Shown piece after piece: positions 1 to 64,000 of a DNA stretch of 64,000 nucleotides (positions within the stretch are counted from its first letter, which is position 1; the number at the start of each line of letters is the position of its first letter). Both the position numbers and the translations under genes were made by a program. Below the pieces are notes generated by a model. That model did not search any database and had not been told where the DNA came from. It saw only the letters and a list, made by a program, of their open reading frames with translations. The stretch comes from Psammoneis japonica. Its lineage: Eukaryota. The stretch is from assembly GCA_008632985.1 (NCBI GenBank), contig QPGO01000031.1, positions 124,001 to 188,000 of the forward strand. Reading direction: 5' to 3'.

Positions 1-127
1 TGACGTATGATACTTAGTACTAGTGGTACGAGGATTCCACGTAAGTAGATCCAACGGTGATTTATTACTGGGTTGTTCGTCGTCTGCACATCCATCATTC
101 TCTCACGAAACATCGAGACGGTCAACC

Positions 128-693
128 ATGGTGCGTATGCGCGTCGCTTGTTTGCGGATTCTTTTTTCGTTGACTGCATTCGGCTTTACCTGAGCGTATT
201 CAAAAAATATTTGGAAAGGACTGAATAACTTTTCGTTTGAGTAATCTTGAGAGTCGCATGTGATGCTGCATTTTGCATTCGCTTTGTCGGCACGTCGCCG
301 ACGGCGTAGGATCAGTACTGGCGGCTACGGGTGACTGGCGACTGACGGACTGTTGAGAGCCGACTTTTGATTGCTAGGCCCTAAACCCGAATGTGTGAAG
401 CATGTTGATTCTCACTTTTCGTGTATTCGTTGTACTCACACCAACCATTCTGTCTCTCTCGTGACTCTATCATTCGATTTTAATCTCTACAGTCAGAAGA
501 AGAAGTTGTGGATCCTCTTCCCAAGCTGCGAGCGGAATGCATGTCCAAGTGTACGGCGCCCAAGGCGGATTACGATGCTTGTGTAAAGCGGATCGAGGCA
601 AACAACGAGGGTGATTGTGAGGCGTGGTACTTTGATCTGCTGCACTGTGTGGATAAATGCACCGCACCCCAGGTTTTCAAGTATGTCAAGTAG
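128..693 (+). CDS. QCR6: Cytochrome b-c1 complex subunit 6 (hinge protein); join(128..130,493..693)
   Basis: ATG at 128 is followed by a GTGCGT donor, with an acceptor ...CTCTACAG ending at 492. The spliced product MSEEEVVDPLPKLRAEC...YDACVKRI...GDCEAWYFDLLHCVDKCTAPQVFKYVK fits the UCR_hinge pattern (acidic N-terminus, DP, CxxR, HCVDxC). Confidence 0.9.
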
Positions 694-2669
694 TGAAGAA
701 AAGCAAATTTTCTTTAAAGATTCCATACTAGACTAAGAAACCACGGCACGCTTCCTTTTTTGCACGCACGATTTGTTTTGAGATGTACTCTAGAGTAGGT
801 TGGAAAACATTTGTTCTTACTTGTTGTTTCTTTCATTGGGACAAATAATTGCTTTCCAGCATATCCGCCAGTTAACTACGAGTATCAAGTTGCAAAAAGA
901 GACGGGAGAATCTGAATCGCTACTCTAGAAATAGACTTGCAAACGAACCAAGTTCGCCAACAGAAGCACTCAACAGGTTCAAGGATCAACCAACCACCCT
1001 GAGCTCGGGCTCCCTACTTTCTAAGGTACCAGTACGGCAGAGATTGGATCTGTCATATCTAGAGTAGAGATATGTGAGGTAAACAAAGATCAACAACAGG
1101 AAGCACTGTTGCATGTACGATCTTCTTAGAGAAGACCTAAGGGTAGGCATGGTTCCTCTACTCTCTAGCTAGAGTGGCTAGAGTAGAGAGCATGGCATTT
1201 GCACCTCCTCCGCCTAACTACCGTATTTGCACAGACAAGTTTCCGCCGCAAGCGCAGACAAAAACGGTCACCCAAGATCGACTGACTCACAAAAGCATCG
1301 CACGCGCATGCCAGAAAACGTATCCATCCGCGGTATGGTAAGTGCGGTCATAACGGCGGTATGGAAATCTGATTGGACAAACGACGTCAGCTAAAAACTT
1401 TGTTGTTCACAATAAGTAATGTTGACATCATTATTGCCCCCCCAGCTACTACCGGTACGGTAGCCGCACGCACGCAATCTACCTACAGTACGGTACGTAC
1501 AGTACTGTACACTGTATCAGACGCATCACGTCAAATACTTCTACTGAAGCCGCGCGTACATAGAATTGTTTTTGTGCAAGTCGCCATGGCGGTGTGTGGT
1601 CGTTTTGGACAACTTCTCTCTACTTTATGACTGTAGAAGTAGCATCAATCGATAATATGAAGTAGTTATGATACGTGTCGAGAAGGAAATGGTAACGCTT
1701 TACGTACTTCTTTCCAAAATGGACCTGTTGTATTGAAAGAATTTTTCAGGTCTTTTCTTGCATCGCAGATGGCCATGCATAAGGTCCCTAAACTAGATCT
1801 CTATGACACAGAAACTACCATAGAGAGTAATTTAGATATAGCGGATTGAACGGTGTTATATGTAAGCTAAATGATTTTAGTATAGGTGGACTAAATGGCC
1901 CGAGAAGGACGGTGCAAAACTTTCTACTTGAAAGTTGAAGAAATTATCCCTTAAGAGTGTCGGACTTGCATTGAACAAAAAGAGAAACAACGAACACATA
2001 CTAACAAGAACACTGCGGTTCTAATGGTGTTATTTTTATGCTCACCAGTCCGAAAGTTGCCGCTGTCATGGGCGGTTCGTGCTGTTTGCGTACACAGTGT
2101 GTTGTCTTTTTTCACGTCTCTTGGCTCTTGGGGACTTGAGAATTTTTGAAGTTGCTAGGCGGCGGCGACGCACGGGCCGAATAGATGGTGGGGTAAGGAT
2201 GATGTCATCTTTACTTTTAATGTGAAGAGTAAATTTCATAGCTGACGTCGTTTGTCCAATCAGATTTCCATACCGCCGTTATGACCGCACTTACCATACC
2301 GTGGATACGTTTTCTGCGCGCATGCACGCAATCAAGCAACAATGCCAACGGTCTTGAAGTCGTCAGGACTGGCCAACGTTGTCGTAGAAAACATACGATG
2401 AGATGCGTAGAAATGGCTCACGTCAGCATGTCGGCCATCAGCAACCAGACAACAACATGCCGTTTGCTGAATTGAAATCGGCGTCTTTGTTGAGGTCGGA
2501 AGCTTCGGTCTGAAGAATTGTTCTTCTGAAGCAGAACAAATACACTGTAGCATTATCGACGAGCTCTTAAGTGGCGCTATCTGAGAACCGCCTGTTTTTT
2601 TCTTTTCTGGTTGGTTGAATACATCGTTTGCATCTTCAATCTTGACTATTTATTTCTGCAAAACAAAAA

Positions 2670-5014
2670 ATGAAGTATGACAGATACATGCTACTCGCTT
2701 TCTTGGTGTCGGCACGCATCGACGCGTTTGTTCCACCCACAAACAGAAACAATGGCGTGTTCTTGAGTTCCACCATAAGGAGAACAAGATCATCACACCT
2801 CTTTGAATCAGTTATGGAAAAAGAAGAAACGAAAACAAAAGACTCTGCAGAAGAACCGCTTTTGAGCGAGCTCGACGCTCGAGTCCTTAACTCCATGTTG
2901 GATAACGAGAAGTTGGACTTGGAGACGGAGGAAAATATGAAGAAATTGCTAGAACGAGGTATAGCTCCAAAAACACCTGATAAGCCACCCACACGAGAGG
3001 ACTTGGAAGTCAAAGGAGAGTACAATTCAAAGCTTTTGAATAAATTGTCGAGTGACGAACTCTGGACGTCCCTGAAAGCCAAGGCTGGTGAGGTTCTAGA
3101 GACGGTTGCTATCTTTGTAGCGAACCGAGTCGAGAGGGATGCCAAGCTATTGGCTGCGGTTGGACTCTTTGCTTGGGATCGTGCTGTACGTGATGTCGCT
3201 AGAGCGCTTCCCGAGAGTGGCACATCCGGTGCTGCCGTGGGCCGTGCAGTGCGAATGGCGTCTCGGCAGCTCACAAACTCGAGTTCGTTTGACGACAATA
3301 TTGCTGCAGAGCAAGAGAAAAAGGCGAAAAAGTTGGAAGATCTCAATTTATACGAAGAGCTCAACACTCCCATGGATGAAATCCGTAGTGTGACGCAATC
3401 CATTTTGGATATATTGGGAGGTGAAGATGTGGCGACCACGACCACAACAACACGCACTCGTGGGTTGCGAACCGTTGCACCGGCTGGTCAAGCCAACACT
3501 GCCGAGCGACAACGACGTGCTTACAAGCGGAGAAAAGACACTGTGCTGAAACGAGAAAAGGAAGGTCTGGACAAGAAGTTAGGTCGGACCGCCGGAGGTT
3601 TGACGGATGCAGCGTGGGAAATGAAACAGGAATTGCAGGCTGAAAGTAACAAACCGGGATACCGAACCGAGGGAGCTCGCAAGGCGATAAAGGCTGGTGC
3701 AGAGCAGACAGCGAAAACACTGAAAGCTGCCAAAGACGAGCCGGGAGGATGGGCAAAGATTCTGCTTGGTCCTCTCAAGGAACAGAAACTAAAGAGAATG
3801 GCTGCTGCAGCAGAAGAAGAAGCTGCAACATCAGCGGCGGTTAGCGTCCGGGCGGAGTTGTTGCAGGAACGATCTCGTGTTATCGCAAGCATCCAAAAGT
3901 GCCTTGCTGTTCCAGACGAGACTTGGCTTGCCCCTGACATTTTGAATGGGTGCGTTTCTGAGGAAGACGGATGTCCCACAGAGATTGACGACGAGGTATT
4001 GCGCGAAGTAGTGACGTCCATGATTTGCTTGCGGGACGACTTGGAAGCATCTGAAGTAGACGACGATACAGACACGGAGACTCTACTCGCCGAGCTCAAG
4101 CGGGTAAAGGGCGCAATCGAATCCACTTCATCCCTTGCGGCAGTTGCTGCCGGTTATGTTGCGGCTGAAAATCTCAGCAGCGCTTTATACGGACGGGAAG
4201 ACTCAAGAACCAGCGAGCCGACTCTTCTTAGACTAGATGAGCTTGAAACGTTGCTCCGTGCACCACCAGTTGAACCCAAGTCGCTTGTTGTTGAACCTGT
4301 GGCACCTGCGGTTGACGCTGTTGAAGAGATAAACGGAGGCGGAGTTGTCGACGTTACTGTAAACGGGGAATCCAAGACCGGTTGGCTTGCTGACGTTCAA
4401 GAAACGGATGTAATAAAAAATGGCCATGCAGTGGAACAAGATGTCACCCCTGCCTACAAAGTGGAGGAAGAGACCATACACAACGCTGTGGTTGTACCCG
4501 AGATCGTTGATGTCGTCGATGCGACTGTTGCCGTAAACGGCGACAGCGTTGTGTTTGAAAGCGAAATCGATTCTGGTTCTGCTGTTCTTGAATCTGATAA
4601 TCTAATGTCTGCGGCGGTAGAGATTGTTTCCGATGAAGACTTTGACGAAGTCTTTGGGAACGCAAAATCAACCTCTGTCGTGTCGGAGGAGGAAATGGAG
4701 ATGGAGGAAGCGCAGGAGGAAAAGAAGGACAATTTGCTCGTCAAGGTGACACTCCGTGCATTGGACGTGGTCGTCTTTGTCGCCGAAAAGGTGCTCACGG
4801 TAAGTTGAAGTATTGTGATTACAGATGCGCGAGCTGAGCGTCTTCTCATTTCCTCACCTCGCTTGCTCCTAAACATCTACAGGTTGGTATTCCCGGTATC
4901 TTCAAAGTGGGGAAGACTGCTTCGTCTAGGTTTGCTGGAGTTAACAGAGACGGGCTTGGATACAAGGGATGGAAGAAACTGGGCAACGTTAATGACGGAA
5001 AGAACAAATACTAA
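2670..5014 (+). CDS. Hypothetical plastid-targeted protein, about 753 aa; join(2670..4799,4883..5014)
   Basis: 712-aa ORF with a signal peptide ending IDA-FVP (ASAFAP-like heterokont plastid motif) and an S/R-rich transit peptide. A GTAAGT donor at 4800 and CTACAG acceptor at 4882 give an in-frame last exon ending KNKY*. Confidence 0.8.
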
Positions 5015-5263
5015 TAATACGAGGAAGAGAAACACGACAGCAAATGAAATAAGCGATTCTGTCCTGCTCACCAATCTGGTGGGCGTTAGTCCATCGTGAC
5101 CACGCTTTTTGGACCAGTCGTAACACACCAATCGTCGTCGCGCTGGATGAAAGACAATTCCAACATGATGCAAAGAGCCGAACGAAAGCAGTTAAATAAC
5201 AAGGCTACTAAGACATCATCTCCCTTTCTACATCACGCATACCCCTCATTGATCTATGCGACG

Positions 5264-6367
5264 CTACAACAAGTCCGCCATATTTTCGTTCAATTCTTTG
5301 GATTCTTGACCTGGAGACAATGGGAGAGTGTCATTGTCGTTGTACTCTGGGTGGCCGAAGGAAGAGGAGGGAGGACCACTCATGCACCTCATGGTCAATT
5401 CCGACGTTACAAAGTTGGCCTTTTCCACAATGGCTCGCTCGGCCAAGGTCCTTTCTCTCCACCGCCGAACCAAGATCAAAAGTCCCCCAAGCGACGCAAC
5501 GTACAGTACAATCATAAAGGTCAAAAAGAGCTTGTGCTCCAGGCAGAGTTCGAGGAAGATGATTCTTGAGACGCTTTCTTTAACGCTTTCTCTCCCTTGA
5601 CGAATTCACAGTGATCTCCGCTGAAGCCATTTATACAATCACATCCAGGGTGGCTATTGACAGAAGCAAGGTAAATCGAGAAGCGACAAGGAATAAGTGC
5701 AAAGAGAAAGACAATCAAAGAATCAGGCCTAAATTCAACCTCATACGTCAACGAAAGATACAACTTACTCGTCATCTTTACCAACATATGTCTTGCAGGA
5801 CCCTCCGTTGGTGCAAAAGGCCTTTTTAGACACGTGACCACTTTCGGTACAGTATTCAGAAGCCGGGTGCGAGCAATCTAGGCCAGCGTAGGCAGTAAGG
5901 TAGTAGGCTTCAGCACAGCTGCAGTACGCCTGACCATTGTCAATTCGACAAGGTGCTTCGTTCTGACAGTATCGTTCTTTACCAAAAGCAGTAAAGCACA
6001 AATCCACCTCCTTTTCGCAGATAACACCGCCATAGCCTTTTGAGCAGTTACATTTCTGCAGCATGGTGTGCTTGTGCGCCTCTTTCTTCAGCTGCAACAA
6101 CTCGCATGATCCTCCGTTCTCACAATTCTCTTCGCACGTTTCGAATCCATCAACAACATCGTCATCGTCGTCATCATCGTCATCATAATCATCCCCATCC
6201 TCTCCATCTTGAAGGCTTCTCAAGACGGACGCATTTTCATCGACACGGTTTCTAGTCGCCAGAGGCGAGACAAGTTGCTTCACAAATTTTCCTTCCGACG
6301 ACTCCACTTCAATCCCCTCAATCAAAAAGAGCGACGGAAGTCCTACAACCAGAGTAAATAATCTCAT
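5264..6367 (-). CDS. EGF-like repeat type-I membrane protein (one intron, one apparent frameshift near 5522)
   Basis: Signal peptide, poly-Asp tract and three EGF-like modules (CENGGSC...CNCSKGYGGVIC, CQNEAPC...CSC...YAGLDC, CTNGGSC...CDCINGFSGDHC). Intron donor at about 5768. The TM segment FMIVLYVASLGGLLILV-RRWR lies in a shifted frame at a T-run. Confidence 0.75.
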
Positions 6368-6815
6368 TGTTGTTTTAAAATAATTGGAAGCCGTAAAGAA
6401 GCAAGAGGAACAACAAATGCCGGTACAGAGGTAGTCGCCCTCTCCAACTCCACTTACTGTACTTCGCGTTGCTTTTCTTTTTTTGGTTTTTTCATCTCAC
6501 TTTCGCATCCCGTCGTGTAGGATGTGGTATGCTTTCTACGTGAAGTCATTGATTCAAAATGTATTTATGACCCCAACGATTAGAGTCTGTCAAAAGAATA
6601 TAAATACAATGTCGCAACTAATTGAGATTTAATGACTATGACCTTGATAGTCATTAAGCCAAAGATCGCAATCAATCGATAGTCTAGATAGATGGAATCA
6701 CCCATTTTCAATTTTTCAACGCGCTTTATGCTTTATCTTCATGATGTCTTCGAAACGGCCAAGGCGTAGGCATTGATTGCAATCCCTAAACCACAAGAAA
6801 AAGGAGCTTTTCACC

Positions 6816-7641
6816 ATGGCAAAGAGAAACACCAATAGTCAGTGAGAAAAAGATGAGAACGAGGAAATTTCAGAGAATCATAGAATTCTCAAGCAGATGC
6901 TACTCTCAACCATGACGCTGTTTCGGACGACGAGCTCAGCAACGACGGTTCGGCACCAAGAAGAAGAAAAAGGGTCACTCGTTGTCCATGACGGAAGCCT
7001 ATAATGGCAAACTGCGGAAAGGCGGTATTGTCTACGTTGCACGAATACCGCCGCGCATGAATCCGTCGTTGCTGCGAGACTGCCTTGTGGACGAATGAAG
7101 ACAAGACGGAAGGTGCGGAAACGACACGCAAAAAGGAGGTTGGTCGACCGGGAGCAAAATGATACGTGGAGGGATGGGTAGAGTTTGAAGACAAGAAAGT
7201 AGAAACACGCGCAGCGTAAGCACTCAACAATACCGCAATTTCCAATCACAAGAGGAATGTTCAATACGGTAAGTGTGAACGATAGTTTGGCTACAGAGTG
7301 TTTTGTAATCAGTCAGCATCTTATATGACTCGTTTGTTTCCCGTAGGTGGTGTGTGTAATGGTGGCATTTAACCGAAACGATTGCCTACGAACGGCGAGT
7401 CCACGAACATAAGCTACGAGTCGAAGTGATACAGGCTAAGCGTGAGAATGCGGCATACCGGTACACCCAATTGGTGGAGACGGGTAAGAAGCTGGACAAG
7501 ATTGAAGCCCGCAAGCGAAAGCGCGGAGAAGCCAGGGAAAGGAGCTCGTTTCCTTTGTCGCAACAAACAAAGACACTCGACGAACACGGAACAAAGCATG
7601 ACAAGGCAGCCAAGAGTACTGTCCTACAATCGTTGGTGTAA
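6816..7641 (+). pseudogene. ESF2: ESF2/ABT1 (pre-rRNA processing RRM protein) pseudogene
   Basis: Motifs GIVYVARIPPRMNP, YVEGWVEFEDKK, LNNTAISNHKR and [29 protein letters not shown]. Intron at about 7269-7346. Several stops, indels and missing segments. Confidence 0.75.
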
Positions 7642-8244
7642 TATCACCATTCGATTGTCTGTGGTGGCTTGTCATGCAGCGTTTGACGTTGCCTGACATC
7701 TTTTTATGGTGCAAGCTTCTACTCGAATTTTGAATTTTCCCTCGCCACTGAATTCTTCCATGAGTTTTGGTTGGACAAATTTCTTCCGTGAGAATCGACT
7801 TGGCGACTGACCTTTTACCATACAGTCCTCCCCAACAAACCTCCCAAGCCGGGAGTGAGTCCTCCCAAGCGTTGACTGGCGATTAACAAAAGTCAAGAGA
7901 CACTTTCTCTATCTGCAAACCACCAATCTACTGTACGAACGAAAACGGCGTACACGTATAGATTTCTCTACTGATGCTGTTACCGCTAAAATGAATGAAT
8001 GCCTCCGACAACTCGCTCATTCTGCCGGTTGGCTTGGGAAGGGGGACTAGTAATATGAAATCAGGCACGGTGCGCGACCATCGATAAAGTCGACCTACTA
8101 CTCGCCTGCCTGAAATATGCATTCATGAACTCCGCCGCTTCCGCTTTGTCTACTTGCGGGCCTGCTAAAGAATCTACCTACCGGCCCGAAAATGCAATAT
8201 ACACTCGATCACGATCTCCGATACCGTCTCTTTTATGCCAGCCT

Positions 8245-10235
8245 CTAATCATGGGACGAGCATTCACCGCAATCAGAAACAACATATTTTCCATACGCAA
8301 GACACTCGGACTCCTTAACGTCTTTTTCGCAACCATACAATCCGCAGCAATCGACTACTGAATAAGGGTCGATAACCATCGGTGGGCACTTTCCGTCGCT
8401 GCAAAAGGATAGACCAGCTCCAAAGTGTTCCCCTCCCAACAATGCACACACATCCTCCGTCGTGTCGATGCACTCGTCCCTTTCCTGGAGGCAACAGGCT
8501 CCAGTTGGAACGTCTCGTGGACAGTCTTTGCCTAGGTCCCCTACGCACTTTTGACCAAATCCCTTGAAGACTCCTTTGCACCGCTTCTTCTTGATCATGG
8601 AGCACTTGACGCCGCATCTAGTTCCCGGGCCGCACCGATATCCGGGAAGTATGGACACGCAGCAAGCCCCACGAAGAGGACAAGTGCTCTGGTTGCAAAC
8701 GGTGTTGTCACCAAGATAGACATCACCTGGCTTCTTGCAGAATTTCTTCTGGATGATGCCACACTTGCTTGCTTCGAGGTTACAGCAGGCCCCTTTCACA
8801 GGCGGGGTGATACGGCAATTGACATTACTGCATTTGCTGCCTTCGCCTTTAAAGACTCCTTCGACTAATACTGCACAATGATACTTTGCGAGGCCGTCAA
8901 AGCAATGCTCACGGATACAGCATGCTCCAGGCTTGTCAACAACTGGGGGAAGGCAGTCGACATCTTCACAAAGTTTATCTTTTCCTTTGAAGACACCGTT
9001 AAGTTCTGATTCACAGAAAGTCTCCGGTGCGTCGTCGACGCAAAGCCCGTCGCCGTAGCAGCAAGCTCCGCGATCTACACCAATGTAATCACAAATGTCT
9101 GGGTGGACACCTGGGGGAGAGCACTTCTCTCCAAAGCCCACAAAAGTACCATCCAGCCACCCGCACGCACTCTTTGTAACCTCAGAACAGCCGCCACCGG
9201 CGAGGCAGCATGCCCCACGAAATGGGCAGTTGTCGTCGTTGCAGGTTGAGCCATCGCCAAGGTAGTCGCCTCCCTCCGTTTTGCACGCTGCTTCCGTGAC
9301 GTGGTTCCAGCATTCTAACTTCTCTTGCAAGCAACAGCCTCCTAGTAGAGGTGGAACAATTGGATCACACGTGTCCGGACGACACAGTGTTTTCGGACCC
9401 TTGTAGTCGCCTGTAGGAACGCAAACGATACTAAAGTGAGTGTTGTCCAAAACCAATCAAAACAACGATTCATTCATTCGACACGCACCATTGCAATTTT
9501 TCTTTCTGCGAATCTTGCAGTCTCCGTTAGGATCACAGCAGGCACCATAGGCTTCCGGACAGTTCTTTCTTGCGCAGGTGGAGCCGGGTCCTTTGAAGTT
9601 GCCTCCCTGGTTGTCGCACACAACGGGTTGGAGCACAACGCACCGCTCTTCATCTGGAAAGCAACATGCCCCAGCGCGGCAAGTTTTCCAGAGGCACTCA
9701 ATGCCCCCCTTGAAAGTTCCTCCAGTGTGTTCGCATCCATACTGCGTGTCGAGATAACACGTCTCATCGCCTTCATAGCAACATTGGCCAGGGGTCTTCT
9801 CAAAAGCGTCGCGATTCATACACAGCAGAGAGATTGGCATGTTGAGACCTGTCAGTGAAAAAAACATAAGAGATTGTTTGCGACGCAACGTACCGGTACT
9901 CCCACCGAACCAAGGCTTCTCTCGATCGGGTCAACCGCAACTTCGCCAGGTGCAGGCTGAGAATGCAGTCATCATTAAACAACAGCAGTGCAGGTAAGAC
10001 AATGGTGTAAGGTCCAAGCAAAACGGTATATGATTCATCAAACTTACATCTGCCGAGGTCGATGGAGGCTCTGACACGATCAAAAATCACAAAACGACGA
10101 AAACAAATAGTGTGAGTCAAGAGTGCCACCGCATTTTCACGCAGAGCCATTCACAAAGGTCAACCACCCTAACGCACCTGTCGCCATGCAGAGCACCGTC
10201 AAAAGGAGGAGTCCTCCTCTGTAAAATAGTTTCAT
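8245..10235 (-). CDS. Secreted Cys-rich GACC-repeat protein, paralogue 1 (multi-exon)
   Basis: Signal-peptide exon MKLFYRGGLLLLTVLCMAT, a 23-nt micro-exon, then exons overlapping ORFs 9457..9888 and 8245..9456 with about 40-45 aa repeats GACC-x-C-x-C-xGGxF/YxGxGxxC-x-C. Confidence 0.85.
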
Positions 10236-10719
10236 TGTGGAACGAGAATTTGTTTTGATTGACGAGGTGTTCGTTTTGCTTTTTATGAGTCGTATCGCGG
10301 CGCTCCGACAGAGAAAATGTGAATGGAATGAGTGCCGGTAGAGGGTACGGGCTCAAATACCAAGAAAGCCATTTGTCCACAATCTTTCCCTAAAGACTTT
10401 TGAACTCCCTTGGGCAATATTAAATGACTCAAGCTGGCATTAGTTAGAACACTGTATTTAACACAAAAACATGTTAAATGTTCAAGATTGATTAGGAAAA
10501 CAAAATGGCACTTCTGTGTCGTGTAAATGCCGGTCTAGATCATATTCAGATTCGTGTTGATCGGACACAAAATCGATTGCTGAGTCTTTGAATCCTTAAA
10601 CGATTTCTAGTTAAGTGTTTTCATTTATTATGGATTATTACCCAAGCAGACATTTCATATTGCTTTTCCATTTGCCTGGTGGATCGTGGGAGATCTTGCA
10701 CCGACAGGCAGCGAAGTCC

Positions 10720-11850
10720 GTCACACACCCAACTTTGATGCGGTTGGACAAGCGGATGTGACAATTCGCCAACGTGGTGGGCCAGCAAGTCCAGCTCTTG
10801 TTGACCGATTGAACACTTCAGGATCTAACACAAAGAGTCCCATCCTCAGACAAGTCCACTTCACATGGAACCTTGCCTTGTCGACATCATGATTGAAAAA
10901 CAGCACACCAGAAACTTTTGCACATCGAAGACAAGCCTCCCATTTTTTTGTCTTGAGCCAGCCCATGACGGACCTTGCCACGCTCATCGCTTTTTGAACT
11001 GAGCTTTGCAAGTGAGCCACAAACCCACTTTTGTTTTCACATGCCATGTGTGAGATAGCTGACTCTTGACACATTCGTCAATGCAAGCGCACCTGGATCC
11101 AGCAGCACGCTGGTCCGGCGAGCTCCTCTCTCAAGCTTGTCGTTCTCCTTGCAGTTTTGGCAGCATGTCTTGCCCTGCAATTTAGCATCAAAACCAAACA
11201 TGTGCCAGCACTTCCTGGTCTTGCACACATTTGTTGTGTGCAGCTTGGCTTCTTCCATGATGCTCTTGTCATCATGCATGCAGAAAACATCGGCGCAGTG
11301 GCGGACGTGCACCTCAGCTGACTGCATGTCCAATGCTTCACTGCACTCTCACAAAATTCTTTCACAGCATGACATCTTTGCTTCCACAACTCCACCCATG
11401 TAAACTGAAGTCTTTCAATCATCATGCATGGCACGTTCTCTCTGCCAATGTTGTTTCTTTCATCTGCACCTGTCATCAATTGACACAAGTTGGCAGCATC
11501 CCGTCTTGCATGTGGGTCAATGCACAGGGATGTCCTCCTGCTTGCCAACCCTTCCATGAGTTCATCCAATGAGAAGCTAAAATCTGCTGCTGCCCTCTGC
11601 AGATGCTCTGGGCATGGGTTCGTTGCGCTTGGTGTCCCGCTCATCGACAGTCCCATCGTGTCCTTTGTCTCAAGGAACTTTGGCAAACAGCCACTTGGCC
11701 ACTTCTTTTTGTTGGGTTTGAACCATGCAGCAACTTGCATGGATTGCATTGACAATGCACTCTTCCACATTCATTGTTTTCTTGACACAAACAATGTGCA
11801 TGGGCTCCAAAAGCTCCTCACCTCACCTCACATTCACACTGAACATTGAA
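10720..11850 (-). mobile_element. Possible 3' fragment of a degenerate non-LTR retrotransposon
   Basis: The remnant ...LQFTWVELWKQRCHAV resembles the C-terminal LWxxRNxxV segment of diatom LINE ORF2. Otherwise unrecognisable. Confidence 0.3.
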
Positions 11851-11851
11851 T

Positions 11852-14800
11852 TGTCAGGGATCTTTCACCCATGTGCATCAGAATTCTTGTCTGATGTCAC
11901 AAAGAACAGGTCTCGTGCCTGTTGTGCTTGAAGTCAACAGCCCACAATGGCTTGTTTGAACTTTTGGAACTTGTCACATTGCAGTCAGTGGCTTGGTCAT
12001 GAATTTCCCTTGCGTGTCATTGGCAGGACAATGCTGCACTCGAAAGTTGCCCTTCTTGATTTGATTGGCAACAAAGAAATGCTGAATGTTGAGTGCTCTT
12101 GACCACTTGCTGGCACTCTTGTGCCCATTGGTCTCAAACAGAATGGCGCTCTTGTTTTCCTGATGCAGGACATTCTTGTTGATCAAATGCCCTTGGTGCT
12201 CCATGAACAGCTTGGTCCACAGCATCACAGCCATGGCATCATTGACCTCAACAAGTTTCTCAGCTTCTGTGCTGCTTTGGGTGTCAGCTTCTGGCACTTC
12301 AAGATGGCCTGTGCTGCTCCACCACCTGTGGTCACAACTCCTCCAGTGTGGCTCATGAAATTGGGGTGCGCTGCAAATGATGCATCCACACACCATGAGG
12401 TCCTTCACACTCAATGCAGTGACTTTGTTTCTTGTCCAGTTCAGACCCCAGACACTTGAGACAATGGACTGCTGGCTTCCCACAATCCTTGTTGGCAGGA
12501 TTTCTCACTCATGTGCATGATGCAGTGACAGTGAGGTGCACATCCACCTGGCCTTTCTTGGACAGAAACAGTCTCTTGGCAACCCCCATGCATGGAATGT
12601 CTGAGCCTTCTCATCTGACAGTCTTGTTCCACTGGTGTCAAACATCTCTCCAGCTGGTGTTGCTGCTGAACCCACACTGTCTTTTCCAGAAACTGATCAA
12701 TCATCTTGCAAATGCAGTCTGCTGTGTCAACTTTCACTTTGCCCTTCTGACTGAAGTCCAGGGGGTCATGCCAAGAAAGACATGTCTCTTCCCTCACACA
12801 GCAATGACTTCACCCTGGCTGCCACACATCTTGTTCAGCCAGTTCAGGAACTTGTCATTTGCTTTTGGGTTCTTGTGGCTTGACAACAGGTCATCCACAT
12901 GAAATCAAATTTTGCGCTGCTTGCCATTGACCTCACAATTGGCAACGCAAGGATCGCATGTGTTGGTGAACTTAAACCCTGTCTTCTCCAAGTCTTTTTG
13001 AAATTTGTTGTTGACATGCCACAAATGGCTCTGATGATTTGGATGCAAAGGACTCTCTTGGCCACACAAGGTCTGCACAGGTTGGGATCAATGCTCACCA
13101 GCATGTCCACTGGCACTCCTGCAATCTTTGTCACAATCATCTGGTCTGTGCTTTCTCCAGGCTCTGGCATCACAGTCTGCACCAATGCACTTGGAGTGTT
13201 GGAACTCATTTCATTGCATCCTTCATGGGCATCAACAATCACCATTGTCAACATCCCCTCAAGAGATGCAGTGGGGCCAGCTGACTCATCTTTGTCCAGC
13301 CATTCTTTTGGGCAAGTTTGCCATTGCAGACAACTCACCCTTTTGTGTGACTTTGTCTCATTTCTCAGAGCAAGGAACATCAAGGCTGCCACAGCCTTGG
13401 TCCTTTCAGTCAGAGCCACATCCTTGACTGATGTTGGTGCAAAGCACTCTGTCATGTGACTGTTCAATTTCTTTCTCTGAGGCTTCACACCTCTTCTGGC
13501 CAAATGCTTTGAGGCCTTTGTGAGGCAAATGTTGCTGGGCAAAACATGTGCCCTCTCCACTTTGGAGTCTGTTGATGATCTCACATGTGAAGTGTGCTGC
13601 AAGTGCCATTGCTGTCTCTGCTTCACATTTGACATCGTCCTTTGGATTGGGGCTCATGTTGGAATGTAAATGGTGGTTGCTGCACTCAAGCTTGCATTGC
13701 TCTCTCACTGCTTTTCCAGCTTCTGTCACTCCTGCAAATCAAACTTTCTTTTCTTCATGTTCGTGTGAAGTCAGTTGAAGGATGCACCACTTCTCAGGGT
13801 TCTGCCAGGTGTGGCTCTTGCTTCTTCCTCCAGTCACTGTCCTTCCATCTGCTGTCATCTTGGGAATCAACATCCCCTTCAGACTCTTCATTGTTGCAGT
13901 TTTTGCTCTCTTTCACTTCTTGCTCTTTTCTTGAGCTTCGTGCTGTTGGTCAGGGCTGGGCCTTTCATTGGCCAGCATCTCATTTGCTTATCACATTCAT
14001 CATCTGAGTCAGGTTTGTCTTTGCAGTCTTCATCTTCTGACTTGGTCATGCAGTTTGCATTGCTTTTGCTTTCTGTGATTTTGTCTTTGTCATTGCTGTC
14101 ACTGTTGCTTTCATTTTTGTTGTTGTCCACTCCTGCAGTCCAACCAACATCTCGTAGATTGTTTCTGCATTTTCTTGCAAACTTGAATTCCTTGATGCCT
14201 TGTTGTGTGGCCATTGCTTTGACAGCCACAACATGCACATTGGTCAAGGGGACAGAGGTGCATTTGTGGGGGGTCAATGTCTTCCCCGTGTGCAGGTTCA
14301 CAGCATGGTGACCACCCTTGGGCAAGTCAAAACATGGTGGCAGGCAGATGCTGTTGACACCACCTTGTGGTGTTCATGTTGTCATTCTTGATGTGAGAAA
14401 TGACAAGTTCCCCAAACTCAAACTGAAAATGTTTGTTGCAGTCAAGGCTTTTTCATTGCAAAATTGTGTGTGGACTGCAAGTGTTGGAAATTCCTTCCTT
14501 TTGCAGGTGCACGTTTAACATGACAGCATTCTCTTGATTGTGGCTTGCTTGCACATCAGCTTGGGTGTCATCTTGTGCAGCATGTGATGCACAGTGGCTC
14601 AGGTTTTTGCTCCTTGATGGTCTGGATGCTTTGCTCACCAACTTCAGGAACATGGTCCTCTGCACTGTGTTTGAAGAACAAGTGCAAAAAAGTGGAGCAA
14701 ATGACAAAAAGTGGAAAATTGTGAGATTAGATTCTACATTGCAATTTTGGGATTCTCCAAAGGAACTCTCACAATGGCCTGAAGCTCATTTGCAATTTTT

Positions 14801-16900
14801 TAGACATCTGATCAATTCTGTGTGATTGACCTGACCATTGCATGCATCCATGATTGTCACATGGTTGACATGTGCAATGACACATGACCACAAATGTGCG
14901 CATGCTGCACCTCAGCATTCACAGAGATGAGCTCTAAATTCATGCCATCTCCGTGACTTCTGCCAGCATGTTGTTGAATTCTGGATCACACTGAATGTGA
15001 AATCCATCTTGAACAATGCCATGTTCTTGTGCTGTCAGAGAATCACATCCAAAGCTGTGCTTCTTGGACTTCAGTCTCACACTCAATTGGCACTTGATTG
15101 TCTTGTCAACCACATGCTTCCACAATGTCAATGCAGAGGGTCATGTCTTCTCTCTGCTTCTTGCAGATCTCTGGTGGAGTGGCAATGATGTTGCTCCTCT
15201 TGTGGGAGGTCTTGCCTTTCAGTGCATTGATCACATCTTTGAGTGGGGTGAACAGGTTTTTCACCTGATTGGATCATCAAAACAGCTTGAAATCCCTCAC
15301 ACTGGGCATTCCAGCCTCAGCCTCAATGCTTCCTCAGTGCTTGCCACCTCTTGTTTGGTGCAGCCCTTCACACTCTCTTTCACAGTTGGAACAACAGCCC
15401 TTGATGACTTCTGTGCTTCTTGATGGTCTTCTTTGTGACCTTGTTTTTGTCCTTCAACAGCATGCTCACATGCAACACACAACTCATCTTCTTGAAGTTC
15501 TTTCATGTGGTCAAGGAATCACTGTTTTGGTGCAAATGCATGCAGCCTGATGCCATTGACTTTGAACACCATGACCTGCTTGCCAGACTTCTTGTCCAGC
15601 AGACAGAACTCATCCACCACCCTGTTGTCCTTGCATGCAATGCAGCACTTGCTCTTCACATCCTTCAAGAAACTCAGGATGTTTGCTGTTGAGTTTGGTG
15701 ATCCAAGCTTTGTGTCACCCCATCCTGGCACAGTGCAGTCTTTGTCCAAAGCATCCACTTCTGCACTCATGGACAGGTCAATCTTCTTGACCCTTGCTGG
15801 TCACACATTGTGCACTGGACTCTGGGGCATCTCTTTGATTCTTAAATGTTGATGGGTGGTCATTTTCAGTGACCCATCCTCTGGTTGTTTCACTTCCAGT
15901 GTTTGCTCCAGGGACTTGACAAGTGTGTGGAATGGACATCAACCCCTCATGGAGTCAAGCACAAGTGACTGGATAAGCTTCAACAGCTTGATTGGGTCAT
16001 CTCTGATCCTCAAGTGACTGGGATTAGCCTGCACTCTTTGCTTTTCTTCATTGGCTCTGAGCAGCAATTATCTTGGATTCTTGCCACAAATGTGGCACTC
16101 TTGTTTTCTTTGAGCTTCTTGACTTTCTCATTGCAGAAATGCAACTTGATCTTGTGCTCATGTTCCAGTTGCCTTTCTTCTCTGGCCTTCTTGTTTGCTG
16201 TTTTCTGGCAATCCATGTCTGATGCTGCTGGCACTGCTGCAGATGCCATCTGCAGCATTGGACTCTTGCCAGCAAAAGTCACACATGCCATGTCTTCCAG
16301 GGACCTTGCCAGATGCATGCCTTGATCAGAGCAATTCTTCTGCACCATGTTGATGATCTTTTCCTTGATGTCTCCAAACATCACATTGCATGAGTTGCTG
16401 TTCAATGATGGGCAAAACTTCATTTCTGGCTGAAAGCACTTCTCTTGGGGTGGGTCTTCTTGCTCTTGTTGCAGCAAAACTTGTGGCCTCTGCCACCATT
16501 CCACCTCCTTCTCTGCCACTCACAGTGCAGGTTTCTTGTTTTGGATGATCAAATGGAGGCCAGTGTCACATGCACTGAATGCAGTGCTCTTGACTCTTTG
16601 GAGCGAATGTTGAACCAACAAGTCAATGTCACCAAAAGAGAGTCCTCTGAGGTTTCCTGTGCCACTTGTTGCACTTTGTCCTGGTTGCCATGGCAGCTGT
16701 GTGGTTTGCCTGGAAGCTCTCAACAAACTTTGATCTCACAACACACAAAGGGTGCCCATTGATGCCACAGCATGCTTTGCACAAACCAGACAATTCGCTC
16801 CAAAGAGCAAAATGAAAGAAGGTTGGTGAGATCAGTGATGAGCACACATTTGTTCTCAAAGTGTCACCCAACTCACCATGTCAGGATCCAAAGCATCATC
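11852..16900 (-). mobile_element. Degenerate Ty1/copia (CoDi-like) LTR retrotransposon
   Basis: RNase H remnant SSTEAE..V.DAM..MLWTKLFMEHQGH..NVLHQENKSAILFETNG..S.SK.SRALNI.HFFV...TKPL (11974..12483). RT remnant ALMFL and GPTASLEGMLT (about 12900-13400), integrase remnant about 14300-14900, gag-like region about 16000-16500. A possible LTR end ...CCTGACA followed by TGGT lies at about 16879. Confidence 0.85.
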
Positions 16901-16976
16901 TCTTCAACAGATCTTTTGCTGGGTTTCTCATGTTTCCCCCACTCTTTCTAGATGCTCCAACACATTTAAACCAAAA

Positions 16977-17060
16977 TGCAGCATTGGATGTCACCATTTT
17001 GACTTGCATCTTGGGGTTTGCAGCATTGGATGTTGCAATTTTGATTTGCATCTTAGGGTT
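16977..17060. repeat. 42-bp tandem duplication
   Basis: TGCAGCATTGGATGT...TTTTGA.TTGCATCTT.GGGTT occurs twice with period 42. Confidence 0.75.
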
Positions 17061-18069
17061 TGGCAGCTTTGCACTTGACTGCCCTGTGCATTTTGAGCAC
17101 ACTTGCTCTGGCACTTTTTTGGTTTTTAACCAAAACAAGAAGAACAACACAACCCTTGCCCCAAAGAAGTGACATTCATTGCCAGATGATGAGGGTTGAT
17201 TGGGGCTTTTCCAAATCCTTGTCTTTCACTCATCCTTTTCTTTTGCACTTTCTGGGCTGTTGGGCTCAGTTGATTTCTGCAAGGATGCCAAGACCCAAGT
17301 GCTGGCAGCACAATGAGGTTCTAAAGAATGACCACATGTTTGACTGCTCTTGTTTCAAACAGCAAAGGACAGCTCATGGCTGCTTTAGCTCACAACAAAA
17401 TAAAGGCTGTCACTCTAGACAACCAGCTGCTGAGCACATCATTTCCCTTGCCCCCAAGGTCACACTCATCTCAATCATTTGCAGCATTTTAATGATTGGT
17501 GCACAGACAGAAGTTCTCAAGAGTTTTCATCAGCTCAAATCTTCCCCTTTCTGAGAGCAAAACTTGCAGCTCTTGCCTTTCCCAAGAAGAGTGCCAGCCC
17601 ACTCCAACCATGGAGTGAGTGGGTGGGTGGTGGGGAACTGATTTTGCTGCAGACATGTGGCCATTGGCACACAACCTGGGAGATCACATCATTCTTGTGG
17701 GTTTGCCAGAATTTGAATCCACTGGCCTGGAGATGCACAATCTTTCCTCTGCATGGAAGGGCTCAGTCATTTCAGGTTTTGATGCTGACATTTTTCCTGT
17801 TGTGCCTTGCCCACATGAGCACAAACAAGTGGGGCAGTCCATGCAGGCTGGTTGAAGCACTTCCTTGCAATGCTCATCTTTCTCTTCTTGTTCAAGATTC
17901 CAGTGCAGCATTGACAATGAGCAACAACAAACATGTGAATTTTCATGTGGCAGCGGGCAACTCACAAACTCATGGCACATTTGAAGAGTTCATCAATGTG
18001 GTTCAACAAGCAACAAGCTGCTTGCAAACACAGTTGTGGATGGAGCTGACACAGATTTCATGATGTTTT

Positions 18070-19200
18070 TGAAGGAAAAGTGGAGTTTGGTGGGGCATTC
18101 TGAAGCTTCTGTGATGTCACATGAATTGCACAGCTTGTGAGAAGAGTTTGGTGTGCCTTCAATGCACCGATGCAAGGATCATTCCAATGGAAACAGTGCG
18201 GAGTGTGGCAGCTGTCAGCAGAAGAATTGCGGTGAGGCAAAGCAAAAGCTTGCTCTGAAGAGGGTGTGCAAAGTCGGGTGTCCTTTGCCAAAGCCTGCCT
18301 TCCACTCCTTTGCAGCACCAGTGTCAGAATTGTCTCTTTTTTGGTCCATGGCAATCGATGACCAAAAAATCATTTGAGATGCAACTTCAAGTTGCTTGAC
18401 ATTGTGTTCATCAAAATGTGCCAAGTGTTCTTCAATCTTGTCACCATTTTGCAAAAGTTCCACGTGCCACTAAAGGGCACCATTGGCAAAAAAGTCTGGC
18501 TCCCCAGCCACAGTGTTGCCACTTGAGTTGGTGGCACATGTCTTCAATGGACTTTGTGCATTTCAAAATCTTGATTGCTTTGCATGAAGGCACACTGCGG
18601 CAGCCCAAAATCAACTGCTGCTTGATTGCACAGCTTCTGGTGCTTCTCCAATGACAAGGTCACAACTCACAAAACATCAACGGTGAAAATGGCATTTGTC
18701 CCTGTGATGCTCATTTTCAAAGACCAGTTTGACAGGCTGGATGGTGGTGGAGAATTGGCTGTGAGCACAACAAAATGGGGGCTGTGCAGTGTTGCACTGC
18801 TGTTCACCCACACTGTGCAGATTTGGTCACTGGCATCCCAGCGCTTGTAAAGTCGAGCATCAAACATGAGCAGTGGGGGTGGGTGACTCACACCATGTCA
18901 AGGCACATTTGGAGAGTTTGTGGACAAGGCTCAACAAGCCACCTGCGAGCACAGTTGTGAAGTTGGAGCAGATGCTGCAACGTTTAAAATGGAAAAACGG
19001 AGTTTGGCGGCACTCCAATCAAGCACGAGTGATGAATGGGGATGTTCTCTAGATTCTGCATGATGCGCAGGCAAATGGAGCCAAGCATGCCTTTTAACAC
19101 ACCGATGCAAGGATCATTACACTAGAACAAACAGTGCCAAAATTGGACAAATGCAGTGGCTGCCAGCAAAAGAATTACGGCGAGGTGGAGCAAAGAAAGA
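18070..19200 (+). repeat. Diverged direct repeat pair (about 18070-18250 and about 18990-19200)
   Basis: Shared blocks GGAAAA..GGAGTTTGG, CACCGATGCAAGGATCATT and GCTG.CAGCA.AAGAATT.CGG.GAGG. Confidence 0.65.
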
Positions 19201-19559
19201 GTTGCACTGCAGTGTGACTTGCTTGCTTTAGAGGGCTCATGAGCCAGGTGAACAAAAACTGAGACATCCGGGAAGAAGTCACATCTCATCGACAATTGGA
19301 GTGCGAAGAGAGCCAATCTGACTTAAGGCGTAGTGCGCGTTCTACAAAATATGTACCTGCTGCAAGCCTGCTGCTGTGCCGCCCAGCCTGCTCTCTAGCA
19401 CTAGCTAGCAGCATGTACTCATGAAATAACACTTTCCGATTCGCTACTTATTGCCGCCACTAAGGCAGCTGCATAACTATCCTCCTTAAAACATGTACTT
19501 TGCACGCATTTATGACATCAGTCAGAACCGCTTGGCTGTTGCCTCATGCTCCGGGCTCA

Positions 19560-21030
19560 TCGTCGATGGGCTAACAGGTGACATCTTCGCAAAGGCTTTT
19601 TGGTCCTTTAAAGTCGCCACCAATAGTATCGTCACAGCTATCTTTCCGTACGTTGTCGAGGCACATCCCATTGAAGCAGCACGCTCCACGGTCATCAACT
19701 TTGGGCTCACATGTGACATCTTTACAAAGGCTCTTTGGACCTTTAAAGACACCGTCAGCATCTTCACAACTGTCCTTTAGTGCGTCGTTGAAGCAACGAC
19801 CGCCGACGCAGCACGCTCCGGGCTCATCGTCGACGGGCTTACAGACGACGTCTTCACAAAGGCTATTCGGTCCCTGAAAGACGCCGTCAAGACTATTTTC
19901 ACAACCATCTTTCAGGACGTCGTTCATACAAGTCCCATTGTAGCAGCACGCTCCGGGCTCATCTTCTATTGACTCACACGTGATATCTTCACAAAGGCTT
20001 TTCGGACCTTGAAAAGCGCCGCCAGAATCCTCACACTCGTCCTTTAGGACGTCGCTGGAGCAAAGCCCGTCGACACAGCACGCTCCGGGCTCATCGTCGA
20101 CGGGCTTACAGACGACGTCTTCACAAAGGCTATTCGGTCCCTGAAAGACGCCGTCAAGACTATTTTCACAACCATCTTTCAGGACGTCGTTCATACAAGT
20201 CCCATTGTAGCAGCACGCTCCGGGCTCATCTTCTATTGACTCACACGTGATATCTTCACAAAGGCTTTTCGGACCTTGAAAAGCGCCGCCAGAATCCTCA
20301 CACTCGTCCTTTAGGACGTCGTTGGAGCAAAGCCCGTCGACACAGCACGCTCCGGGCTCATCGTCGATGGGCTTACAGACGATGTCTTCACAAAGGCTAT
20401 TCGGTCCCTGAAAGACGCCACGAGTATCTTCACAACCATCTTTCAGGACGTTGTTGACGCAAGTCCCATTGTAGCAGCACGCTCCGGGCTCATCTGCTAT
20501 TGACTCACACGTGACATCTTCACAAAGGCTTTTCGGACCTTGAAAAGCGCCGCCAGAATCTTCACACTCGTCCTTTAGGACGTCGTTGGAGCAAAGCCCG
20601 TCGACACAGCACGCTCCGGGCTCATCGTCGATGGACTTACAGACGATGTGTTCACAAAGGCTATTCGGTCCCTGAAAGACGCCACGAGTATCTTCACAAC
20701 CATCTTTCAGGACGTTGTTGACGCAAGTCCCATTGTAGCAGCACGCTCCGGGCTCATCTTCTATTGACTCACACGCGACATCTTCACAAAGACTTTTCGG
20801 ACCTTGAAAAGCGCCGCCAGAATCTTCACACTCGTCCTTTAGGACGTCGTTGGAGCAAAGCCCGTCGACACAGCACGCTCCGGGCTCAACGTCGATGGAC
20901 TTACAGACGACGTCTTCACAAAGGCTATTCGGTCCCTGAAAGACGCCACGGGTTTCTTCACAACCATCTTTCAGGATGTTATTGATACAAGTCCCATTAT
21001 AGCAGCACGCTCCAGGCTCATCTTCTTCCT
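19560..21030 (-). repeat. Coding tandem array of 132/135-bp units in alternating A/B (CCYNGT / CCVDGL) dimers
   Basis: GCACGCTCCGGGCTCA recurs about every 132-135 bp, and adjacent dimers are nearly identical. Confidence 0.9.
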
Positions 21031-22735
21031 CTACGTTCTTGCAGTTGGCATCTTCACAAAGGCTTTTCGGACCTTGGAAGACGCCACCAATGGTATCTTT
21101 ACAACTCTCTTCCCGTACGTCGTCGAGGCAAAACCCACTGAAGCAGCACGCTCCACGATCATCGACCTTGGGCTCACAGGTGACATCTTTACAAAGGCTG
21201 TTTGGGCCTTTAAAGACGCCATCAGCATCTTCACAACTGTCCTTCAGTGCGTCGTTGAAGCAACGACCGCCGACGCAGCATGCTCCAAGTTCGTCGAATA
21301 TGGGCATACATGTGACATCTTTACAAAGGCTATTCGGACCTTTGAAGACGCCATCAGCGTCTTCACATTTATCCTTTAGGGCGCCGTTGAAGCAAAGTCC
21401 GCCGACGCAGCATGCTCCAGGCTCATCATCTGTGAGCGTGCATGTGACCTCTTTGCAAATGCTGTCTTTTCCTTTGAAGACACCCCGGTGTTCCGATTCA
21501 CAAAAAGTGACCGGAGAGCCGTCGACGCAAAGCCCGTTGCCGTAGCAGCAAGCCCCACGATCAACTCCTGTAAAGTCACAAATGTCGGGCACAGTACCTG
21601 GGGGAGAGCATTGCTCTCCAAAACCAACGAAAGTCCCTCCCATCCTGCCGCACCTGCTTTTCTTTACATCCCAGCAACGTCCGTTCTGTCCAATGCAGCA
21701 GGCGCCCCGAAGCTTGCAATTGTCGGAGTCGCACGTGGAACCATCGCCAAGGTAGGTACCTCCTCTCAATTTGCACCTGATTTCTGTGACGTCGTTCCCG
21801 CACCTACCAGCCTCTTGCAAGCAACAGCCTCCTCGAGGGCCAACAATTGGATTACACGCTCCCGGGACACACTGTGTTTTCAAGCCCTGGAAGTCGCCTA
21901 CTGTATGAGAAAGTATCCATAATAAACACGTTAGTGTGGTGCCCACACGTGTTCGAAGATATCAAACAAGAGAACAGCAAAGACCCTCACTACATACCTT
22001 TGCATCTCTTCTTTCTGCGAGTCCTACATTCTCCGTTAGAATAACAGCAGGCACCAAAGGCTTCTGGACACTTCTTTCGGCTGCATTTCGAACCGAGCCC
22101 CTTGAATGTGCCCCCACGACTACTACATTCGCGGGGTCTTAGAAAAACACATCGACCTTCGTCTGGGAAACAACAAGCACCATTTCGACAAGATTTCAGA
22201 AAGCACGGCGAGCGCCCTCCGTACGTTCCTCCAAGGAGGTCACACAACCGCTTCGTTGTCATAGTGCACTTAGGCTTTCCATCCAAGCAGCATAGGCCAA
22301 AGGTCTTTAAAGGCTTACGTTCACCGCATGATGAGTGTATTTTTCTGTGTGTCCAATTATTTCTTGCGATGAAACGTACCGATGCTTTTATCCCACCAAG
22401 ATCTCTCTCAATCGTTTCTTTAGCGTCATCCGCAACTCCAACAGGCGCAGGCTGAGAATGCATTCGTCAATGGACAGAATTAGATTTTACGTAAGAAAAT
22501 GGTTTAAGGGATAAACATAGCGTTTCAGCAAAACTTACATTTGTCGAGTCAGTTGAAAGCTCTGGACGCCAAGGAAAACCGCAAAGAGATCACAAAAGAG
22601 ATTAAAAAAAATCAGTTGAAAGCAGTGTACGCGTGCACTTTTCAGAATCATCAAGAACACCACCCCTAACGCACCTGTCGCCTTACAGAGCACGGTTGTT
22701 ATGATAAGAAGTCCTCCTTTGTAAAATAGCCTCAT
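19571..22735 (-). CDS. Secreted Cys-rich GACC-repeat protein, paralogue 2 (repeat-expanded, C-terminally truncated)
   Basis: Signal exon MRLFYKGGLLIITTVLCKAT, 23-nt micro-exon (ELSTDSTN), and further exons including the 791-aa ORF 19571..21946 with many DEPGACC repeats. It ends at a TAG where paralogue 3 has Lys. Confidence 0.8.
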
Positions 22736-22813
22736 TGTGGACCAAGAAGAATCGTAATGATTGCAAGCAAAAGTTGATTCGTATTTCGTTTTATGAGAAG
22801 CAAAAAGCCAGTC

Positions 22814-23020
22814 TGGGGGACGTCTTCGGAAGTGAGACTGTCGAAGAAAGTTACGTAGAATTTGTACTAAAACAGTCTGTCAATCAGTGCGATTGGGTAT
22901 TTGGGACCTCTGGACAGATCCTACGTGTTTTCTTGCGCGTACAAAATGTACTGGGAAAACCCCCAAACGCACTGGCGATCAGACCGCCTTCGACGATCTC
23001 ACTTCCAAAGACGCCCCCCA
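22814..23020. mobile_element. 207-bp MITE with 33-bp TIRs and 4-bp TSD AGTC
   Basis: Left TIR TGGGGGACGTCTTCGGAAGTGAGACTGTCGAAG vs right TIR reverse complement TGGGGGGCGTCTTTGGAAGTGAGATCGTCGAAG (29/33). AGTC flanks both sides. The paralogous locus at about 49360 has the empty site GCC-AGTC-GTGTCG. Confidence 0.9.
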
Positions 23021-23419
23021 AGTCGTGTCGTCAATGTTCTCACGGTGATGAAATGACGATGTTGTGTGTAGGTTGTAGGTTCTACGTAGTCCAATACTAG
23101 GGGAAAATATTTAACAATCATGACCTAGAGACTTGCAAGGTCATAGGGAGCTATTGCTCCGACAAGCAAATTCTCGTTTTTCGTTAATTGTCAGATGAAC
23201 AATTGTTTCTTTTTATTTAACACCTTTTCGTTAAATGTTCCAGTTTGTTAAAGAATGTGACAAAATCATGACAATCGTTCAAGTGTCGCAGACATATCGA
23301 AATGGCATTTTGGCCGCGCGCACCTAAACTCTAGTAGAGGAACCTATCCTCGATAGTCGGGCTACAAACACTCGTTGAGCGAGACCGACGACCGACGACC
23401 GACGACGACTTCTTGCAGT

Positions 23420-24144
23420 TTTGAGGGAACGTACAGCATTTAGTCACCGTTGTTGCTCTCTTCTTCCACAAGCAAAAGGGATTCAGATCAATGGAAAACT
23501 CAAAGTGAATGAGGGAATGCACCTGTTTTCGGTTCCCTTCCAACTGAACGGGGAACGAACAACAACAAAATTCGCTGCGTTGCTGTCACCGAAGAGATTT
23601 CGTTGCATGCTTGTGAAGCTTTTTGTCCACATCAATGAACCGTTTTCTTTTCAAGCTCTCAAATGGCATCTTTTGTGAGGCCATCCTTTCATCAAGCTTC
23701 TCAGCATCGTTCCAGAAGGAGAGCGACGTTGGTCAGTTGGTCGGCAAAGTCATCTTTCAACCTTCGCACCTCTTCTCATTCTTGTCCCAAAGTCATGCAC
23801 ACATGTGGAAACACAAGACAGAAATTGTCTGGTCTCATGGCTGCAACAGGCAACAAAGATGAAGGAGATGTCAGAATCGACTCAGATGGGTCGGGAGAGA
23901 AACACAGCGAATGTGAGGAATGCGCGCAACACTTGTGTCCAACAAACCTTTTTCACCCTGTCAAGATGGGATTGGATGCATTCATTGCCTTCACAAGCTT
24001 TTTGGGCAACCCATGGACAAGACAACTGTTGCTCACATTGTGGGAACAAACGGAAAGGGAAGCATCATGCTGAAAATTGCCAAGGTGCTTGAGTCATCTC
24101 CGGGCAATCTAAAGGTGGGCTTGTTTTGTTCACCACATGTTTCT
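23420..24144 (+). pseudogene. folC: Truncated, hypermutated copy of the folylpolyglutamate synthase 5' region
   Basis: Aligns to 49945..50688 and keeps HIVGTNGKGS and GLFCSPHVS. It has deletions, frameshifts and systematic TA/CG to TG/CA changes, and is cut off by the TE block. Confidence 0.9.
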
Positions 24145-24533
24145 CAGCCATGCTCTTTTAGATGACAATGGAGCATCTTCACTCTTTCTTGCTGGTGTGC
24201 ATGTTGTCACTGCCACAAGTTCGCAGATGGAGGTCCCATGTGCTTGTTGCTCTTGCTTGCTGCTGTCGCTGCTCTGTCAGACAGAAGGGTCCCGGCCAGC
24301 TGCTGTCATTTCACCTGTCACTGGCGGCATTTTCTGCAGTTTGATCTTGATCTTAGAAGCGTTGGCTGCTTGAAAATGCCTCTTTCCAGACATTGTGAAC
24401 AATTCAAGCTGTGTTCTTGGTCAACTTGGCCGGAGCTGTCATGTCCACAGCATCTGCTGGGGAACCCGTGCAAGCATTTGACATCTGACAACTGCCCAGG
24501 ATCATCTCACTCAGTTGCAGAGGGTGTTGTTGT

Positions 24534-26374
24534 TGGAACATTGGGGTGAGAGGCAGTTTTCACAGGACAGACAGATGACTTTGCAGTGGGGGATGCACTG
24601 GTGATTGTGGATGATGTGGCAAACTTACGTTTGCAACTCGGGTTGAGCTGCAGGGCTTGTGCTCACTTTTTTAGCTTCTGCACCCAGTCAACATGGCAGT
24701 GGTGGCAACAGCAACAGAAATGCGTTTGCAGTTCATGAAGTGAGTTCAGGGATTGGTGAAGCTGAGTGTGTGCCAGTCAGCATGCCATGAAATCCCAACA
24801 CAAAAGCTGGAAAGGCTGGCTGGGAAGTCATCAAGAATCCAAAGGTGCAGCTCATGTCAGCGGATTGTTGCAAACAATCAGGTGGGATGAAGGCAAAGAA
24901 ACAATCTCTGGAGGGCATTGCTGTGAGGAACCTGTTGCTGATGGTTTGCTGAAAGAGGGTGTGGCAAGGTTGTGTTGGGCTGGGACAACTTGGGCAAGGA
25001 CACAACTGAGCAAGGAAGCACAAAGATTCAAGAAAGGAGTGGGTGTGTGATCTCAGCATTGCAGAGTTGAGATGACAGGCAGATGGTCACACAGCAACCA
25101 CAAAGCACACAAGTGAGCATGTTGGAAGAATGTTTGGGCTGGAGATGCAGGCGCTGGTGTCTCTGAGGCCGGAGAACAAACTGGAGGAGCTGGGGTTTCC
25201 ATTGGGCAGGCAACAAGGCATTGGAGAGAAGGACAAGGCAATCTGGATGGAGCAGTGCAATCACAGCATGAAACAGGGCATGATCCACAAGATGTGGAAA
25301 GGTGAAGGTGTTCAGCACAATTGTGGGAAAGTGCACAAAGGCTGTCCACCACAAGGTTGAAGGAGTGATGGAGTTCAAGGGGGTCACAAAGGAGTGGGGC
25401 AGTGCTGTTGGAGATTTTCCTTCAAGCCAATCCTGTTCAATGCAAACAAGAGAATCTGCTCTCATGTCCAGGTGGTGGCTGAGGCTTGGAAGCAGTTGGC
25501 TGGTGTGCTCATTCATCAAGATGAAGGAGAGATGCTTCAAGATTGTCACGGTTGGCTCGCGGGCATTGTTGGGATGGTGGAAGAAGGGTCCTGTGGCAGA
25601 CTCGCCCCAGAAGAAGTCACCAAGAAAGAAGATGGGTTCAACAAGAAAGAAAGAAAGAAAGAAAAAAAGAAAGAAAGAAAAAAAGAAAAAAGTTGTCAGC
25701 GGTGCTGCCAATGGAAGGCACCAAGGAACATCTTTGTGTCTCTTGAAAGACCTGCACAGGCAGTTTGTGCCAGGGATTGACAACTGCCCCAATTTGGCCA
25801 AGGAGACACACCACAGGTGTTGGAGACACACGCAGATCCAACAAGAAACCTGAGTGTGCAAGCTTTGCACAAAACAAGTGCCGAAAATGCAACAAGGTTG
25901 GGCGCGCAAAGCAGGGTTGTCCTTTGCTCAGTGATGATGGCAATCATTCATTGGCAGAGTCAAACAACAATGCGGGCCATGCAAGTCAGTGGAACAGTCA
26001 AAGTGGCACTGCTGGAGGATGGCATGGTTTCCAAGGTGTCATCCTCCTGTGCCAAATGCAACACACAAGGCCAATCTCAGCTGATGGCTTGTTCAAAGGA
26101 GTGTCATGGGACATTGGGGTGAGAAGCAGTTTTCACAGGAGAGACAAACAACATTGCAGTGAAGGGTGCGCTGACAATTGCAGATGATGTGGCAAATTCA
26201 TTTTCTCAGCTCGGGTTGAGTTGCAGGTCCTGTGCTCATTTTTGGCTTCTGCACTTGTCCAACATGGCAACAGCGGCAATGGCAACAGAAGAAATGTGTT
26301 TGCAATCCACAAGGTGAGTTCAGGGATCAGTGAGACCAAGCATTTGCCAGTTGGCAAGCTGCAAAATCCCAACA
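24534..26374 (+). repeat. About 270-bp diverged direct repeats (24534-24800 and 26107-26374)
   Basis: ACATTGGGGTGAGA.GCAGTTTTCACAGGA, CTCGGGTTGAG.TGCAGG, GTGAGTTCAGGGAT and AAATCCCAACA occur in both copies. Many differences are reciprocal TG vs CA. Confidence 0.75.
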
Positions 26375-27149
26375 GGTGCATGAGCCATTCATTGAATCTT
26401 TTGGATGGACCAAGGCAGGCATTGATTTGATTTGATTGTTGCCAGTGGTCATGCTGGCAAGCAAGTGTTGCTGCATCTGCTTTTGTTTTTGATGCCAAAA
26501 ACACTGCCAAAGAAGAAGCTTGTGCCTTTCTTCATTGTCTTCAGTGAGCACAGTGCCCAAGTCATTGCCATCTGCGTGGCACATTTCACACTGGACCTTG
26601 TTTGAAACATTTGCCATCATGTTTGATGCAGAAAAAACAAAGAAGTTGAGTGAAAAGTTCAGATGGCAATGAAAGGCATCAAATGAAGATGCCCTGCTTT
26701 GGGACCCACACTGCGCATGATCACAATGAGCCCACAGCAGACTCTCCAGGTGTTTCTTGCACTTGGTGTTAAATGTTGACACTGCTGCAGCTGACCCCAT
26801 GGTTGGCTTGAGCTGCATTGCACAATGTCTCAGCATTTTGGAAAGATGAAAAATTGATTTTGTGCATTGTGAGCATCATTGTCAAAAATCACAGCAGTGG
26901 TGGCACCATGCACAGATGTGCCCCCCCCCCCCCCCAACACAGCAAAATGACACTGCATGTTCATCACCTTGGCTCTTTGTTTGTTGCAATGGAGCTGGAA
27001 TGGAGGCAAGCTTTTTTCAAAGTGAGCTCATGTTGTCATCTCTTCCATTGTTGTTTGTTGTTCAATGCATTTTGTGTTGTGCATCGGCATCACACAGAAG
27101 CACTGATGCACGTTTTTTTGTGCATCAGCACCAATGCCTGCCTCTTTCT

Positions 27150-28900
27150 GATGTGCCCCAGGTGCCTGCATTCTGACCAGCATGCTTTGAAAATTGCTTC
27201 ACTGCATTTCCTGCAGCCATGCAAGGATGTGCAGCATCCTTTTCTCAAGGCAGTGCAACTTGCATCTGGCACATTCAATCTGGCCTTCCTGGTGCAATCA
27301 CAGCAATCCTTGCTGTGGTTGAATGTGTTTGCAGCTTTCTTGTCTTGCACAAGGTCTTCTTCCTGCACAGGCCTCTTTGTCCTTTCTTTCGTCAATGTGT
27401 CTTTCCATGTGTGAGGCCATGTTTGCAGAAAAAGCCTTCTCCACAGCTGCAAGGTGTGCATTTCTTCTGTCCCATTTTGGCTTTTTTGTGGGGTTGCACA
27501 TGATGTCTGCCCAATCCATGCCAGCACCTTTGTTGACACACTGCATCCCCAGGTCCATCATCCACTTGAACTTTCATCATGTTGACTTGGTGCTTTTGTG
27601 AAAGGGATGTCCTGTTGTTGCAAGCCTCTTTGTTGTCACTTTCATCATGTGAGTTTCCAAGTCCATGCAATGGCTCATGATGCAGAGGTGGCATCAATTT
27701 CCCTTCAAGCTGGTGGACCAGTCAGCAGTCTCCCTGTCTTCTCTGTCTGCAGCATGCATGAACTTGATGCAGTTGGGGATGACTGCATGTGATGAGACAG
27801 GAGGAACTTGGTTGTGCTCATTGTTGTCCCACCACAATGCTTTGCAATTCCCAGGTGCTGCACCCACCATGTGGTTGTGCAGCATGCCAACCTGTTTTCT
27901 GTCTTTCCAAGTTGTTGCCTGCACTGCAAACCTGGCCACATTGCTCTTCTTTCCTTGCACAGCTTTCTGAGCCCAGCACAACCACCCACAAGGCACCTTG
28001 GACAATGCTCCAGATGACAGTTTGTGGAAAGGGAAGCTGCTTGTGTGCATGTCATGCACCATCTTCATGAGCTCTTCTGACATGTGGAAATGGTTGGCAT
28101 GCAGCTTGTGTCCTTTTCCCAACAAAACCAGTTTGGGGTCCATGGCCAACAGCCTTGAAACAACTTGCAGCAGCAAGGCATCATCATTGTCCTTGCTGGT
28201 GCAGATGTAAAATGCATGGAGATGTCCAGTTTCTGCACAACACAGTGCCCGCACTTTTGTGCTGTGTTTGATTGGTTTGACAGGCATGCATTGAGCAAAC
28301 TTTACAGCCCTGCCATTGCAGAGAATCACAGACTCATCAACTGTTGGCTTCTCTCCAATCACCCACCCTCCCTGAGTCATTTGCCAACTTTGTTTGCAAA
28401 GGGGATCATCTTCTGCAATGGGTGCCATCTTGAGGTGCCGTGCTTTGGCAACTTTCTGTTGTTGATGAAGTGGATGAACCTTCAAATCTGTGCAAAGGCA
28501 CTTGAGAAACAGAGTTCTGAATCCATGGCAATGCCAAGTTGCAAGTTTCTATCCACAGAAGGTTTTGCCTGCCACTGGACTTTCATTGCAGCCAGAACAA
28601 ACAGAGCTTCAAACCAAGCAAGGAGGCACCCAGGAGTGACTGGAGCCCCAGGTTTTTTTGTCCTTGTGTTGCTTCCTCCTGTCAGAGTGGTGCTCATCTC
28701 ACATGGAGCCAATGCCCAGCTCTCCTCTTGGGCTCTCTTCCTCAAATTCTTCATCCCCAAGCTTGTCACCTGAGTTGCCACCTTTGCTGCTGCCAATGGA
28801 CCAGTCAGAAGAGCAGCAAGAGAAGAGACAGAGTCCTTGTCATGAGAAATTGTCCAAAAGCTCCCATGAGCTCCAAACAATGCCAGTGTCACTCAAATGA
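27150..28900 (-). mobile_element. Degenerate piggyBac-type DDD transposase
   Basis: TVDESVILCNGRAVKFAQCMPVKPIKH.TKV.ALCCAETGHLHAF.ICTSK, WKDRKQVGMLHN, VIPNCIKFMHAADREDR and a C-terminal Cys-rich domain match the piggyBac consensus with Tyr replaced by Cys/His. Confidence 0.85.
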
Positions 28901-29149
28901 GAGGCCTCATTGCTGGTTCCAGAGGTGCTCCTGCTGCTCTTGCTGCCACTGCTGTTGCATCCACTGGGGTCAAAAGCTGAGCCACCAAAGAGAGAGTTGC
29001 CATCATCCATGAACCAGCTCCTTTTGCCTTTCTCCAACAAGCAACTCCAAGTCCAGCTCCAACTCATCACAGTCAGCCCAGGACAAGGAAAAGGACATTT
29101 AGAACAGGGTTGGACTTTGCTGTCTCCACCCCCCCCCCCCCCCCACCCA

Positions 29150-31310
29150 ACAACCAGGCATCCTCTGGATGTTTCTTTTGATGCCAATGGTTGCAAGTTT
29201 GACAAGCGGGGCAGAGACATCAACGACTGTCAAGCAGCTGCCAAAATTCAAGCCAACATTGTTGGGATCTCTGAAGTGTGCTTGAACACCGCTCATTTTG
29301 ATGTTCTCTCAGTGTGTCAATCTGCTGTGTCAAATTTGCTGCTCCATGGTCATGGGACCCATTCTAGCAGCTCTGCCACCTTTGCTGCTCAGCACAAACC
29401 AGGAGGTGCAGCCATCATCTCGTGCAATTCTGTGTCCACCCAGTGCCATTTTCAGGAATTGGACCCACTTGGACGGTGGTCTGTTCAAGCCTTTGGTGGC
29501 CACAATGGACAGCAAGCAGTGTTTGTTTCCTGCTGCAGAGTTTGCACCAAGAATCAACATCAACCAGGAAAAATTATGACGTGTGCACAACAACTTTGCT
29601 CATTGAGGCAACAAGGCCACCAGGTCGTCAATCCATGCCAGGCCTTTTGCGTGGATTTGTCTTGCATCCTCCAAGATTTTCCAGCAGGGTCCAATCAAGA
29701 GGTTGTCATGTTTGGCAACTTCAATGCTGACTTCATGGTAGATGCTGATCCTTGTCTGCCCTGGCCCAGTGATTTAATCTTTCTGATGTCCTTTTCAACA
29801 TCAGGGGTGACACCAAATTTTCCACCTGCACACGTGGATCCAAATGCCTCTGCCATGTCCTTGCATCTCCAGGTGTCTCACATGTGCTGCTCATTTCGGA
29901 GGCTGTGAAGCTTTTGGTTGTTACATTGCTTCTGACCATCATGCCTGTTTTGTGGATCTCAACACTGTTGCCTTGATTGGGGACCCAGCTGTTGATCTTC
30001 CCAAATCCTGTTTTTGTGATGTCCAGGCATCATCTGAACCCCAAGTGACCACACACCTGCAGACTGTGGGCCCAATGATGCTTGAGAGTTGTTCTGTTCA
30101 GGAATGGTTTGCAAAGTCATTGGAACTTGATGCTCCCAATCATGCCTTGGCTAGATGGTTGGACCATGACATCCTGCAGTTCTCCCTGGTGCAGCTGCCA
30201 AGAAGTGTCATGTTCACCACAAACCAGATTGGTTGGTTGAACTTGCAGATCTGCCACACTGTGCACATGTGCTCACTTGAGTTGTTTCCATGATGCACAC
30301 TCAGCTGGACCATGTTGCTCAAATTAGAAGCATTTGAGAAAACCTTCACAGTTCTGTTGGTGTTCCAGAGACCTTGCAACAGGCAGCAGTGGCCAGTGCC
30401 ATCCATTGTAGATGGGAGATCTCTCAAAAGATTGCAGCACTCAACCCCAAAGGCACTGAGGCTTCTTGTAAGAAGGCTTCCATTTTGCTGAACATTTGGA
30501 AAGCAGAGGAACTGACCAAGCTTTTCAAGAAGATTGACCCATGCAATGCTCAGTGTGATGCCAGCATCAACAGTGTTCAGGTCCCTTGAAACCCTGGAAT
30601 TCACCCCAAGGAATGTCAAGACTGAGTCACTGTTGATGCTCCAAAAGATGCAGCTGCTGCACTCTGTCAGTGCAACCAGAAACCTTTTGGCCAAGCAAAA
30701 GGGATGCCTCCCACTGTGCTTCCTTTGTCTGTTGATTTGGGATGTGAAGGCAACACGATTGTGCCAGACCTCTTTCTTGATGGGGGGAAATGGCACCTTT
30801 GCCTTGAATGAAGCCATGCAACTTTTCATCCAACACCTGAAAAGGTGGTCCTCCATCTCTGCATCAACTTTGCTCTCTGAATCAGACTTGGAGGGAAAGA
30901 TCAAATGCTGGAAAGAGTCCACTTCCACTTCCATTGCTTGGGTCTCCACCTTGGTCACTGAAAGGTCATGTGTGCTCCTCACAGTCACTCCGACTCTGCC
31001 ACCTCCAACAGTGCCCATGCTGATGAAAGAAAAACCTTGGACAAAGTTCAACAGTTGCTTGTTTGCATCAGGCTGAATCTCTTGAATTGTGCTCTCCAAC
31101 GGGGACTCTCATTTGATTGCTGGAAAGATGTTGTGAATGTTGTGATCTTCAAAGAGCCAGGAAACAACAGGATTCACCGCCTCCGCATCATCCACATCTG
31201 CAAAGCTGATTTCCAACTTGTCTCAAGCATCAAGTGGTGTGCCCTGGTGCAAAATGTGGAGAAATGTCATTTGCACAATCCAGGTGTTTGTGGCACCCAT
31301 CCCAGTCATG
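29150..31310 (+). mobile_element. Degenerate non-LTR (LINE) retrotransposon, 5' part: APE endonuclease and start of RT
   Basis: APE motifs (D)ANG, IVGISE, KPGG, DPLGRWS, VSCCRV, FGNFNA and SDH. RT N-terminal block WKDVVNVVIFKEPGNNRIHRLRIIHICKADF. Confidence 0.8.
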
Positions 31311-31768
31311 AATCAAGTGCCAAGTCTGATTCATGGATGATGCTTCTGTTCATCAATCTCTGCTTCTGGAAGAACCGTTGAGTCTTCCAGTGACAGCAAT
31401 TGGAGTGACTCACATGACCGCCAGGTCAAAATGTCATTTCCAGTCAACCTTGACATCTTCTCACAATTCGCATCTTCAGCACAACTTGTTGTCCTTTGCT
31501 GTGATTGTCATCCTCTGCACTGCATTGCACAACCTCAAGAGAGGTGTCCTCCTTCATCATCTGTGTGGTTGGTTGTGTCTTGAGTGGTTGCAACCCCAGT
31601 GACACACTGGCGTCAACCTGCAACAGCATTGCTGCCACCCAATTGTCCCCTTCGATGTGACATCTCATCCTGCAGTGATCTCCTCCATGTCGCACTCTTT
31701 TGGCAATCTTTTGTGTCACAATCCCACCCTTTCAATTGATCTTCTGCATTGAATTCCCATCCAGAACC

Positions 31769-34700
31769 ATGTCTGGCGCTGATCCCACTGCTCCCAGAAT
31801 GGATCCAGAAGCATTCAAGAAGTTTGCTGAGGCTTTTGCAGCCATGCAAGCATCCAACGCATCTCCACCCATCCCAACACCTGTCTGTGGTGGATTGCAT
31901 CCCTCTTGCGGTGTGCATGCCTTGGCGGGTCTTCTTTGGATGACACCTGCAAACCAAAAAATGCTCACACCTGCCACTTTGCATCTCAGCATCATCATCC
32001 AAATGCCATTGAGTCCATCAAGCAATCTCTCCATGAACAACTTGCTTTGGCAACTGTTTTGAACTTCAACGGTCAAATCAAGCCATCCCATGGTCCAAGT
32101 GCCAAGTTGGATGAGGAAGACTTTGTCAAGACCATCTCTGCCAAGACCTTGTAAAGTTGCGTGGGCAGGAAACCTTCTGCCATTTCAAGAAATCTGATGG
32201 CAAGGTTGTGTGTGCCCATTCAACTGTCTCCATGCCATTTCTGTCAGTGACCTTGAGATGGAGTGCAAGTCCCGCAACGCTGCTTCTGGTGATGAAGGAT
32301 GTGATGATTGTGAGAAGGACAACATTGCTCTCTCTCAACTCCTGGTCAAGTCTCGCACCACGGAAACATTCCACAAGAAGATTGAAGTGAAGTTCAATCA
32401 CATCCAGGACTTCAAGGATCTTCTGGGGTCAGCATTGTTCATGATGGCCCTGGACACTTGCAACGCAAGTGCCCTTGTAGATGTCAAGCCTGCTGAGAAA
32501 AAGCTCAAGGTGCCATTGCTTGAGTCCCACCCTGGCAAGGATTGCACTGAGCTTGCAACCAAAGCTCTGCATCTGGTCAATGTCACAGGCTCTGCTGTTT
32601 TATCCAAGGTGTCCAAGACATCATCTGAGTTCTTCAACCATCAAGCATTTGTGAAAATGGACAACATCAAGAAGACAGAATGCAAGCACTGTCTCCATGA
32701 CCTGCCCGAAGTGCCGCACAACCTCAACTGCATGACCTCAGGCCCTGTTGGCCTTGTTGGCTGGATTGCCAAAACTCATGGTGAGCTTGTCAGTGATGAA
32801 GACTGGCCTGCCTTGGCTGCCAAACTCCCTGAGTCAAACAACGTGTCCACCAAGGACATGCAATGTTGTGGACGTGATGCATTTGGACACACCAAGTGCA
32901 CCTGCAGACATGGACAAGCCACCCAAGAAGAAGAAACCTGCCTGGCATTTTGTCAACAAAGGCCCCACCCTCACAGATGACAAAGGCACCCTCTGGAAAT
33001 GGTGCAACAAGTGCATCAACAAGGAAATGGGCAAGACAGGGATGCGCCAAAGCCACTCAAGTGAAGAACTTGTCAGCAAGCATTCTTCCACCTCTGACAC
33101 TGCTGCTTCGGCAAATCTGTCCACTGTGACTGACCTTTCTTTGGGTGCCCCATTTGGTCCCCCCAAGCAGACAACAGCTCCACCAACAGACAAGCCCTCA
33201 GATCCCAATGAACTTGTCTGTTGTGGTGTGTGGTGCACTTCTGTCAATGATTCTCTGAGTGGCCCTCCTGTGACCACTTCAGCATCTTTCACTCCTGCTG
33301 CTCTGATGGCTGAGAGGGAGACCACTGTGGCCAAACCTGCTCAAGTCTTGGTCAAGACAGTTGACCCTGAAGAAGCTGATGACTTCTGCAAGTGCTCCAA
33401 TGCTTTCTCCTTGATTGCCTTGGAACCACCAGCTGTTGAGCTGTTTCCAGCCTGTGCTTTGAATGAGATCAAGAATCCGGATGTGTTTGCCTCCATGATG
33501 CCATCTCAAGTCATGTGGAAGAAGGGCTGTCAGATGGCATGTCAGATGATCTTGTTTGCAAAGCAAGCAACCCATCTTTTGAAGATGCACATGAAACTTG
33601 CCTCCAAGCTTCCATTGTTGTGGGTTTGACTTCTGTGATCCAGAAACCCAAGACACTGTTGATTGTCAAGTCAAGGAAATGACCTTGAGCTCCCACCTTG
33701 AGCTCCTTTGGAACTTTTTCAAGCTTCAAATTTTCTGGCTGTTTGCCATGCTCTGGGAAATGGTGCCACACATGTGCTTTGCTCCTGTTCCCATCCCACC
33801 TTGTTGCATCCACGCAAGCAACTCATCCCAACCATTGACAGTTTCCCACCCACTTGGGTGGTGTTGACCAAGGCGATCATGGTCTGGGCATCTGTCTTCA
33901 ATGGGCAGGTGCCCACACATCCTTTCTCCAACGTCCCTGCTTGCTTTGCTTGTGCCAGCTTGCAGGTCTGTTTGATTGTTGAAGAGCCAGATGACAAGAT
34001 TGTGTTGGATGCGGGCAGTTTGGTTGAATGCAACAAAGTCAAGGCACATCAAGTGCTTGCCGAGTTTTGTGGCACGTGATCCAAAGCACTGCTTGAGCAA
34101 GTTTGCACAGCTCTGGGAGGACAAACGCTGTCCATCTGAGGGCTCTTGCATCCCTCCTGCTCTTGAAGACCCCAAATCCTTCTTTGACACCTGTGAAACA
34201 AAAGAAGCCCTTGGTCCATCATCAACTGAGCCAAGCTGCCACTTTGACACCATCGAAGGGCTGTCACCAGACTGTTTTCATTTCAATGACTTGTCCACCA
34301 AGAATGGCTTTGTTGATGCCACTGCTTGGCAAGACCCTGTCAATCTGCTCCAAGAGGCTGTAGATGGAACTGCAGCTCATCCTGCTCATGCCTCCATGCA
34401 GGTGTTGACTGGGAAAATCCCTTTGGAGTGACTTGACACTGACTCGAACTTGTTGTCAAAACAATGGCGCATCACATCCCTGAGGCTGGGCAACATCTCC
34501 TGTTGCCCCAGCACCCATTCAGCAAGAAGCATGGCATCTCAGGAAAGCATGAGGGAGATGAAGATTCATTTAAATTGCACATTGACGGTGCTGGCTCCAT
34601 TGAGGTTCCATGCACAGCAAATCACTTTGCCCGTTGCAATTGCCTCCAACAGCACTGCTCCAGCTCCTCAAGTCAACCTTGCCACACTGAATGAGGACAA

Positions 34701-36960
34701 TCAGAACCCAGCTGCTGGCCAGAAGTTGCTTTTGGAGTGGCACTCCAGGCATGGACACTTGAACCTGGCATGCATTTAAGGGCTGCTCCGCGCTGAGCCA
34801 TTTCTACAATCAAAATTCAAGCATGCATGAAAATGTGACCACCCACAGTGCAAAGCATGCAAACATGCAAAAGGGAATCAACGTTCCCTTGGTTCTGCCA
34901 AACACACCATGGTCCCAGATAAAAATGGAGCTCTGAAAGCCAATCATCTCCATCCAGGACAGGCCATCAGCGTGGATCATTTTGAGTCCCGCATCTTTGT
35001 TGGCCACGCCTCAGGGCACCTCCACATTGAACATCAACTTGATTTTTCTGCTGTGGAAATGATTTGAGCAAAGCAAGCATTTTGAGAAACATGCAATGGA
35101 CCATGGTGTGATTGCACAAGAGTTTCTTGCTGATTTGGGCGTGTTCAAGGCTGACTCTTTTGTGCAACACACATGACAACATGAGCAACGCATCCACTTC
35201 TGTGATGCAAAGCACAGCAGAATGTGGCATGCAGTTGGTCTCCAATGTGGCAAGAGCAGTGCTCCTCCATGGATTTGTTCATTGGGGGGGGGGGGGGGCA
35301 TTGACAGCTCCTCACAGCCTGTGGCTGCATCTCATGCCTCACACATGTGCAACATGACTCCCAATGCTCAATGCCATTGCCCTGCAGACATTTTCACTTG
35401 TTCAATGGATCCCCAACATTGTCTTTGCACCATCCACATCTGGGGGTGTCCAGTTTGTGCCCTTGAGCCCACACTTCAACAAAGCATGAAACTCCCCCAT
35501 TGGCAACCATGTTCCCATCGTGGCCTCTTTGTTGGTTTGAGCAATGATGTTTGCTCCAGCAAGGTGCCTCTTGTCCTCAATCTTCAGACTGGCAGCGTTG
35601 CTTCCAACCTCATGTCATTTTTGACAATCTCTTCACCACTGCACCATTGCTTGAGAGGGAGGGCAACCTGCCAAGTCACTGGGAAGAGTTGTGTCTGGAT
35701 CAATCCACCCAGATGCCCCCCTGAGAAAGGCCAAAATGTCTGTTCAATTGATGATTGGCTTGCTCTGGACAAACTGCAACATAAAAAGAGGGAGCCAGCT
35801 TGAGCTGCTTGCATCCAAACCACCTTCAAACTGCCCGCCAGTGTCACAACCGCCACCTGCTGTTGCTTCTCCCAAATCCACTCCTCTGACAATGCCGATG
35901 ATGCCAAAACCTCCTCCTGCCACTCTTCCAGAGGGAGCTTCTTTGCTGCGCCATTCAAGTCAATCAAACAAAGGAAAGATGCAGTCCAAAAGGGTTGTGG
36001 ATGAAGTCTTCTTTGCTCTGGTCGACCCAAAAGACAAGCCACATGGGACTGCAGCACAGTTGGTGCATCTGGCAACCCTGGACACCTGCATTGATTTGCA
36101 GACCTGGAATGTTGATGATCCCAGGGTGTGTGCAGCAACCAAGAAACAAAAGGACCCCAACATGCCATCCCAGCATGAAGCTGTGCACAGTCACCAGGCC
36201 AACAAATGGGTCAAGGCTGCAAAAATTGAGGTCAATGGGCTGCTCCACCGTCCTGCATGGGATGTGGCACCAAGGACCAATGACATGAATGCACCTCCAG
36301 GCATGTGGGCCTTCAAGCTTAAGAGACTCCCTGATGGTGCACCCTTGAAGTGCAAAGCCTGGCATTGTGTTCATGGCAATTTGCAGAAACAAAGTGTTGA
36401 TTTTTTTTTAGACCTGTGTGCCGGTCATGCAGTGGTTGTCAACTTGACTTCTCCTCACAATGGCACTCAAAGAAGGTTGGACCACTTGTCAATTTAACTG
36501 TGCTGCCGCCTTTTGCCAAGCCAAGATCAAGGAGAAAGTCCATGTTGAGCCTCCCAAATGTTTTCAGCCAAAATCAGGTGCCAACTTGGCACTGAAATCA
36601 TTGAAAGACCCACATGGACTCCACCAGTCTCCCAGCTGCTTCCATGAAAAGCTTTTCAGTGGATTGATTGAAAGAGGATGGATCCAGTCCACTGTTGACC
36701 CTTGTCTTCATTTTATGAAGGGGCATGCCATGTGTGGTGCATGTTGATGACACTGTGTTTGCCGGTGCCTCAGCAGAAGAACTTGAAGCCAAGATCGCCA
36801 AATTGGGCATCTCTGACAATGAGCAACATCATGTCTTTGACCTGTGCGACAAAGGCAAAGTCAGCAACTTTTCAGGTGTCAAGATCAACCAGGCCCAATT
36901 GAGAAAGTGCTGCACACCACCAAGATGGAAAACTGCAAAATGGAGCTCCTGCTCCTGCAC
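31769..36960 (+). mobile_element. Degenerate, internally deleted Ty1/copia element nested in the LINE
   Basis: gag-like start MSGADP. Integrase remnants LEWHSRHGH, PGQAISVDHFES and HIWGCPVCALEPTLQ..KLPHWQP.S.RGLFVG. RT remnant WAFKLKRLPDGAPLKCKA..CV.G.LQ, QSTVDPC and VVHVDD. Confidence 0.85.
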
Positions 36961-36989
36961 TCCCTGCACCCATTGGCAGCAATTCTGAA

Positions 36990-38650
36990 GGCCCACCATC
37001 CCCAGTTGAGATCATCACTGATGATGATGGAAAGTGGCAGTTTCTTCCTCATTGCTCAATGCCAACCTTGGAAACTCCTCCTCATCTCCCAGATTGCTTC
37101 CATGACTGACTGCAATCCTTGCCTCTTTGGGAGTCTGCATTGTTCTCTGACATTGCACTTCACATGTCCATTCATGAGTTGGTGGATTGCTTCGTTTCTG
37201 CCTGCCTGACAGCAGGCAGTGATGGGCCCATGCTTCTTCAGAGTGCCGCACTCGGCTGGACTGTCACCATGAATGGCAGACCATTGGTGGATTGTGCTGG
37301 ACCAGTTTTTGGATGATGCCTTCTTCCCACTGTGCAGAGGCCTGTGGATTTCTTTCCCTCATGAGATTTGTTTTTCGTTTCCTGGAATTCTGCACACTGT
37401 CATCACATGAAGGAGTTGACAACTGGTGCAACAACAAGGCTCTCGTTAGAGTTCTTTCCCATTTGTCAGACTGCCATGTCATTCCATTGACCTTTTGGTT
37501 CAAGCCCATTCCAAGAAGGATTTTAATTTGTGGCAGCATGGAGCCAATGTTTTGTCATCTGACTGGGACATCATCAATGAAATCTGCCAGACCTTCATGA
37601 CCATTGAATCCATCCTGCAGCCTTCTTCACCTGGACAGGCCCATGCCACAGAATGGGTGAAAGGACACCAGGACAGGCACACTTCAGTCAAGTCTCTTCC
37701 TTTAAATGCTGAGATCAGCGCATGTGCCGACAACCTGGCAGGACAATTTCAAGGCCTGTGTGAATCAGACGCAACCCAGGTTGTCCCCCTTTTCCTCATT
37801 GCCAGTCCCACCCATGCCTTCAAGATGGAGAGCCATCACTGCTGGACTCAAGTCTGCTGTTCTCTGTGCCACTGTGGCCTCTGCTCCACTGGATTGCATC
37901 AGGGAATGCAACGGATGGGACGATTCAATTGCCGACAAGACAGGCTGGCCCATTCACACCACTCTGGTGTGAAGTTTCTCAAAGACACACGTTTCCACTG
38001 TCAAGTTGATCCACGAGCTTCTTCCCATGAACAAGGTCACTCATCGGCACAACCCCGTGAGACCCCATCATTGTCTGCAATGCAAACATCCCATGGAGGA
38101 TCAGGGTCATGTCTTGTGATGCCCTGACAACAATGAAGCCTGGCATTGCAGATTTCTGCAAGGCCTCTGCAAGCACTGTGACATCATCGACTCGATGCCC
38201 CCTTTGCATGACCTGCTTTTGTCTGCAATGGAAGCTTGGTTTCAAGGTGCGATGACATGTGACATCAACATTGCCCCAATGCTTTGCCCCCTGTGAAGAG
38301 CCCAGTCAGACACAGGATGGCGTCAAGTGTTCAATGGTCATTTTTCTGCTCTGTGGAGCACTTTTCAAGAAACGCATTTTCACAAAACAGGGCTTCTGGA
38401 AAAGCATCGAAAGGAAAATTGCTCTCCTCCAGTGTGGGCAGTTCAAATGGACACCCATGTGCAAAGGGTCAAGTGGGTTTCATTTGCCACTTTTTCAGCT
38501 TGAATTTGGCCAAACAGCTTGTGACTTGTGTGTTTTTTCCTGAATTTCACCATGGCTCACCGTGGTGAAAACATCAAACCACACCAAGTCTGTGACAGAG
38601 GTGGTCCATCTTCCAACTCTCATCCACTTTGTGTTCATCGTGCATCAAAG
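36990..38650 (+). mobile_element. Degenerate LINE, 3' part (RNase H and zinc knuckle)
   Basis: GSDG..., SSHCAEACGFLS, WCNNKALV, SDWDIINEI, WVKGHQD and ADNLA are RNase H motifs typical of diatom LINE ORF2. Same strand as the 29.1-31.3 kb part. Confidence 0.75.
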
Positions 38651-38762
38651 GTCACATGCACACCAAAAAATGTTTGAGGACCGACCACTGCGTTTTGGAA
38701 TGTCAAGATTGCCATCATCGTCGTGCTTCGATCTCGGTGCCTGATGTTCTCGTTTTCGCGCG

Positions 38763-38981
38763 CGAGTGAAATCCGATGCATCAGAGACTGTCTGGTGCGC
38801 TCTACAAGTTGAAGTGGTGGGACTGTGACGTGGCATCGGTGGGAAAATGACAATGACCATCGATCAGTCTCACTTGTTGCATCTGTTGTAGTTGCAACAG
38901 GCCCAGAAGCATCTCATTGGTTGTGTTCGCGCTGTCGTGCTAAGACTGTGAGTGGCTGAGCCTGTTCGGCAGCTAGATTTA
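38763..38981 (+). repeat. 5' LTR
   Basis: 219-bp ungapped match to 45222..45440. Confidence 0.9.
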
Positions 38982-39274
38982 CTCGCTTCATCAGAGCCAA
39001 GTCGTCAACTCAGGTTTGGTTTGACAAAAAGCATTGAACAACTGTGAAGAGACGATCGCACCAATGTGGCAGGGTTATGACGACGAACGCCGGTCGATCG
39101 AAGGGTGTGTGATAATTGTCGTCGCCTGGCATCAGTGAGTGCACAAGCAGTGAGGAGACATGGCCAGTCTCCATGCTTCCAATGGCTGTGTGTTGTGTCA
39201 ACACAGACCGAGACATCCTTTTTAATTTATGATTTCTCACATGACTCTGTTTTCCTGCTGGCACAGGTGCCACC

Positions 39275-40701
39275 ATGGCGGCTGCTCCTCCGGATCCTAT
39301 CGAGACAGCACTCGACTGGATCGGATTTGTTGATCCAGCTCAACGAGTCTCGCTCATGGCGGACTTTGCGTCTTTTGACGATTTGGAAGACCTCAAGGAA
39401 GAGGACATCGATTCTCTCGCGTCATCGTGCGCTGGGAGGACGGTTGCTGAAGGGCGCATTCATTTTGGTTTGGCCCGCAGTCGTCGACTCAAAGCTTTCA
39501 TCCATTGGGTGCAGGACTTTGGTCATGTGAGTGAGAATCCTGCTCTGGATGGGCTTGACCAGGCAACTTTCCGTGCTGCTCTCCAGACGGCACTCAGTCG
39601 TGCCGAGATCCGTTCCCAGACCAAGACCACTGCTGACTCTCTTGGTAAAGAGGCGTCACCCGGGATGTTAGAGAGTGAAAAGGATTGGGTTGAGTGGAGC
39701 ACCGGCTTGACGAATGTGCTTGGCATTGTGCCAGGAGTCTCTGGCATGCCGTCAGTGCATTGCATGCATCAAAACGATGCACCCGAACCCCAAGGCCACA
39801 ACACTTTTGTCCAGAAGTGCACTGCATGTGCACCCCTCCAAGGCCCAGCTTTCGAGGCTGACACTCGTGCGGTTCATTTGCTCATCGAGTCCCTTGCCAC
39901 GGGCACACCCAGTGAGCAATGGTTGAAAGACCACAAGAATGAGCAGAACGGACGAGTTGACTTCAGGGCGTTGTGTGACCATTGCCAGGGAGAAGGAAAT
40001 GCCTCCCGCCACATCTCTGAAGCCGAGCGCATGGAGAACACCCTCCATTGCAAGAGTGAGCGCGCCATGCTGTTTGAATCGTTTGTCAACAAGCTCCAAG
40101 AAATGTTTGACATTTTTGAGGAGAACGACGAACCGAAAACGGAGGCCCAGAAATTACGGATCCTTTTGAGAAGACGCAGCACCAATCACTGCAAGCAGCA
40201 GTTGAGACCTTGAAGGCACAGAATGAGTTTGGAGGAGGCATCACGTTCACCATGGCAGCCAATCATCTTGCTGCCAAAGTCGCCACCCTTCCAGAGACGA
40301 TTGCGCGTCGTCGTGCGATTGCCGCAGTCGCCTCTGGAGGAGGAAAAGAGGGTGGTGCCATCTATGATGAGGATGGATCCATTGACACTGGATGCCACAA
40401 AAATTGGCACCAGTTGAGTGAGGAGGACAAACAGAAGGTTGTCGACGAGCGCGTGCGTCTGGGTGTTGCCAAACAACCCAAATCAACCAAATGCCGTGCT
40501 GCATCCGTAAAGTTGCTCAAGAAGAAGAATCGGAAGCTGTCGTCGCAGCTTAAAGAAGCGAACCGCAAAATCTCCGCCCTGAACACCAATGCCAGCGCCG
40601 ATTCTGGCGATGATGAATCAAGGGCTGGCGGCAAAGACGGAGACAATGCCGGAGACGCATTCGGTGGTCGCAGCGAAAAGCACAGAGGAAAGAACAAATG
40701 A
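39275..40701 (+). pseudogene. gag: copia gag (1-bp frameshift near 40170)
   Basis: ORFs 39275..40213 and 40210..40701 join through a T-run frameshift (ILFEKTQHQSLQAAVETLKAQ). Motifs LKAFIHWVQD and QNGRVDFRALCDH. Confidence 0.8.
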
Positions 40702-43700
40702 CTGCCAAGCTGGACCCTGCTTTGTTGCATCATAAACTTCTTGTTGTGGTTGCCACATTGGGGTGGGGGACAGCCGCATCAATCAAAGGAGCAGCATTCA
40801 CGTGGCTGCAACAAACGCGTCTGTGAGGTCGTTGCCTCGACACGGCGTGTCTCGGCAACGCGGTCTGACACCACATGAATCACTCACATCCATGACATGA
40901 GAAAGGCACAACATGGACGCCTTGAAATGGATTCGCATGCTGACACCACTGTTTTTGGTCAAAACTTTACTCTCTTGGGTTGTTCTGGACGAGAATGTGA
41001 CGCATCGCCTTTTAACGAGGGATGCGATTCCATCAAGAGTGTCCCAATTGTCTCGGCAGCCACGGCGTGGACGTCACCGACATCGGGAGCAACTTTTATT
41101 CTGGTCTTCCACGAGGGCTTGTGGATGCCGGAGTCCATGGAGCACTCGCTGGTTGCCCCAAACCAGCTGCGGCACTTTGGTGTTGAGGTTCAGGACAACC
41201 CCTGCTCCGATTCACCACTGTGTGTCCTTGCAGAGGACAGATCTTTCATGATGCCGCTTGAAGCTGTGGGGACCAATGTCATTGCGGCGACTCGCACTCC
41301 TGCAGAACAGGAGTTGCACGAATGCCCCAAGATCCAGATGACCTCCCAACAACCTTGGGATCCACAGACCGTCAAGTTCAAATCTGTTGGAACTCGACGA
41401 TCTGCGGAGGAGGAAATGGAGCTAGTTCGGTCAATTGCGACGATCCACACCAATCTGACACACGAGTTCAAAGCCGATCCTGCCTGCAGCAACCCTCAAT
41501 CCGGGGACTGTTGCGATGAGCGATTCATTTGTGGAGTCGATCAAGTCCAATCAAGGCTCACAGCTGCCGTTAATGTGGAATCGGAGCCAACAGTCCAGAT
41601 CTCTGCCACGGAAACAATCGGCGAAGGACCTGAAGACTTGGCACTCCCGAAGACATTCATGTCCAAGGAGAGACACAGTGATGCATCGGCTGCTGACTCA
41701 AGTGAATGATGGTGCACAGGACTCAAGCAAGCAGCAAACATGCTCAAGAAGACCACACAAAAGCTCATCAGGTCAGCATTGATGCCAATGGGTCAACGCT
41801 GCCGGGCCGATCGGATGTTCACGAAGCCCAGGTTACGGGGTGAATGGGCAACCGACACGGTTGATGGCAAGGTGGTTTCGTTGGAGGGCAATCGACACGC
41901 CCAGATCTTTACAAACAAGCAATGTTTCGCTGCGATTTATCCCATGGACAAGAAGAGCAAGGCTGGCGAGGCTCTCAAGATGTTTTGCCAGGAATTTGGC
42001 ATGCCAGAGAAACTCCTGATGGATGGATCTAAGGAGCAAATGAAACCTGGCACGGAGTTCATGAAGACCGTGCGCAAGGAGGGCACAGATTGTCATGTCA
42101 TCGAACCCGATCGACACAACCAGAATCCTGCAGAAGGGGTTGTGCGCGAGGTTGGACGCAAGTGGTTCCGCATCATGGTCAAGAAGCAAGCACCGTGGCG
42201 ACTGTGGGACTGCAGATTCATGTGGACATGTGAGACCATGTCTCACACATTCCTTAGAGCCCATCATTTGGATGCTGGAGTGCCACCAGAGAACATTCTC
42301 GGAGAGACCGTGGACATCTTGGAGCACCTTGACTTTGGATTTTATGATTGGGTCTGGTGCAGGGAGAATGCCGGTCTGGGGGATGAGAAGCTCGGCAGGT
42401 GGCTTGGTGTGTCTCACAGAACAGGGAGTCTCATGTCGTGTTACGTTTTGACACAGACAGGCAGTGTCATTTCGAGAACTTCTGTTCAACGAGTCACCAA
42501 TTTAGAAGCCGCTGCTCAAGAGAAAAAGGCAAAGTTTGACAGTTTTGACGAGGAGATCAAGCGCCGGTTGAAGGAGCAAGACTTTCCCGACAACGAGGAT
42601 CGCAAGATCAGCCCCGAAGACTGGAAAGACCACCTTGGATGCGACGATGAATTCCTCAATGAGTGTGATTGTGTCATGTCCTCAGAGGAGGCAACAAATG
42701 ACGATGACGACAAGAAAGACGAGGAAGCCTCACCGGAGGTGGCGGACTGGGGACACCTTAACATGGAAGATGCGCTTCCAAGAGATGACAACAGTCCTGA
42801 GTTTGCTCGTGTCACGAAGAGGTTGAGAGACGCCAGTGGCATTCCGACAGGAACAGCCAATGACAATCCCATCCTTGATGCAAGGATGTATGAGGTAGAG
42901 TGCCCTGATGGGCACCATGCTGCGCTCTCTGCTAACTCCATCGCCATGAATGTGTTTGCTGAGATCGACGAGGACGGAAACCGGCATGTCTCATTTGACG
43001 AGATCGTTGATTGCCGCACCAACGGGGACGTTCCTGAATCCGAGTTCTTTGAGACCGAGCAAGGTGTTCGGAAGAGGCGCAAGACTGCCAAAGGATGGGA
43101 ACTCCTGTTCCAATGGAAGGACGGAAGTGCGACTTGGATCGACTTGAAGATTGCGAAGGAGAGCTTCCCAGTCCAAGTTGCCGAGTTTGCCATTCAGCGC
43201 AAGATCTTGAAAGAGGCAGCGTTTGCTTGGTGGGTTCCTCATGTCATGAAAACCTGCAAGCGTTCCATTGCGAAGGTCAAGTCGAAGTGTTGGCTACGAA
43301 CACACAAGTTTGGCACACGGATCCCAAAGAGTGTCCAGGAGGCAATCCAGATCGATCGCGCAAATGGCAACACCCTGTGGTGGGACGCCATTTGCATGGA
43401 GATGAAGAGTGTGCGGGTTGCTTTTGACAAGTGTGAAGGGGAGCTTAAGGACATGGCGCCTGGTTTCCAGGAAGTGAAGTGCCACATGATTTTTGATGTC
43501 AAATTGGGAGAAAACTTCCGCCGTAAAGCTCACATGGTGGCTGGAGGCCACACTGCTGAAACCCCTGCACACATCACTCATTCCTCTGTCGTCTCTCGGG
43601 ATTTGGTGAGGATCGCACTGACGCTTGCTGCGCTCAATGACTTGCAAGTCTTTGCATGTGACATCCAGAATGCCTGCCTCACTGCCCCTTGCAGGGAGAA

Positions 43701-45035
43701 GATTTGGGCCAGGGCAGGTTCCGAGTTTGGCGAGGATGAAGGTTGCATCATGATTGTGGTCAGGGCTCTGCACGGATTGAAGAGCTCCGGAGCAGCATTC
43801 AGGGCATTCCCAGCGGAGACGCTTTGTGATCCAGGGCACAAACCGAGCAAGGCTGATCCGGATGTGTGGATGCGACCTGCGGTGAAACCCGATGGATTCG
43901 AGTGCTGCGAATGCGTTCTAGTTTATGTGGACGATGTGCCATCGATTGGTCACGAACCCATGAAGACGATGGACGGCATCAGGTCCAAGTTCAAGCTCAA
44001 GGGTGATGAGGCAGCCGAACCAGATTCTCATCTCGGTGCCACGCTTTCCAAGATGACTTTAGCCGATGGGACCACCTGTTGGGCAATGTCTGCGGAGAAG
44101 TGCTGCAAGTCCGCTGTCCAAAATGTAGAGGACAGGCTTGGCAAGGAGGGGAAACGTCTGCCCAGCAAGGCGACAACCCCATTGAGCAGTGGATGCAAAC
44201 CCGAGCTAGACACCACTGGTGAGCTGGACGCTGAAGGACTTCACCACTGTCAAGAGCTGATTGGTGCACTGGTTTGGGCTGTGGAACTCGGTGGAGTGGA
44301 CATCCATTTGGAGGTTTCGTCAATGTCTGCTCACCTCGCTCTTCCTCGCGTTGGTCATCTGGAACAGGTGTTGCATGTCTTTGCACACCTTGAACAGGTT
44401 CCAAAGCGCCAAGTGGCATTTGATCCGGCTCATCCCAAGATCGATGAATCGCGATTCGTGAAGTGCGACTGGCACGACTTCTGCCGAGATGCAAGAGAAG
44501 CCATCCCGACAAATGCCGAGATGCAAGAGAAGCCATCCCGACAAATGCGCCGCCAGCCCAAGGTGATGTGGCATCGACACATTGTTTTGTGGATGCCAGC
44601 CATGCCAGAAATGTTGCCGATCGTCGCAGCCACACAGGTGTCTTGATGTTTGTCAATCGGGCACCCATCGTGTGGCACTCGAAGCGTCAGAACACCGTGG
44701 AGGCTGGCACATTTGGGGCTGAGATCGTTGCACTCAAGAATGCCATCGAGCTCATGGAGGGTCTGCGATGTGAGCTTTGAATGTTTGGGGCACCGGTCGA
44801 AGGGCCAACAAATGTCTTCTGTGACAATGAGGCCATCTACAAGAATTGCTCCATTCCTGAGTCTACACTCAAGAAGAAGCATCACTCCATTGCGTGTCAC
44901 CGCAACCGCGAAGCTGTTGCTGCAGGGACTGTTGGGATTGCAAAGGAGGGAACAGAGACAAACCTCAGCGATCTGTTCACAAAGGTCATGTCGTCCATCA
45001 GATGGAATTTTCTGCTAGACAAGTTCGCGCACTGA
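40702..45035 (+). pseudogene. pol: copia pol (PR-IN-RT-RH) with probable CGA>TGA stops and a 32-bp duplication frameshift
   Basis: Same frame as the gag end, with in-frame TGAs at 40876, 41707 and 44778. The tandem 32-mer TGCCGAGATGCAAGAGAAGCCATCCCGACAAA at 44482-44545 shifts the frame before RNase H. Confidence 0.9.
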
Positions 45036-45221
45036 GACGGATGCGTGGAGCGGTGGTGAGTTTCTTCCCCAGTGAGGGTTTGCACCATGCACAGAGGATT
45101 GGCGACTTTTCCCTGGCAAGGGTTTTTACGTCGATCGATAAGTCAAGATTGTTTGAGTTGGACCACTGACACAGCATTGGATCGAATTGTGCCTTACGAG
45201 TCAGGTGCATTTCGAGGGGAC

Positions 45222-45440
45222 CGAGTGAAATCCGATGTGTCAGAGACTGTCCAGTGCGCTCTGTGAGTTGAAGTGGCGGGACTGTGACGTGGCATCGGTG
45301 GGAAAATGACAATGACCATCGATCGGTCTCACTTGTTGCATCTGTTGTAGTTGTAACAGGCCTAGAAGCATCTTATTGGTTGTATTCGCGCTATCGTACT
45401 AAGACTGTGAGTGGCTGAGCCTGTTCGGCAGCTAGATTTA
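45222..45440 (+). repeat. 3' LTR
   Basis: Match to 38763..38981, preceded by a polypurine tract. Confidence 0.9.
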
Positions 45441-46617
45441 GGCACGTTCCCACCCTGATAATTTCGGCCGTAAAATAAATATAATTTGGCCAAATTTACG
45501 TATTTACGGGCGTCAGGCTGGGAATGAATTCTAACAGGAAAAAAGATCAAAATCACACGTCGAGCTCGGTGAGGACGCTACTACAGCCAGAGCTGCTCTA
45601 GTAGCTAGAGACACCATTCTGGATATTATGTAGTTGAGATCACTAACCTTGTTAGTGACAATCGTTGTCCATTTTGCGATTGCTCTACACTCGAGACTCA
45701 TGATAACACCAGTGATCGTCAGAAGAAAAGCATCCAATCCACGGGCATGAGGTGCAGAGAGAGCAGAAAGACAAACAATCGCAAGCAGTGCGACTACAGC
45801 ATTCATCAATACTAAATGAAATTTCTACAGCATATACGGTTCTAAAAAGTACTAGACTTAACTCTTGCGGGTTAGCAATGGCCTGAATCAATTTGAAAGA
45901 GCAAAGAAACACAGAACAAGTCGCAGAGAAGGGCTGCAGACAATGGAGCATAGAGCAAGGCACAGTGAGGCACATTGCCGACACTGATGCTCAAAACATT
46001 GAACCCCACCAGCATTATTGTCCTAACGTACGATAAGAGTGATGAAATAAGTGCACACAGCCTTGTCCATCATCATATTCCATCACAACGGAGCAAAAGC
46101 CATGTTGTTATTGTCGATGACCAAAATTATTGTGTTCTTGACCGTCAATCAAATAGCAACCTCGAGTGTACACCAAAGAAAAACTCCAATGTAACATCAT
46201 AGCATATGCTTTTATACTGATTCGGCATCAAGTCGGTAGCCGTATGGTTTGTGAAGAGTGTCATCACGAAATCTGAACAAGAGAAACGAAGACATCAAAA
46301 ATACCATTAGTCGACACGGTCGTCATAAGCCACAACAACAACGAAAAATCAAAATTCTGACAACTTGATCGTATCAAGCGCAGTCTCATTGATCTGTCTC
46401 TATATTCTTACCTTCGTAGACAGGACGGTCGTTCGTGTATGAACGGGTCCGTTCATGGCAGCAGCCATCATGGTTGTTGTGCGGATATCGGCGCGGAGAA
46501 AGAAAAATGGGAGAGCTTGTGACGTGGCACGTTCGAGCTCCCAAAACGCCGAATTTACCGTGAAAATTATATTTACGGGAGAGAATTTACGACGACCGAC
46601 ACCTGTCGTCGTAATTT

Positions 46618-46888
46618 NNNNNNNNNNNNNNNNNNNNNNNNNNNNNNNNNNNNNNNNNNNNNNNNNNNNNNNNNNNNNNNNNNNNNNNNNNNNNNNNNNN
46701 NNNNNNNNNNNNNNNNNNNNNNNNNNNNNNNNNNNNNNNNNNNNNNNNNNNNNNNNNNNNNNNNNNNNNNNNNNNNNNNNNNNNNNNNNNNNNNNNNNNN
46801 NNNNNNNNNNNNNNNNNNNNNNNNNNNNNNNNNNNNNNNNNNNNNNNNNNNNNNNNNNNNNNNNNNNNNNNNNNNNNNNNNNNNNNNN
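46618..46888. other. Assembly gap
   Basis: Run of N. Confidence 1.
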
Positions 46889-46963
46889 CCCCCCCCCTAA
46901 AACATGCAATTTGCAAGCATTTATGATGCCGCATTAGTCACAACCCCTTGGCTGTTGCCTCCA

Positions 46964-49281
46964 CTAATCAGGGCGACTGAAGGCGCACCCCAAGTTACTG
47001 CAAAGATTGCCTTTTCCTAGGAAACGATTGTCATCTTGTAAATCACACTCATCTTTGGACACCACGAAACAGGCGTTGTCATCACCCTCCGCATCTCTGT
47101 AACAACAGGCACCCGCTTCAAGGTCGGCGCAAATTAAATCAGCGTCGCACTGTGTGAAAACGCCCCTGAATGCCGCACCAGGTATGAGATCGCAATTGGA
47201 AGGAGTCATCTCCTTGCAATTTTCATCCTCAAAACTCGAGGAACAACAGGCGCCTTTATCATCTTTATTTAGAGGACAGATCCCGCCTGCAACCCCCAAG
47301 CAAGGCTCTTCCTGCCATTCGCCGCCTTTTGATTGGCAGGTTCGAGAATATAAGTCATAGCAAGTGAAATCCGGGAAACAACAGCCGCCGATTTCTCCTA
47401 ACGGGCATTGAGAGCAACGGCTCTTCGTAATGCCTCCTGCTTCCTTGCAGAGAGCTTTGGTAAGAAACACGCAATCATTCGACAAACAGCAAGGTACTTC
47501 GGTGGTCCCACAGGTGGCATCTTCACAAAGGCTATTCGGACCGTTAAAGACGCCGTCCATATCTTCACACTTATCCTTTAGGACGTCGTTGAAGCAGAGC
47601 CCGCCGGCACAGCATGCTCCGGGCTCATCGCCGATGGACTTACACGTGACATCTTCACAAAGGCTTTTCGGACCTTGGAAGATGCCACCAATAGTATCTT
47701 TACAACTCTCCTTCCGTACGTTGTCGAGGCAAAACCCACTGAAGCAGCACGCTCCACGATCATCAACCTTGGGCTCACAGGTGACATCTTTACAAAGACT
47801 CTTTGGACCTTTAAAGACGCCGTCAGCATCTTCACAACTGTCCTTCAGTGCGTCGTTGAAGCAACGACCGCCGGCGCAGCACGCTCCAAGCTCGTCGAAT
47901 ATGGGCATACATGTGACATCTTTACAAAGGCTATTCGGACCTTTGAAGACGCCATCAGCATCTTCACATTTATCCTTTAGGGCGCCGTTGAAGCAAAGTC
48001 CCCCGATACAGCATGCTCCAGACTCATCATCTATGAGCGTACATATGTTCTCTTTACAAATGCTGTCTTTTCCTTTGAAGACACCTCGGAGTTCCGACTC
48101 ACAAAAAGTGACCGGAGAGCCGTCGACACAAAGCCCGTCGCCGTAACAGCAAGCCCCGCGATCAACACCTGTAAAGTCACAAATGTCGGGCACAGTGCCT
48201 GGGGGAGAGCATTGCTCTCCAAAACCAACGAAAGTTCCTCCCATTCTGCCGCACCGCCTTTTCTTTACATCCCAACAACGTCCGTTCTGTCCAATGCAGC
48301 AGGCCCCCCGAAGCTTGCAATTGTTGGAGTCGCACGTGGAACCATCACCGAGGTAGGTACCTCCTCTCAATTTGCACCTGATCTCCGTGACATCGTTCCC
48401 GCACCTGCCAGCCTCTTGCAAGCAGCAGCCTCCTCGAGGGCCAACAGTTGGATTACACGCTCCCGGGACACACTGTGTTTTCGAGCCCTGGAAATCGCCT
48501 ATGTGGGAAAGTAGCAAGAATTAACGCTTTAGTCTGGAGCCCACACGTGTTCGAAGATATCAAATAAGAGAACAGCAAAGACCCTCACTACATACCTTCA
48601 CATTTCTTCTTTCTGCGAGTCCTGCATTCTCCGTTAGAATTACAGCAGGCACCAAAGGCTTCCGGACACTTCGATCGGCTACAGTTCGAACCGAGTCCCT
48701 TGAATGTGCCTCCACGATTACTACATTCACCAGGTCTTAGCTTAACACATCGACCTTCGTCTGGGAAACAACAAGCACCATTTCGACAAGATTTCAGAAC
48801 GCACGGCGAGCGCCCCCCGTAAGTCCCTCCAAGGAGGTCACACAACCGCTTTGTAGTCATAGTGCACTTAGGCTTTCCCTCCAAACAGCATTGGCCAAAG
48901 CTCTTTAAAGATTTACGTTCAAGGCATGATGAGTTTTAACTTATATACGTATAATCATTACTTTTGTGATGAAACGTACCGTTGCCTCTATCCCACCAAG
49001 ATCTCTGTCGATCTGAGAATGCATTTTTCAATGAACAGCATTAGAAGGTATGTAAGAAAACGGTGTAAGGATTGGGCGTAACGTTTCAGCAAAACTTACG
49101 TTTGTCGAGTCAGTTGAAAGCTCTGGACGCCAAGGAAAACCGCAAAGAGACCAAAAATTAGTCGAAAGCAGTGTGCACGCGAGCACTTTCAGAATCATCA
49201 AGAACACCGCCCTGACGCACCTGTCGCCTTACAGAGCACGGTTGTTATGACAAGAAGTCCTCCTTTGTAAAATAGCCTCAT
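46964..49281 (-). CDS. Secreted Cys-rich GACC-repeat protein, paralogue 3 (multi-exon, apparently complete)
   Basis: Exon 1 49281..49221 (MRLFYKGGLLVITTVLCKAT), 23-nt micro-exon at about 49122..49100, further GT-AG exons, and the 517-aa ORF 46964..48517 of GACC repeats. Confidence 0.85.
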
Positions 49282-50028
49282 TGTGGGCCAAGAAATATCG
49301 TATGATTGCAATAAAAGTTGATTCGTTTTTCGTTTTCGTTTTATGAGAAGCAAAAAGCCAGTCGTGTCGTCAATGCTGAATGCTCGCACGGGTGATGAAA
49401 TGACGATGGTTGTTGTAGGTTGTAGCTTCTACGTAGTCCAATACTAAGGAAAAATTTAACAATCGTGCCCTAGAGACTTGCAAGGTCATAAGGAGCTATC
49501 TGGACAAGCAAATTCTCGTTTTTCGTTAATTGTCAGATGAACACTTGTTTCTTTTTATTTAACAATTTTTCGTTAAATGTTCCAGTTTGTTAAAGGATAT
49601 GACAAAATCATGACAATCGTTCAAGTCAAAGTGTCACAGACATATCGAAATGGCATTTGGTCTTCGCACGACGACGACAGACGACAGTTGCGCGACTGCG
49701 CGCGCGCGACCGGCAACCGACTACTACAGTACGGTACGACGAACGACGACGAGACGCTGATTCTATTGCTTGATCCAGACCTCCCAAGCTGGAAGCTGGA
49801 AGCCGGGAGTGTGCTTGATCGATCGATTGAGTGTTGGTGGTTGGTGGTCTGGGTCACAACAAGCCGACTCAGCTAACCTTATTACTCTAGAAGCGAAGGA
49901 AGTTGTAGTTGTTGATAGAGAGTTGCTTCTTGCGTTGAGTGAAGTAGGGAACGTAGTTACCGTTGTTGCTCTCTTCTTCCACCAAAAAAGTGATTCAGAA
50001 CAACGGAAAACTCAAAGTGAATGAGGGA

Positions 50029-51795
50029 ATGCACCTGTTCTCAGTTCCCTTCCAACTGAACGGGGAACGAACAACAACAAAATTCGCTGCGTTGCTGTCA
50101 CCGAAAAGAAATTGGATAATTTCGATACTTTTGTTGGTTTCGTTGCATACTTGGAAAGGTGAAGCTTTTTGTCTACATCAACGGACCGTTTTCTTTTCAA
50201 GCTCTCGAATGGCATCTTTTGTGAGGCCATCCTTTCGTCAAGCTTCTCAGCATTATACAAGGAGAGCGACGGTGGTCAGTTTGTCGGCGAAATCATCTTT
50301 CAACCTTCGCACCTCTTCTCATTCTTATCCCAAAGTTATGCGTACGTATGGTAGCACAAGACAGAAATCGTCCGGTCGCATGGCTACGACAGGCAACAAA
50401 GATGAAGGAGACGTCAGAATCGATTCAGATGGATCGGGAGAGAAACATAGTGAATATGAGGAATGCGTACGACGGTTGTATCTAACAAATCTTTTTCATC
50501 CTGTCAAGATGGGATTGGATAACATTCATCACCTTCATAAGCTTCTCGGGCGACCCATGGACAAGACGACTGTCGTTCATATTGCCGGAACAAACGGAAA
50601 GGGAAGCGTAGCGCTAAAGATTGCCAAGACGCTTGAATTATCTCCAAACAACCTCAAGGTGGGCTTGTTTTGTTCACCACATGTTTCTTCGTTTCGTGAA
50701 CGGATGCAGGTGAATGGAGAGCTCATCACTGAGGAGAAGTTGTCGAATACCTTCCTATGATTTACGAGCTTTGCGAAAAACACGACATTCCTGCCACGTT
50801 CTTTGAAATAACCACCGCCTTGGCCTTTAAATATTATGACGAAAGACAAGTGGACGTGGTTGTGTTGGAAACTGGTTTGGGAGGCCGGCTCGATGCGACC
50901 AATGTTGTAGAGAAGCCCGCAATCACCGTCATTACATCGATTGGCCTCGAACATACCAGAATTCTGGGTGATACCATTGAAAAGATGCATTGGAAAAGGG
51001 AGGCATCATCAAAAAGGATAGACCTGTCTTGGTCGGACCGCATGTTCCTCATGACGTCCTTCGAAAGTGTGCGGCAGAGAAACAAGCTGAACGGTATTAC
51101 ACATGCGACGATGTACTTGGTGTCTCGTCTACAGAAATCACGGATTATGACGAGGAAAATAGTCGCATTGCATCCGCAGCCCTGAAACTCTTACGAGGGT
51201 CCCACCCTGAATTTGGGCGATCTACCGACAGAGATGATTTCAAGGGCACATCAGCAAGACCGCCGTGCCGCTTTGAACAGCTGGAGGTAGATGGTGTGCG
51301 AGTGGTGTTGGACGTAGCACATAACCCGCCCGCAATGGAACACTTGGTACGGAAGCTCAAAGAAAATTATCCGGAGGACAAGATTCGAATGGTAGTTGGA
51401 ATGTCCTCAGACAAGGATTTGAAGCAATGCGCTAGATCGGTCTTGAAAGCAACCGCGAACGACGGCAATTCTGTCCACTTGGTACAGGCAGTCATCCTCG
51501 CGCCGCTAAACTTGAAGCCATTCTTGACGCTGAACCCCAATTGAAAGGATCGTGTCACTGGGACGGCAAGAATCGATCGGTAACGGTACAGGTTAAGTCC
51601 GCAATGGAGATTGCCAAGGAACAGAAGGAGGTGCTTGTAGTTTGTGGGAGTGTCTTTCTCATGGCCGAAGCCCGCGAGGCGCTTGGGTATGACGAACCCC
51701 GCGATTCCGAGTACATTGCAGAAGTCGCTGGGGCTAATCTGAAACACGGCCAAGAAAATTTTGGAAACACACTCGCAGTAACTTCTCGTCGATAA
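50029..51795 (+). CDS. folC: Folylpolyglutamate synthase / dihydrofolate synthase (three apparent 1-bp frameshifts)
   Basis: HIAGTNGKGS, SPHVSSFRER, TFFEITTALA, VLETGLGGRLDATN, ITSIGLEHTRILGDT, EKGGIIK, PCRFE, LDVAHNP and VCGSVFL across four overlapping ORFs. Start codon uncertain (50029 or 50209). Confidence 0.88.
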
Positions 51796-51945
51796 AACGA
51801 AACCATCCAAGCTTCTTATTTCAGTTTTTAAAATGTCGTGTTAATCATGTAGTACTTGCACTTCTGTAATTAAACAAAGATATATACAAACCATAACCCC
51901 CCTCGTTCTGCATCTTTCCCCTTCCTTTATCCCATCTTTTCTCAG

Positions 51946-53463
51946 CTACAATACTCTCGCCTTCATCGATATAAGCAATTGCTCAAAACGCTCGGTTCTC
52001 GAAACAGCTATTCTTGCAATTTCTTTGCCAATCGGTACGACAACATCCAACGGGAGGCTGTCGAGGAGCGCCTTTGCTTTCTCCTCATTCATTGGATAAT
52101 CTGTGTAACCAAGTAGCTTCCGAGTGCCTTCAGATCCTAGCTTGCCATACACAAAAGCAGTCACCAGTGCCATGCCGGTATCGAAAGAAGCATTGGATCT
52201 TCGACCCATTGCCAAGATTTCGTACACCTCAATGTTGCATCCGTCCAACTCTTCTGATGAAATCGCCGGAAGACATTCGCCGAGCTGGTCTGAAAGAGTA
52301 TGATACTGCGTCGGATGATCACCAACAAAGAACGACATGGGAGCGTTGCCACCGGTGAGCATGGCAAATGCGGCCAATAGGGCAAGACTTACACTGTTTG
52401 CCCTGGTATGTTCGAGTGCTAAATCCCTGTTGCGTTCCGCCCGCACCGTCATCTGCTGCAACTCTTTGGCACTTGGCACACCGCGAAACGACCTGAACAC
52501 TTTCTCAAATTGTATGCCACTCCACATTACCGCTGCCATGTTAATACCCAAGTGATAGTCATAGACGGTGTACAGTTTTCGAGAGTTCAGGTTGGGATGA
52601 ACTTGGCATAGCCAAGACCACATTAGATCCAATACCTGTCCCGTTTCTGCGATTGCATACATTTGATAACTGCGGACGGCGAGATCTGAGGCTCGTTGCA
52701 TTGCTTTTACCATTTCGCTCTCACTTAAATTGAGTTGAAATCGTTCATTGGCATTGACAAGTGAGGCATAGATCTGCTCCAACTCGTTCTCGTCTGACAG
52801 TGAGGTTGCCCCGGGCTCGGGGTCTCCATTTCTCTCTGACAATGACATATTTACAGCATTTAGAGTAGAATCCTGTTGCTCAAGTACGTGTGCATTTTTA
52901 GCCGCCCGCATGCACAATGAAACCTCTACCAAGCACTGCATTGGTAGCTTTTCTTTCAAAGCTCGAACGGCAAGGAGAGCGCAAAGGAACTTGCTTTGGC
53001 CACACCGAAAGGTAAGTCTCTGACCTGGGCTGATTTCGAAGATTGCGAAAACCACTGCCTCTAGAGGCATTTTTGTTAAATCAATCTCGGCACAATAAAG
53101 ATGCCCCTGTCGAAGTCCAATAACACCGTCTAGGAACTTGGCAGCAGCTGGCGGAAGCCCGAATATCTCGTACCGTATGCAGCCATGAAACGCAGCAGCA
53201 AACACTTGTATGGGATCGCCACCATTCGACACATCAAATATTCGCCTCAGATTATGGTAGCTATGGCCGTTTCTCGCCATGCAATCATTAAGCAGCACAG
53301 CCCAAGCTTCAACTTCTTCATCGCGTACAGTCAACCCCAACAGCTCGACACTTTCCTTGAGGTCAAGAAAGACACGGTTTATTCCCGTTTGTCTGGGCTG
53401 ACCCGACCAGCCATAGAGGCGTGAATTTGACAGCAAGACACTGGGTGGAAACGAAGGACTCAT
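51946..53463 (-). CDS. Hypothetical 505-aa protein with a degenerate HD-like domain
   Basis: Intact intronless ORF with normal Tyr and CpG usage. The segments YHNLRRIFDV..GDPIQVFAAAFHG, GQSKFLCALLAV, LYTVYDY and LTGGNAPMSFFVGD recall, from memory, a cyanobacterial/diatom HD-like family. Confidence 0.75.
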   Translation of the reverse strand: MSPSFPPSVLLSNSRLYGWSGQPRQTGINRVFLDLKESVELLGLTVRDEEVEAWAVLLNDCMARNGHSYHNLRRIFDVSNGGDPIQVFAAAFHGCIRYEIFGLPPAAAKFLDGVIGLRQGHLYCAEIDLTKMPLEAVVFAIFEISPGQRLTFRCGQSKFLCALLAVRALKEKLPMQCLVEVSLCMRAAKNAHVLEQQDSTLNAVNMSLSERNGDPEPGATSLSDENELEQIYASLVNANERFQLNLSESEMVKAMQRASDLAVRSYQMYAIAETGQVLDLMWSWLCQVHPNLNSRKLYTVYDYHLGINMAAVMWSGIQFEKVFRSFRGVPSAKELQQMTVRAERNRDLALEHTRANSVSLALLAAFAMLTGGNAPMSFFVGDHPTQYHTLSDQLGECLPAISSEELDGCNIEVYEILAMGRRSNASFDTGMALVTAFVYGKLGSEGTRKLLGYTDYPMNEEKAKALLDSLPLDVVVPIGKEIARIAVSRTERFEQLLISMKARVL

Positions 53464-53639
53464 GGTCTTTACGGAGGAAGGGACTAGATTGACGCCATGG
53501 TGGTGAATGTGATGTGGGATGTGGGCGAGTGTCGATGAGCGACTGGGTTCTCATCATTGTCCGTCGATTTTTTTAATTAGGGGACCTCCCCAAAATTGAA
53601 ATCCTCCGTGCTGTATGTTTCAATCCGAGGTAAGTTGAT

Positions 53640-56600
53640 CATTCGCCGTGTTCGCCGATGGCAAAACACAAAATGACCGACCAACCATCTGCCGTCAGAT
53701 TGAGCAAGCTAAACACCCTCATTGTTGATCTCGCATGGTGCAGTGGCACACATGATGATGTAGAACACTGCGCTGCAAAGATGATGAATGGAAAAGTGCA
53801 GAAAAACTCGAGAGAGAGAGAGAGTGCCGTGCTGCTCTGCAGCCTCAGAGCCAGAGTTGGCCAGAGCCTCTGGCAGCGTGAATGCTCCATTTCAATGCTC
53901 AGACTTGGCAGTCAAATTGTCAATTCATTTGATGAAAGAAAAGTGAACAATGTGCTGGTCAAATGTGCAGCATCAAAAAACTGAGCCACAGCCTCCTCTT
54001 TCTTCTGCGCCACCTCTCGACGACCACCCCCCTTTGAAAAAAACACAGGAGAGCAGCAAAAGAGCCTCAGCAAGTGCACAAGAGCTGAGAGTTTGCACAT
54101 TCTTCCACTCCTCCATCACACACTGGATGAGATTGGCACTGATGATCATTGTCAGCAATCTTTTCTGGGCTGGGCACAGCTGCTGTCTCTCTGCACAGAG
54201 AAGTGGCGCGCTCCTCAGGAGAGATGAGTCCAAAATGAGATGGGCAGCCAGAGTTGATGCACAGAAGCTCAGTCTTGTGGCTGTTCAGAAAAGTGTTGTC
54301 ACTCATTTTCCCATCTGTCTGCACATGTGCATTCTGGCTTCAGAGGGGGAGCCAACTGAAATGCCACCCCACCAGCAGGGTGGCATTTTTCAGCTGCCTC
54401 CCCAAAGAGCAGTTGCTGGCTCTGCTGGCGCACAGCAGCCACTCTCTGTCACATGACATTGTGCACATTTGCACATGACTTGCTTGACAGTTTTCTCTCA
54501 GCAAAAAATTTTGGTTGGTGTCATGAAGTTTTTGAAAAAGATCCCTGCTGTTTTAGTGTCATCACACAGGCATGCAAACTCAGCTCTTGCAGATGCTTGC
54601 ATTTGCAAGGAGGTGCAAGAAACAACAAAAAAGCCCCCCCCTCAAGAAATGATGAAGCACCACGCAAATGGCACCACAAGGCTGCAAGGTGGCAATGCTG
54701 TGCCAAAGGAAATTTGCTCTCATGTTTGGAGGCATGAACCTTCACACCAAGCACTGGCTTGCACCCCTGCCCCCAGCCAAATTTGCACCCTGTTCCACCA
54801 CATTGCAGCAAGTTGCTCCATGCACCACTGAGTTGGCTGCTGTGTCTTGACATCACAGAAAAAAGCAGCCATTGGCATTCAAGCAAGGGAAAGAGTGGAG
54901 TCCAGAAAAACTGCAACTGCTCTTCTCCAACCCACCTCCACTTGAGCTCCCAGATCTGGCCCAGCCCTGAATGCCTGAGCTGCTGGTTCATTTGGAGATC
55001 ATGGCTTCATCAGAAGAGCAAGCCATTTGTCTCATCTTTTGCCCACTTGCCACCTGCCTGTGTCCCAACAATTATCCCAGATCAGTGCAAAAAAAGAAAA
55101 GATGCTTTTGCTGGCCCACACTGCCCCAAGTGGAGCCTTGGGAGAGCTCAAACATTTCTGGCTTGCCCGCAGCCTCTGAAGAAGAAGCAAATGTTGTGGC
55201 ACAACTTCTTTGACCCCCCCCTCTCTTGGTGCTCACTGAAAAAGAGCATTGGGTGCCTTTTGAGCCAACCTTTCTGCTGTGCAGCAAGCAAAGTTTTTTC
55301 ACATCACACAATCAATGTGGTGCACAAGATGGCAGCCGTGGCTGTGTTGCCCTTCTTTGCACCACACATCTCAGCAATCTTTTGAGAGTGCTCTCTTGCA
55401 AAGCTCCTGCATTGGGTCAAACACACACACAGCAGCAAAATGGCCAAAAACAAACACACAAAAGGAACCTTGGCATTGAAACCCAAACCTGAGTGCTGTG
55501 GTTTGTTCAACAAAACCTCTTTGTTGAGCACAAAAAAGAGAAAAGAGCACAGCCACCCAAAAAATCCAGCACAAGCAAACTGCTGTGTCTTTGCCAATGA
55601 CTGCTTGGTCACAAGACCAGCTGGAAGATGCAATGCACTTGGGTGTTGTGAGGAGCTTCAATGATGTTAGAGCAAAAGCAAAAGATTGACCTTCTTTTAA
55701 ACAGAAATCATTGAAGCCCATGCAGACACAGGAAGCATTGAAATGGGCAGCGTCAGTGGAGTTTTGCAAGGAAGAGGGATCAAGCCAGGGAGGTTTGGGC
55801 TGAGAAGAGAAGGTGGGTGAGGAAGTGCCAAAGAGGAGTCAATGGGAGAAGCAGCCAAGACCACCAAGGTGGTCAATGGCAAACGGGAGGAGGAAGATCC
55901 CCCAGTGGCGTTGAGGGATTAAATGGTGAGGAGGGGGACCCACAGGCAGAAGAGGAGGTGGAAGGACCCAAAAACTTGGATCTCATGCTTGTGTGGTGTG
56001 CCTTGGTNNNNNNNNNNNNNNNNNNNNNNNNNNNNNNNNNNNNNNNNNNNNNNNGGAGGAGCTGCTTTGGGAATGGTGACATCGATGGCGCGATGTGTCG
56101 ATGCTGGTTGGAGGGGGCGGAGAGGTGAAAGCGGGGGGGGGGGGGTGGAGATGCCAACATTGGCTGGTCACAGGAGGGGATGATGGGAGAGAAGATTTGC
56201 AGGTTGGAGATGAACATTGTTGGAGGAGTGGCAAAGCTTGGAGAGAAGGTCAAGGGTGTGAGTGAGAACGAAGACAGTGTCTCGGATGCCATTTGAAAGT
56301 TTGGATGTGTGGGGGGCCTTGCATGCAAAAAGGCATGATCGCCAAAGGCATCCAGAGCAGCACGGCCACAAGGGCAAGGAGAGTTAATGAGAGAGAGAGA
56401 GAGAGAGGAAGAACCAGAAGGCGAAAGGTGAAGCTGGCATTGGATGGCCACAGCACTCTCGTCAGAACAAGCAAGGTGTGAGAGGCAGCACGGCATCGAG
56501 CGAGGCTGGTGAGGGGAGACAAAAGGGAGGGAAGAGCTGTCTGAATTTCAGGGGGGAGTCAGATGGCAAGGGCCTCTGAAATGATCCACTGCTGGTGGGC
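53640..56600. other. Hypermutated block C
   Basis: TpA nearly absent from about 53640 to 56580, CpG depleted in the core. Confidence 0.85.
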
Positions 56601-56750
56601 GTGATAGAGGCCGCGGGCTCTAGAGTAGCCAGTGCAGCAGGTAGAGAGCACCGCACCTTCGTCGGATCCAACGTGCGCTGTAGCATGTGTCGGAGAGTGA
56701 TCTGATCCGCGAAAATTCGTGAACGACAATCTTGCTAAGAAGAGATGCCA
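55700..56750 (-). mobile_element. 3' fragment of a non-LTR retrotransposon with restriction-like endonuclease (CRE/R2-type)
   Basis: CPCG..LDAFGDHAF, (H/S)NGIRD and AIDVTIP motifs form a CCHC knuckle plus REL endonuclease signature. Confidence 0.6.
56008..56054. other. Assembly gap
   Basis: Run of N. Confidence 1.
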
Positions 56751-57184
56751 GTCGATCCCTTAATAATTGTGCACAACATTTATCTAGAAATATACTAGAT
56801 ACTTAGGAACTAAAGGAGGAAACAATGACTCATTCGGCAATGCAATGCATAGTGAAATGGGTTGAATAAATGTATCATTTTTAAGAAAGACATCGGACAT
56901 CTGGTGTCAACGGCACTAATCACAAGTGTATAGGTCCGGATTTGTTAAGTAGAGAGTGTCTCATAAAATCTATGTAAACGTCACCTACAGTACCGACCAA
57001 AGATGATTCTCCGCTCCTACAGTACTGTACGTGTACGTACCGTACAAATCTACGCTTCCTGTACGTACGACGCGCCACTTTTTCTCTTTTGGATGAGTGG
57101 CTTCAGGATCCTGATGGATCCTCGAATCTCACAACTCACAAGAAGAATTTCGTCAAGTCCGAACTTAAAATAGTCCAGGACAAG

Positions 57185-59665
57185 ATGAAGTTCTTTTGCA
57201 AGGTAGTTTTGCTCCTGCTTGCTTTTGCTCTTTGTGAGGCAACAGGTATGTAGCGTTCAGGTGTTCACGACGGGTGTCGACTAGAGAACAGCATAGCTCA
57301 CACATTGAGTTGAAATCGGGTGTTTTTCTTCAGACGTGTCAGCAGAGTTCGAACCGAAGGAAGATTCCTCTTCAAACGTAAGTAGCAGGGTGAGAGTAAA
57401 CTATCGTGACAGCCTTTCTCTTTTGGTTCCTTTCTCACAATGTCGCCATTTCAACTTTCTATATCAAAGAATGTGTTGAACGAAGAAGTCGATGACGCTG
57501 AGGACCCGTCCGAGAGGATCCTAGCGGTAAGCGAATTCATAATGTGTCGAGGCGTTTTGATTACCAATGTCGCTTTCTAACACCTTCCGCGTCGTGCAAA
57601 TGTGTTTCAGATTCCTTATCCTCCCAAGGGGGCGTGTTGTGAAGCAAACGCGCACCCACCAAAATGCACAGTCATCCGTCAAGGGAATTGCGAAGACCGA
57701 GGAGGCTACTACGTTGGAGACGGGACCAAATGTCGAGCCAACAATTGTCCAAAAGCTTTTGGCGCCTGTTGTGACCCCGAACCAGATGGAGAATGCTTCC
57801 TCTCGAGGCCTTCTTTTTTGCGCTTTGAAGAAGGGTGCGTCCACGAACCACGATAATAAACGATAATCAAGGTCGCCAGTTCCTCCACCTTTACTCACTT
57901 TGCTCACCTCCCGCCTTTTCATTCCGTTCCTTTAACTATTTAGGATATTATGCCGGTATCAGTACGACATGTGATGTTTGCCTCAGCCCGCCGACCCCAA
58001 GTCCTACACCCGCTGTTTCAAACCGCCTCGGTGCTTGCTGTGACTTGGAGGGTGGAAACTGTCAGGAGGTTGTTCCAGAGTTCTGTAGGAAGGGAACCTT
58101 CCTTGGAGCGGTAAGCCAGGATTACTATTTGACGCGGAGCGTCTTGAAATTGTCCATCTCAGCTAAGCTCATTTTGAATCTTCTATTTCCTAATAGGGTA
58201 CATCCTGTGATCAAGCGACTTGTCCGCTGCGTGGTGCTTGCTGTAGGACTACAGTGTACGGAGAGAAAAAGTGCACGAAAATCAAGAAGAAGTGGTGCAT
58301 TTTGAATGGAGGTGAGTACTGCTGTCACACACACACACACTTTAAACCGAAACGTACTCGCTACACTACCTGCACTCACACTCTGCTTCTCCGTCTGTAT
58401 TGAATGATGTTGAAGGTGAATTCAAGGGCTTTGGTGTCGATTGCACACCGGAATTTGCGATGATGATACTGCACCAACGCCGAGTCCGACACCAGTTCGA
58501 ACCGGAGCATGTTGCTTAAAGTTCAAGTAAGTCTCGACCAGTGCATGGATCGTTTGTTCGCAGAACACAGGTCGTCTTAACTATCATGGTTTTTTACTAT
58601 TTTTTGGCGTTTTGCGACAGGAAGCGTTGCATAAGGAGTGTCACGGAGGGCTCGTGTGAATCCTTGAATGGAATATACCAGGGTGATGGCACGGTAAGAA
58701 TTGTTACAACATAGATATTGCAAGAATGACTCGGATTCTAAACACCCCTTGTGCGTGTTTTTTGCTTTTTCAGACCTGCACCACTGGCCGCTGTACCGTG
58801 CGGGGTGCATGCTGCCTGCCTTCTGGTTTATGTCTCCCTAACCAAAAAAGAACCCGTTGCCGCAAGCAGCTCTATGGTCAATACCAGGGCTTTGGAACAC
58901 CATGTGAAAAAGATACTTGCCCTGCGAGTAGTCCAACACCAGCTCCCACACCGCCGCCTACAGCGCGACCAGTCGTCAAAAGAGGAGCTTGCTGCTTGCC
59001 GTTCGGAACACGCAAATGCGAAATCCGTACAGCGTTGGAATGCGCTTTTTCCTCTGGGGATTATCGAGGAGACTATACGTCGTGCAACACTCAACTTTGT
59101 CCAAGGCGAGGGGCCTGCTGTCTTGACAATGGAGCTTGTGTCACGTCTAATCTGGGTAGCTGTGCGTCAATAAATGGAGTCTTTCAGGGTCGCGGTTCAA
59201 GTTGCAACGCCCCAGGCTTTTCCTGCCCGAAACCACCTACCCCAAGTCCCACTCCGCGCCCGACACGCTCTGTGTATTACTATCCAACCCCGAGCCCCAC
59301 TCCGCGTCCGTACCCAACGCCAAACCCCACTCCTCAACCCGTGTATTATTACCCAACCCCGAGCCCCACCCCGCAACCCGTGTATTATTACCCAACCCCG
59401 AGCCCCACCCTTGCGCCCGTACCCAACGCCAAGCCCCACCCCGCCACCCGTGTATTATTACCCAACCCCGAGTCCCACTCCTCGTCCGACCCAGACGTCG
59501 ACAACGGAACACTTTGGAGCCTGCTGTGACAAGTTTTACCAGTGCATTGAGACCTACAAGTTTGTATGTGATGCAGTCGATGGCAAAGGCGTAGGTGGCA
59601 AATTCTTCGAAGGAAGTCATTGCAAAATGCCCAATGGCCATCCAGGGTGTCCAGTTCAACCTTAG
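57185..59665 (+). CDS. Secreted Cys-rich GACC-repeat protein, paralogue 4, with Pro/Thr linkers and extensin-like repeats (many introns, some apparent frameshifts)
   Basis: Exon 1 57185..57245 MKFFCKVVLLLLAFALCEAT has the same 61-nt length and phase as paralogues 2 and 3. GACC repeats occur in successive exons, and the C-terminus is FGACCDKF...GCPVQP*. Confidence 0.8.
59235..59490 (+). repeat. Coding repeat PTPSPTP(Q/P)PVYYY / RPYPTP
   Basis: GTGTATTA(T/C)TA(C/T)CCAACCCCGAG occurs four times. Confidence 0.85.
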
Positions 59666-60049
59666 CCACCACCCAGTTCGTCCACCTACTAGGTATGTGT
59701 GTCCTTTGAGGATACCAATGATCTGTTCTGTTTGTATATAGGATGCCAATTACCTTGAGCCTGAGAATACTGGCAAATTGTTTAAGTCGGTATTCGATTG
59801 CCGCAAGGGCATCTCTGTGTTTCGTCTCAGCTGTCCGAGCCGCCTTGAGGAAGGATGCGGCCAATGGGGCTTGGATCAAATAGCAAATTAATAATGTCCA
59901 TTTTCTGTGTACAATGCAGTAGTGCCATCGTAACATTGCGCAGCCCGTTTCCCGTGTGCGATCCCAATAATTTCTAACCACCCTGCTCCATTCTCTCAAG
60001 CGGAAAAAGCAAGTCCAACACATCTCAGTCATGACCATTAAAAACTTTG

Positions 60050-63000
60050 CCTTGTGATTGCGTTTGTTCATGTCAGTTACAATTTGCCCGCATCGCTCCT
60101 AAATTGCTGTTTAGCCCCCCCCCCCCAGATGCTCCAGGTGGCAGAATCCTGTTTTTGGTTTTATTGGGTTTTTGCCAGCATGGACACCAGATCCCGTGTG
60201 GGTTCCTCCCAGCAGGTCTCCCAAAAGGTGAGGCTCCAAGCACACACTGCAGCCAGCTGCACATTTGTGACAAGCGGTGCTCACCCAAATGATTTCTGAT
60301 GTGTTGTCTCAGAGCAGCAGTGGCCAGGTCAACAATCTCCCCACACAAAGCAGAACATCCTGGCACAAGAAATAGTGAGAGGGGCAGATCTCAGAGAGAT
60401 CTGCTTGGCTGCCCAAAAAGTGGTCTGACCTGCCATCCACAAATGGACTCCCTCCACAGTGGTGTGCACAGCACCAGGTGTGCTGACACCCTCCCCTGCA
60501 GCATGCAATGTTTGGCTCAAGATGCTGCAGGTCACACAAAGAAGAGAGTGATGGCACAACATCATAGACCAGAGATGACAAAAAAGCAAAAGTCTGTCAC
60601 ACAAAATGGCAGGGGGGGCAGCTCTGCATGGGTGCTTCACCCTTGCAGAGCACACAAACAGCAACATCCCATTGTGATGCATTGGGCATGCATCCACTCC
60701 ATGTCCTTGGCAAGGTCATTTGCCAGGATTGATGGCATTGGGAGTGCAGTGCCTCTCATCACAATTTTGCTGACGCCTCCTTCTGCAGCCCAAAATTGTG
60801 AAACAACAGCGGGCATTGATGTGGTGCACAAAAGCTCAGCAGGAACATGGTTGTCAGCAATGTTGACCATGAAGTTGTTGTCCATGAACAAAGGTGTGGG
60901 TCTTTCCTCCCAAGGGAGCCCCAGGTTGTTCTAAAGCACATGGTGAAGAGGGGCCAACCACAGCCATGGGTTGGGTCTTGCAAATTTAAAAGAGACCACA
61001 GCACACACCAACACCATGCTTCCACCATGGCCAGCAGTGGAGCGTCAACTGTGCAAATTGTTTCCACAAAAGCAGCACCCAGGAAAGCCATGTCAGAGCA
61101 TGGCATGAGCTTGTGGATTGTGCATGATGACTTGAGGCAGCGGACACATGCATGCTCATTGCAGCAGGCCATCTGAAACATCATCCCCAACATGATCAAA
61201 TGCCCAACCACCATTCTGCAGTTGGACAGGAAACACCAAAGCAGGTGAGCACAACATCCACAACCAGCTGTGTGCAATTTGAAGTTGAGGTGCCACTGGC
61301 AGATGCTGTGTGATGAATCATCATGGTGCACACTTGGTTCACCACACAGCAAGGCTTTGTGATTGCGTGTCAAGTTGATTGTAAAAGAGAGCCATCAGCT
61401 GGGACAAGGTGGCCCATGCAATCCAAGTGACACAGGTTGCCACCAGCAAATGGGGCAAGCAAGTTTTGCAAAACCATTTTGTTTGCCACATTTTAGCCAA
61501 GCCATGTGTGGACATCCAAAGGCAGTGCACAGCTGGGCTGGACAGATCATGTTTGGATGACAGCAACATTGTCAGTGTCTCAGCAGCTGCACTGGAGGTG
61601 TTCTGGGTGTGCTGTGCAGCAGTTGTCACTCAAAATGCTTCAATCAGGTCAGAGACATTGGCAGAACTTGACTTGGCAGGACAAGGCACCACTGGAGGAA
61701 CAGACGTGCTCATTTTGGCAGAGAAGGCTGGCCAAAAAACTCACTCCAGCCCTTGTGATTGTGCTGCATTTTGCTGGGGGGCTGAAGTGTGCACGCATTG
61801 TTGCGTGAATCTCAATGACCACATGCATGAAGCACATCTTGAGGGCCTGTGTTAGATCTTGTGGTCTGACATCTGTCAAGACAGACTGGATGGCAACCCA
61901 CCACCAACATGGAGCTTTTACTTGGAGCAAAGCTTTCTCACAAAGTGATGCAGCAGATGTGACATGGATTGGAGGGGTCCCTTGCATTTGGTGGAATGAA
62001 GTTCTAAAGGATGTGGTCAGACAAGAGCTCATCAGCACAATCTTTTGATGATTTCATGTGTGCACTTCTCATCCCCCCAAAAAGGTCCAGATCAAAAATT
62101 GTTCTGCCACAATTGCCTCCCAGGAACTCCATGGCTTTGGGGACATGAGGGAATTTCTGAAAAACAACCTCAGTTGAAACAAGGGCATTGACAACAATCA
62201 TTTTTTGCTTGGGAGTCACCATGGGGAGCGTGCCCAAAAATGTTGCTCCTGCAGTGTGCAGAAGGCCAGCGTTGTCCTGCAGCCGACAAAATGCTGCAGT
62301 TTTGAAAAAAGCTGCAGGAACAGAAACTTGGGGCAAGCTTGGTGTCAGACCACAAACCAAATGAGCCAAGACAGGGCTCACAGTGCAGAAGAAAACATGA
62401 CAAATCACAAGGCCACAGCCTGCACACCTCTGGCAAAGCTGCAAACAATGTGATGGCAGCTTTTTCTGTTGTCCTTTGCAGTGGGGCAAATGAGGAGCTC
62501 AGGCTGCTGACATTTTGCACTCTTCTTTTCAAGTGCTCTTGCGGCTTGTCTTGTCTTTGATGACCTTGGTTGCAAGCTGCACTGTGCCTTTCTTTGGCAA
62601 GTCTGTTGCATCACCAAAGAAGGGGCTTGTGTCTTGCCAAGCTGCCCCAGGAGAGTTGGTGGCCCAAGCAAGTGCAGCAGGCAGCTGTGGCAGCATGTGC
62701 TGCTAGATTTTTCACATGTCTGTGTGCTGTGCCTGTGTGTGGAGCACTGACCATGCTGAAGCTTGCTTGGAAAGGGTGGCTCCAGCCAAGGGATCTTGCA
62801 GCAGATGATGTTTGCCAGAGATTGTCACAAATGAGTTGTGTGCCACAGCTGCCTGTGCCAGCTCTTGATGCACACATGTTGTGTGTGATGATGAAAGCTT
62901 TGTGTGCAAATTGTGACCATCCATGGTGCCTTGGGCATGGGTGCTGGTTGGTGATCTGTGCAAAAGCCTTGCTGCTGTTGCAGAACATTGGAGAGCTCAG

Positions 63001-64000
63001 CATGAGACAGATTTGCAATTTTTGCAAATGAATTTTTGTCACACACTTGTGCTTCTCACGCCATCTGCACCACAAGCTGCCCTCTTGTTGCTTGGCACAT
63101 GCGCATCCTTGAGGGGCACAGCTTGGCACCACTGGTGCTTGCCTCTCTTGTGTTTGTGGTGTGGTGCACAGGATCATCTTCCACATGCATTTGGAACATG
63201 TTGTTGCTCTTGTTCAAAATTGGAATCTGCTCAACAAGAAGTCTGTGTTGTTGTCAACAAATGCTTGTCAATTGTGAACAAAGTTTCTTTGATGATTTGG
63301 TCTTGCAATGCATGCATTCTTGACAAGATGATTTTTGCACATGTTTGCAACATGACAACAGTTGATGACATGCTGTCAACAATTGACAACAAAAGTGAGC
63401 CGGTAAATGACACTTGATGAATCTGGTTGACTCAATCGAAAAATTGCCCTTCTTGACAAATGCACATTGGCTCTTGACTGGTGCCCATGTGCAGCTGTTT
63501 GCTGAGATGTTTCATTTTTGTTGACACACCACATTGCTCCAAACCAATCTTGCTGATGGTTGCAGTTCATTGTGTGTGATCTGAAGGTGGTTGCAGTGCT
63601 TTTTGCAGTTGCTGTTGGCTCTGATGATGCCACTTTCTGTTGTGTGATGTTTGCTGCATGCTGTCTTTCCTTGTTGTTGTTGCTGCTGCATTGCTTTTGG
63701 CCTCTCCATTCTTCAAGCCAAAACATCTGATTTTCATTGCATCTTGGCACAGATGGCTGCTGTTTTGTTGTTGCATGTTGTGCCAAAAATCTTTCAGGGT
63801 TCAAATGCAGTCAATTCACTTGCTTGCTTTCTTTTGTTGATTGTGGCAGCAATCCTGGTCAGAAGAGAGCAAAGAAGTGGTCAGTTGTTGGGGGGCTGTG
63901 TTGTTTGGCAAGCTTTGTACAACACATTTTGCTGTTTTGACACACCTGTTTGCAACATTTCAGCACTTGCAAACATCCTTGGCTGTTTTTGCAAATTTTT
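60050..64000. other. Hypermutated block D (ancestral element not recognised)
   Basis: Extreme TG/CA enrichment with TA and CG both rare. No motif that I can assign. Confidence 0.85.

Follow-up and report, generated by a model that had tools for sequence, protein, structure and literature searches.

Four stretches of a diatom contig have lost nearly all of their TpA, while the genes beside them have not. What removed it, and did the change take place on chromosomal DNA? We examined the whole stretch of 64,000 nt from Psammoneis japonica contig QPGO01000031.1 (hereafter the window), which represents one assembly, and drew on analogy with other contigs. Our best explanation, which we hold with good confidence, is a real, domain-restricted mutator that converts TpA to TpG or CpA on integrated DNA in the diatom nucleus.

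Composition of the TA-poor blocks

A sequence-only reading of the window had described four TA-poor blocks among genes of normal TA content and had suggested sliding dinucleotide obs/exp as a check. Scans at the 1-kb and 200-bp scale across the 64-kb window reproduced the blocks at ~10.8–19.2, 23.4/23.8–45.2, 53.7–56.6, and 60.1–64.0 kb. TpA obs/exp was 0.04–0.13 in the blocks (0.059, 0.036, 0.125, 0.048, and 0.058) versus 0.58–0.72 in five host segments, and TG and CA obs/exp in the blocks were 1.44–2.05. CpG obs/exp was 0.08–0.15 in every block, the feature expected of 5mC-type decay, except in the interior of a Copia element (38,982–45,221), where it was 0.75. The older domains are as follows.

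10,800–19,200, no strand: Block 1, old TA-/CG-depleted domain; 34 TA, obs/exp 0.059; CG 0.130, TG 1.76, CA 1.98
23,780–38,762, no strand: Block 2a, old TA-/CG-depleted domain with piggyBac and Copia remnants; 35 TA, obs/exp 0.036; CG 0.154
53,700–56,600, no strand: Block 3, old TA-/CG-depleted domain spanning a 47-N gap at 56,008–56,054; 7 TA (obs/exp 0.05) in 53,700–56,007 and 1 TA (0.04) in 56,055–56,600
60,100–64,000, no strand: Block 4, old TA-/CG-depleted domain running past the window end; 15 TA, obs/exp 0.058; CG 0.079

The block edges are sharp: the single TA of 56,055–56,600 is followed by 39 TA in 56,600–57,100 (obs/exp 1.02). Relative to host DNA, the blocks changed in dinucleotide frequency by −0.0374 for TA, −0.0412 for CG, and +0.0768 for TG+CA; shifts above 0.013 were seen for these four dinucleotides only, and the summed frequency of YR dinucleotides was 0.2383 in the blocks versus 0.2401 in host DNA. 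Because the TA and CG deficit is matched almost exactly by the TG+CA gain, TG/CA is the sink.

We ran 220 stop-to-stop ORFs (91 + 129; 70 aa or longer) from the older blocks against Pfam, which returned only two matches, a transposase and a second RVT_2 remnant.

27,697–28,548, minus strand: piggyBac-type transposase remnant (DDE_Tnp_1_7), Pfam E=1.6e-08
36,448–36,744, plus strand: older Copia reverse transcriptase remnant (RVT_2), Pfam E=4.8e-08

These scans found no Pfam family in 10.8–19.2, 53.7–56.6, or 60.1–64.0 kb, leaving three of the four blocks without a transposon classification, and confirmed no LINE. In the piggyBac remnant, all eight conserved Tyr columns were changed (4 Cys, 4 His, 0 Tyr), and R>C, R>H, R>W, and V>A replacements also occur.

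Mutation of resident DNA

The edge of the second block cuts into a duplicated host exon whose other copy lies outside the blocks. The best named relatives of that exon are diatoms throughout.

23,409–24,144, plus strand: host folylpolyglutamate-synthase (FPGS) exon duplicate fragment, truncated by the transposon block; colinear with 49,926–50,688 at 83% identity
49,926–50,688, plus strand: unmutated FPGS host exon, ancestral-like reference; Mur_ligase_C downstream, TA normal

The hypermutated part of the duplicate is its transposon-proximal half (23,780–24,144). Here all 16 TA were changed, 13 of them to TG/CA (7 CA, 6 TG), as were 17 of 21 CG (15 to CA or TG). TG/CA changed at only 4 of 50 sites, and ApA at 4 of 34, equal to controls. 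This bears out, along with the mass balance, the direction from TpA to TpG/CpA and the enrichment of A>G at TpA that the sequence-only reading had anticipated. Across the whole fragment, 20 of 22 TA were changed. Control host duplicates outside the blocks had 26/72 and 20/66 TA changed, symmetrically in both directions, and in the 1.9-kb host duplicates at 20,889–22,813 and 47,496–49,363 TA is normal and the changes are symmetric. Of the two FPGS copies, only the one inside the domain is mutated, so the change acts by domain, on resident DNA. Together with the sharp edges, these unaffected duplicates uphold the proposed domain restriction.

Fungal RIP resembles this process in that transition hypermutation at one dinucleotide disables genomic transposons. 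Because RIP turns CpA into TpA, it creates TpA and stop codons; the change here is the opposite, destroying TpA, and under the genetic code TA>TG/CA cannot convert a sense codon to a stop. RIP also needs duplication and mutates both copies, whereas the 1.9-kb host duplicates were untouched and only the in-domain FPGS copy changed. We rejected RIP, as TpA is lost and not gained, TG/CA is the sink, and duplication is no trigger.

The second block ends in a young Copia element, which dates the two losses relative to each other.

38,763–45,440, plus strand: young Copia LTR retrotransposon, TpA-depleted with CpG near normal (LTR pair and pol alignment)
38,763–38,981, plus strand: 5′ LTR, domain interior; 5 TA
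40,843–45,032, plus strand: Copia pol coding region (tblastn), interrupted by two in-frame stops and, near 44,508, by a frameshift
45,222–45,440, plus strand: 3′ LTR, domain edge, lightly mutated; 10 TA, obs/exp 0.73

Its interior has a TA obs/exp of 0.125, a TpA loss of ~80–90%, with CG obs/exp still at 0.751; TpA loss is therefore much faster than CpG decay. The pol region is alignable to P0001 residues 18–1383. By tblastn, its 33 conserved Tyr columns read 4 Tyr, 16 Cys, 9 His, and 4 Phe (25/33 Cys/His), and an independent alignment of 29 Tyr columns gave 4 Tyr, 13 Cys, and 8 His. Residues other than Tyr were largely kept (e.g. Trp 23/23). Tyr retention is 0.15 in this element and at least 0.78 in all 145 homologues. 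The earlier claim that conserved Tyr in Copia, piggyBac, and LINE motifs reads Cys or His therefore holds for a retrotransposon (Copia, 25/33) and a DNA transposon (piggyBac, 8/8); its LINE component was not confirmed, as the Pfam scans of the older blocks found none.

The two LTRs differ in 15 of 219 columns (11 sites), every one a transition at a TA- or CG-derived site; no difference was found outside YR-derived sites within the 219 bp. The differences comprise ~13 TA-type events and two of CpG type. The 3′ LTR retains six TA lost from the 5′ LTR and lacks one that the 5′ LTR retains, and at three sites one LTR has TG and the other CA. The TA kept in both LTRs with listed context were all in TAR (3/3). 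Confinement of the differences to TA- and CG-derived sites implies mutation of the integrated DNA. We looked for a target-site duplication of this element and identified none.

These data bear on editing before integration, in which an adenosine deaminase would act on retrotransposon RNA or single-stranded cDNA as an adenine counterpart of APOBEC3 restriction. The pattern at L042, one of the metagenome loci described below, resembles such a burst on single-stranded nucleic acid, as past column 2255 a single strand carries 13 of its 14 events (CA). In the window, however, RTGY and RCAY are in balance (140:140 in Copia) and there is no run structure. Of the two LTRs of Copia, the one at the domain edge carries far fewer mutations, with 11 sites differing between them, and a DNA transposon and a host-gene fragment are affected equally. 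We consider pre-integration editing very unlikely and continue with a mutator of resident DNA.

Sequence context in the window and in related loci

For context tallies in the window, host tetranucleotide counts stand in for ancestral counts. The old blocks contained 1 RTAY versus 304 at host sites, and 19 TTAA versus 69. Surviving CpG sites did not follow the RTAY/YTAR rule seen for surviving TpA; this and the near-normal CpG of the young Copia agree with the earlier view of a mutator separate from CpG decay.

The comparison set was 79 related Copia loci from public metagenome contigs. Their median TA obs/exp was 0.67, and 75/79 kept Tyr at a fraction of at least 0.75. The idea that these element families are naturally TA-poor draws on the block composition itself and nothing more. 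Against it stand these relatives with normal Tyr and TA, the replacement of conserved Tyr in Copia and piggyBac, and the changes in place in the LTRs and the host paralogue. Native TA-poverty was ruled out on these grounds for Copia, piggyBac, and the host fragment, and we give it a negligible probability overall. The relatives thus do not natively carry Cys/His at these sites, a possibility that the sequence-only reading had asked to be checked.

Three of the 79 loci were hypermutated (L039, L027, and L060) and one, L011, was partially so. Their Tyr columns read 4 Tyr, 15 Cys, and 11 His in L039; 6, 11, and 12 in L027; and 5, 1, and 6 in L060. All three lost TpA while CpG stayed near normal. 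Together with the same state in the window Copia, this led us to reject CpG decay as the whole signal.

These loci also show the order of loss. Survival relative to intact loci was 0.09 for RTAY, 0.54 for mixed, and 0.97 for YTAR contexts in L027, and 0.08, 0.34, and 0.84, respectively, in L039. L011 and L042 form an early-stage pair at 98.7% identity, in which 34 of 71 substitutions are between TA and TG/CA, 29 of those 34 in RTAY, and an outgroup shows TA to be ancestral. Grouped by the base immediately 3′ to the A, mutation struck 22/281 available targets with C, 13/325 with T, 0/205 with A, and 1/183 with G. RTAY sites are lost first and YTAR sites survive, which is a new detail of this type of mutation.

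An artefact of base calling or sequencing would arise if 5mC at CpG and some base modification at TpA were misread while the true DNA kept TA and CG; both palindromic YR steps are altered in the same domains, as such misreading could produce. Finding the Tyr>Cys/His and RTAY-first signature in 3/79 contigs of other public assemblies argues against it. Moreover, a similar spectrum in Bigelowiella natans (see below) consists of de novo mutations in Illumina data, the young Copia kept its CpG despite lying in the same domain type, and ties between strand reads should leave some TA or CG calls, of which nearly none are present. The N gaps in the window differ in length (271 and 47), and one adjoins a C9 run, which weakly suggests scaffold gaps of a read-pair assembly. 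An artefact is, in our judgment, scarcely credible.

The sequence-only reading had also offered error-prone patch repair, in which a Pol-eta-like polymerase, drawn in by the T:G mismatches that 5mC deamination leaves, mutates WA sites in the vicinity. TpA and CpG losses do occupy the same domains. However, the young Copia lost most TpA with CpG obs/exp at 0.75 and only two CpG-type LTR differences, ApA was spared (4/34 changed, like controls), and the strict RTAY motif differs from WA. With TpA loss preceding CpG loss and ApA spared, Pol eta repair fits poorly and is highly improbable.

Known systems and a putative mechanism

In 2026, mutation accumulation in B. natans was reported to show hypermutation of viral DNA in the integrated state, by A>G/T>C changes at TpA only (Mettrop et al., bioRxiv 10.64898/2026.01.13.699255). 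According to that preprint, the de novo rate is ~1000x background and the process is active in some lines only. Over the long term TpA is lost and CpA+TpG gained, genes poor in TpA are enriched for RT and DDE domains, and an adenine deaminase is the proposed agent. The diatom process matches this hypermutation, in a stronger form. It is thus not an undescribed process, and the earlier statement that no description was known is outdated. As in B. natans, A>G/T>C is nearly exclusive, with CpG transitions as an extra layer in older blocks; the mutated A is preceded by T (TA 16/16 versus AA 4/34); and the changes are confined to foreign or mobile-DNA domains, though three of the four blocks here are unclassified.

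The B. natans host, in contrast, is a chlorarachniophyte (Rhizaria) and not a diatom. Its targets, as the preprint describes them, are mainly giant-virus and virophage insertions that keep TpA (Rho 0.45), whereas transposon domains here are near saturation (0.04–0.13). Rates there were measured as de novo mutations, and LTR differences serve only as a proxy here. The main text of the preprint contains nothing on CpG, flanking-base context, or diatoms; relative to it, the RTAY>YTAR hierarchy, the spread into adjoining host DNA, the LTR timing, and the coupled CpG decay are new.

Diatoms have CG methylation by DNMT5 (PMC9998398). Decay of CpG in methylated transposons accounts for one half of the older blocks' signal, the change from CpG to TpG/CpA; it cannot remove TpA, is slower (0.75 in the young Copia), and lacks the RTAY rule.

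APOBEC3 and ADAR, the latter through hyper-editing of repeat RNA, provide deaminase-based restriction of mobile elements, like the process proposed here. ADAR favors a 3′ G, the opposite of the 3′ pyrimidine found here. It prefers U 5′ of the edited A (cited in bioRxiv 10.64898/2026.01.13.699255). APOBEC3 edits LTR retroelements (PMC4866542), and APOBEC targets C, not A. Both enzyme types act on RNA or cDNA intermediates, while in the window the mutations fall on resident DNA, including a DNA transposon and host DNA; such editing of intermediates is contradicted by piggyBac, the host fragment, and the LTR–LTR differences. Among tRNA adenosine deaminases, TadA has U-A-C as its natural target, which resembles the T-A-Y context here. 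Amphioxus BjADAT2, a eukaryotic member, is able to deaminate both A and C in DNA; its preferred contexts are GAA for A and TCG for C, and it favors hairpin or single-stranded DNA (PMC10354150). As presented there, it is the sole eukaryotic ADAT2 shown to deaminate DNA, and its preference is GAA, not TA as here. An agent of this family would be a CDA-fold deaminase (HxE...PCxxC) that acts on nuclear DNA in a TA context.

In our explanation, the mutator causes A:T>G:C transitions that affect the TpA adenine of one strand or the other. RTAY tetranucleotides are attacked earliest and YTAR latest, until TpA is nearly gone. Any sequence inside a transposon-filled domain is a target, including Copia, piggyBac, and neighboring DNA of host origin over a few hundred bases, and at the domain edge the action ends within ~200 bp. 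CpG is stripped from the same domains afterwards by a second and slower process, the ordinary CpG->TpG/CpA decay expected from 5-methylcytosine.

For the chemistry, our leading inference is a putative DNA adenine deaminase, an enzyme that would turn adenine into hypoxanthine, to which we give somewhat less than an even chance. Alternatively, a dioxygenase-like enzyme could alter the T of TpA in silent domains to a 5-hydroxymethyl- or 5-formyl-uracil type base that mispairs with G, giving T>C. This accounts for the base pair that changes and for the symmetry of the RTAY motif as well as adenine deamination does, and it counts in its favor that 5-substituted uracils promote A:T>G:C transitions and that dinoflagellate 5hmU is enriched at TpA. 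Near-complete conversion, however, would demand very efficient mispairing, and we regard thymine modification as unlikely. The rest of the probability falls to some other chemistry.

Returning to the mutator itself, targeting via silent chromatin or methylation is plausible, and the process is putatively a genome defence. Conversion of TA to TG/CA destroys Tyr codons, and it may likewise destroy TA-rich control motifs.

Composition and content of the TpA-depleted domains

Dinucleotide scans of the 64-kb window delimited four domains with sharp boundaries, which we refer to as blocks 1 to 4:

~10.8-19.2 kb: block 1
~23.8-45.2 kb: block 2
~53.7-56.6 kb: block 3
~60.1-64.0 kb: block 4

The observed/expected ratio of TpA was 0.036-0.125 in the blocks, compared with 0.58-0.72 in five host segments, and TG and CA stood at 1.44-2.05 in the blocks. 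CpG was depleted there too (0.08-0.15), with the exception of 38,982-45,221 (0.75). The summed frequency of the pyrimidine-purine (YR) dinucleotides was nearly equal in the blocks (0.2383) and in host DNA (0.2401); relative to host DNA, the blocks had 0.0374 less TA, 0.0412 less CG, and 0.0768 more TG and CA together. The right edge of block 3 is abrupt, with one TA in 56,055-56,600 and 39 in 56,600-57,100.

In the old blocks, CpG loss was somewhat heavier in TCG-containing tetranucleotides (block/host count ratio 0.08-0.14) and weakest at GCGC (0.44). ACGT was scarce in the young Copia element of block 2 (7 occurrences vs about 25 expected at host density). The window also contains two runs of N, at 46618-46888 (271 bases, followed directly by a C9 homopolymer) and at 56008-56054 (47 bases, within block 3).

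Pfam searches and a self-comparison of the window identified the following elements, all in block 2 or at its right edge:

27,697-28,548, minus strand: piggyBac transposase remnant (Pfam)
36,448-36,744: second, older RVT_2 remnant (Pfam)
38,763-38,981 and 45,222-45,440: long terminal repeats (LTRs) of the young Copia element (self-comparison)
41,740-44,646: Copia RVT_2 in a 968-aa ORF (Pfam, only 35 bits)

Blocks 1, 3, and 4 contained no Pfam family. The scan covered 220 ORFs, each 70 aa or longer, and returned no LINE-like match, so the LINE motifs claimed in the sequence-only reading were not recovered. Within the window, tblastn found no further copies of the young Copia's family. A target-site duplication was sought for this element and not identified, and a PDB search with the piggyBac ORF gave no match. 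Under the genetic code, a change of TA to TG or CA never makes a sense codon a stop, which explains why long frames stay open on every strand of the blocks.

Mutation of integrated elements and neighboring host DNA

To define conserved tyrosine columns in Copia, we aligned 60 intact homologues to the window copy. At the 33 columns obtained, the window copy retained Tyr at 4 and carried Cys at 16, His at 9, and Phe at 4, and Trp was retained at 23 of 23 columns; a separate alignment gave a concordant result. Tyr retention was 0.15 in the window copy, compared with a minimum of 0.78 across 145 homologues, none of which shared its pattern. In piggyBac, all 8 conserved Tyr columns read Cys or His, and there were additional R>C, R>H, and R>W replacements of the kind expected from CpG decay. 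Three public piggyBac relatives, P0298, P0302, and P0295, kept Tyr at just 3/11, 4/10, and 5/10 conserved columns, with some Cys or His, and may represent additional cases of partial hypermutation elsewhere.

Host-derived DNA provided a second comparison. A host segmental duplication places 20,889-24,144 colinear with 47,496-50,688 at 83-88% identity (self-comparison). It carries one Cys-rich gene together with the beginning of a folylpolyglutamate-synthase (FPGS) gene, and the transposon block truncates one copy; the terminal piece, an FPGS exon, extends into block 2. Between 23,780 and 24,144, every one of the 16 TA sites differed from the normal paralogue (7 to CA, 6 to TG), as did 17 of 21 CG sites and only 4 of 50 TG/CA sites. 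Control host duplicates outside the blocks had TA changed at 26/72 and 20/66, symmetrically. Differences were few between 23,409 and about 23,780 and many beyond, so the effect extends out of the elements over a few hundred bases of host-derived DNA. We also considered a repeat-induced trigger and rejected it, as host duplicates of 1.9 kb were unaffected.

The Cys-rich host family consists of repeated units of about 45 aa with a GACC motif, and its only Pfam match is a weak one to zf-WIZ. One member, 791 aa long, contains numerous nearly identical internal repeats. The members are:

8245-9456, minus strand: Cys-rich family member
19571-21946, minus strand: Cys-rich family member
46964-48517, minus strand: Cys-rich family member
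58726-59529, plus strand: Cys-rich family member

Another ORF, at 51946-53463 on the minus strand (505 aa), matched no Pfam family, and none of the candidates scored from a collection of 5.8 billion proteins was a homologue.

The two LTRs of one element are identical when inserted. Those of the young Copia now differ at 15 of 219 columns, every one at a TA- or CG-derived site, with zero differences elsewhere. At 3 sites one LTR had TG where the other had CA; at 6 sites the edge (3′) LTR kept TA where the inner LTR had TG or CA, with 1 site in the reverse configuration, and 2 differences were of the CpG type.

Together, the Copia and piggyBac tyrosines, the FPGS fragment, and the LTR pair indicate that the change occurred after integration, in place on DNA, and at a rate far above that of background mutation or CpG decay. 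The signal of the blocks is mutation, not native composition. The sequence-only reading had proposed a TpA mutator restricted to domains, and both its observation and its interpretation hold in block composition and in these comparisons. An origin on RNA was rejected because the changes also reach a DNA transposon and a host fragment, and because RTGY and RCAY are balanced.

Sequence context and hypermutated loci in metagenomes

We scanned metagenome contigs with the Copia alignment and obtained 79 loci. Their median TA observed/expected ratio was 0.67, from which we conclude that the Copia family is natively TA-normal, and 75 of the 79 had Tyr retention of at least 0.75. Three loci (L039, L027, and L060) exhibited the same signature as the window with near-normal CpG, and a further locus, L011, was a partial case.

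Residues at conserved Tyr columns in the three hypermutated metagenome loci
L039: Tyr 4, Cys 15, His 11, of 31 columns
L027: Tyr 6, Cys 11, His 12, of 30 columns
L060: Tyr 5, Cys 1, His 6, of 12 columns

L039 is not a clean case, as it showed all 12 substitution types against intact relatives at about 18% divergence; TA was nonetheless by far its most affected dinucleotide (44/245 retained). The occurrence of such loci in metagenome contigs argues against an artefact of a single assembly, as do the unequal lengths of the N gaps in the window, one of which adjoins a C9 run. In L027, the 2-kb stretch upstream of its hypermutated Copia (L027:1-2000) had TA at 0.20-0.39 and partly lowered CpG (0.42-0.69); it resembles an older mutated neighbor, like the arrangement in the window.

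The order in which TA sites are lost was clear from an early-stage pair. L011 and L042, a second metagenome locus 98.7% identical to it, differed by 71 substitutions, 34 of which exchanged TA with TG or CA, and 29 of these 34 lay in RTAY, with TA ancestral according to an outgroup. The base 3′ of the mutated A was C in 22 of 281 available targets, T in 13/325, A in 0/205, and G in 1/183; two bases 5′ of it, before the T, we counted A 17 times, G 15, T 4, and C 0. Survival relative to intact loci followed the same order in L027 (RTAY 0.09, mixed 0.54, YTAR 0.97) and L039 (0.08, 0.34, and 0.84). In the old blocks vs host DNA, counts were 1 vs 304 for RTAY, 19 vs 69 for TTAA, and 26 vs 101 for CTAA/TTAG; the young Copia likewise had 1 RTAY vs 304. 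Surviving CpG sites shared no tetranucleotide rule that we could find, which supports two separate processes.

Whether a site became TG or CA followed no clean simple rule from its flanks in the saturated window data, and the flank rule was clear only in the L011/L042 pair. Strand balance in the window Copia was even (RTGY:RCAY = 140:140) and without run structure; strand-coordinated runs were absent from the window. In L042 aligned to L011 over columns 2255-5595, 13 of 14 TpA changes were on one strand, as T>C on the coding strand, which hints at one-strand bursts at this single locus.

Relation to a known process and implications

The sequence-only reading knew of no description of such a process. 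The same kind of process is, however, described in a 2026 preprint on Bigelowiella natans, in which 231 of 302 nuclear mutations in mutation-accumulation lines fell within two integrated viral regions, at about 1000 times the background rate (10.64898/2026.01.13.699255). All but one of these were A>G or T>C changes, each located on TpA; the preprint also reports 124 clusters poor in TpA and rich in CpA and TpG, as well as enrichment of RT and DDE domains among TpA-poor genes. Its main text mentions neither diatoms nor CpG nor flanking context, and we found no report of the signature from diatoms in the open-access literature searched.

The window belongs to a diatom and not to B. natans, since the named relatives of the FPGS exon are all diatoms (Seminavis, two Nitzschia, Chaetoceros, and Mayamaea) and the Copia family cluster includes a protein from Fragilaria crotonensis; an atlas search with the FPGS exon returned generic FPGS clusters only. 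The window thus differs from the B. natans case in its distant algal lineage, its transposon targets, its near saturation, and the slower CpG decay layered on the loss of TpA.

Adenine deamination is our leading inference for the chemistry, at a little under even odds, and a mispairing modified thymine is an improbable alternative. The preprint proposes an ADAT2 homologue as its candidate (10.64898/2026.01.13.699255). The DNA-active example that it cites, amphioxus ADAT2, favors GAA for A and TCG for C (PMC10354150); an agent of this type is therefore possible, though the known context does not support it.

Somewhat more tentatively, the process could be an old genome defence common to diatoms and chlorarachniophytes, and perhaps to much of SAR. 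A nuclear enzyme would recognize RTAY, a symmetric DNA word, within silenced mobile DNA and convert A:T to G:C on resident chromosomes, disabling elements through the loss of Tyr codons and TA-rich control signals, never through new stops. Such a defence would parallel fungal RIP in marine organisms, with the chemistry reversed, and would be common enough to be detected in ocean metagenomes.

In practice, TpA-depleted domains yield long spurious ORFs, let transposons escape profile searches (Pfam scores down to about 35 bits), and skew composition-based calls of genes and horizontal transfer in diatom genomes and metagenomes. Any mechanism must accommodate the RTAY-first order, integrated duplex DNA as the substrate, sharp domain edges, and independence from CpG decay. 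These constraints give a search for the enzyme concrete criteria, and some members of the group are genetically tractable. If confirmed, our findings would extend TpA hypermutation from one species in one 2026 preprint to two distant algal lineages, with transposons as a main target.

Follow-up and report, generated by a model that had tools for sequence, protein, structure and literature searches.

Why has one copy of a duplicated folC fragment lost all of its TA dinucleotides while the other has kept them? The window in which this question arises, the whole stretch of 64,000 nucleotides of Psammoneis japonica DNA analysed here, carries the fragment twice. A preliminary description of this DNA had claimed that the TA sites were converted in one direction and in one copy only, by a process that depends on position rather than on pairing of the copies and that spreads into host sequence next to transposable elements.

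The duplication and the DNA around it

Copy A (21046-24144) is collinear with copy B (47647-50688) according to self-BLAST and a MAFFT alignment. The copy B locus carries a full-length FPGS/folC gene (50188..51771, plus strand), which tblastn aligns with residues 20-541 of a 544-aa diatom homologue. This gene is spread over four abutting frames: apparent frameshifts of 1 nt stand near 50740, 50984 and 51488, as read from the assembly sequence only. Copy A holds a truncated duplicate of the gene whose mutated part occupies 23445..24144 on the plus strand; the unmutated counterpart in copy B (49926..50688, plus strand) comprises the 5′ flank and the first 117 FPGS codons. The preceding part of copy A (21046..23310) corresponds to 47647-49658 in copy B and, judged by BLAST, alignment and site counts, has diverged in an ordinary, non-directional way. 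A microsatellite-like spacer without homology interrupts the collinearity (23311-23408 in copy A, 49659-49925 in copy B), a 28-nt indel separates the copies at 23597/23598, close to the edge of the mutated zone, and copy A carries an extra 208-bp insertion relative to copy B. The tandem layout of the two copies depends on a scaffold gap (N run 46618-46888); they could also be alleles or dispersed copies, and the control that copy B provides is no weaker for that.

Read contigs from a public run match copy A at 23766-24141 and 24115-24559 with 0-1 base differences. The reads come from two runs of one sample and one study and cover part of the window; since the assembly may have been built from them, they do not count as independent support. 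The depth of the contig at 23766-24141 (64) is similar to that of the flanking host contigs (46-55), and the contig across the breakpoint at 24144 has 30 letters on the left side, one under the 31-letter bridging rule. The read contigs also identify three assembly errors, a gap of 1 nt at 23977 and indels at 24667 and 26035.

The 208-bp insertion (22814..23021) is MITE-like, with terminal inverted repeats, and is restricted to copy A; BLAST of this element against the window returned no second copy. It is nevertheless multi-copy in the read contigs, with a summed depth of about 15,000 versus 50-110 in the neighbouring bins and with loose ends at 22813/22814 and 23020-23022. It lies 424 bp from the mutated zone and is depleted neither in TA (8 sites, observed/expected ratio, o/e, 0.61) nor in CG (14 sites, o/e 1.10). 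On the other side of the fragment, the duplication breakpoint is followed by TA- and CG-depleted DNA (24145..24530) that precedes any sequence shown to be repeated and in which TA occurs only at 24159 and 24354 and in which neither a recognisable transposon feature nor a Pfam hit was found. One contig, of depth 64.7, covers 24115-24559, and it is only at 24530/24531 that contigs from other copies split off. Over 24.2-25.6 kb the contigs add up to a depth 2-10 times higher, indicating that the blocks are at least partly repeated.

Four further stretches of the window are depleted in both dinucleotides. The fully depleted block that follows the fragment (24531..38762, TpA/ApT 0.04) holds the remnant of a piggyBac-like transposase (27697-28548, minus strand; Pfam DDE_Tnp_1_7, E = 1.6e-8). 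Dinucleotide composition delimits another block to the left of copy A (10660..19050), one at 53490..56605, and one that runs off the end of the window (59975..64000). A Ty1/copia LTR retrotransposon occupies 38763..45440 on the plus strand, with LTRs at 38763-38981 and 45222-45440 and a pol ORF at 41710-44646 that contains RVT_2 and matches Copia-type polyproteins at E = 4e-235. These two are the only recognisable transposable elements in the depleted DNA: a Pfam search of 90 ORFs (stop to stop, at least 110 aa long), taken from all depleted blocks apart from Copia, had DDE_Tnp_1_7 as its sole solid hit, and the other 89 ORFs had none. Hits to SNF, Fer4_4, Mpp10, DnaJ_CXXCXGXG and FRG2 in block ORFs were sub-threshold and were treated as noise. 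No Pfam match was obtained for the host ORFs 2646-4808, 8245-9456, 51946-53550 and 58687-59529.

Directional, one-sided mutation at TA and CG

The mutated zone, defined as 23598-24144 of copy A and aligned with copy B over 544 nt, contains 69 substitutions, of which 60 are transitions. All 19 TA dinucleotides of copy B have been lost from it, becoming CA (8), TG (7), CG (2), AA (1) and TC (1), whereas 10 of 31 CG dinucleotides are kept and the rest have become CA (11), TG (8), CT (1) and GG (1). The preliminary description had counted about 15 converted TA sites and no survivor over roughly 23600-24144, a count that agrees with the 15 changes to TG or CA, and its example strings (50335-50350 becoming 23792-23807) are exact, as is the peptide change. 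Changes in the reverse direction number just two (one CA>CG and one TG>CG), and the one new TA in the zone derives from TC. The two strands are affected alike, with 7 TA>TG versus 8 TA>CA and 8 CG>TG versus 11 CG>CA. When transitions at TA and CG sites are left out, the substitution rate in the zone (0.059-0.065 per site) is about that of the upstream duplication (0.070-0.083), so the excess of substitutions is confined to TA and CG.

Which copy has changed? The composition of copy B is that of normal host DNA, its counterpart segment having 24 TA and 39 CG over 49958-50688 and a TpA/ApT ratio of 0.50, compared with 0.03 in the fragment. Furthermore, among 23 replacement differences judged against 60 outgroup diatom FPGS proteins, the copy B state is favoured as ancestral at 18 and the copy A state at 1, with 4 uninformative. 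Tyr40, Arg45, Tyr48 and Ala83, for instance, are each present in 60/60 outgroups, in agreement with copy B. Thus, TG and CA are not supported as the ancestral states, and both the direction and the one-sidedness that had been claimed are borne out.

The rest of the duplication serves as an internal control. Outside the zone, 63 of 85 TA are kept, versus 0 of 19 inside (Fisher p = 8e-10), and 86 of 111 CG are kept, versus 10 of 31 inside (p = 6e-6), so that TA loss is equal neither in the two copies nor along the duplication. The copies differ there by 7.8-10.2%, and the idea that this part is untouched therefore fails as regards identity and holds as regards direction: transitions at TA number 14 towards copy A and 9 towards copy B, those at CG 17 and 15, and about 2.3 kb of the duplication is without directional change in either copy. 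The weak lean of the upstream TA changes towards copy A could mean weak activity past the zone.

Plotted in 200-bp bins outward from 24144, as the preliminary description had suggested, the two kinds of change behave differently. TA conversion is all-or-none (4/5, 10/11, 3/3 and 1/3 sites, then 15/84), whereas CG conversion fades gradually (7/9, 9/14, 3/13 and 1/3, then 19/118). TA conversion ends 536-703 bp from the breakpoint. It is certain from 23608, and TA is retained for the last time at 23432 and 23441, two sites that share their homologous segment with the converted part; the edge is coarsely resolved, there being no informative TA between 23445 and 23608, and the lone change at 23445 could be background.

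The same signature characterises the blocks, where TA and CG are the only depleted dinucleotides (o/e 0.04 and 0.12, the latter versus 1.00 in host DNA). TpA/ApT is 0.04-0.06 in the blocks and 0.65-0.74 in host DNA, and (CpA+TpG)/(ApC+GpT) is 1.69-2.22 in mutated DNA versus 1.11-1.22 in host DNA. The fragment and the fully depleted blocks have a GC content of 0.46-0.49, compared with 0.53 in the Copia element and 0.47-0.49 in host DNA. At all block edges examined, TA depletion extends 300-500 bp beyond CG depletion. The TA that survive stand in the context YTAR 60 times versus RTAY 2 times, TAG and TAA being enriched; preferences at positions -2 and +1 are inseparable in these survivor counts, because each complements the other on the opposite strand.

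The Copia element adds a second polarised case, in which TA is depleted (o/e 0.12) and CG mostly kept (o/e 0.75). Its LTRs show 15 differences in 219 bp, all of them at 12 Y-R sites and none elsewhere. Ten TA survive in the LTR that lies at the block edge, and 5 in its inner counterpart; TA has been lost in the inner LTR alone at 6 sites and in the edge LTR alone at 1, at three sites one LTR reads CA where its partner reads TG, and two CG have been lost in the inner LTR. The whole element, both LTRs counted, still has 58 TA sites. Such differences between the two LTRs imply that the changes arose after Copia insertion. With at least 13 events at TA sites and no change at about 380 other site-copies, we estimate by hand that the rate at TA sites exceeded the background more than 100-fold. 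In the pol protein, 15 of 18 columns in which relatives conserve Tyr have lost it, with Cys in its place at 9 and His at 4, while the controls are changed at 0 of 11 columns for Trp and 2 of 31 for Gly. Each of 80 related Copia loci from metagenomes has a TA o/e of at least 0.48 (median 0.70, none below 0.2), compared with 0.12 here; the scan was ranked by similarity and thus favours intact elements, so these values give a family baseline rather than a statement on absence elsewhere. Altogether, a retroelement, a class II (piggyBac-like) remnant and host folC DNA are affected.

Position, chemistry and the possible trigger

What, then, decides which DNA is hit? We consider it probable that a DNA-level mutation process, confined to a domain, acted after the duplication on copy A alone, and that position decides, not duplication or repetition. 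The domain would be made up of the block rich in transposons that lies to the right of 24144, together with a margin. It would ignore sequence boundaries, entering the host folC fragment by the 536-703 bp given above, and its right limit would lie near 45.34 kb, leaving roughly the outermost 100 bp of the Copia 3′ LTR outside it. Two kinds of transition, both on the two strands, would take place in it: a fast change of TpA to TpG or CpA (A:T>G:C at TpA) that reaches completion, and a slower, graded change of CpG to TpG or CpA. Transposon-restricted CG methylation occurs in diatoms; the domain may be silenced, methylated chromatin, and the loss of CpG would presumably reflect deamination of 5-methylcytosine. 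CG loss looks like a separate, slower process superimposed on the TpA process, since the younger Copia element keeps its CG while its TA is depleted. The loss of TpA is probably enzymatic. It could proceed by adenine deamination through a TadA/ADAT2-like enzyme, the natural tRNA substrate of which, A34, follows U33, or by thymine modification instead; A>G and T>C leave the same sequence, because TA is its own reverse complement.

This last property gives the best surviving alternative, which keeps the domain and replaces the chemistry. A thymine modification targeted to transposons at TpA, for example 5-hydroxymethyluracil (5hmU) made by a TET/JBP-type dioxygenase, would pair with G and yield T>C. 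The near-equal numbers of TG and CA products (7 and 8) are what T>C at a palindromic site would give, and TpA and 5mCpG, both steps from a 5-methylpyrimidine to a purine, would follow one logic. In dinoflagellates, as described in the accessible part of PMC11572971, 5hmU is enriched in repeats, aids transposon silencing and replaces T mainly in TA and TC, which also speaks for this chemistry. On the other side, the scheme takes 5hmU or 5-formyluracil to be mutagenic, and no base of the 5hmU type is known to us in diatoms. From such a TA-plus-TC preference one would expect TpC/GpA to be depleted in the blocks, and it is not (1.00 and 0.97, versus 1.11 and 1.08 in host DNA). We regard this chemistry as unlikely, if the best of the alternatives.

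Somewhat less likely again is hypermutation triggered by repeats or homology, on the logic of repeat-induced point mutation (RIP); it would have acted on repeats in the block and reached the folC fragment by leakage. Both the increase in depth over 24.2-25.6 kb, with contigs of other copies diverging at 24530/24531, and the Copia and piggyBac remnants in the blocks speak for it. Moreover, fungal RIP leaks into adjacent single-copy DNA, and spreading alone is thus compatible with a repeat trigger acting on the neighbouring block. Against it, the 2.3-kb duplicate, at about 91% identity, has undergone no directional change in either copy; the multi-copy MITE-like element, perhaps under a length threshold, is unmutated 424 bp away; and the Copia element's two LTRs, identical at the start and equally part of a repeat, differ by position. 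Together with the mutation of non-repeated host DNA, these observations uphold the dependence on position that the preliminary description had proposed in place of pairing. The claim that the process spreads into host sequence next to transposons stands in one half, since host folC DNA is mutated; direct abutment on a transposon is unsupported, as no transposon feature is recognisable in 24145-24530.

It is improbable that the fragment was mutated elsewhere, as transposon cargo or by gene conversion from a mutated copy. The spacer at 23311-23408 does part the fragment from the rest of the duplication, and the indel at 23597/23598 does lie close to the zone edge. Nevertheless, order and orientation remain collinear with copy B across the spacer, the unconverted TA at 23432 and 23441 lie in the very segment that holds the converted part, CG conversion is graded by distance and not uniform, and the contig at 23766-24141 shows no sign of further copies at a depth of 64 versus 46-55 for the host.

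Hardly credible either, and a shade less so than transfer of a mutated fragment, is ADAR-like A-to-I hyper-editing of transposon or read-through RNA that was returned to DNA by reverse transcription or RNA-templated repair. Read-through transcripts could account for a margin of a few hundred base pairs. ADARs prefer a 3′ G, however, and the surviving TA (YTAR 60 versus RTAY 2) show the opposite. The strands are equally affected, the LTRs diverged after insertion and not before integration, a DNA-transposon remnant and a host fragment are mutated too, and C>T at CpG is left unexplained; ADARs, to our knowledge, are confined to animals. The 5′ U/T preference would fit editing of the ADAR type, as cited in the accessible part of a preprint (10.64898/2026.01.13.699255), and fungal editing, as given in that of PMC11156358.

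An artefact or a reversed polarity, in which copy B gained TA and CG or the assembly or sequencing erred, is the least credible reading of all: the indel errors at 23977, 24667 and 26035 and the three frameshifts in copy B lend it something, but the outgroups side with copy B at 18 replacements against 1, including the four residues found in 60/60, the mutated sequence is found again in the read contigs with 0-1 mismatches, and the Copia ORF and the LTR pair each polarise the signature on their own.

Significance and comparison with known systems

Hypermutation of DNA directed at TpA has been described once before in the literature available to us, for viruses integrated in a rhizarian alga (a 2026 preprint). 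The locus described here is a natural experiment in a second lineage, the ecologically dominant diatoms. It fixes properties that could not be deduced from composition alone, namely the direction of change, its action on DNA after integration and its indifference to duplication; it also fixes a sharp spatial edge that crosses from mobile DNA into a host gene, and it separates the TpA process from CpG decay in rate and in reach. These properties narrow the mechanism to something that is read from position or chromatin, and the exact coordinates given here indicate where the mark may be sought. There are practical consequences as well. Because the blocks keep a normal GC content and, with TAA and TAG erased, long open frames, they will be misread by RIP indices, GC scans and gene callers, and because Tyr gives way to Cys and His in transposon proteins, these are hidden from domain searches. 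Host genes that adjoin depleted blocks can suffer bystander damage.

The process resembles RIP of ascomycetes in being a hypermutating defence that acts on DNA after integration, by transitions, wrecks the reading frames of transposons and can affect adjacent sequence. In contrast, RIP makes TpA from CpA, whereas TpA is destroyed here (TpA/ApT 0.03-0.06); there is no AT enrichment, GC being as in the host; and RIP mutates both copies on duplication, whereas here only copy A is mutated and copy B is not. RIP is premeiotic and depends on methyltransferases of the RID/DIM-2 type. Decay of methylated CpG shares the change of CpG to TpG or CpA on both strands and the restriction to blocks (CG o/e 0.12 versus 1.00 in the host), with a loss that is polarised in the fragment. 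It covers the CG half only; the TA half is faster (0/19 versus 10/31 kept) and reaches 300-500 bp farther out. Dinoflagellate 5hmU, according to the accessible part of PMC11572971, is a transposon-targeted modification of A:T pairs with a TA preference in a related lineage, but it is presented there as an epigenetic mark, a mutational signature not being mentioned in that part, and its TC preference has no counterpart here. ADAR-type editing fixed by retrotransposition would affect a single strand, before integration and in retroelements only, which is not the pattern observed.

In a literature search with thin coverage of subscription journals, we found no diatom report of TpA-to-TpG/CpA hypermutation or of TA-depleted transposons. 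The closest known case, on the portion of the preprint accessible to us, is Bigelowiella natans, in which de novo TpA>TpG/CpA hypermutation has been measured in the integrated giant-virus and virophage DNA of mutation-accumulation lines, an ADAT2-like enzyme being the candidate, and in which TpA-depleted, CpA+TpG-enriched clusters are enriched in reverse-transcriptase and DDE domains (Mettrop et al., 2026, bioRxiv 10.64898/2026.01.13.699255). Both systems change TpA to TpG or CpA on either strand, in certain regions of the genome, orders of magnitude above background. As to confinement to foreign or mobile DNA, the blocks here do hold Copia and piggyBac-like remnants, but 89 of 90 ORFs are unrecognisable and host DNA is mutated in the margin. 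The hosts differ, a diatom (stramenopile) here and a chlorarachniophyte there, and so does the depth of depletion, with a TA o/e of 0.04 in the transposon-rich blocks versus 0.45 in the viral region reported in that portion. CpG>TpG/CpA changes are coupled to the process here (19 of 31 CG sites in the fragment, block CG o/e 0.12), whereas essentially no G:C>A:T change is reported in the same portion. Spill-over into host DNA is polarised here by a paralogue; the evidence from B. natans is of de novo events, and the accessible text does not mention CpG, flank, spread, boundary or diatom.

Is this a general system? We tentatively propose, though leaning slightly against the proposal as a whole, that diatoms carry a GC-neutral genome defence that edits DNA in silenced domains, where it turns TpA into TpG or CpA on each strand over 100 times faster than the background and favours RTAY over YTAR, works alongside methyl-CpG decay, and follows chromatin position rather than homology. 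Since a chlorarachniophyte shows this signature in action at present, such a system could have an old origin and a wide distribution within the SAR supergroup; scans of GC content and RIP indices are blind to it, which could explain why it has gone unnoticed.

One-sided loss of TA and CG in a folC duplicate

The gene that the preliminary description named folC encodes a folylpolyglutamate synthase (FPGS), and its best relatives are diatom proteins (top identity 77%, with named matches from Seminavis, Nitzschia, Cylindrotheca, Mayamaea and Chaetoceros), so the organism is a diatom and not Bigelowiella. Self-BLAST and global alignment confirmed the duplication, which comprises a truncated copy A (21046-24144) and its intact counterpart, copy B (47647-50688). 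The two are collinear except for a 208-bp insertion in A (22814-23021) that is absent from B, a few indels and a non-homologous microsatellite-like spacer (A 23311-23408 versus B 49659-49925). Homology stops at 24144/50688, beyond which B runs on as a full-length FPGS (matching a 544-aa homologue over residues 20-541) in four abutting frames, that is, with three apparent 1-nt frameshifts at 50740, 50984 and 51488. Because the linkage between A and B crosses a run of Ns at 46618-46888 (a second run lies at 56008-56054), which parts the depleted block and its flank from B, the order and distance of the copies rest on a scaffold gap; they may be tandem copies, dispersed copies or alleles, and their use as a control is unaffected. 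The tandem-repeat gene upstream of folC is likewise common to both copies and open in both (19571-21961, minus strand, 796 aa in A; 46964-48520, minus strand, 518 aa in B), with a different number of tandem units (self-match offsets of about 135 and about 267 bp). A relative of this gene, about 75% identical, is found at 8918-9412, within 8245-9456 (minus strand); for the tandem-repeat gene itself, Pfam returns a weak zinc-finger match and nothing else.

The strings, coordinates and peptides quoted in the preliminary description proved exact. The end of copy A next to the breakpoint (the zone, 23598-24144) carries 69 substitutions over 544 aligned bases, of which 60 are transitions. Indeed, no TA of the intact copy survives there, as had been claimed: all 19 are absent from A, having become TG (7), CA (8), CG (2), AA (1) or TC (1), 15 of them thus TG or CA. 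Likewise, 21/31 CG of B are absent (TG 8, CA 11, CT 1, GG 1). Changes in the reverse direction amount to one CA>CG and one TG>CG, and one TA in A derives from TC. Since the TG and CA products are balanced for TA (7 versus 8) and for CG (8 versus 11), the strand is of no consequence. Outside the zone, 63/85 TA and 86/111 CG are retained (Fisher, zone versus rest, p = 8e-10 for TA and p = 6e-6 for CG); an equal loss of TA along the whole duplication, which the preliminary description held to be incompatible with its claim, is therefore not seen. Changes other than transitions at TA or CG sites are no commoner in the zone (0.059-0.065 per site versus 0.070-0.083 upstream), so that the excess falls wholly at TA and CG, over ordinary divergence. 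That the rest of the duplication is "untouched" holds for direction (TA transitions 14 towards A versus 9 towards B, CG 17 versus 15), but not literally, as it has diverged by 7.8-10.2%.

Outgroups give the polarity of these changes. The first 60 of 120 listed FPGS proteins were aligned to copy B and the 23 codons discordant between A and B were scored; this covers replacement sites, as protein outgroups cannot polarise synonymous ones. The B state was favoured as ancestral at 18 codons and the A state at 1, which rests on one protein versus none, with 4 uninformative. At Tyr40, Arg45, Tyr48 and Ala83, where A has Cys, Gln, Cys and Val, 60/60 outgroups agree with B. Thus TA and CG are ancestral and TG/CA derived, as the preliminary description expected of such an outgroup comparison. 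Read contigs, built from a public run that is possibly the same data as the assembly source, match A over 23766-24141 and 24115-24559 with 0-1 base differences; the contig at the breakpoint has 30 letters to its left, one below the bridging rule. They also identify a 1-nt gap at 23977 as an assembly error, with further single-base indel errors at 24667 and 26035, and the apparent frameshifts of B may be of the same kind. At 23765, a CG retained in the zone, one read contig has T for C (depth 41.7 of 238.8); either a CG>TG variant may be segregating there or the contig may be cross-mapped. Altogether, the folC fragment is a sound internal control for direction and one-sidedness, with one locus providing the host paralogue, and is the strongest single evidence in the window for the process.

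The depleted blocks and their Copia element

The same signature marks four blocks, at about 10660-19050, 24145-45340, 53490-56605 and 59975 to the window end. Pooled over their fully depleted parts, the observed/expected ratio (o/e) is 0.04 for TA (host 0.61) and 0.12 for CG (host 1.00), against 1.85 and 1.81 for CA and TG (host 1.16 and 1.11) and 1.00 and 0.97 for TC and GA (host 1.11 and 1.08), with little shift in the remaining dinucleotides. The GC content equals that of host DNA (0.47-0.49), so that a GC profile shows nothing. The indices used for repeat-induced point mutation (RIP) of fungi are 0.03-0.06 for TpA/ApT and 1.7-2.2 for (CpA+TpG)/(ApC+GpT), the opposite direction to fungal RIP.

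Few mobile elements can be recognised in the blocks, namely a Ty1/copia element (38763-45440; Pfam RVT_2; pol ORF versus Copia-type polyproteins, E = 4e-235) and a piggyBac-like transposase remnant (27697-28548). Outside the Copia element the four blocks total about 30 kb and contain 90 frames that run 110 aa or more from stop to stop; 89 of these have no solid Pfam match. Since TAA and TAG are erased, long open frames abound on both strands. The Copia pol (41710-44646) scores a weak 35 bits in Pfam versus 800 bits with phmmer. Such blocks would lead gene callers and domain searches astray. Surviving TA number 119 over 11200-18900, 24145-38700, 38982-45200, 53800-56000 and 60400-64000, with RTAY at 2 versus 304 in host DNA and YTAR at 60 versus 217, and enrichment is greatest for TTAA and TTAG. 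This strong flanking-base bias suggests a lead to a wider recognition motif, with the reservation that the ancestral block composition is not given by the sequence.

The two LTRs of one element are identical at insertion. Those of the Copia element differ at 15 of 219 positions, all within 12 pyrimidine-purine steps, and the process must consequently act on DNA after integration. TA was lost at 6 sites in the inner (5') LTR only and at 1 in the outer (3') LTR only, and the inner LTR also lost CG at 2 sites. Another 3 sites have CA in one LTR where its partner has TG, and so record separate hits on a single ancestral site; there is no further type of difference. A hand estimate from these counts puts the rate per TA site at more than 100 times background and several times the CG rate. 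The outer LTR forms the block edge and keeps 10 TA versus 5 in the inner one, normal TA density resuming about 100 bp before its outer end is reached, so that two initially identical sequences had fates that varied with position. The proteins agree: in an alignment with 16 near-full-length relatives of 150 listed (P0121-P0127, P0129-P0134, P0137, P0138 and P0140; P0128, P0135, P0136 and P0139 were omitted as partial), 15/18 columns with Tyr in at least 75% of the relatives are changed in the window element, with Cys now at 9 and His at 4, as TAY>TGY and TAY>CAY would give, versus 0/11 for Trp and 2/31 for Gly. TA o/e is at least 0.48 in all of 80 related Copia loci from metagenomes (median 0.70; CG median 0.90) versus 0.12 in the window element (CG 0.75). 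Two of the 150 listed relatives, P0208 (380 aa) and P0259 (220 aa) of public assemblies, share 44% and 57% identity with the window element; their 0% and 0.9% Tyr (median 3.8%) and 9.2% and 9.6% Cys+His (versus 3.9%) are the mark that this loss of TA leaves in proteins.

Reach and trigger of the conversion

Plotted against distance from 24144, as had been proposed, conversion is concentrated near the breakpoint. Per 200-bp bin outward, TA is converted at 4/5, 10/11, 3/3 and 1/3 sites and then at 15/84, and CG at 7/9, 9/14, 3/13 and 1/3 and then at 19/118; TA conversion is all-or-none with an edge, whereas CG conversion wanes gradually across the same distance. The TA at 23432 and 23441 are retained and all from 23608 on are changed, which places the edge 536-703 bp from the breakpoint, at a resolution of about 170 bp; the TA at 23445 is changed, possibly as background, and no informative TA site lies between it and 23608. 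At each block edge examined (10660-11300, 23445-23800, 53490-54020 and 56083-56605) TA depletion outreaches CG depletion by 300-500 bp, a CG-poor domain being therefore nested in a TA-poor one. The statement that the mutated copy abuts a transposon block holds in part: depleted DNA adjoins 24144, and contigs from other copies in the genome part from the window sequence at 24530/24531. The 386 bp between (24145-24530), also depleted, carry no TE feature that could be recognised, are spanned by one contig of host-like depth and show a 2-3 fold rise in summed depth, so that parts of them may occur elsewhere.

What do the affected sequences have in common? Duplication per se is no trigger, since neither copy is affected over about 2.3 kb of this duplication. 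The 208-bp insertion of copy A, 424 bp from the zone, is a MITE-like element with terminal inverted repeats of about 23 bp. It is strongly multi-copy in the read contigs, which have loose ends at each of its termini and a summed depth of about 15,000 versus 50-110 in its neighbourhood; its TA (8, o/e 0.61) and CG (14, o/e 1.10) are normal. Copy number per se may thus be no trigger either, although the element is perhaps too short for a fair test. RIP leaks outward from repeats, and here too a trigger on repeated parts of the block, leaking into its surroundings, may be at work. As a host fragment was hit, mobile identity is not needed, and as a DNA-transposon remnant, host DNA and LTRs after insertion were all altered, neither is an RNA intermediate. 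Together, the unmutated duplicate, the MITE, the LTR pair and the host fragment support the original proposal of a position-dependent process not triggered by duplication, whose common denominator is location within a block or a few hundred bp from one; chromatin is a candidate carrier.

Candidate chemistry and known systems

These features would be accounted for by two processes acting in one silenced domain. The CG half resembles 5-methylcytosine deamination under transposon-restricted methylation; CpG in host DNA is wholly undepleted. The TA half, the unusual one, is an A:T>G:C change at TpA only, saturating, faster and further-reaching than the CG half; the younger Copia element already has it, with CG still largely retained. 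TadA/ADAT2 enzymes naturally act on A34, after the universal U33, which would fit a TpA rule. TA being its own complement, the sequence cannot separate adenine from thymine chemistry, and the latter may apply instead: dinoflagellate 5-hydroxymethyluracil marks and silences transposons and favours TA and TC (PMC11572971). The undepleted TC of the blocks is a mild argument against it.

A full-text literature search found no diatom report of a TpA/CpG conversion signature. The closest precedent for the TA half is the TpA hypermutation of Bigelowiella natans (Mettrop et al., bioRxiv 10.64898/2026.01.13.699255). In the mutation-accumulation lines of that 2026 preprint, TpA transitions (A>G or T>C) make up 230/231 mutations in two integrated viral regions, at about 1000 times the background rate, and its authors suggest that an adenosine deaminase of the ADAT2 type works on DNA; the words CpG, flank, spread, boundary and diatom do not occur in the main text. 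What this locus adds is the near-completion of the conversion, its coupling to CpG decay and its spill-over into a host gene fragment; it also extends the TpA rule to another, unrelated lineage of algae, where it is aimed at transposon-rich blocks. The rule is common to both systems, the host being a chlorarachniophyte there and a diatom here.

What the first reader, a model, noticed from the sequence alone, without database searches (positions are those of the whole stretch)
38763..45440. Internal control 2: every LTR-LTR mismatch is a TA or CG -> TG/CA change
By hand the 219-bp LTRs differ at 15 positions, with no indels or transversions. Six TAs kept in the outer 3' LTR (45351-45400: TGTAAC, CCTAG, CTTATT, TGTATT, GCTATC, CGTAC) read CA, CA, CA, TG, TG, TG in the 5' LTR. 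Two differences are CG->TG/CA. The rest are reciprocal CA-vs-TG sites (GATGCA/GATGTG, TCTGG/TCCAG, TACAAG/TGTGAG), where each LTR resolved the same ancestral TA or CG differently. LTRs are identical at insertion, so this happened in genomic DNA after integration, on both strands, with no background divergence. That makes it fast and rules out RNA editing or RT error. LTR-divergence dating in this genome would be inflated.
Basis: seen in the sequence. Interest (0 to 1): 0.88.

Follow-up and report, generated by a model that had tools for sequence, protein, structure and literature searches.

The report
TpA-erasing hypermutation of diatom transposons
The two end-repeats of a jumping gene in a diatom genome differ only by one odd kind of change (TA or CG turned into TG or CA), the footprint of a fast DNA-level mutation process that erases these two-letter words from silenced transposon islands and has so far been reported only in one unrelated alga.

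Summary
The LTRs (38763-38981, 45222-45440) differ at 15 of 219 positions. All 15 are transitions inside pyrimidine-purine (YR) steps, with no indels or transversions (p about 1e-4 to 6e-7).

- At 27 columns where 60 relatives keep Tyr, this copia-like element has Tyr 4, His 8, Cys 11.
- A host-gene fragment beside the island shows 16:0 TA loss and 21:3 CG loss against its paralog.
- A piggyBac-like DNA-transposon relic shows the same changes.

The window holds about 35 kb of sharp-edged islands. There TA o/e is 0.00-0.1 and CG o/e 0.0-0.2, while YR-step density is unchanged (238-240 per kb). This is the opposite of fungal RIP.

TA loss outpaces CG loss. It nearly wipes out RTAY (1 left of 92 expected) and partly spares YTAR (18 of 43).

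The host is a pennate diatom by named homologs. The only match in print is a 2026 preprint on Bigelowiella natans. My searches found nothing for diatoms.

The mechanism is inferred: adenine deamination at TpA plus 5mC decay at CpG in silenced chromatin.

Caveats: the family has about 22-45 copies, so a chimeric assembly is possible; the target-site duplication is unclear.

The parts
38763..38981 (+). 5' LTR (219 bp), the more mutated copy: TA 5, CG 10, TG 29, CA 15
45222..45440 (+). 3' LTR (219 bp) at the fading edge of the depleted island: TA 10, CG 12, TG 27, CA 10. It keeps six TAs at 45354-45398.
39245..40213 (+). Gag-like ORF of the element (322 aa, 0 Tyr, no Pfam match)
40879..41706 (+). 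N-terminal polyprotein piece. It matches profile positions 45-295 of an HMM built from 25 relatives and has 0 Tyr.
41707..41709 (+). In-frame TGA stop that splits the polyprotein. It is consistent with a CG>TG change, but the ancestral codon was not determined.
41710..44646 (+). Pol ORF (978 aa, Pfam RVT_2). Tyr is 0.5% against about 3.5% in relatives; 19 of 27 conserved Tyr columns are now His or Cys.
44448..45032 (+). C-terminal polyprotein pieces (profile positions 1215-1388) in another frame, with an in-frame TGA at 44778-44780
45214..45220 (+). Purine run GAGGGGA next to the 3' LTR start (polypurine-tract-like)
   Evidence: seen in sequence
23400..24144 (.). Spill-over zone: a host FPGS-gene 5' fragment (paralog of 49926-50688) abutting the island. 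It has lost TA (16:0) and CG (21:3) relative to its paralog.
24145..38762 (.). Old saturated island (TA o/e 0.00-0.09, CG o/e 0.03-0.23), single copy in run X1
27697..28548 (-). piggyBac-like transposase relic (DDE_Tnp_1_7) inside the old island. At 8 conserved Tyr columns it reads C4, H3, W1, Y0.
24534..24800 (+). Old repeat copy 1 (partner 26107-26374): 76% identical in nucleotides, 95% in R/Y space; 52 transitions, 8 transversions; 13 dinucleotides read TG in one copy and CA in the other.
26107..26374 (+). Old repeat copy 2
10800..19200 (.). Another saturated TA/CG-free island (approximate edges)
53700..56600 (.). Another saturated island (approximate edges; holds an N gap at 56008-56054)
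60100..64000 (.). Another saturated island, running off the window end
20889..22813 (.). Control: a gene paralog in ordinary DNA (partner 47496-49363) with an ordinary, symmetric spectrum (130 transitions, 68 transversions)

Best explanation
SHOWN. The 15 LTR mismatches are footprints of a region-targeted mutation process that acts on genomic DNA in a pennate diatom. Inside silenced transposon islands it converts TpA to TpG or CpA on either strand. This part is fast and strongly favours RTAY over YTAR. More slowly, CpG is converted to TpG or CpA. The process is limited to transitions at self-complementary YR steps. YR-step density and G+C therefore stay constant, while TA, CG, Tyr codons and TAA/TAG stops disappear. 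Its edges behave like chromatin-domain edges, not repeat edges. On one side it runs about 750 bp into flanking host DNA. On the other it fades about 300-450 bp inside the element. That is why the interior 5' LTR lost six TAs that the edge 3' LTR still keeps.

INFERRED.
- The TpA part is most likely enzymatic deamination of adenine to inosine, which is read as G, in a 5'-TA context on double-stranded or transiently opened DNA.
- The enzyme would be a TadA/ADAT-like or other nucleic-acid deaminase recruited to methylated or heterochromatic DNA.
- The CpG part is ordinary deamination of 5-methylcytosine, which marks diatom transposons.
- The biological effect is irreversible inactivation of mobile DNA.
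For: LTR pair: 15 of 15 differences are YR-step transitions; R/Y identity is 219/219.

Polarity:
- Pol: at 27 columns where at least 80% of 60 relatives have Tyr, the window copy reads Y4, H8, C11, F3, S1. The relatives keep on average 29.3 of 30.9.
- Pol: of 55 conserved-column differences explainable by one transition, 36 are TA>CA/TG, 9 are CG>TG/CA and 10 are other. A further 55 differences are not one transition.
- piggyBac-like relic: 8 conserved-Tyr columns read C4, H3, W1, Y0; 12 TA-type, 12 CG-type, 2 other single transitions and 23 not one transition.

DNA level and domain-like spread:
- The host-gene fragment 23409-24144, against its paralog, has 16 TA>CA/TG sites and 0 in reverse, and 21 CG>CA/TG sites against 3 (p = 3e-5 and 3e-4).
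- The control paralogs are symmetric, 15 against 10 and 21 against 17.

Both strands: 31 TA>TG against 28 TA>CA polarised sites, with no strand-coordinated runs.

Composition:
- TA o/e is 0.00-0.1 and CG o/e 0.0-0.2 in the islands.
- YR steps: 239.6 per kb in normal DNA, 238.3 in old islands, 239.7 in the element.

Not a family trait: the 80 metagenome relatives have median TA rho 0.675 (minimum 0.41), against 0.16 here. None of 753 one-kb windows falls below 0.3.

Context: against 52 relatives, RTAY keeps 1 of 92.3 expected and YTAR keeps 18 of 43.2. The ranking is the same in the old islands.

Real in reads: run X1 contigs cover the old island at single-copy depth with 15 listed differences. 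Of these, 14 are transitions and 11 lie in YR steps.

Precedent: de novo TpA>TpG/CpA hypermutation was seen in mutation-accumulation lines of Bigelowiella natans, where an ADAT2-like deaminase was proposed (bioRxiv 10.64898/2026.01.13.699255; abstract, Results and Discussion read).

Diatom transposons are CpG-methylated by DNMT5a (PMC9998398, passages only).
Against: - No enzyme, modified base, methylation or chromatin data exist for this organism, and no genome is held. The mechanism is inference only.
- Polarity at the 15 LTR sites themselves has no outgroup.
- The family has about 22-45 copies and the target-site duplication is ambiguous (GCGCG against GCACG, offset by 1 nt). The two LTRs may not stem from one insertion, or the copy may be an assembly chimera.
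- The oriented flank preference (-2, +1) of the edited A is not significant in the 59 polarised sites (chi-square p = 0.13). A TadA-like TAY preference is therefore not established.
- The sequence cannot tell whether A or T is the base first altered.
- ACGT is the most depleted CpG context in the young element (8 of 22.6 expected). This hints that the CpG part may not be wholly independent.
- X1 may come from the same sample as the assembly, so it is weak independent support.
Confidence: 0.6

Rival explanations
1. Thymine, not adenine, is the base attacked. A TET/JBP-type dioxygenase oxidises T at TpA in silenced DNA to 5-hydroxymethyl- or 5-formyluracil, which mispairs with G and gives T>C. 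This would parallel 5mC at CpG as a second C5-pyrimidine mark on a palindromic YR step.
For: The signature is strand-symmetric on a palindrome, so T>C and A>G cannot be told apart. It co-localises with CpG decay, which is itself driven by a pyrimidine C5 mark. That oxidised thymines mispair, and that some protists place hmU at TpA, is recalled knowledge and was not checked here.
Against: No evidence for such bases in diatoms was found or searched for. The only experimental precedent (the B. natans preprint) argues for A deamination, though without proof.
Confidence: 0.15
2. One dual-specificity deaminase does both jobs: A>I at TpA and C>U at CpG, as reported for some ADAT2 enzymes acting on DNA. 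5mC would then not be needed for the CpG part.
For: TA and CG loss share exactly the same island edges. In the young element the alternating context ACGT is the most depleted CpG class, echoing RTAY. The preprint cites ADAT2 enzymes that edit both A and C in DNA.
Against: Rates differ strongly: the element keeps 18% of its TA but 84% of its CG. GCGC, also an RCGY context, is not depleted (23 against 19.8 expected). A metagenome relative shows CpG decay without TpA loss (L076: CG rho 0.21, TA rho 0.87), so the two processes can occur apart. In the old islands, GC-flanked CpGs survive best (GCGC 0.37, against 0.08-0.19 for the other nine contexts); that this is typical of spontaneous 5mC deamination is recalled.
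Confidence: 0.12
3. Opposite polarity, a RIP-like process: C>T at CpA/TpG created the six TAs in the 3' LTR.
For: For the LTR pair alone this is equally parsimonious.
Against: The islands are nearly TA-free. TpA/ApT is 0.05 and (CpA+TpG)/(ApC+GpT) is 2.08, the reverse of RIP indices. Conserved Tyr is replaced by His or Cys. The flank asymmetry is 16:0 in the TA-loss direction. G+C is unchanged.
Confidence: 0.02
4. Pre-integration editing (ADAR-like on the RNA, or RT error) produced the changes. The two LTRs differ only because the assembled copy is a chimera or recombinant of different family members.
For: The family is multi-copy and the target-site duplication is unclear. Chimerism cannot be excluded for this pair.
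Against: The same changes occur in flanking host DNA and in a DNA-transposon relic. TA>TG and TA>CA are balanced on the sense strand, 20 against 16 in pol. The single-copy old islands are saturated.
Confidence: 0.03
5. Sequencing or assembly artefact.
For: None specific. The window does have N gaps.
Against: Contigs of run X1 reproduce the old island at about 99.7% identity and at single-copy depth. The island edges are sharp and coincide with biological features. The protein-level consequences are coherent.
Confidence: 0.02

Closest known systems
TpA>TpG/CpA hypermutation of integrated giant-virus and virophage DNA in Bigelowiella natans (Mettrop et al., bioRxiv 10.64898/2026.01.13.699255, 2026)
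   Same: Changes are exclusively A:T>G:C transitions at TpA on either strand. The process is local and targets foreign DNA. Its long-term trace is TpA depletion with CpA+TpG enrichment in clusters. Reverse-transcriptase and DDE domains are enriched among TpA-poor genes.
   Different: The host is a diatom (Stramenopila), not a chlorarachniophyte (Rhizaria). The targets seen here are an LTR retrotransposon, a piggyBac-like relic and unidentifiable islands. Depletion is near-saturated (rho 0.0-0.1, against 0.45 for their NCLDV region). It is coupled to CpG decay, has an RTAY>>YTAR context and spills into host DNA. The preprint's main text does not mention CpG, LTR, flanking or trinucleotide/tetranucleotide (0 occurrences each); its supplements were not seen. 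Here nothing was observed de novo; everything is inferred from sequence.
Repeat-induced point mutation (RIP) of fungi
   Same: It is a DNA-level, dinucleotide-specific, transition-only inactivation of mobile or repeated DNA on both strands, with leakage into neighbouring DNA.
   Different: The direction is opposite. RIP turns CpA/TpG into TpA and makes DNA AT-rich. Here TpA is destroyed and G+C is unchanged. The two LTRs, repeats of each other, are hit unequally, and an 86%-identical segmental duplication is untouced away from the island. Repeat homology therefore does not look like the trigger.
CpG decay by deamination of 5-methylcytosine in methylated transposons (known in diatoms: DNMT5a-dependent TE methylation, PMC9998398)
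   Same: CG>TG/CA in transposons, slower than the TpA change, with GC-flanked sites surviving longest.
   Different: It explains only the CpG half. Methylation of these islands was not measured.
ADAR or APOBEC hyperediting of retroelements before integration
   Same: Clustered transitions inactivate retroelements. The U/T 5' of the edited A resembles the ADAR neighbour preference cited in the preprint.
   Different: Those processes act on RNA or minus-strand cDNA. They are strand-specific, leave both LTRs identical and cannot touch flanking host DNA or DNA transposons.

Membership tests
TpA-targeted hypermutation of foreign DNA (B. natans type) | Mutations are A:T>G:C transitions restricted to TpA (TpA>TpG or CpA) | tested here: met
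   Polarity and context come from conserved columns (36 of 55 single-transition differences), the flank (16:0), the piggyBac relic and composition. A CpG>TpG/CpA component is present in addition.
TpA-targeted hypermutation of foreign DNA (B. natans type) | Confined to discrete regions of foreign or mobile DNA, with a normal spectrum elsewhere | tested here: met
   The islands are sharp-edged. The control paralogs in ordinary DNA are symmetric. A copia-like element and a piggyBac relic lie inside the islands.
TpA-targeted hypermutation of foreign DNA (B. natans type) | Observed de novo at about 1e-7 to 1e-6 per site per generation, episodically | not testable with these tools
   Needs mutation-accumulation lines. 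Indirect evidence only: no background change in LTRs that differ by 6.8%.
TpA-targeted hypermutation of foreign DNA (B. natans type) | Responsible enzyme (an ADAT2-like deaminase is proposed, unproven) | not testable with these tools
   No genome is held for this window.
Fungal RIP | C:G>T:A transitions that raise TpA/ApT (>0.89) and lower (CpA+TpG)/(ApC+GpT) (<1.03); these thresholds are recalled | tested here: not met
   TpA/ApT is 0.049 and (CpA+TpG)/(ApC+GpT) is 2.08 in the old islands, and 0.133 and 1.58 in the element.
Fungal RIP | Triggered by sequence duplication, with both copies hit | tested here: not met
   The 86%-identical duplication 20889-22813 / 47496-49363 has an ordinary symmetric spectrum. 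Only the part abutting the island is hit. The two LTRs are hit unequally.
5mC-driven CpG decay | CG>TG/CA with CpG o/e far below 1 in the affected DNA | tested here: met
   CG o/e is 0.0-0.2 in the old islands. Polarity: 21:3 in the flank, and R>H/C changes in the piggyBac relic.
5mC-driven CpG decay | The region is cytosine-methylated | not testable with these tools
   There are no methylation data. Diatom TE methylation is known from PMC9998398 (passages).
Pre-integration RNA/cDNA editing (ADAR, APOBEC) | Strand-specific changes shared by both LTRs and limited to the retroelement | tested here: not met
   The LTRs differ. Both strands are hit equally. The flank and a DNA transposon are affected.
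Ty1/copia LTR retrotransposon | RVT_2-type reverse transcriptase between two LTRs | tested here: met
   Pfam RVT_2: 35.2 bits against a cut-off of 31.6. Relatives carry PF07727 and match with E down to 2.7e-204. LTRs.
Ty1/copia LTR retrotransposon | Target-site duplication flanking the LTRs | tested here: inconclusive
   The best candidate is GCGCG (38758-38762) against GCACG (45442-45446), offset by 1 nt from the LTR end. Such R/Y matches are likely by chance.
Ty1/copia LTR retrotransposon | Integrase placed before reverse transcriptase | not tested
   Pfam reported only RVT_2 on the mutated ORF. Domain order was not examined.

The most novel reading that the evidence does not exclude
Diatoms possess a dedicated, chromatin-domain-targeted DNA adenine-editing defence, a GC-neutral mirror image of fungal RIP. 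It erases TpA (preferentially RTAY) from silenced mobile DNA within very few background-mutation units. It is the same system as the one just seen in the rhizarian Bigelowiella natans, which would make it ancient in the SAR supergroup. It would also be a natural double-strand-DNA TpA-specific A-to-G editor.
Probability: 0.35. Interest if true: 0.88.

Novelty: new member of a known kind. Interest (0 to 1): 0.72.

Why it matters
- If it holds genome-wide, it places TpA-specific hypermutation of mobile DNA in a second, ecologically dominant algal lineage. So far it is known from one 2026 preprint on one species.
- It shows the end state: kilobase islands with no TA and no CG.
- It adds testable features: the RTAY preference, coupling to CpG decay, and domain-like edges that leak into host genes.
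- LTR-divergence dating and similarity-based repeat annotation would be badly biased in such genomes. Comparison in purine/pyrimidine space recovers the old repeats.
- The long ORFs in the islands are artefacts of stop-codon loss. TAA plus TAG number 26 against 363 TGA in the 14.6-kb island.
- The unknown enzyme would be of interest as a natural A-to-G DNA editor.

Tried and rejected
- Whole-genome test: not possible, no genome is held.
- Outgroup for the LTR sites: there is no third LTR copy in the window, in nucleotide or R/Y space. Read laying listed only 40 of 370 differing places, none of them in the LTRs.
- Target-site duplication: inconclusive.
- Strand-coordinated clusters (a processive single-strand deaminase): rejected. 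Runs of TG against CA outcomes are not fewer than in shuffles: pol 24 runs against 18.8, flank 11 against 8.9. The CCCGGG order in the LTR has p = 0.10.
- Oriented -2/+1 preference of the edited A: not significant (p = 0.13).
- Same-family relics in the other islands: a profile of 25 relatives hits only the focal element.
- Pfam on 89 island ORFs: one real hit (piggyBac-like) and five sub-threshold hits taken as chance. The piggyBac relic has no PDB sequence match.
- TA loss as a family trait: rejected.
- First metagenome scan, with the mutated protein alone: found nothing.
- Protein-atlas search for host taxonomy: uninformative.
- RNA: no RNA holder is listed for the stretch. X2 and X3 gave little or no cover of the element.
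- Literature: eight searches found only the B. natans preprint. Term look-ups in PMC2806351, PMC8147415 and PMC6604790 found no mention of such a signature. These papers were not read in full, and no supplements were seen.
Full report
OBSERVATION

The region holds one direct-repeat pair: 38763-38981 and 45222-45440, 219 nt, 93% identical. Similarity ends at both edges and there are no gaps. A script finds 15 differing positions, all transitions. In purine/pyrimidine (R/Y) space the copies are 219/219 identical.

Any transition inside a pyrimidine-purine (YR) step necessarily links TA or CG with TG or CA.

- 118 of 219 positions lie in YR steps, which gives p = 9.4e-5 for 15 of 15.
- Counted as 11 dinucleotide steps against 59 YR steps of 218, p = 5.7e-7.
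- Against a control paralog pair in ordinary DNA of the same window (71 such changes of 198 differences), Fisher p = 5.6e-7.

WHAT THE ELEMENT IS

Between the repeats lies a copia-like retrotransposon.

- ORF 41710-44646 matches Pfam RVT_2.
- It has thousands of relatives: 2487 with E <= 1e-3 among 8000 scored candidates. The best 120 are 58-67% identical.
- One cluster of relatives contains a Fragilaria crotonensis protein.
- A profile of 25 relatives maps polyprotein pieces at 40879-41706, 41710-44643, 44448-44777 and 44781-45032.
- The polyprotein is broken by in-frame TGA stops at 41707 and 44778 and by a frame change near 44.5 kb.
- A purine run, GAGGGGA, lies next to the 3' LTR start.
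- The target-site duplication is unclear.

HOST

No genome is held. A folylpolyglutamate-synthase exon (50981-51544) is 62% identical to a cluster that holds Fistulifera solaris. It is 58% identical to Cylindrotheca and 55% to Seminavis robusta. I take the host to be a pennate diatom. No near-identical protein was listed, so its proteome seems absent from the collection.

THE WIDER PATTERN

The window alternates between ordinary DNA (TA o/e about 0.4-1.0, CG o/e about 0.8-1.2) and sharp-edged islands where TA o/e is 0.00-0.10, CG o/e is 0.00-0.23 and TG/CA are about doubled. The islands lie at about 10.8-19.2 kb, 23.4-38.8 kb, 53.7-56.6 kb and 60.1-64 kb. The focal element, 38.8-45.2 kb, is an intermediate state with TA o/e about 0.1 and CG o/e 0.7-0.87.

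| Region | YR steps per kb | G+C |
|---|---|---|
| Ordinary DNA | 239.6 | 0.479 |
| Old islands | 238.3 | 0.483 |
| Focal element | 239.7 | 0.528 |

They fit a process made only of transitions at TA and CG. The RIP indices are inverted: TpA/ApT is 0.049 and (CpA+TpG)/(ApC+GpT) is 2.08 in the old islands.

POLARITY

(a) Pol of the focal element. I aligned it with the first 60 listed relatives longer than 1200 aa (60 of the 120 listed). There are 528 columns where at least 80% of relatives agree. The window copy differs at 110 of them, led by Y>C (11) and Y>H (8).

- At the 27 conserved-Tyr columns it reads Y4, H8, C11, F3, S1.
- The relatives, each tested against the rest, keep on average 29.3 of 30.9 Tyr, with 0.15 His and 0.07 Cys.
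- Of the 110 differences, 36 are explained by one TA>CA/TG change, 9 by CG>TG/CA and 10 by another single transition. The other 55 are not one transition.
- Tyr is 0.5% of the ORF, against a median of 3.5% in 153 relatives.

(b) Host flank. The island's left rim overlaps a fragment of a duplicated host gene: 23409-24144, paralog of 49926-50688.

- The rim copy has 16 sites where the paralog has TA and it has CA or TG, and none in reverse.
- For CG the counts are 21 against 3.
- Overall there are 72 transitions and 18 transversions (p = 3e-5 and 3e-4).
- The neighbouring paralog pair in ordinary DNA (20889-22813 / 47496-49363) is symmetric: 15 against 10 for TA, 21 against 17 for CG, with 130 transitions and 68 transversions.

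(c) DNA-transposon relic. A piggyBac-like relic lies inside the old island at 27697-28548, minus strand (DDE_Tnp_1_7, 34.7 bits against a cut-off of 22.4). I aligned it with its 7 relatives. At 8 conserved-Tyr columns it reads C4, H3, W1, Y0. Among its differences, 12 are TA-type, 12 CG-type, 2 other single transitions and 23 not one transition.

The RIP-like reverse reading is excluded for the region, although the 15 LTR sites themselves have no outgroup.

DNA LEVEL, BOTH STRANDS, DOMAIN-LIKE TARGETING

- The flank fragment was never reverse-transcribed, and the piggyBac relic has no RNA intermediate.
- Among 59 polarised TA sites, 31 went to TG and 28 to CA. In pol, on the sense strand, the split is 20 against 16.
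- Outcomes along the sequence are not clustered by strand.
- On the left, depletion starts about 750 bp outside the transposon nest, in the host fragment.
- On the right, it fades about 300-450 bp inside the element (TA positions).
- This explains why the interior 5' LTR lost six TAs that the edge 3' LTR keeps.
- Both LTRs are repeats of each other and of many other copies, yet they are hit unequally. The 86%-identical segmental duplication is untouched away from the island.

Repeat homology is therefore an unlikely trigger. A chromatin or methylation domain is the better fit. This last step is inference.

RATES AND CONTEXT

I used 52 relatives of similar G+C (284 kb) as the baseline. The element keeps 18% of the expected TA and 84% of the expected CG.

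| Context | Observed | Expected |
|---|---|---|
| ATAC/GTAT | 1 | 43.8 |
| ATAT | 0 | 25.6 |
| GTAC | 0 | 22.9 |
| TTAA | 6 | 11.3 |
| CTAG | 5 | 10.9 |
| CTAA/TTAG | 7 | 21.0 |

TA survival thus depends strongly on the flanks: RTAY is wiped out and YTAR partly spared. Mixed contexts lie between, at ratios of 0.07-0.34. The old islands give the same ranking.

Among CpG contexts, ACGT is the most depleted in the young element (8 of 22.6 expected). In the old islands GCGC survives best.

The old repeat pair 24534-24800 / 26107-26374 is 76% identical in nucleotides and 95% in R/Y space. It has 52 transitions and 8 transversions. At 13 dinucleotides one copy reads TG and the other CA. That is what independent 50:50 resolution of about 26 ancestral TA/CG sites would give.

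The LTR pair's naive Jukes-Cantor distance is 0.072. Ordinary change is 0 in 219 sites, with a 95% upper bound of about 0.014. LTR dating is therefore inflated at least five-fold.

NOT A FAMILY TRAIT; REAL IN READS

- The 80 related loci from metagenomes (260 confirmed, best 80 kept) have median TA rho 0.675 (minimum 0.41) and median CG rho 0.99. The element has 0.16 and 0.76.
- None of their 753 one-kb windows has TA rho below 0.3.
- Contigs of run X1 cover the old island at a depth of about 55-125, like the genes at 51-53 kb (56). They cover the element at 1200-2500, which implies about 22-45 copies at 90% likeness or more.
- In the old island, 15 listed differences between X1 and the window comprise 14 transitions. 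Of all 15, 11 lie in YR steps: 8 at CG and 3 at TA, in both directions.
- Only 40 of 370 differing places were shown. X1 may also come from the same sample as the assembly.

COMPARISON WITH WHAT IS KNOWN

A 2026 preprint (10.64898/2026.01.13.699255; abstract, Results and Discussion read) reports mutation-accumulation lines of the chlorarachniophyte Bigelowiella natans.

- 231 of 302 new single-nucleotide mutations fall in two integrated viral regions.
- Nearly all of these are A>G or T>C, and all of those lie at TpA.
- The rates are about 6e-7, and the mutations appear in only some lines.
- The authors also find TpA-poor, CpA+TpG-rich clusters and propose an ADAT2-like DNA adenine deaminase.
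- The main text does not mention CpG, LTR, diatom, flanking or tri-/tetranucleotide context (0 occurrences each). Its supplements were not available to me.

My eight literature searches found nothing comparable for diatoms. Term look-ups in two diatom transposon papers and in the Phaeodactylum mutation-accumulation paper found no mention. I saw passages only in those three papers.

Diatom transposons are CpG-methylated through DNMT5a, and many diatoms carry RID-related DNMT4 enzymes of unknown function (PMC9998398, passages).

MECHANISM (INFERRED)

The simplest account has two coupled processes in silenced DNA:

- Enzymatic A>I deamination in a 5'-TA context, on either strand.
- Spontaneous deamination of 5mC at CpG.

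A thymine-oxidation route (T>C) and a single dual-specificity deaminase remain open. The oriented flank preference that could favour a TadA-like enzyme is not significant in 59 sites. That tRNA adenine deaminases always see U before the target A is recalled knowledge and was not tested here.

VERDICT

The phenomenon is a striking TpA/CpG-erasing hypermutation of mobile DNA. It appears to be a new instance, in a diatom, of a kind described once, very recently, in another lineage. It also shows features not yet reported: saturation, the RTAY preference, CpG coupling and spill-over into host DNA.

The main weaknesses are:
- a single window;
- no outgroup for the LTR sites;
- a possible chimeric assembly of a multi-copy element;
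- no biochemical evidence.

Noticed in passing
window 19481-24144 and 46892-50688: A segmental duplication (83-88% identical) carries a cysteine-rich repeat gene and the 5' part of a folylpolyglutamate-synthase gene. The first copy is truncated at 24144 by the transposon island.
   Followed up: partly
window 8245-9930, 19571-22466, 46964-48520, 58687-59529: A family of cysteine-rich proteins is built from about 44-residue modules (recurring GACC... motifs). The largest ORF (796 aa) contains long internal tandem repeats.
   Followed up: no
window 38763-45221: Among CpG contexts, only ACGT is strongly depleted in the young element (8 seen, 22.6 expected from relatives). GCGC is not depleted (23 against 19.8). 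In the old islands GCGC survives best.
   Followed up: partly
window 24145-38762 and the other islands: TAA and TAG are almost gone (26 together, against 363 TGA, in 14.6 kb), so long ORFs appear in all six frames. These ORFs are artefacts of the mutation process, not genes.
   Followed up: yes
L076 and L023 (metagenome relatives): L076 has CpG rho 0.21 with normal TpA (0.87), so CpG decay occurs without TpA loss in another diatom-like element. L023 is mildly low in both (TA 0.44, CG 0.38).
   Followed up: no
window 47650-52999 (run X2): Run X2 of the same sample covers only genic parts. It covers none of the old island and almost none of the element, as a transcript-derived library would. Its kind is not on record.
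   Followed up: no
window 45688-45710: In the flank right of the element, one X1 contig reads TA, TG, TA where the window reads CA, CG, CA. This may be allelic or strain variation of the same type just outside the element.
   Followed up: no
window 1297-1450 and 2180-2332: An inverted repeat of about 150 bp (84% identical) lies in ordinary DNA upstream of the 720-aa ORF at 2646-4808.
   Followed up: no
window 38990-38998: ATCAGAGCC lies 9 nt after the 5' LTR. It resembles the initiator-tRNA primer-binding site of copia elements. The resemblance is recalled and was not tested.
   Followed up: no

Follow-up and report, generated by a model that had tools for sequence, protein, structure and literature searches.

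The copia-type retrotransposon at 39275-45035 of the window (the whole 64-kb stretch of DNA that was analysed) raised the question of whether TpA steps are destroyed faster than CpG steps decay, and what kind of process could do so. The explanation considered likely is a DNA mutator acting in place and within limited domains, which turns TpA into CpA/TpG and outpaces CpG decay.

The young copia element and its relatives

The element comprised the following features:
38763 to 38981, plus strand: 5' LTR of 219 nt, a gapless direct repeat with 45222-45440 (93% identical)
39245 to 40213, plus strand: gag-like ORF, 322 aa from stop to stop; TA observed/expected (obs/exp) 0.12 over 38982-40842
40843 to 45032, plus strand: broken pol in the protease-integrase-RT-RNase H order of Ty1/copia, from tblastn and Pfam RVT_2
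44475 to 44538, plus strand: tandem duplication, two 32-nt copies 91% alike, shifting the pol frame
45222 to 45440, plus strand: 3' LTR, within which the edge of a TA-free domain falls

The LTR pair in direct orientation and the copia-type reverse transcriptase showed the element to be a Ty1/copia LTR retrotransposon. Alignment of pol by tblastn to P0001 (a PF07727 polyprotein) was colinear over residues 18-1383 in two frames, with the reading frame switching at 44508, and the domain order (integrase upstream of RT) was taken from this alignment. The RVT_2 reverse transcriptase was above the Pfam cut-off (E=1.3e-8), while Pfam searches returned no match for the integrase region of pol and no family for the gag-like ORF. 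Three in-frame stops, all TGA, were found in pol at 40876, 41707, and 44778; the nearest homolog has Arg at two of these positions, as would be expected if CGA had become TGA. The sequence 3' of the 5' LTR may resemble the initiator-tRNA primer site, and inspection of the flanks by eye revealed no matching 5-bp pair as a target-site duplication. Read depth indicated a family of about 20-45 copies (copia bins 1045-2800 vs 58-85 in most flanking bins). Pol shared 55-64% amino-acid identity with 120 metagenomic copia polyproteins. A metagenome scan using an alignment of 28 homologs yielded 80 related copia loci, and the same kind of scan with the mutated protein itself as the query found no relative. 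Compared at the level of Ty1/copia, the element is like those of marine protists (CoDi-type, diatoms) in having LTRs and RVT_2, as far as these are described in the available part of PMC2806351.

Dinucleotide obs/exp over 39275-45035 was 0.11 for TA, 0.75 for CG, 1.41 for CA, and 1.48 for TG. At 7.3/kb, the TA density fell below every one of the 80 related loci (median 41.9, minimum 23.5), none of which showed the TA loss; the deficit is much too large for a chance effect. The CG density was 52.3/kb, rank 28 of 80 (median 58.3) and inside the family range; CpG is still abundant in the element, as originally noted. Relative to the family median, TA was about 83% lower and CG about 10% lower.

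Only 5 Tyr (0.5%) were counted in the 978-aa ORF at 41710-44646, in line with the original count, vs an average of 3.5% in 120 homologs. Among the 29 conserved Tyr columns of pol (Tyr in at least 70% of 40 homologs), 4 were kept and 25 lost (14 Cys, 8 His, and 3 Phe); conserved Trp columns were all kept (22/22), and other residues were about 60-90% kept. The motifs named earlier as having lost Tyr, GNRHAQ, KSKCWLRTHKFG, ITHSSVVSRD, IQNACL, ALHGLKSSG, GFECCECVLVYVDD, and HSIACH, were seen in the P0001 alignment, in which the proposed Leu-to-Pro cases were also visible. The Thr-to-Ala changes expected after T-ending codons were present, likewise Lys-to-Glu, Arg-to-Gly, and Ile-to-Val. Polarised by the 40 homologs and by an intact paralogue described below, the direction of change at TpA sites was A>G/T>C transition.

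A total of 614 conserved columns contained 127 replacements, and a single TpA-type change restored the consensus in 42 of these, a CpG-type change in 13. The view that TpA loss was the main inactivating event therefore holds for missense at conserved residues, and does not extend to the TGA stops, which fit CpG decay, or to the frameshift, which is the 32-nt duplication. There was no strand bias: the 42 TpA-type events split into 25 vs 17 (p=0.28), the 17 being sense-strand T>C, and the 22 Tyr-codon changes into 14 A>G and 8 T>C.

Change in place in the LTRs and in a host-gene fragment

The two LTRs differed at 15 positions, all transitions, of which 13 were at inferred TpA sites and 2 at CpG; no difference was found at the 167 sites that are neither TA nor CG. 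In both LTRs together, 13/28 inferred TA sites (about 46%) were lost vs 2/24 CG sites (Fisher p=0.005), a contrast that is gone (7/22 vs 8/30) if all three CA/TG "flips" (6 events), which could formally come from CG, had CG ancestors; the unambiguous TA events number 7. The 5' LTR lost 9/14 inferred TA sites and 2/12 CG sites. The 3' LTR lost 4/4 inferred TA sites in its first 46 nt and 0/10 from position 127 onward, its first surviving TA being at 45348. Because all 15 differences lie at hypermutable sites, the age of the element would be badly overestimated from LTR identity.

The same change was found in DNA that is not part of a retroelement:
23474 to 24144, plus strand: truncated paralogue of the 5' part of a Mur-ligase gene, from alignment to 49986-50688; mutated where it adjoins a repeat block

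The intact copy at 49986-50688 belongs to a Mur-ligase (folylpolyglutamate-synthase-like) gene. Compared with it, the fragment at 23641-24144 kept 0/17 TA and 9/29 CG steps (20/29 lost). TA had become CA, TG, or CG in 15/17 cases and CG had become CA or TG in 18/29, while AT, AA, and TT steps were unaltered save where they overlapped a TA. In the remainder of the segmental duplicate (21.4-23.4 kb), TA changes were balanced (10 vs 7). The LTR differences at TA sites and the TA loss in the host-gene fragment together show that the change occurs in place, on DNA, and on both strands.

This bears on the improbable alternative that most TA was lost before integration, through ADAR-like A-to-I editing of RNA or cDNA or through descent from a TA-poor master copy. 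Two places, 39691-2 and 42792-3, hint at some inherited change: there almost every other copy has the opposite product to the window (CA vs TG, and the reverse). The internal loss (25/29 Tyr) was also somewhat above that of the 5' LTR (9/14). However, RNA editing gives only sense A>G, and sense T>C accounted for 8/22 Tyr changes and 17/42 events overall, a point that also sets the pattern apart from ADAR-type hyperediting. LTRs are identical at integration and now differ at TA sites, the domain edge lies within the 3' LTR, and the same loss is seen in the host-gene fragment and in a DNA-transposon remnant.

Depleted domains, their edges and the older repeats

Across the window, depletion was near total over about half of the sequence, in the following domains and features:
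10659 to 19049, no strand: old TA- and CG-depleted block 1; bins 11001-19000 with TA obs/exp 0.00-0.18, CG 0.00-0.39, and CA/TG about 1.9
23442 to 45347, no strand: continuous TA-free domain holding the host-gene fragment, old repeats, and the young copia
27697 to 28548, minus strand: piggyBac-type DDE transposase remnant in an old block (Pfam DDE_Tnp_1_7, E=1.6e-8, 34.7 bits vs a cut-off of 22.4)
53762 to 56604, no strand: old depleted block 3, with a 47-N gap within
60163 to 64000, no strand: old depleted block 4, continuing past the window end

The edges were sharp. The last normal TA before the long domain is at 23441, followed by sparse TAs until 45348, and TA per 500 bases drops from 25 to 0 at 23.5 kb. 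At four edges the TA-free zones outreached the CG-poor zones by about 0.1-0.65 kb. These edges, the 80 relatives, the LTR pair, and the host-gene fragment all supported the original proposal that TpA loss is faster than CpG loss and comes before it.

The older elements at 24-38.6 kb had been said to have lost both steps, and 500-base bins across 24-38.5 kb were indeed low in both (TA obs/exp 0.00-0.13, CG 0.00-0.36); their identity as copia was not established, the one stretch that can be named being piggyBac-type. Of 47 old-block ORFs no shorter than 140 aa, 46 had no Pfam family above the cut-off, and DDE_Tnp_1_7 was the sole pass. Matches to SNF and FRG2 in old-block ORFs were below the cut-off and were set aside. 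A 534-aa ORF of the window had no homolog among 7999 scored candidates. Old blocks had lost 80-89% of their CG, CA/TG having risen correspondingly, and the loss depended on the flank (80% at RCGY, 89% in other classes). One old repeat pair carried 10 transversions in 271 aligned bases vs 0 in the 219-base LTR pair.

Most targets are repeats, and the copia is itself multi-copy, so a RIP-like process set off by sequence duplication instead of by a chromatin domain was considered; it is very improbable. RIP of ascomycete fungi is triggered by duplication and turns CpA into TpA (C>T). It has in common with the present process permanent in-place transitions in mobile DNA, leakage into flanks, and a dinucleotide signature, but the direction here is opposite, TpA being destroyed (A:T>G:C), not made, with CpA/TpG raised to obs/exp of about 1.9. 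The gene-bearing duplicate pair at 19.5-23.4 kb and 46.9-50 kb, 85-96% identical, is without TA depletion, and the 3' LTR escaped in its 3' half, though this is as repeated as the 5' LTR. Depth also marks 45.5-46.4 kb as multi-copy, yet its TA content is normal, which shows that repeat status alone does not draw the mutator.

Selection or composition (whether the element avoids TA, gene conversion favours GC, or the assembly is at fault) is scarcely credible as the cause. TA is mildly under-represented across the window, with obs/exp of about 0.5-0.6 in its gene islands. Against this, no relative (0/80) is near the TA level of the copia; the loss extends to non-coding DNA, dead elements, and host DNA alike; and A/T sites outside TpA have no changes in the LTRs, contrary to biased conversion. 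The LTR and paralogue comparisons already contradict the whole group. As for an artefact, contigs of a DNA run (X1, contigs only, holding 0.49 of the window's words, and possibly the assembly's own sample) differed from the window by 8 letters and 1 gap in 2609 of an old block (about 99.7% agreement). In a single-copy old block, 15 differences were found among the variant places listed (40 of 235), 7 of them CpG-type and 4 TpA-type; this concentration at TA and CG fits change in place.

Four-base context, known systems and candidate chemistry

Loss at TpA followed its flanking bases. In the young element, 1 RTAY was left vs about 104 expected, 29 RTAR/YTAY vs about 138, and 18 YTAR vs about 53; in the old blocks, survival was 0.3%, 5%, and 20%, respectively. 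A T at position -1 preceded 47% of the surviving TAs vs a 24% background (p=5e-18). At mixed sites the two products were about equal (+10.7 vs +9.2 per kb), and Tyr codons after a pyrimidine gave 5 Cys vs 2 His.

Under the preferred explanation, a DNA-level mutator would make A:T to G:C transitions at TpA on both strands, in sharply bounded domains that would span silenced repeats and leak a few hundred bases into neighbouring DNA. A newly inserted copia would lose TA steps and Tyr codons while its CG stays at the family level, and in older inserts both TA and CG would be gone. Susceptibility runs from RTAY through RTAR/YTAY to YTAR, with TTA/TAA the most resistant. The depleted domains are presumably heterochromatin and the purpose, by inference, genome defence.

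A first, tentative guess at the enzyme is a TadA/ADAT-type adenine deaminase that works on DNA; the natural tRNA target of TadA/ADAT is an A preceded by U. An agent that is neither this nor thymine modification is nearly as likely. The equal products at mixed sites are not predicted by a simple T-A-Y half-site deaminase model. They suit duplex recognition, as does the preference for the alternating purine-pyrimidine RTAY, and both speak for a less likely variant of the same in-place domain process in which the primary lesion is on thymine. An oxidised or otherwise modified thymine, such as 5-hydroxymethyl- or 5-formyluracil made at TpA by a TET/JBP-type dioxygenase, would pair with G and give T>C, and TpA being palindromic, T>C and A>G are indistinguishable from sequence. 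According to the available part of PMC11071213, repeats in a dinoflagellate are rich in 5-hmU, and G is a pairing partner of 5-fU, but no sequence motif for 5-hmU was seen.

The closest known system is that of Bigelowiella natans, in which integrated giant-virus and virophage DNA undergoes TpA-only A>G/T>C hypermutation (Mettrop et al., bioRxiv 10.64898/2026.01.13.699255). According to the main text of this preprint, the rate in mutation-accumulation lines was about 1000x background, 124 clusters were present in 95 Mb, and TpA-depleted coding sequences were enriched for reverse-transcriptase and DDE domains. In both systems the changes are restricted to A>G/T>C at TpA, give CpA/TpG, occur locally, and hit foreign or mobile DNA. 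Unlike in B. natans, the process here strikes an LTR retrotransposon, old repeats, and a DNA-transposon remnant together with the host DNA beside them; about half of the 64-kb window is almost completely depleted, vs the 124 clusters in 95 Mb; and CpG loss accompanies TpA loss, which the main text of the preprint does not mention. The sharp domain edges are an addition, as is the RTAY>YTAR rule, a new detail relative to that main text, which gives no context beyond TpA.

The CpG loss resembles 5mC-driven decay, the old blocks having apparently lost their CG to TG/CA in this way, and probably proceeded through 5mC deamination; diatom LTR elements carry CpG methylation (PMC2806351, in the part available). 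It differs from the TpA process in being slower and in its flank dependence.

Exons of B. natans average 159 bp (PMC12730881, Table 1), whereas ORFs in the window are uninterrupted over 1.2-2.2 kb, which speaks for a different organism. It is possible, at somewhat less than even chance, that the window comes from a marine, intron-poor eukaryote, probably unrelated to Bigelowiella, with a chromatin-domain-limited editor that reads duplex RTAY, removing TpA from both strands well before CpG decays. If so, TpA editing would be a widespread protist genome defence, RIP-like yet chemically opposite, and the four-base rule with its equal products would favour an enzyme recognising dsDNA over a single-strand deaminase.

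Targeted A:T-to-G:C genomic editing as a transposon defence is almost unknown, and a literature search found a single case, the 2026 preprint on viral insertions in an alga. The window suggests that retrotransposons, too, are knocked out by the TpA process, that it spills over into adjacent genes and increases GC locally, and that a second lineage probably has it. A search for the enzyme could build on the RTAY>YTAR rule, on the sharpness of the domain edges, and on how much faster TpA is lost than CpG. For annotation, the 46/47 long ORFs without a family are a warning that depleted domains hide transposons from homology searches. A TpA-type change never creates a stop codon. With TAA and TAG lost, stops still number 26-28 per kb per strand instead of about 36, and long ORFs are therefore only partly explained by this loss.

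Gene islands, depleted blocks and the young copia element

Dinucleotide counts showed that the window is made up of two alternating kinds of sequence. The gene islands had observed/expected ratios of about 0.5-0.6 for TA and about 1.0 for CG, while both dinucleotides were almost absent from the four depleted blocks, where CA and TG stood at about 1.9 times expectation.

Depleted blocks of the window
About 10.7-19.0 kb: block 1
About 23.4-45.3 kb: block 2, with the flagged stretch as its right-hand part
About 53.8-56.6 kb: block 3
About 60.2-64 kb: block 4

The flagged element was a Ty1/copia LTR retrotransposon. Contig depth in one public run placed its family at about 20-45 copies at a likeness of at least 90%, with depths of 1045-2800 in the copia bins versus 58-85 in most neighbouring bins.

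Features of the young copia element
38763-38981 and 45222-45440: LTRs, 219 nt each
Within the element: gag-like ORF
40843-45032: pol, matching metagenomic copia polyproteins over residues 18-1383 (Pfam RVT_2)
40876, 41707 and 44778: in-frame TGA codons breaking pol
44475-44538: 32-nt tandem duplication breaking pol

The original prediction had described older elements in the window; their greater age was supported, but they are not necessarily copia. A repeat pair inside the old block (24.5 and 26.1 kb) showed 10 transversions and 57 transitions, including 14 CA/TG flips, in 271 aligned bases, versus 0 transversions in 219 for the young LTR pair, which supports a greater age for the depleted stretches.

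Across the depleted blocks (10900-64000), TAA and TAG together numbered 0.8-3.0 per kb per strand versus 8.7-9.9 in the gene islands, and TGA was raised. Long ORFs were present in all six frames, in part because of the near-loss of TAA and TAG, and 46 of the 47 ORFs of at least 140 aa had no Pfam family above the cut-off; coding is poorly predicted by ORF length in these blocks.

TpA loss and CpG loss in the young element

The scarcity of Tyr reported earlier for pol was confirmed, with 5 Tyr (0.5%) in the 978-aa ORF against 3.5% in 120 homologs, and Cys and His raised. At the 29 conserved Tyr columns (Tyr in at least 70% of 40 homologs), 25 Tyr were gone: 4 were kept, 14 had become Cys (TAY to TGY), 8 His (TAY to CAY) and 3 Phe. 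Conserved Trp was kept at 22 of 22 positions. The 614 conserved columns held 127 replacements, of which 42 return to the consensus through one CA-to-TA or TG-to-TA change, 13 are accounted for by CpG-type reversion and 72 by ordinary divergence. Leu-to-Pro and Thr-to-Ala changes, which the original prediction had placed under the same rule, were found among the 42, along with Ile-to-Thr, Lys-to-Glu and Arg-to-Gly. TpA loss had also been named as the main inactivating event, and this agreed with the missense changes (42 vs 13) but not with the stops and the frameshift; two of the three in-frame stops fell where the nearest homolog has Arg.

The young element contained 7.3 TA per kb, while 80 related metagenomic copia loci had a median of 41.9 and a minimum of 23.5. 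Its CG content was 52.3 per kb (rank 28 of 80; median of the relatives 58.3, interquartile range 44.8-63.8). TA is therefore about 83% gone while CG has stayed at the level of the family, which supports the claim that TpA loss is the faster; a similar fractional loss of both dinucleotides, which the original prediction had set as its refutation, was not seen against these 80 relatives. The CG observed/expected ratio of 0.75 exaggerates the CG loss, since the TA changes themselves push G+C up. The lowest TA observed/expected ratios among the relatives were those of loci L015 (0.44, with CG at 0.38), L062 (0.39) and L041 (0.47); these could be copies from other organisms that have undergone mild mutation.

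In-place change on both strands and its four-base context

LTRs of one element are identical at integration. The pair in the young element differed at 15 bases, all transitions: 6 sites had TA in the 3' LTR against CA or TG in the 5' copy, 1 had TA in the 5' LTR against TG in the 3' copy, 3 dinucleotides read CA on one side and TG on the other (flips), and 2 sites were CpG-type, with 0 of 167 other sites differing. With the flips read as former TA, TA was lost at 13 of 28 sites versus 2 of 24 for CG (p=0.005), with the caveat that the three flips could formally stem from CG; a double hit on CG is estimated from the unambiguous sites to be far less likely than one on TA.

Host DNA, in a comparison unaffected by the flip ambiguity, was changed as well. 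A Cys-rich repeat gene lies in a segmental duplication (19571-24144 and 46964-50688; about 4.6 kb, with 84-96% identity from piece to piece), together with the 5' part of a Mur-ligase (folylpolyglutamate-synthase-like) gene. The left copy ends in 0.5 kb of Mur-ligase sequence, a fragment that adjoins the repeat block and is cut off by it at 24144. Of the 17 TA in the intact copy, this fragment retained 0 (7 to CA, 6 to TG, 2 to CG, 2 other), and of the 29 CG it retained 9, while TA changes in the remaining duplicate were balanced (10 vs 7). A piggyBac-type transposase remnant (DNA transposon) also sits inside a depleted block. A public DNA sequencing run (X1) differed from the window in the single-copy old block at 15 positions (7 CpG-type, 4 TpA-type, 3 other transitions, 1 transversion), which count only as polymorphism because the assembly may derive from the X1 sample itself. 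TpA change thus occurs in place, on DNA. In an old block, a weak sub-cut-off match to the sodium:neurotransmitter symporter family at 12884-13456 (+) (E=9.5e-4, 18.4 bits vs 27) may be another host-gene fragment trapped in a domain.

Both strands were hit. Tyr codons are informative for strand, as A>G and T>C both change the residue, and their changes on the sense strand were 14 A>G and 8 T>C; all 42 TpA-type events divided into 25 A>G and 17 T>C (p=0.28). That the element's RNA was edited before being reverse transcribed is unlikely: such editing predicts sense A>G only, yet both changes were observed, and it is unable to reach host DNA or a DNA transposon, yet both were affected.

Survival of TA by four-base context (R, purine; Y, pyrimidine; baselines: per-kb rates of 80 relatives for the young element, gene islands for old blocks)
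Context: left / expected in young element; surviving in old blocks
RTAY: 1 / about 104; 0.3%
RTAR or YTAY: 29 / about 138; 5%
YTAR: 18 / about 53; 20%

Among the surviving TAs, T stood at -1 in 47% and at -2 in 54% (backgrounds 24% and 29%, respectively), and T preceded 4 of the 5 remaining Tyr codons. The lost TA classes returned as the matching CA/TG classes, and the two products that a mixed site can yield rose by similar amounts (+10.7 and +9.2 per kb). No such hierarchy was seen for CpG loss in the old blocks (RCGY 80%, other classes 89%), which suggests that TpA loss and CpG loss are two separate processes.

Block edges, proposed mechanism and known systems

The block edges were sharp, with the TA count per 500 bases falling from 25 to 0 at 23.5 kb, and the last or first normal TAs lay at 10658, 19050, 23441, 53761, 56605 and 60162. 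At four of these six edges normal CG density extended about 0.1-0.65 kb deeper into the block than TA, so TA loss leads CG loss. The right end of block 2 lies inside the 3' LTR, where TA was lost at 4 of 4 sites in the first 46 nt and 0 of 10 from position 127 onward, while in the 5' LTR, which shares this sequence, 9 of 14 sites scattered over its length were lost. Directly right of the 3' LTR, the stretch 45441-46400 was multi-copy (summed contig depth about 680 vs about 55 for unique DNA) and had normal TA (observed/expected 0.70) despite this depth. The 3' LTR edge, this TA-normal stretch and the spared duplicate argue that position, presumably within a silent-chromatin domain, and not homology sets the target. 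A boundary guided by RNA or linked to transcription would also agree with the data, as the 3' LTR edge fits the end of the element's transcript as well.

The results showed TpA-specific A:T-to-G:C transitions that arise in place and across the duplex, prefer RTAY, are confined to domains and outpace CpG decay. The positional domains appear to be silenced chromatin, and the process would serve to defend against transposons, with genes nearby damaged as a side effect. As candidate enzyme, a TadA/ADAT-type adenine deaminase is tentatively ranked first; in the tRNA substrate of TadA/ADAT the target A follows a U and, in tRNA-Arg, precedes a pyrimidine. Oxidation of thymine to a G-pairing base was ranked second, as less likely. 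An enzyme reading double-stranded DNA fits a little better with the even yield of the two products and with the preference for alternating purine and pyrimidine. With this added anatomy of the hypermutation, the mechanism becomes testable.

Two features of fungal RIP were tested and not found in the window: its chemical direction, which is opposite to that of the process here, and duplication as trigger. A full-text literature search returned one report with the same signature, a 2026 preprint on Bigelowiella natans (bioRxiv 10.64898/2026.01.13.699255). According to its main text, two integrated viral regions in mutation-accumulation lines have a mutation rate about 1000 times that of the remaining genome, nearly all changes are A>G/T>C and confined to TpA, TpA-poor coding sequences are enriched for reverse-transcriptase and DDE domains, and an ADAT2-like adenine deaminase is proposed. 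That main text makes no mention of CpG, LTR elements or flanking bases, and the four-base hierarchy is new relative to it and to the original prediction. The preprint gives 124 depleted clusters in 95 Mb, versus four blocks in the 64-kb window. B. natans has 7.8 introns per gene and exons of 159 bp on average (PMC12730881, Table 1), whereas uninterrupted ORFs of 403-720 codons occur in the gene islands of the window. The window adds a further case of this very recently described type of hypermutation, and its lineage is probably a new one, not that of B. natans.

Other features were observed in the gene islands. The three Cys-rich genes are paralogous, with 132-bp (44-aa) tandem units and a recurring G-A-C-C motif; they had no Pfam family, and their Atlas neighbours were bacterial hypothetical proteins. 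The 534-aa ORF had no Pfam family, and none of 7999 scored candidates was a homolog; its neighbours by Atlas features (score 0.96) were bacterial hypothetical proteins.

Other features of the gene islands
8245-9930, 19571-21500 and 46964-48520 (all -): Cys-rich repeat genes
51946-53550 (-): uninterrupted 534-aa ORF
58687-59665 (+): gene with Pro/Thr/Ser-rich repeats (recurring YYYPTPSPTP) fused to the Cys-rich module of the repeat genes
1326-1415 and 2217-2306: 90-nt inverted repeat, 91% complementary, arms 801 nt apart
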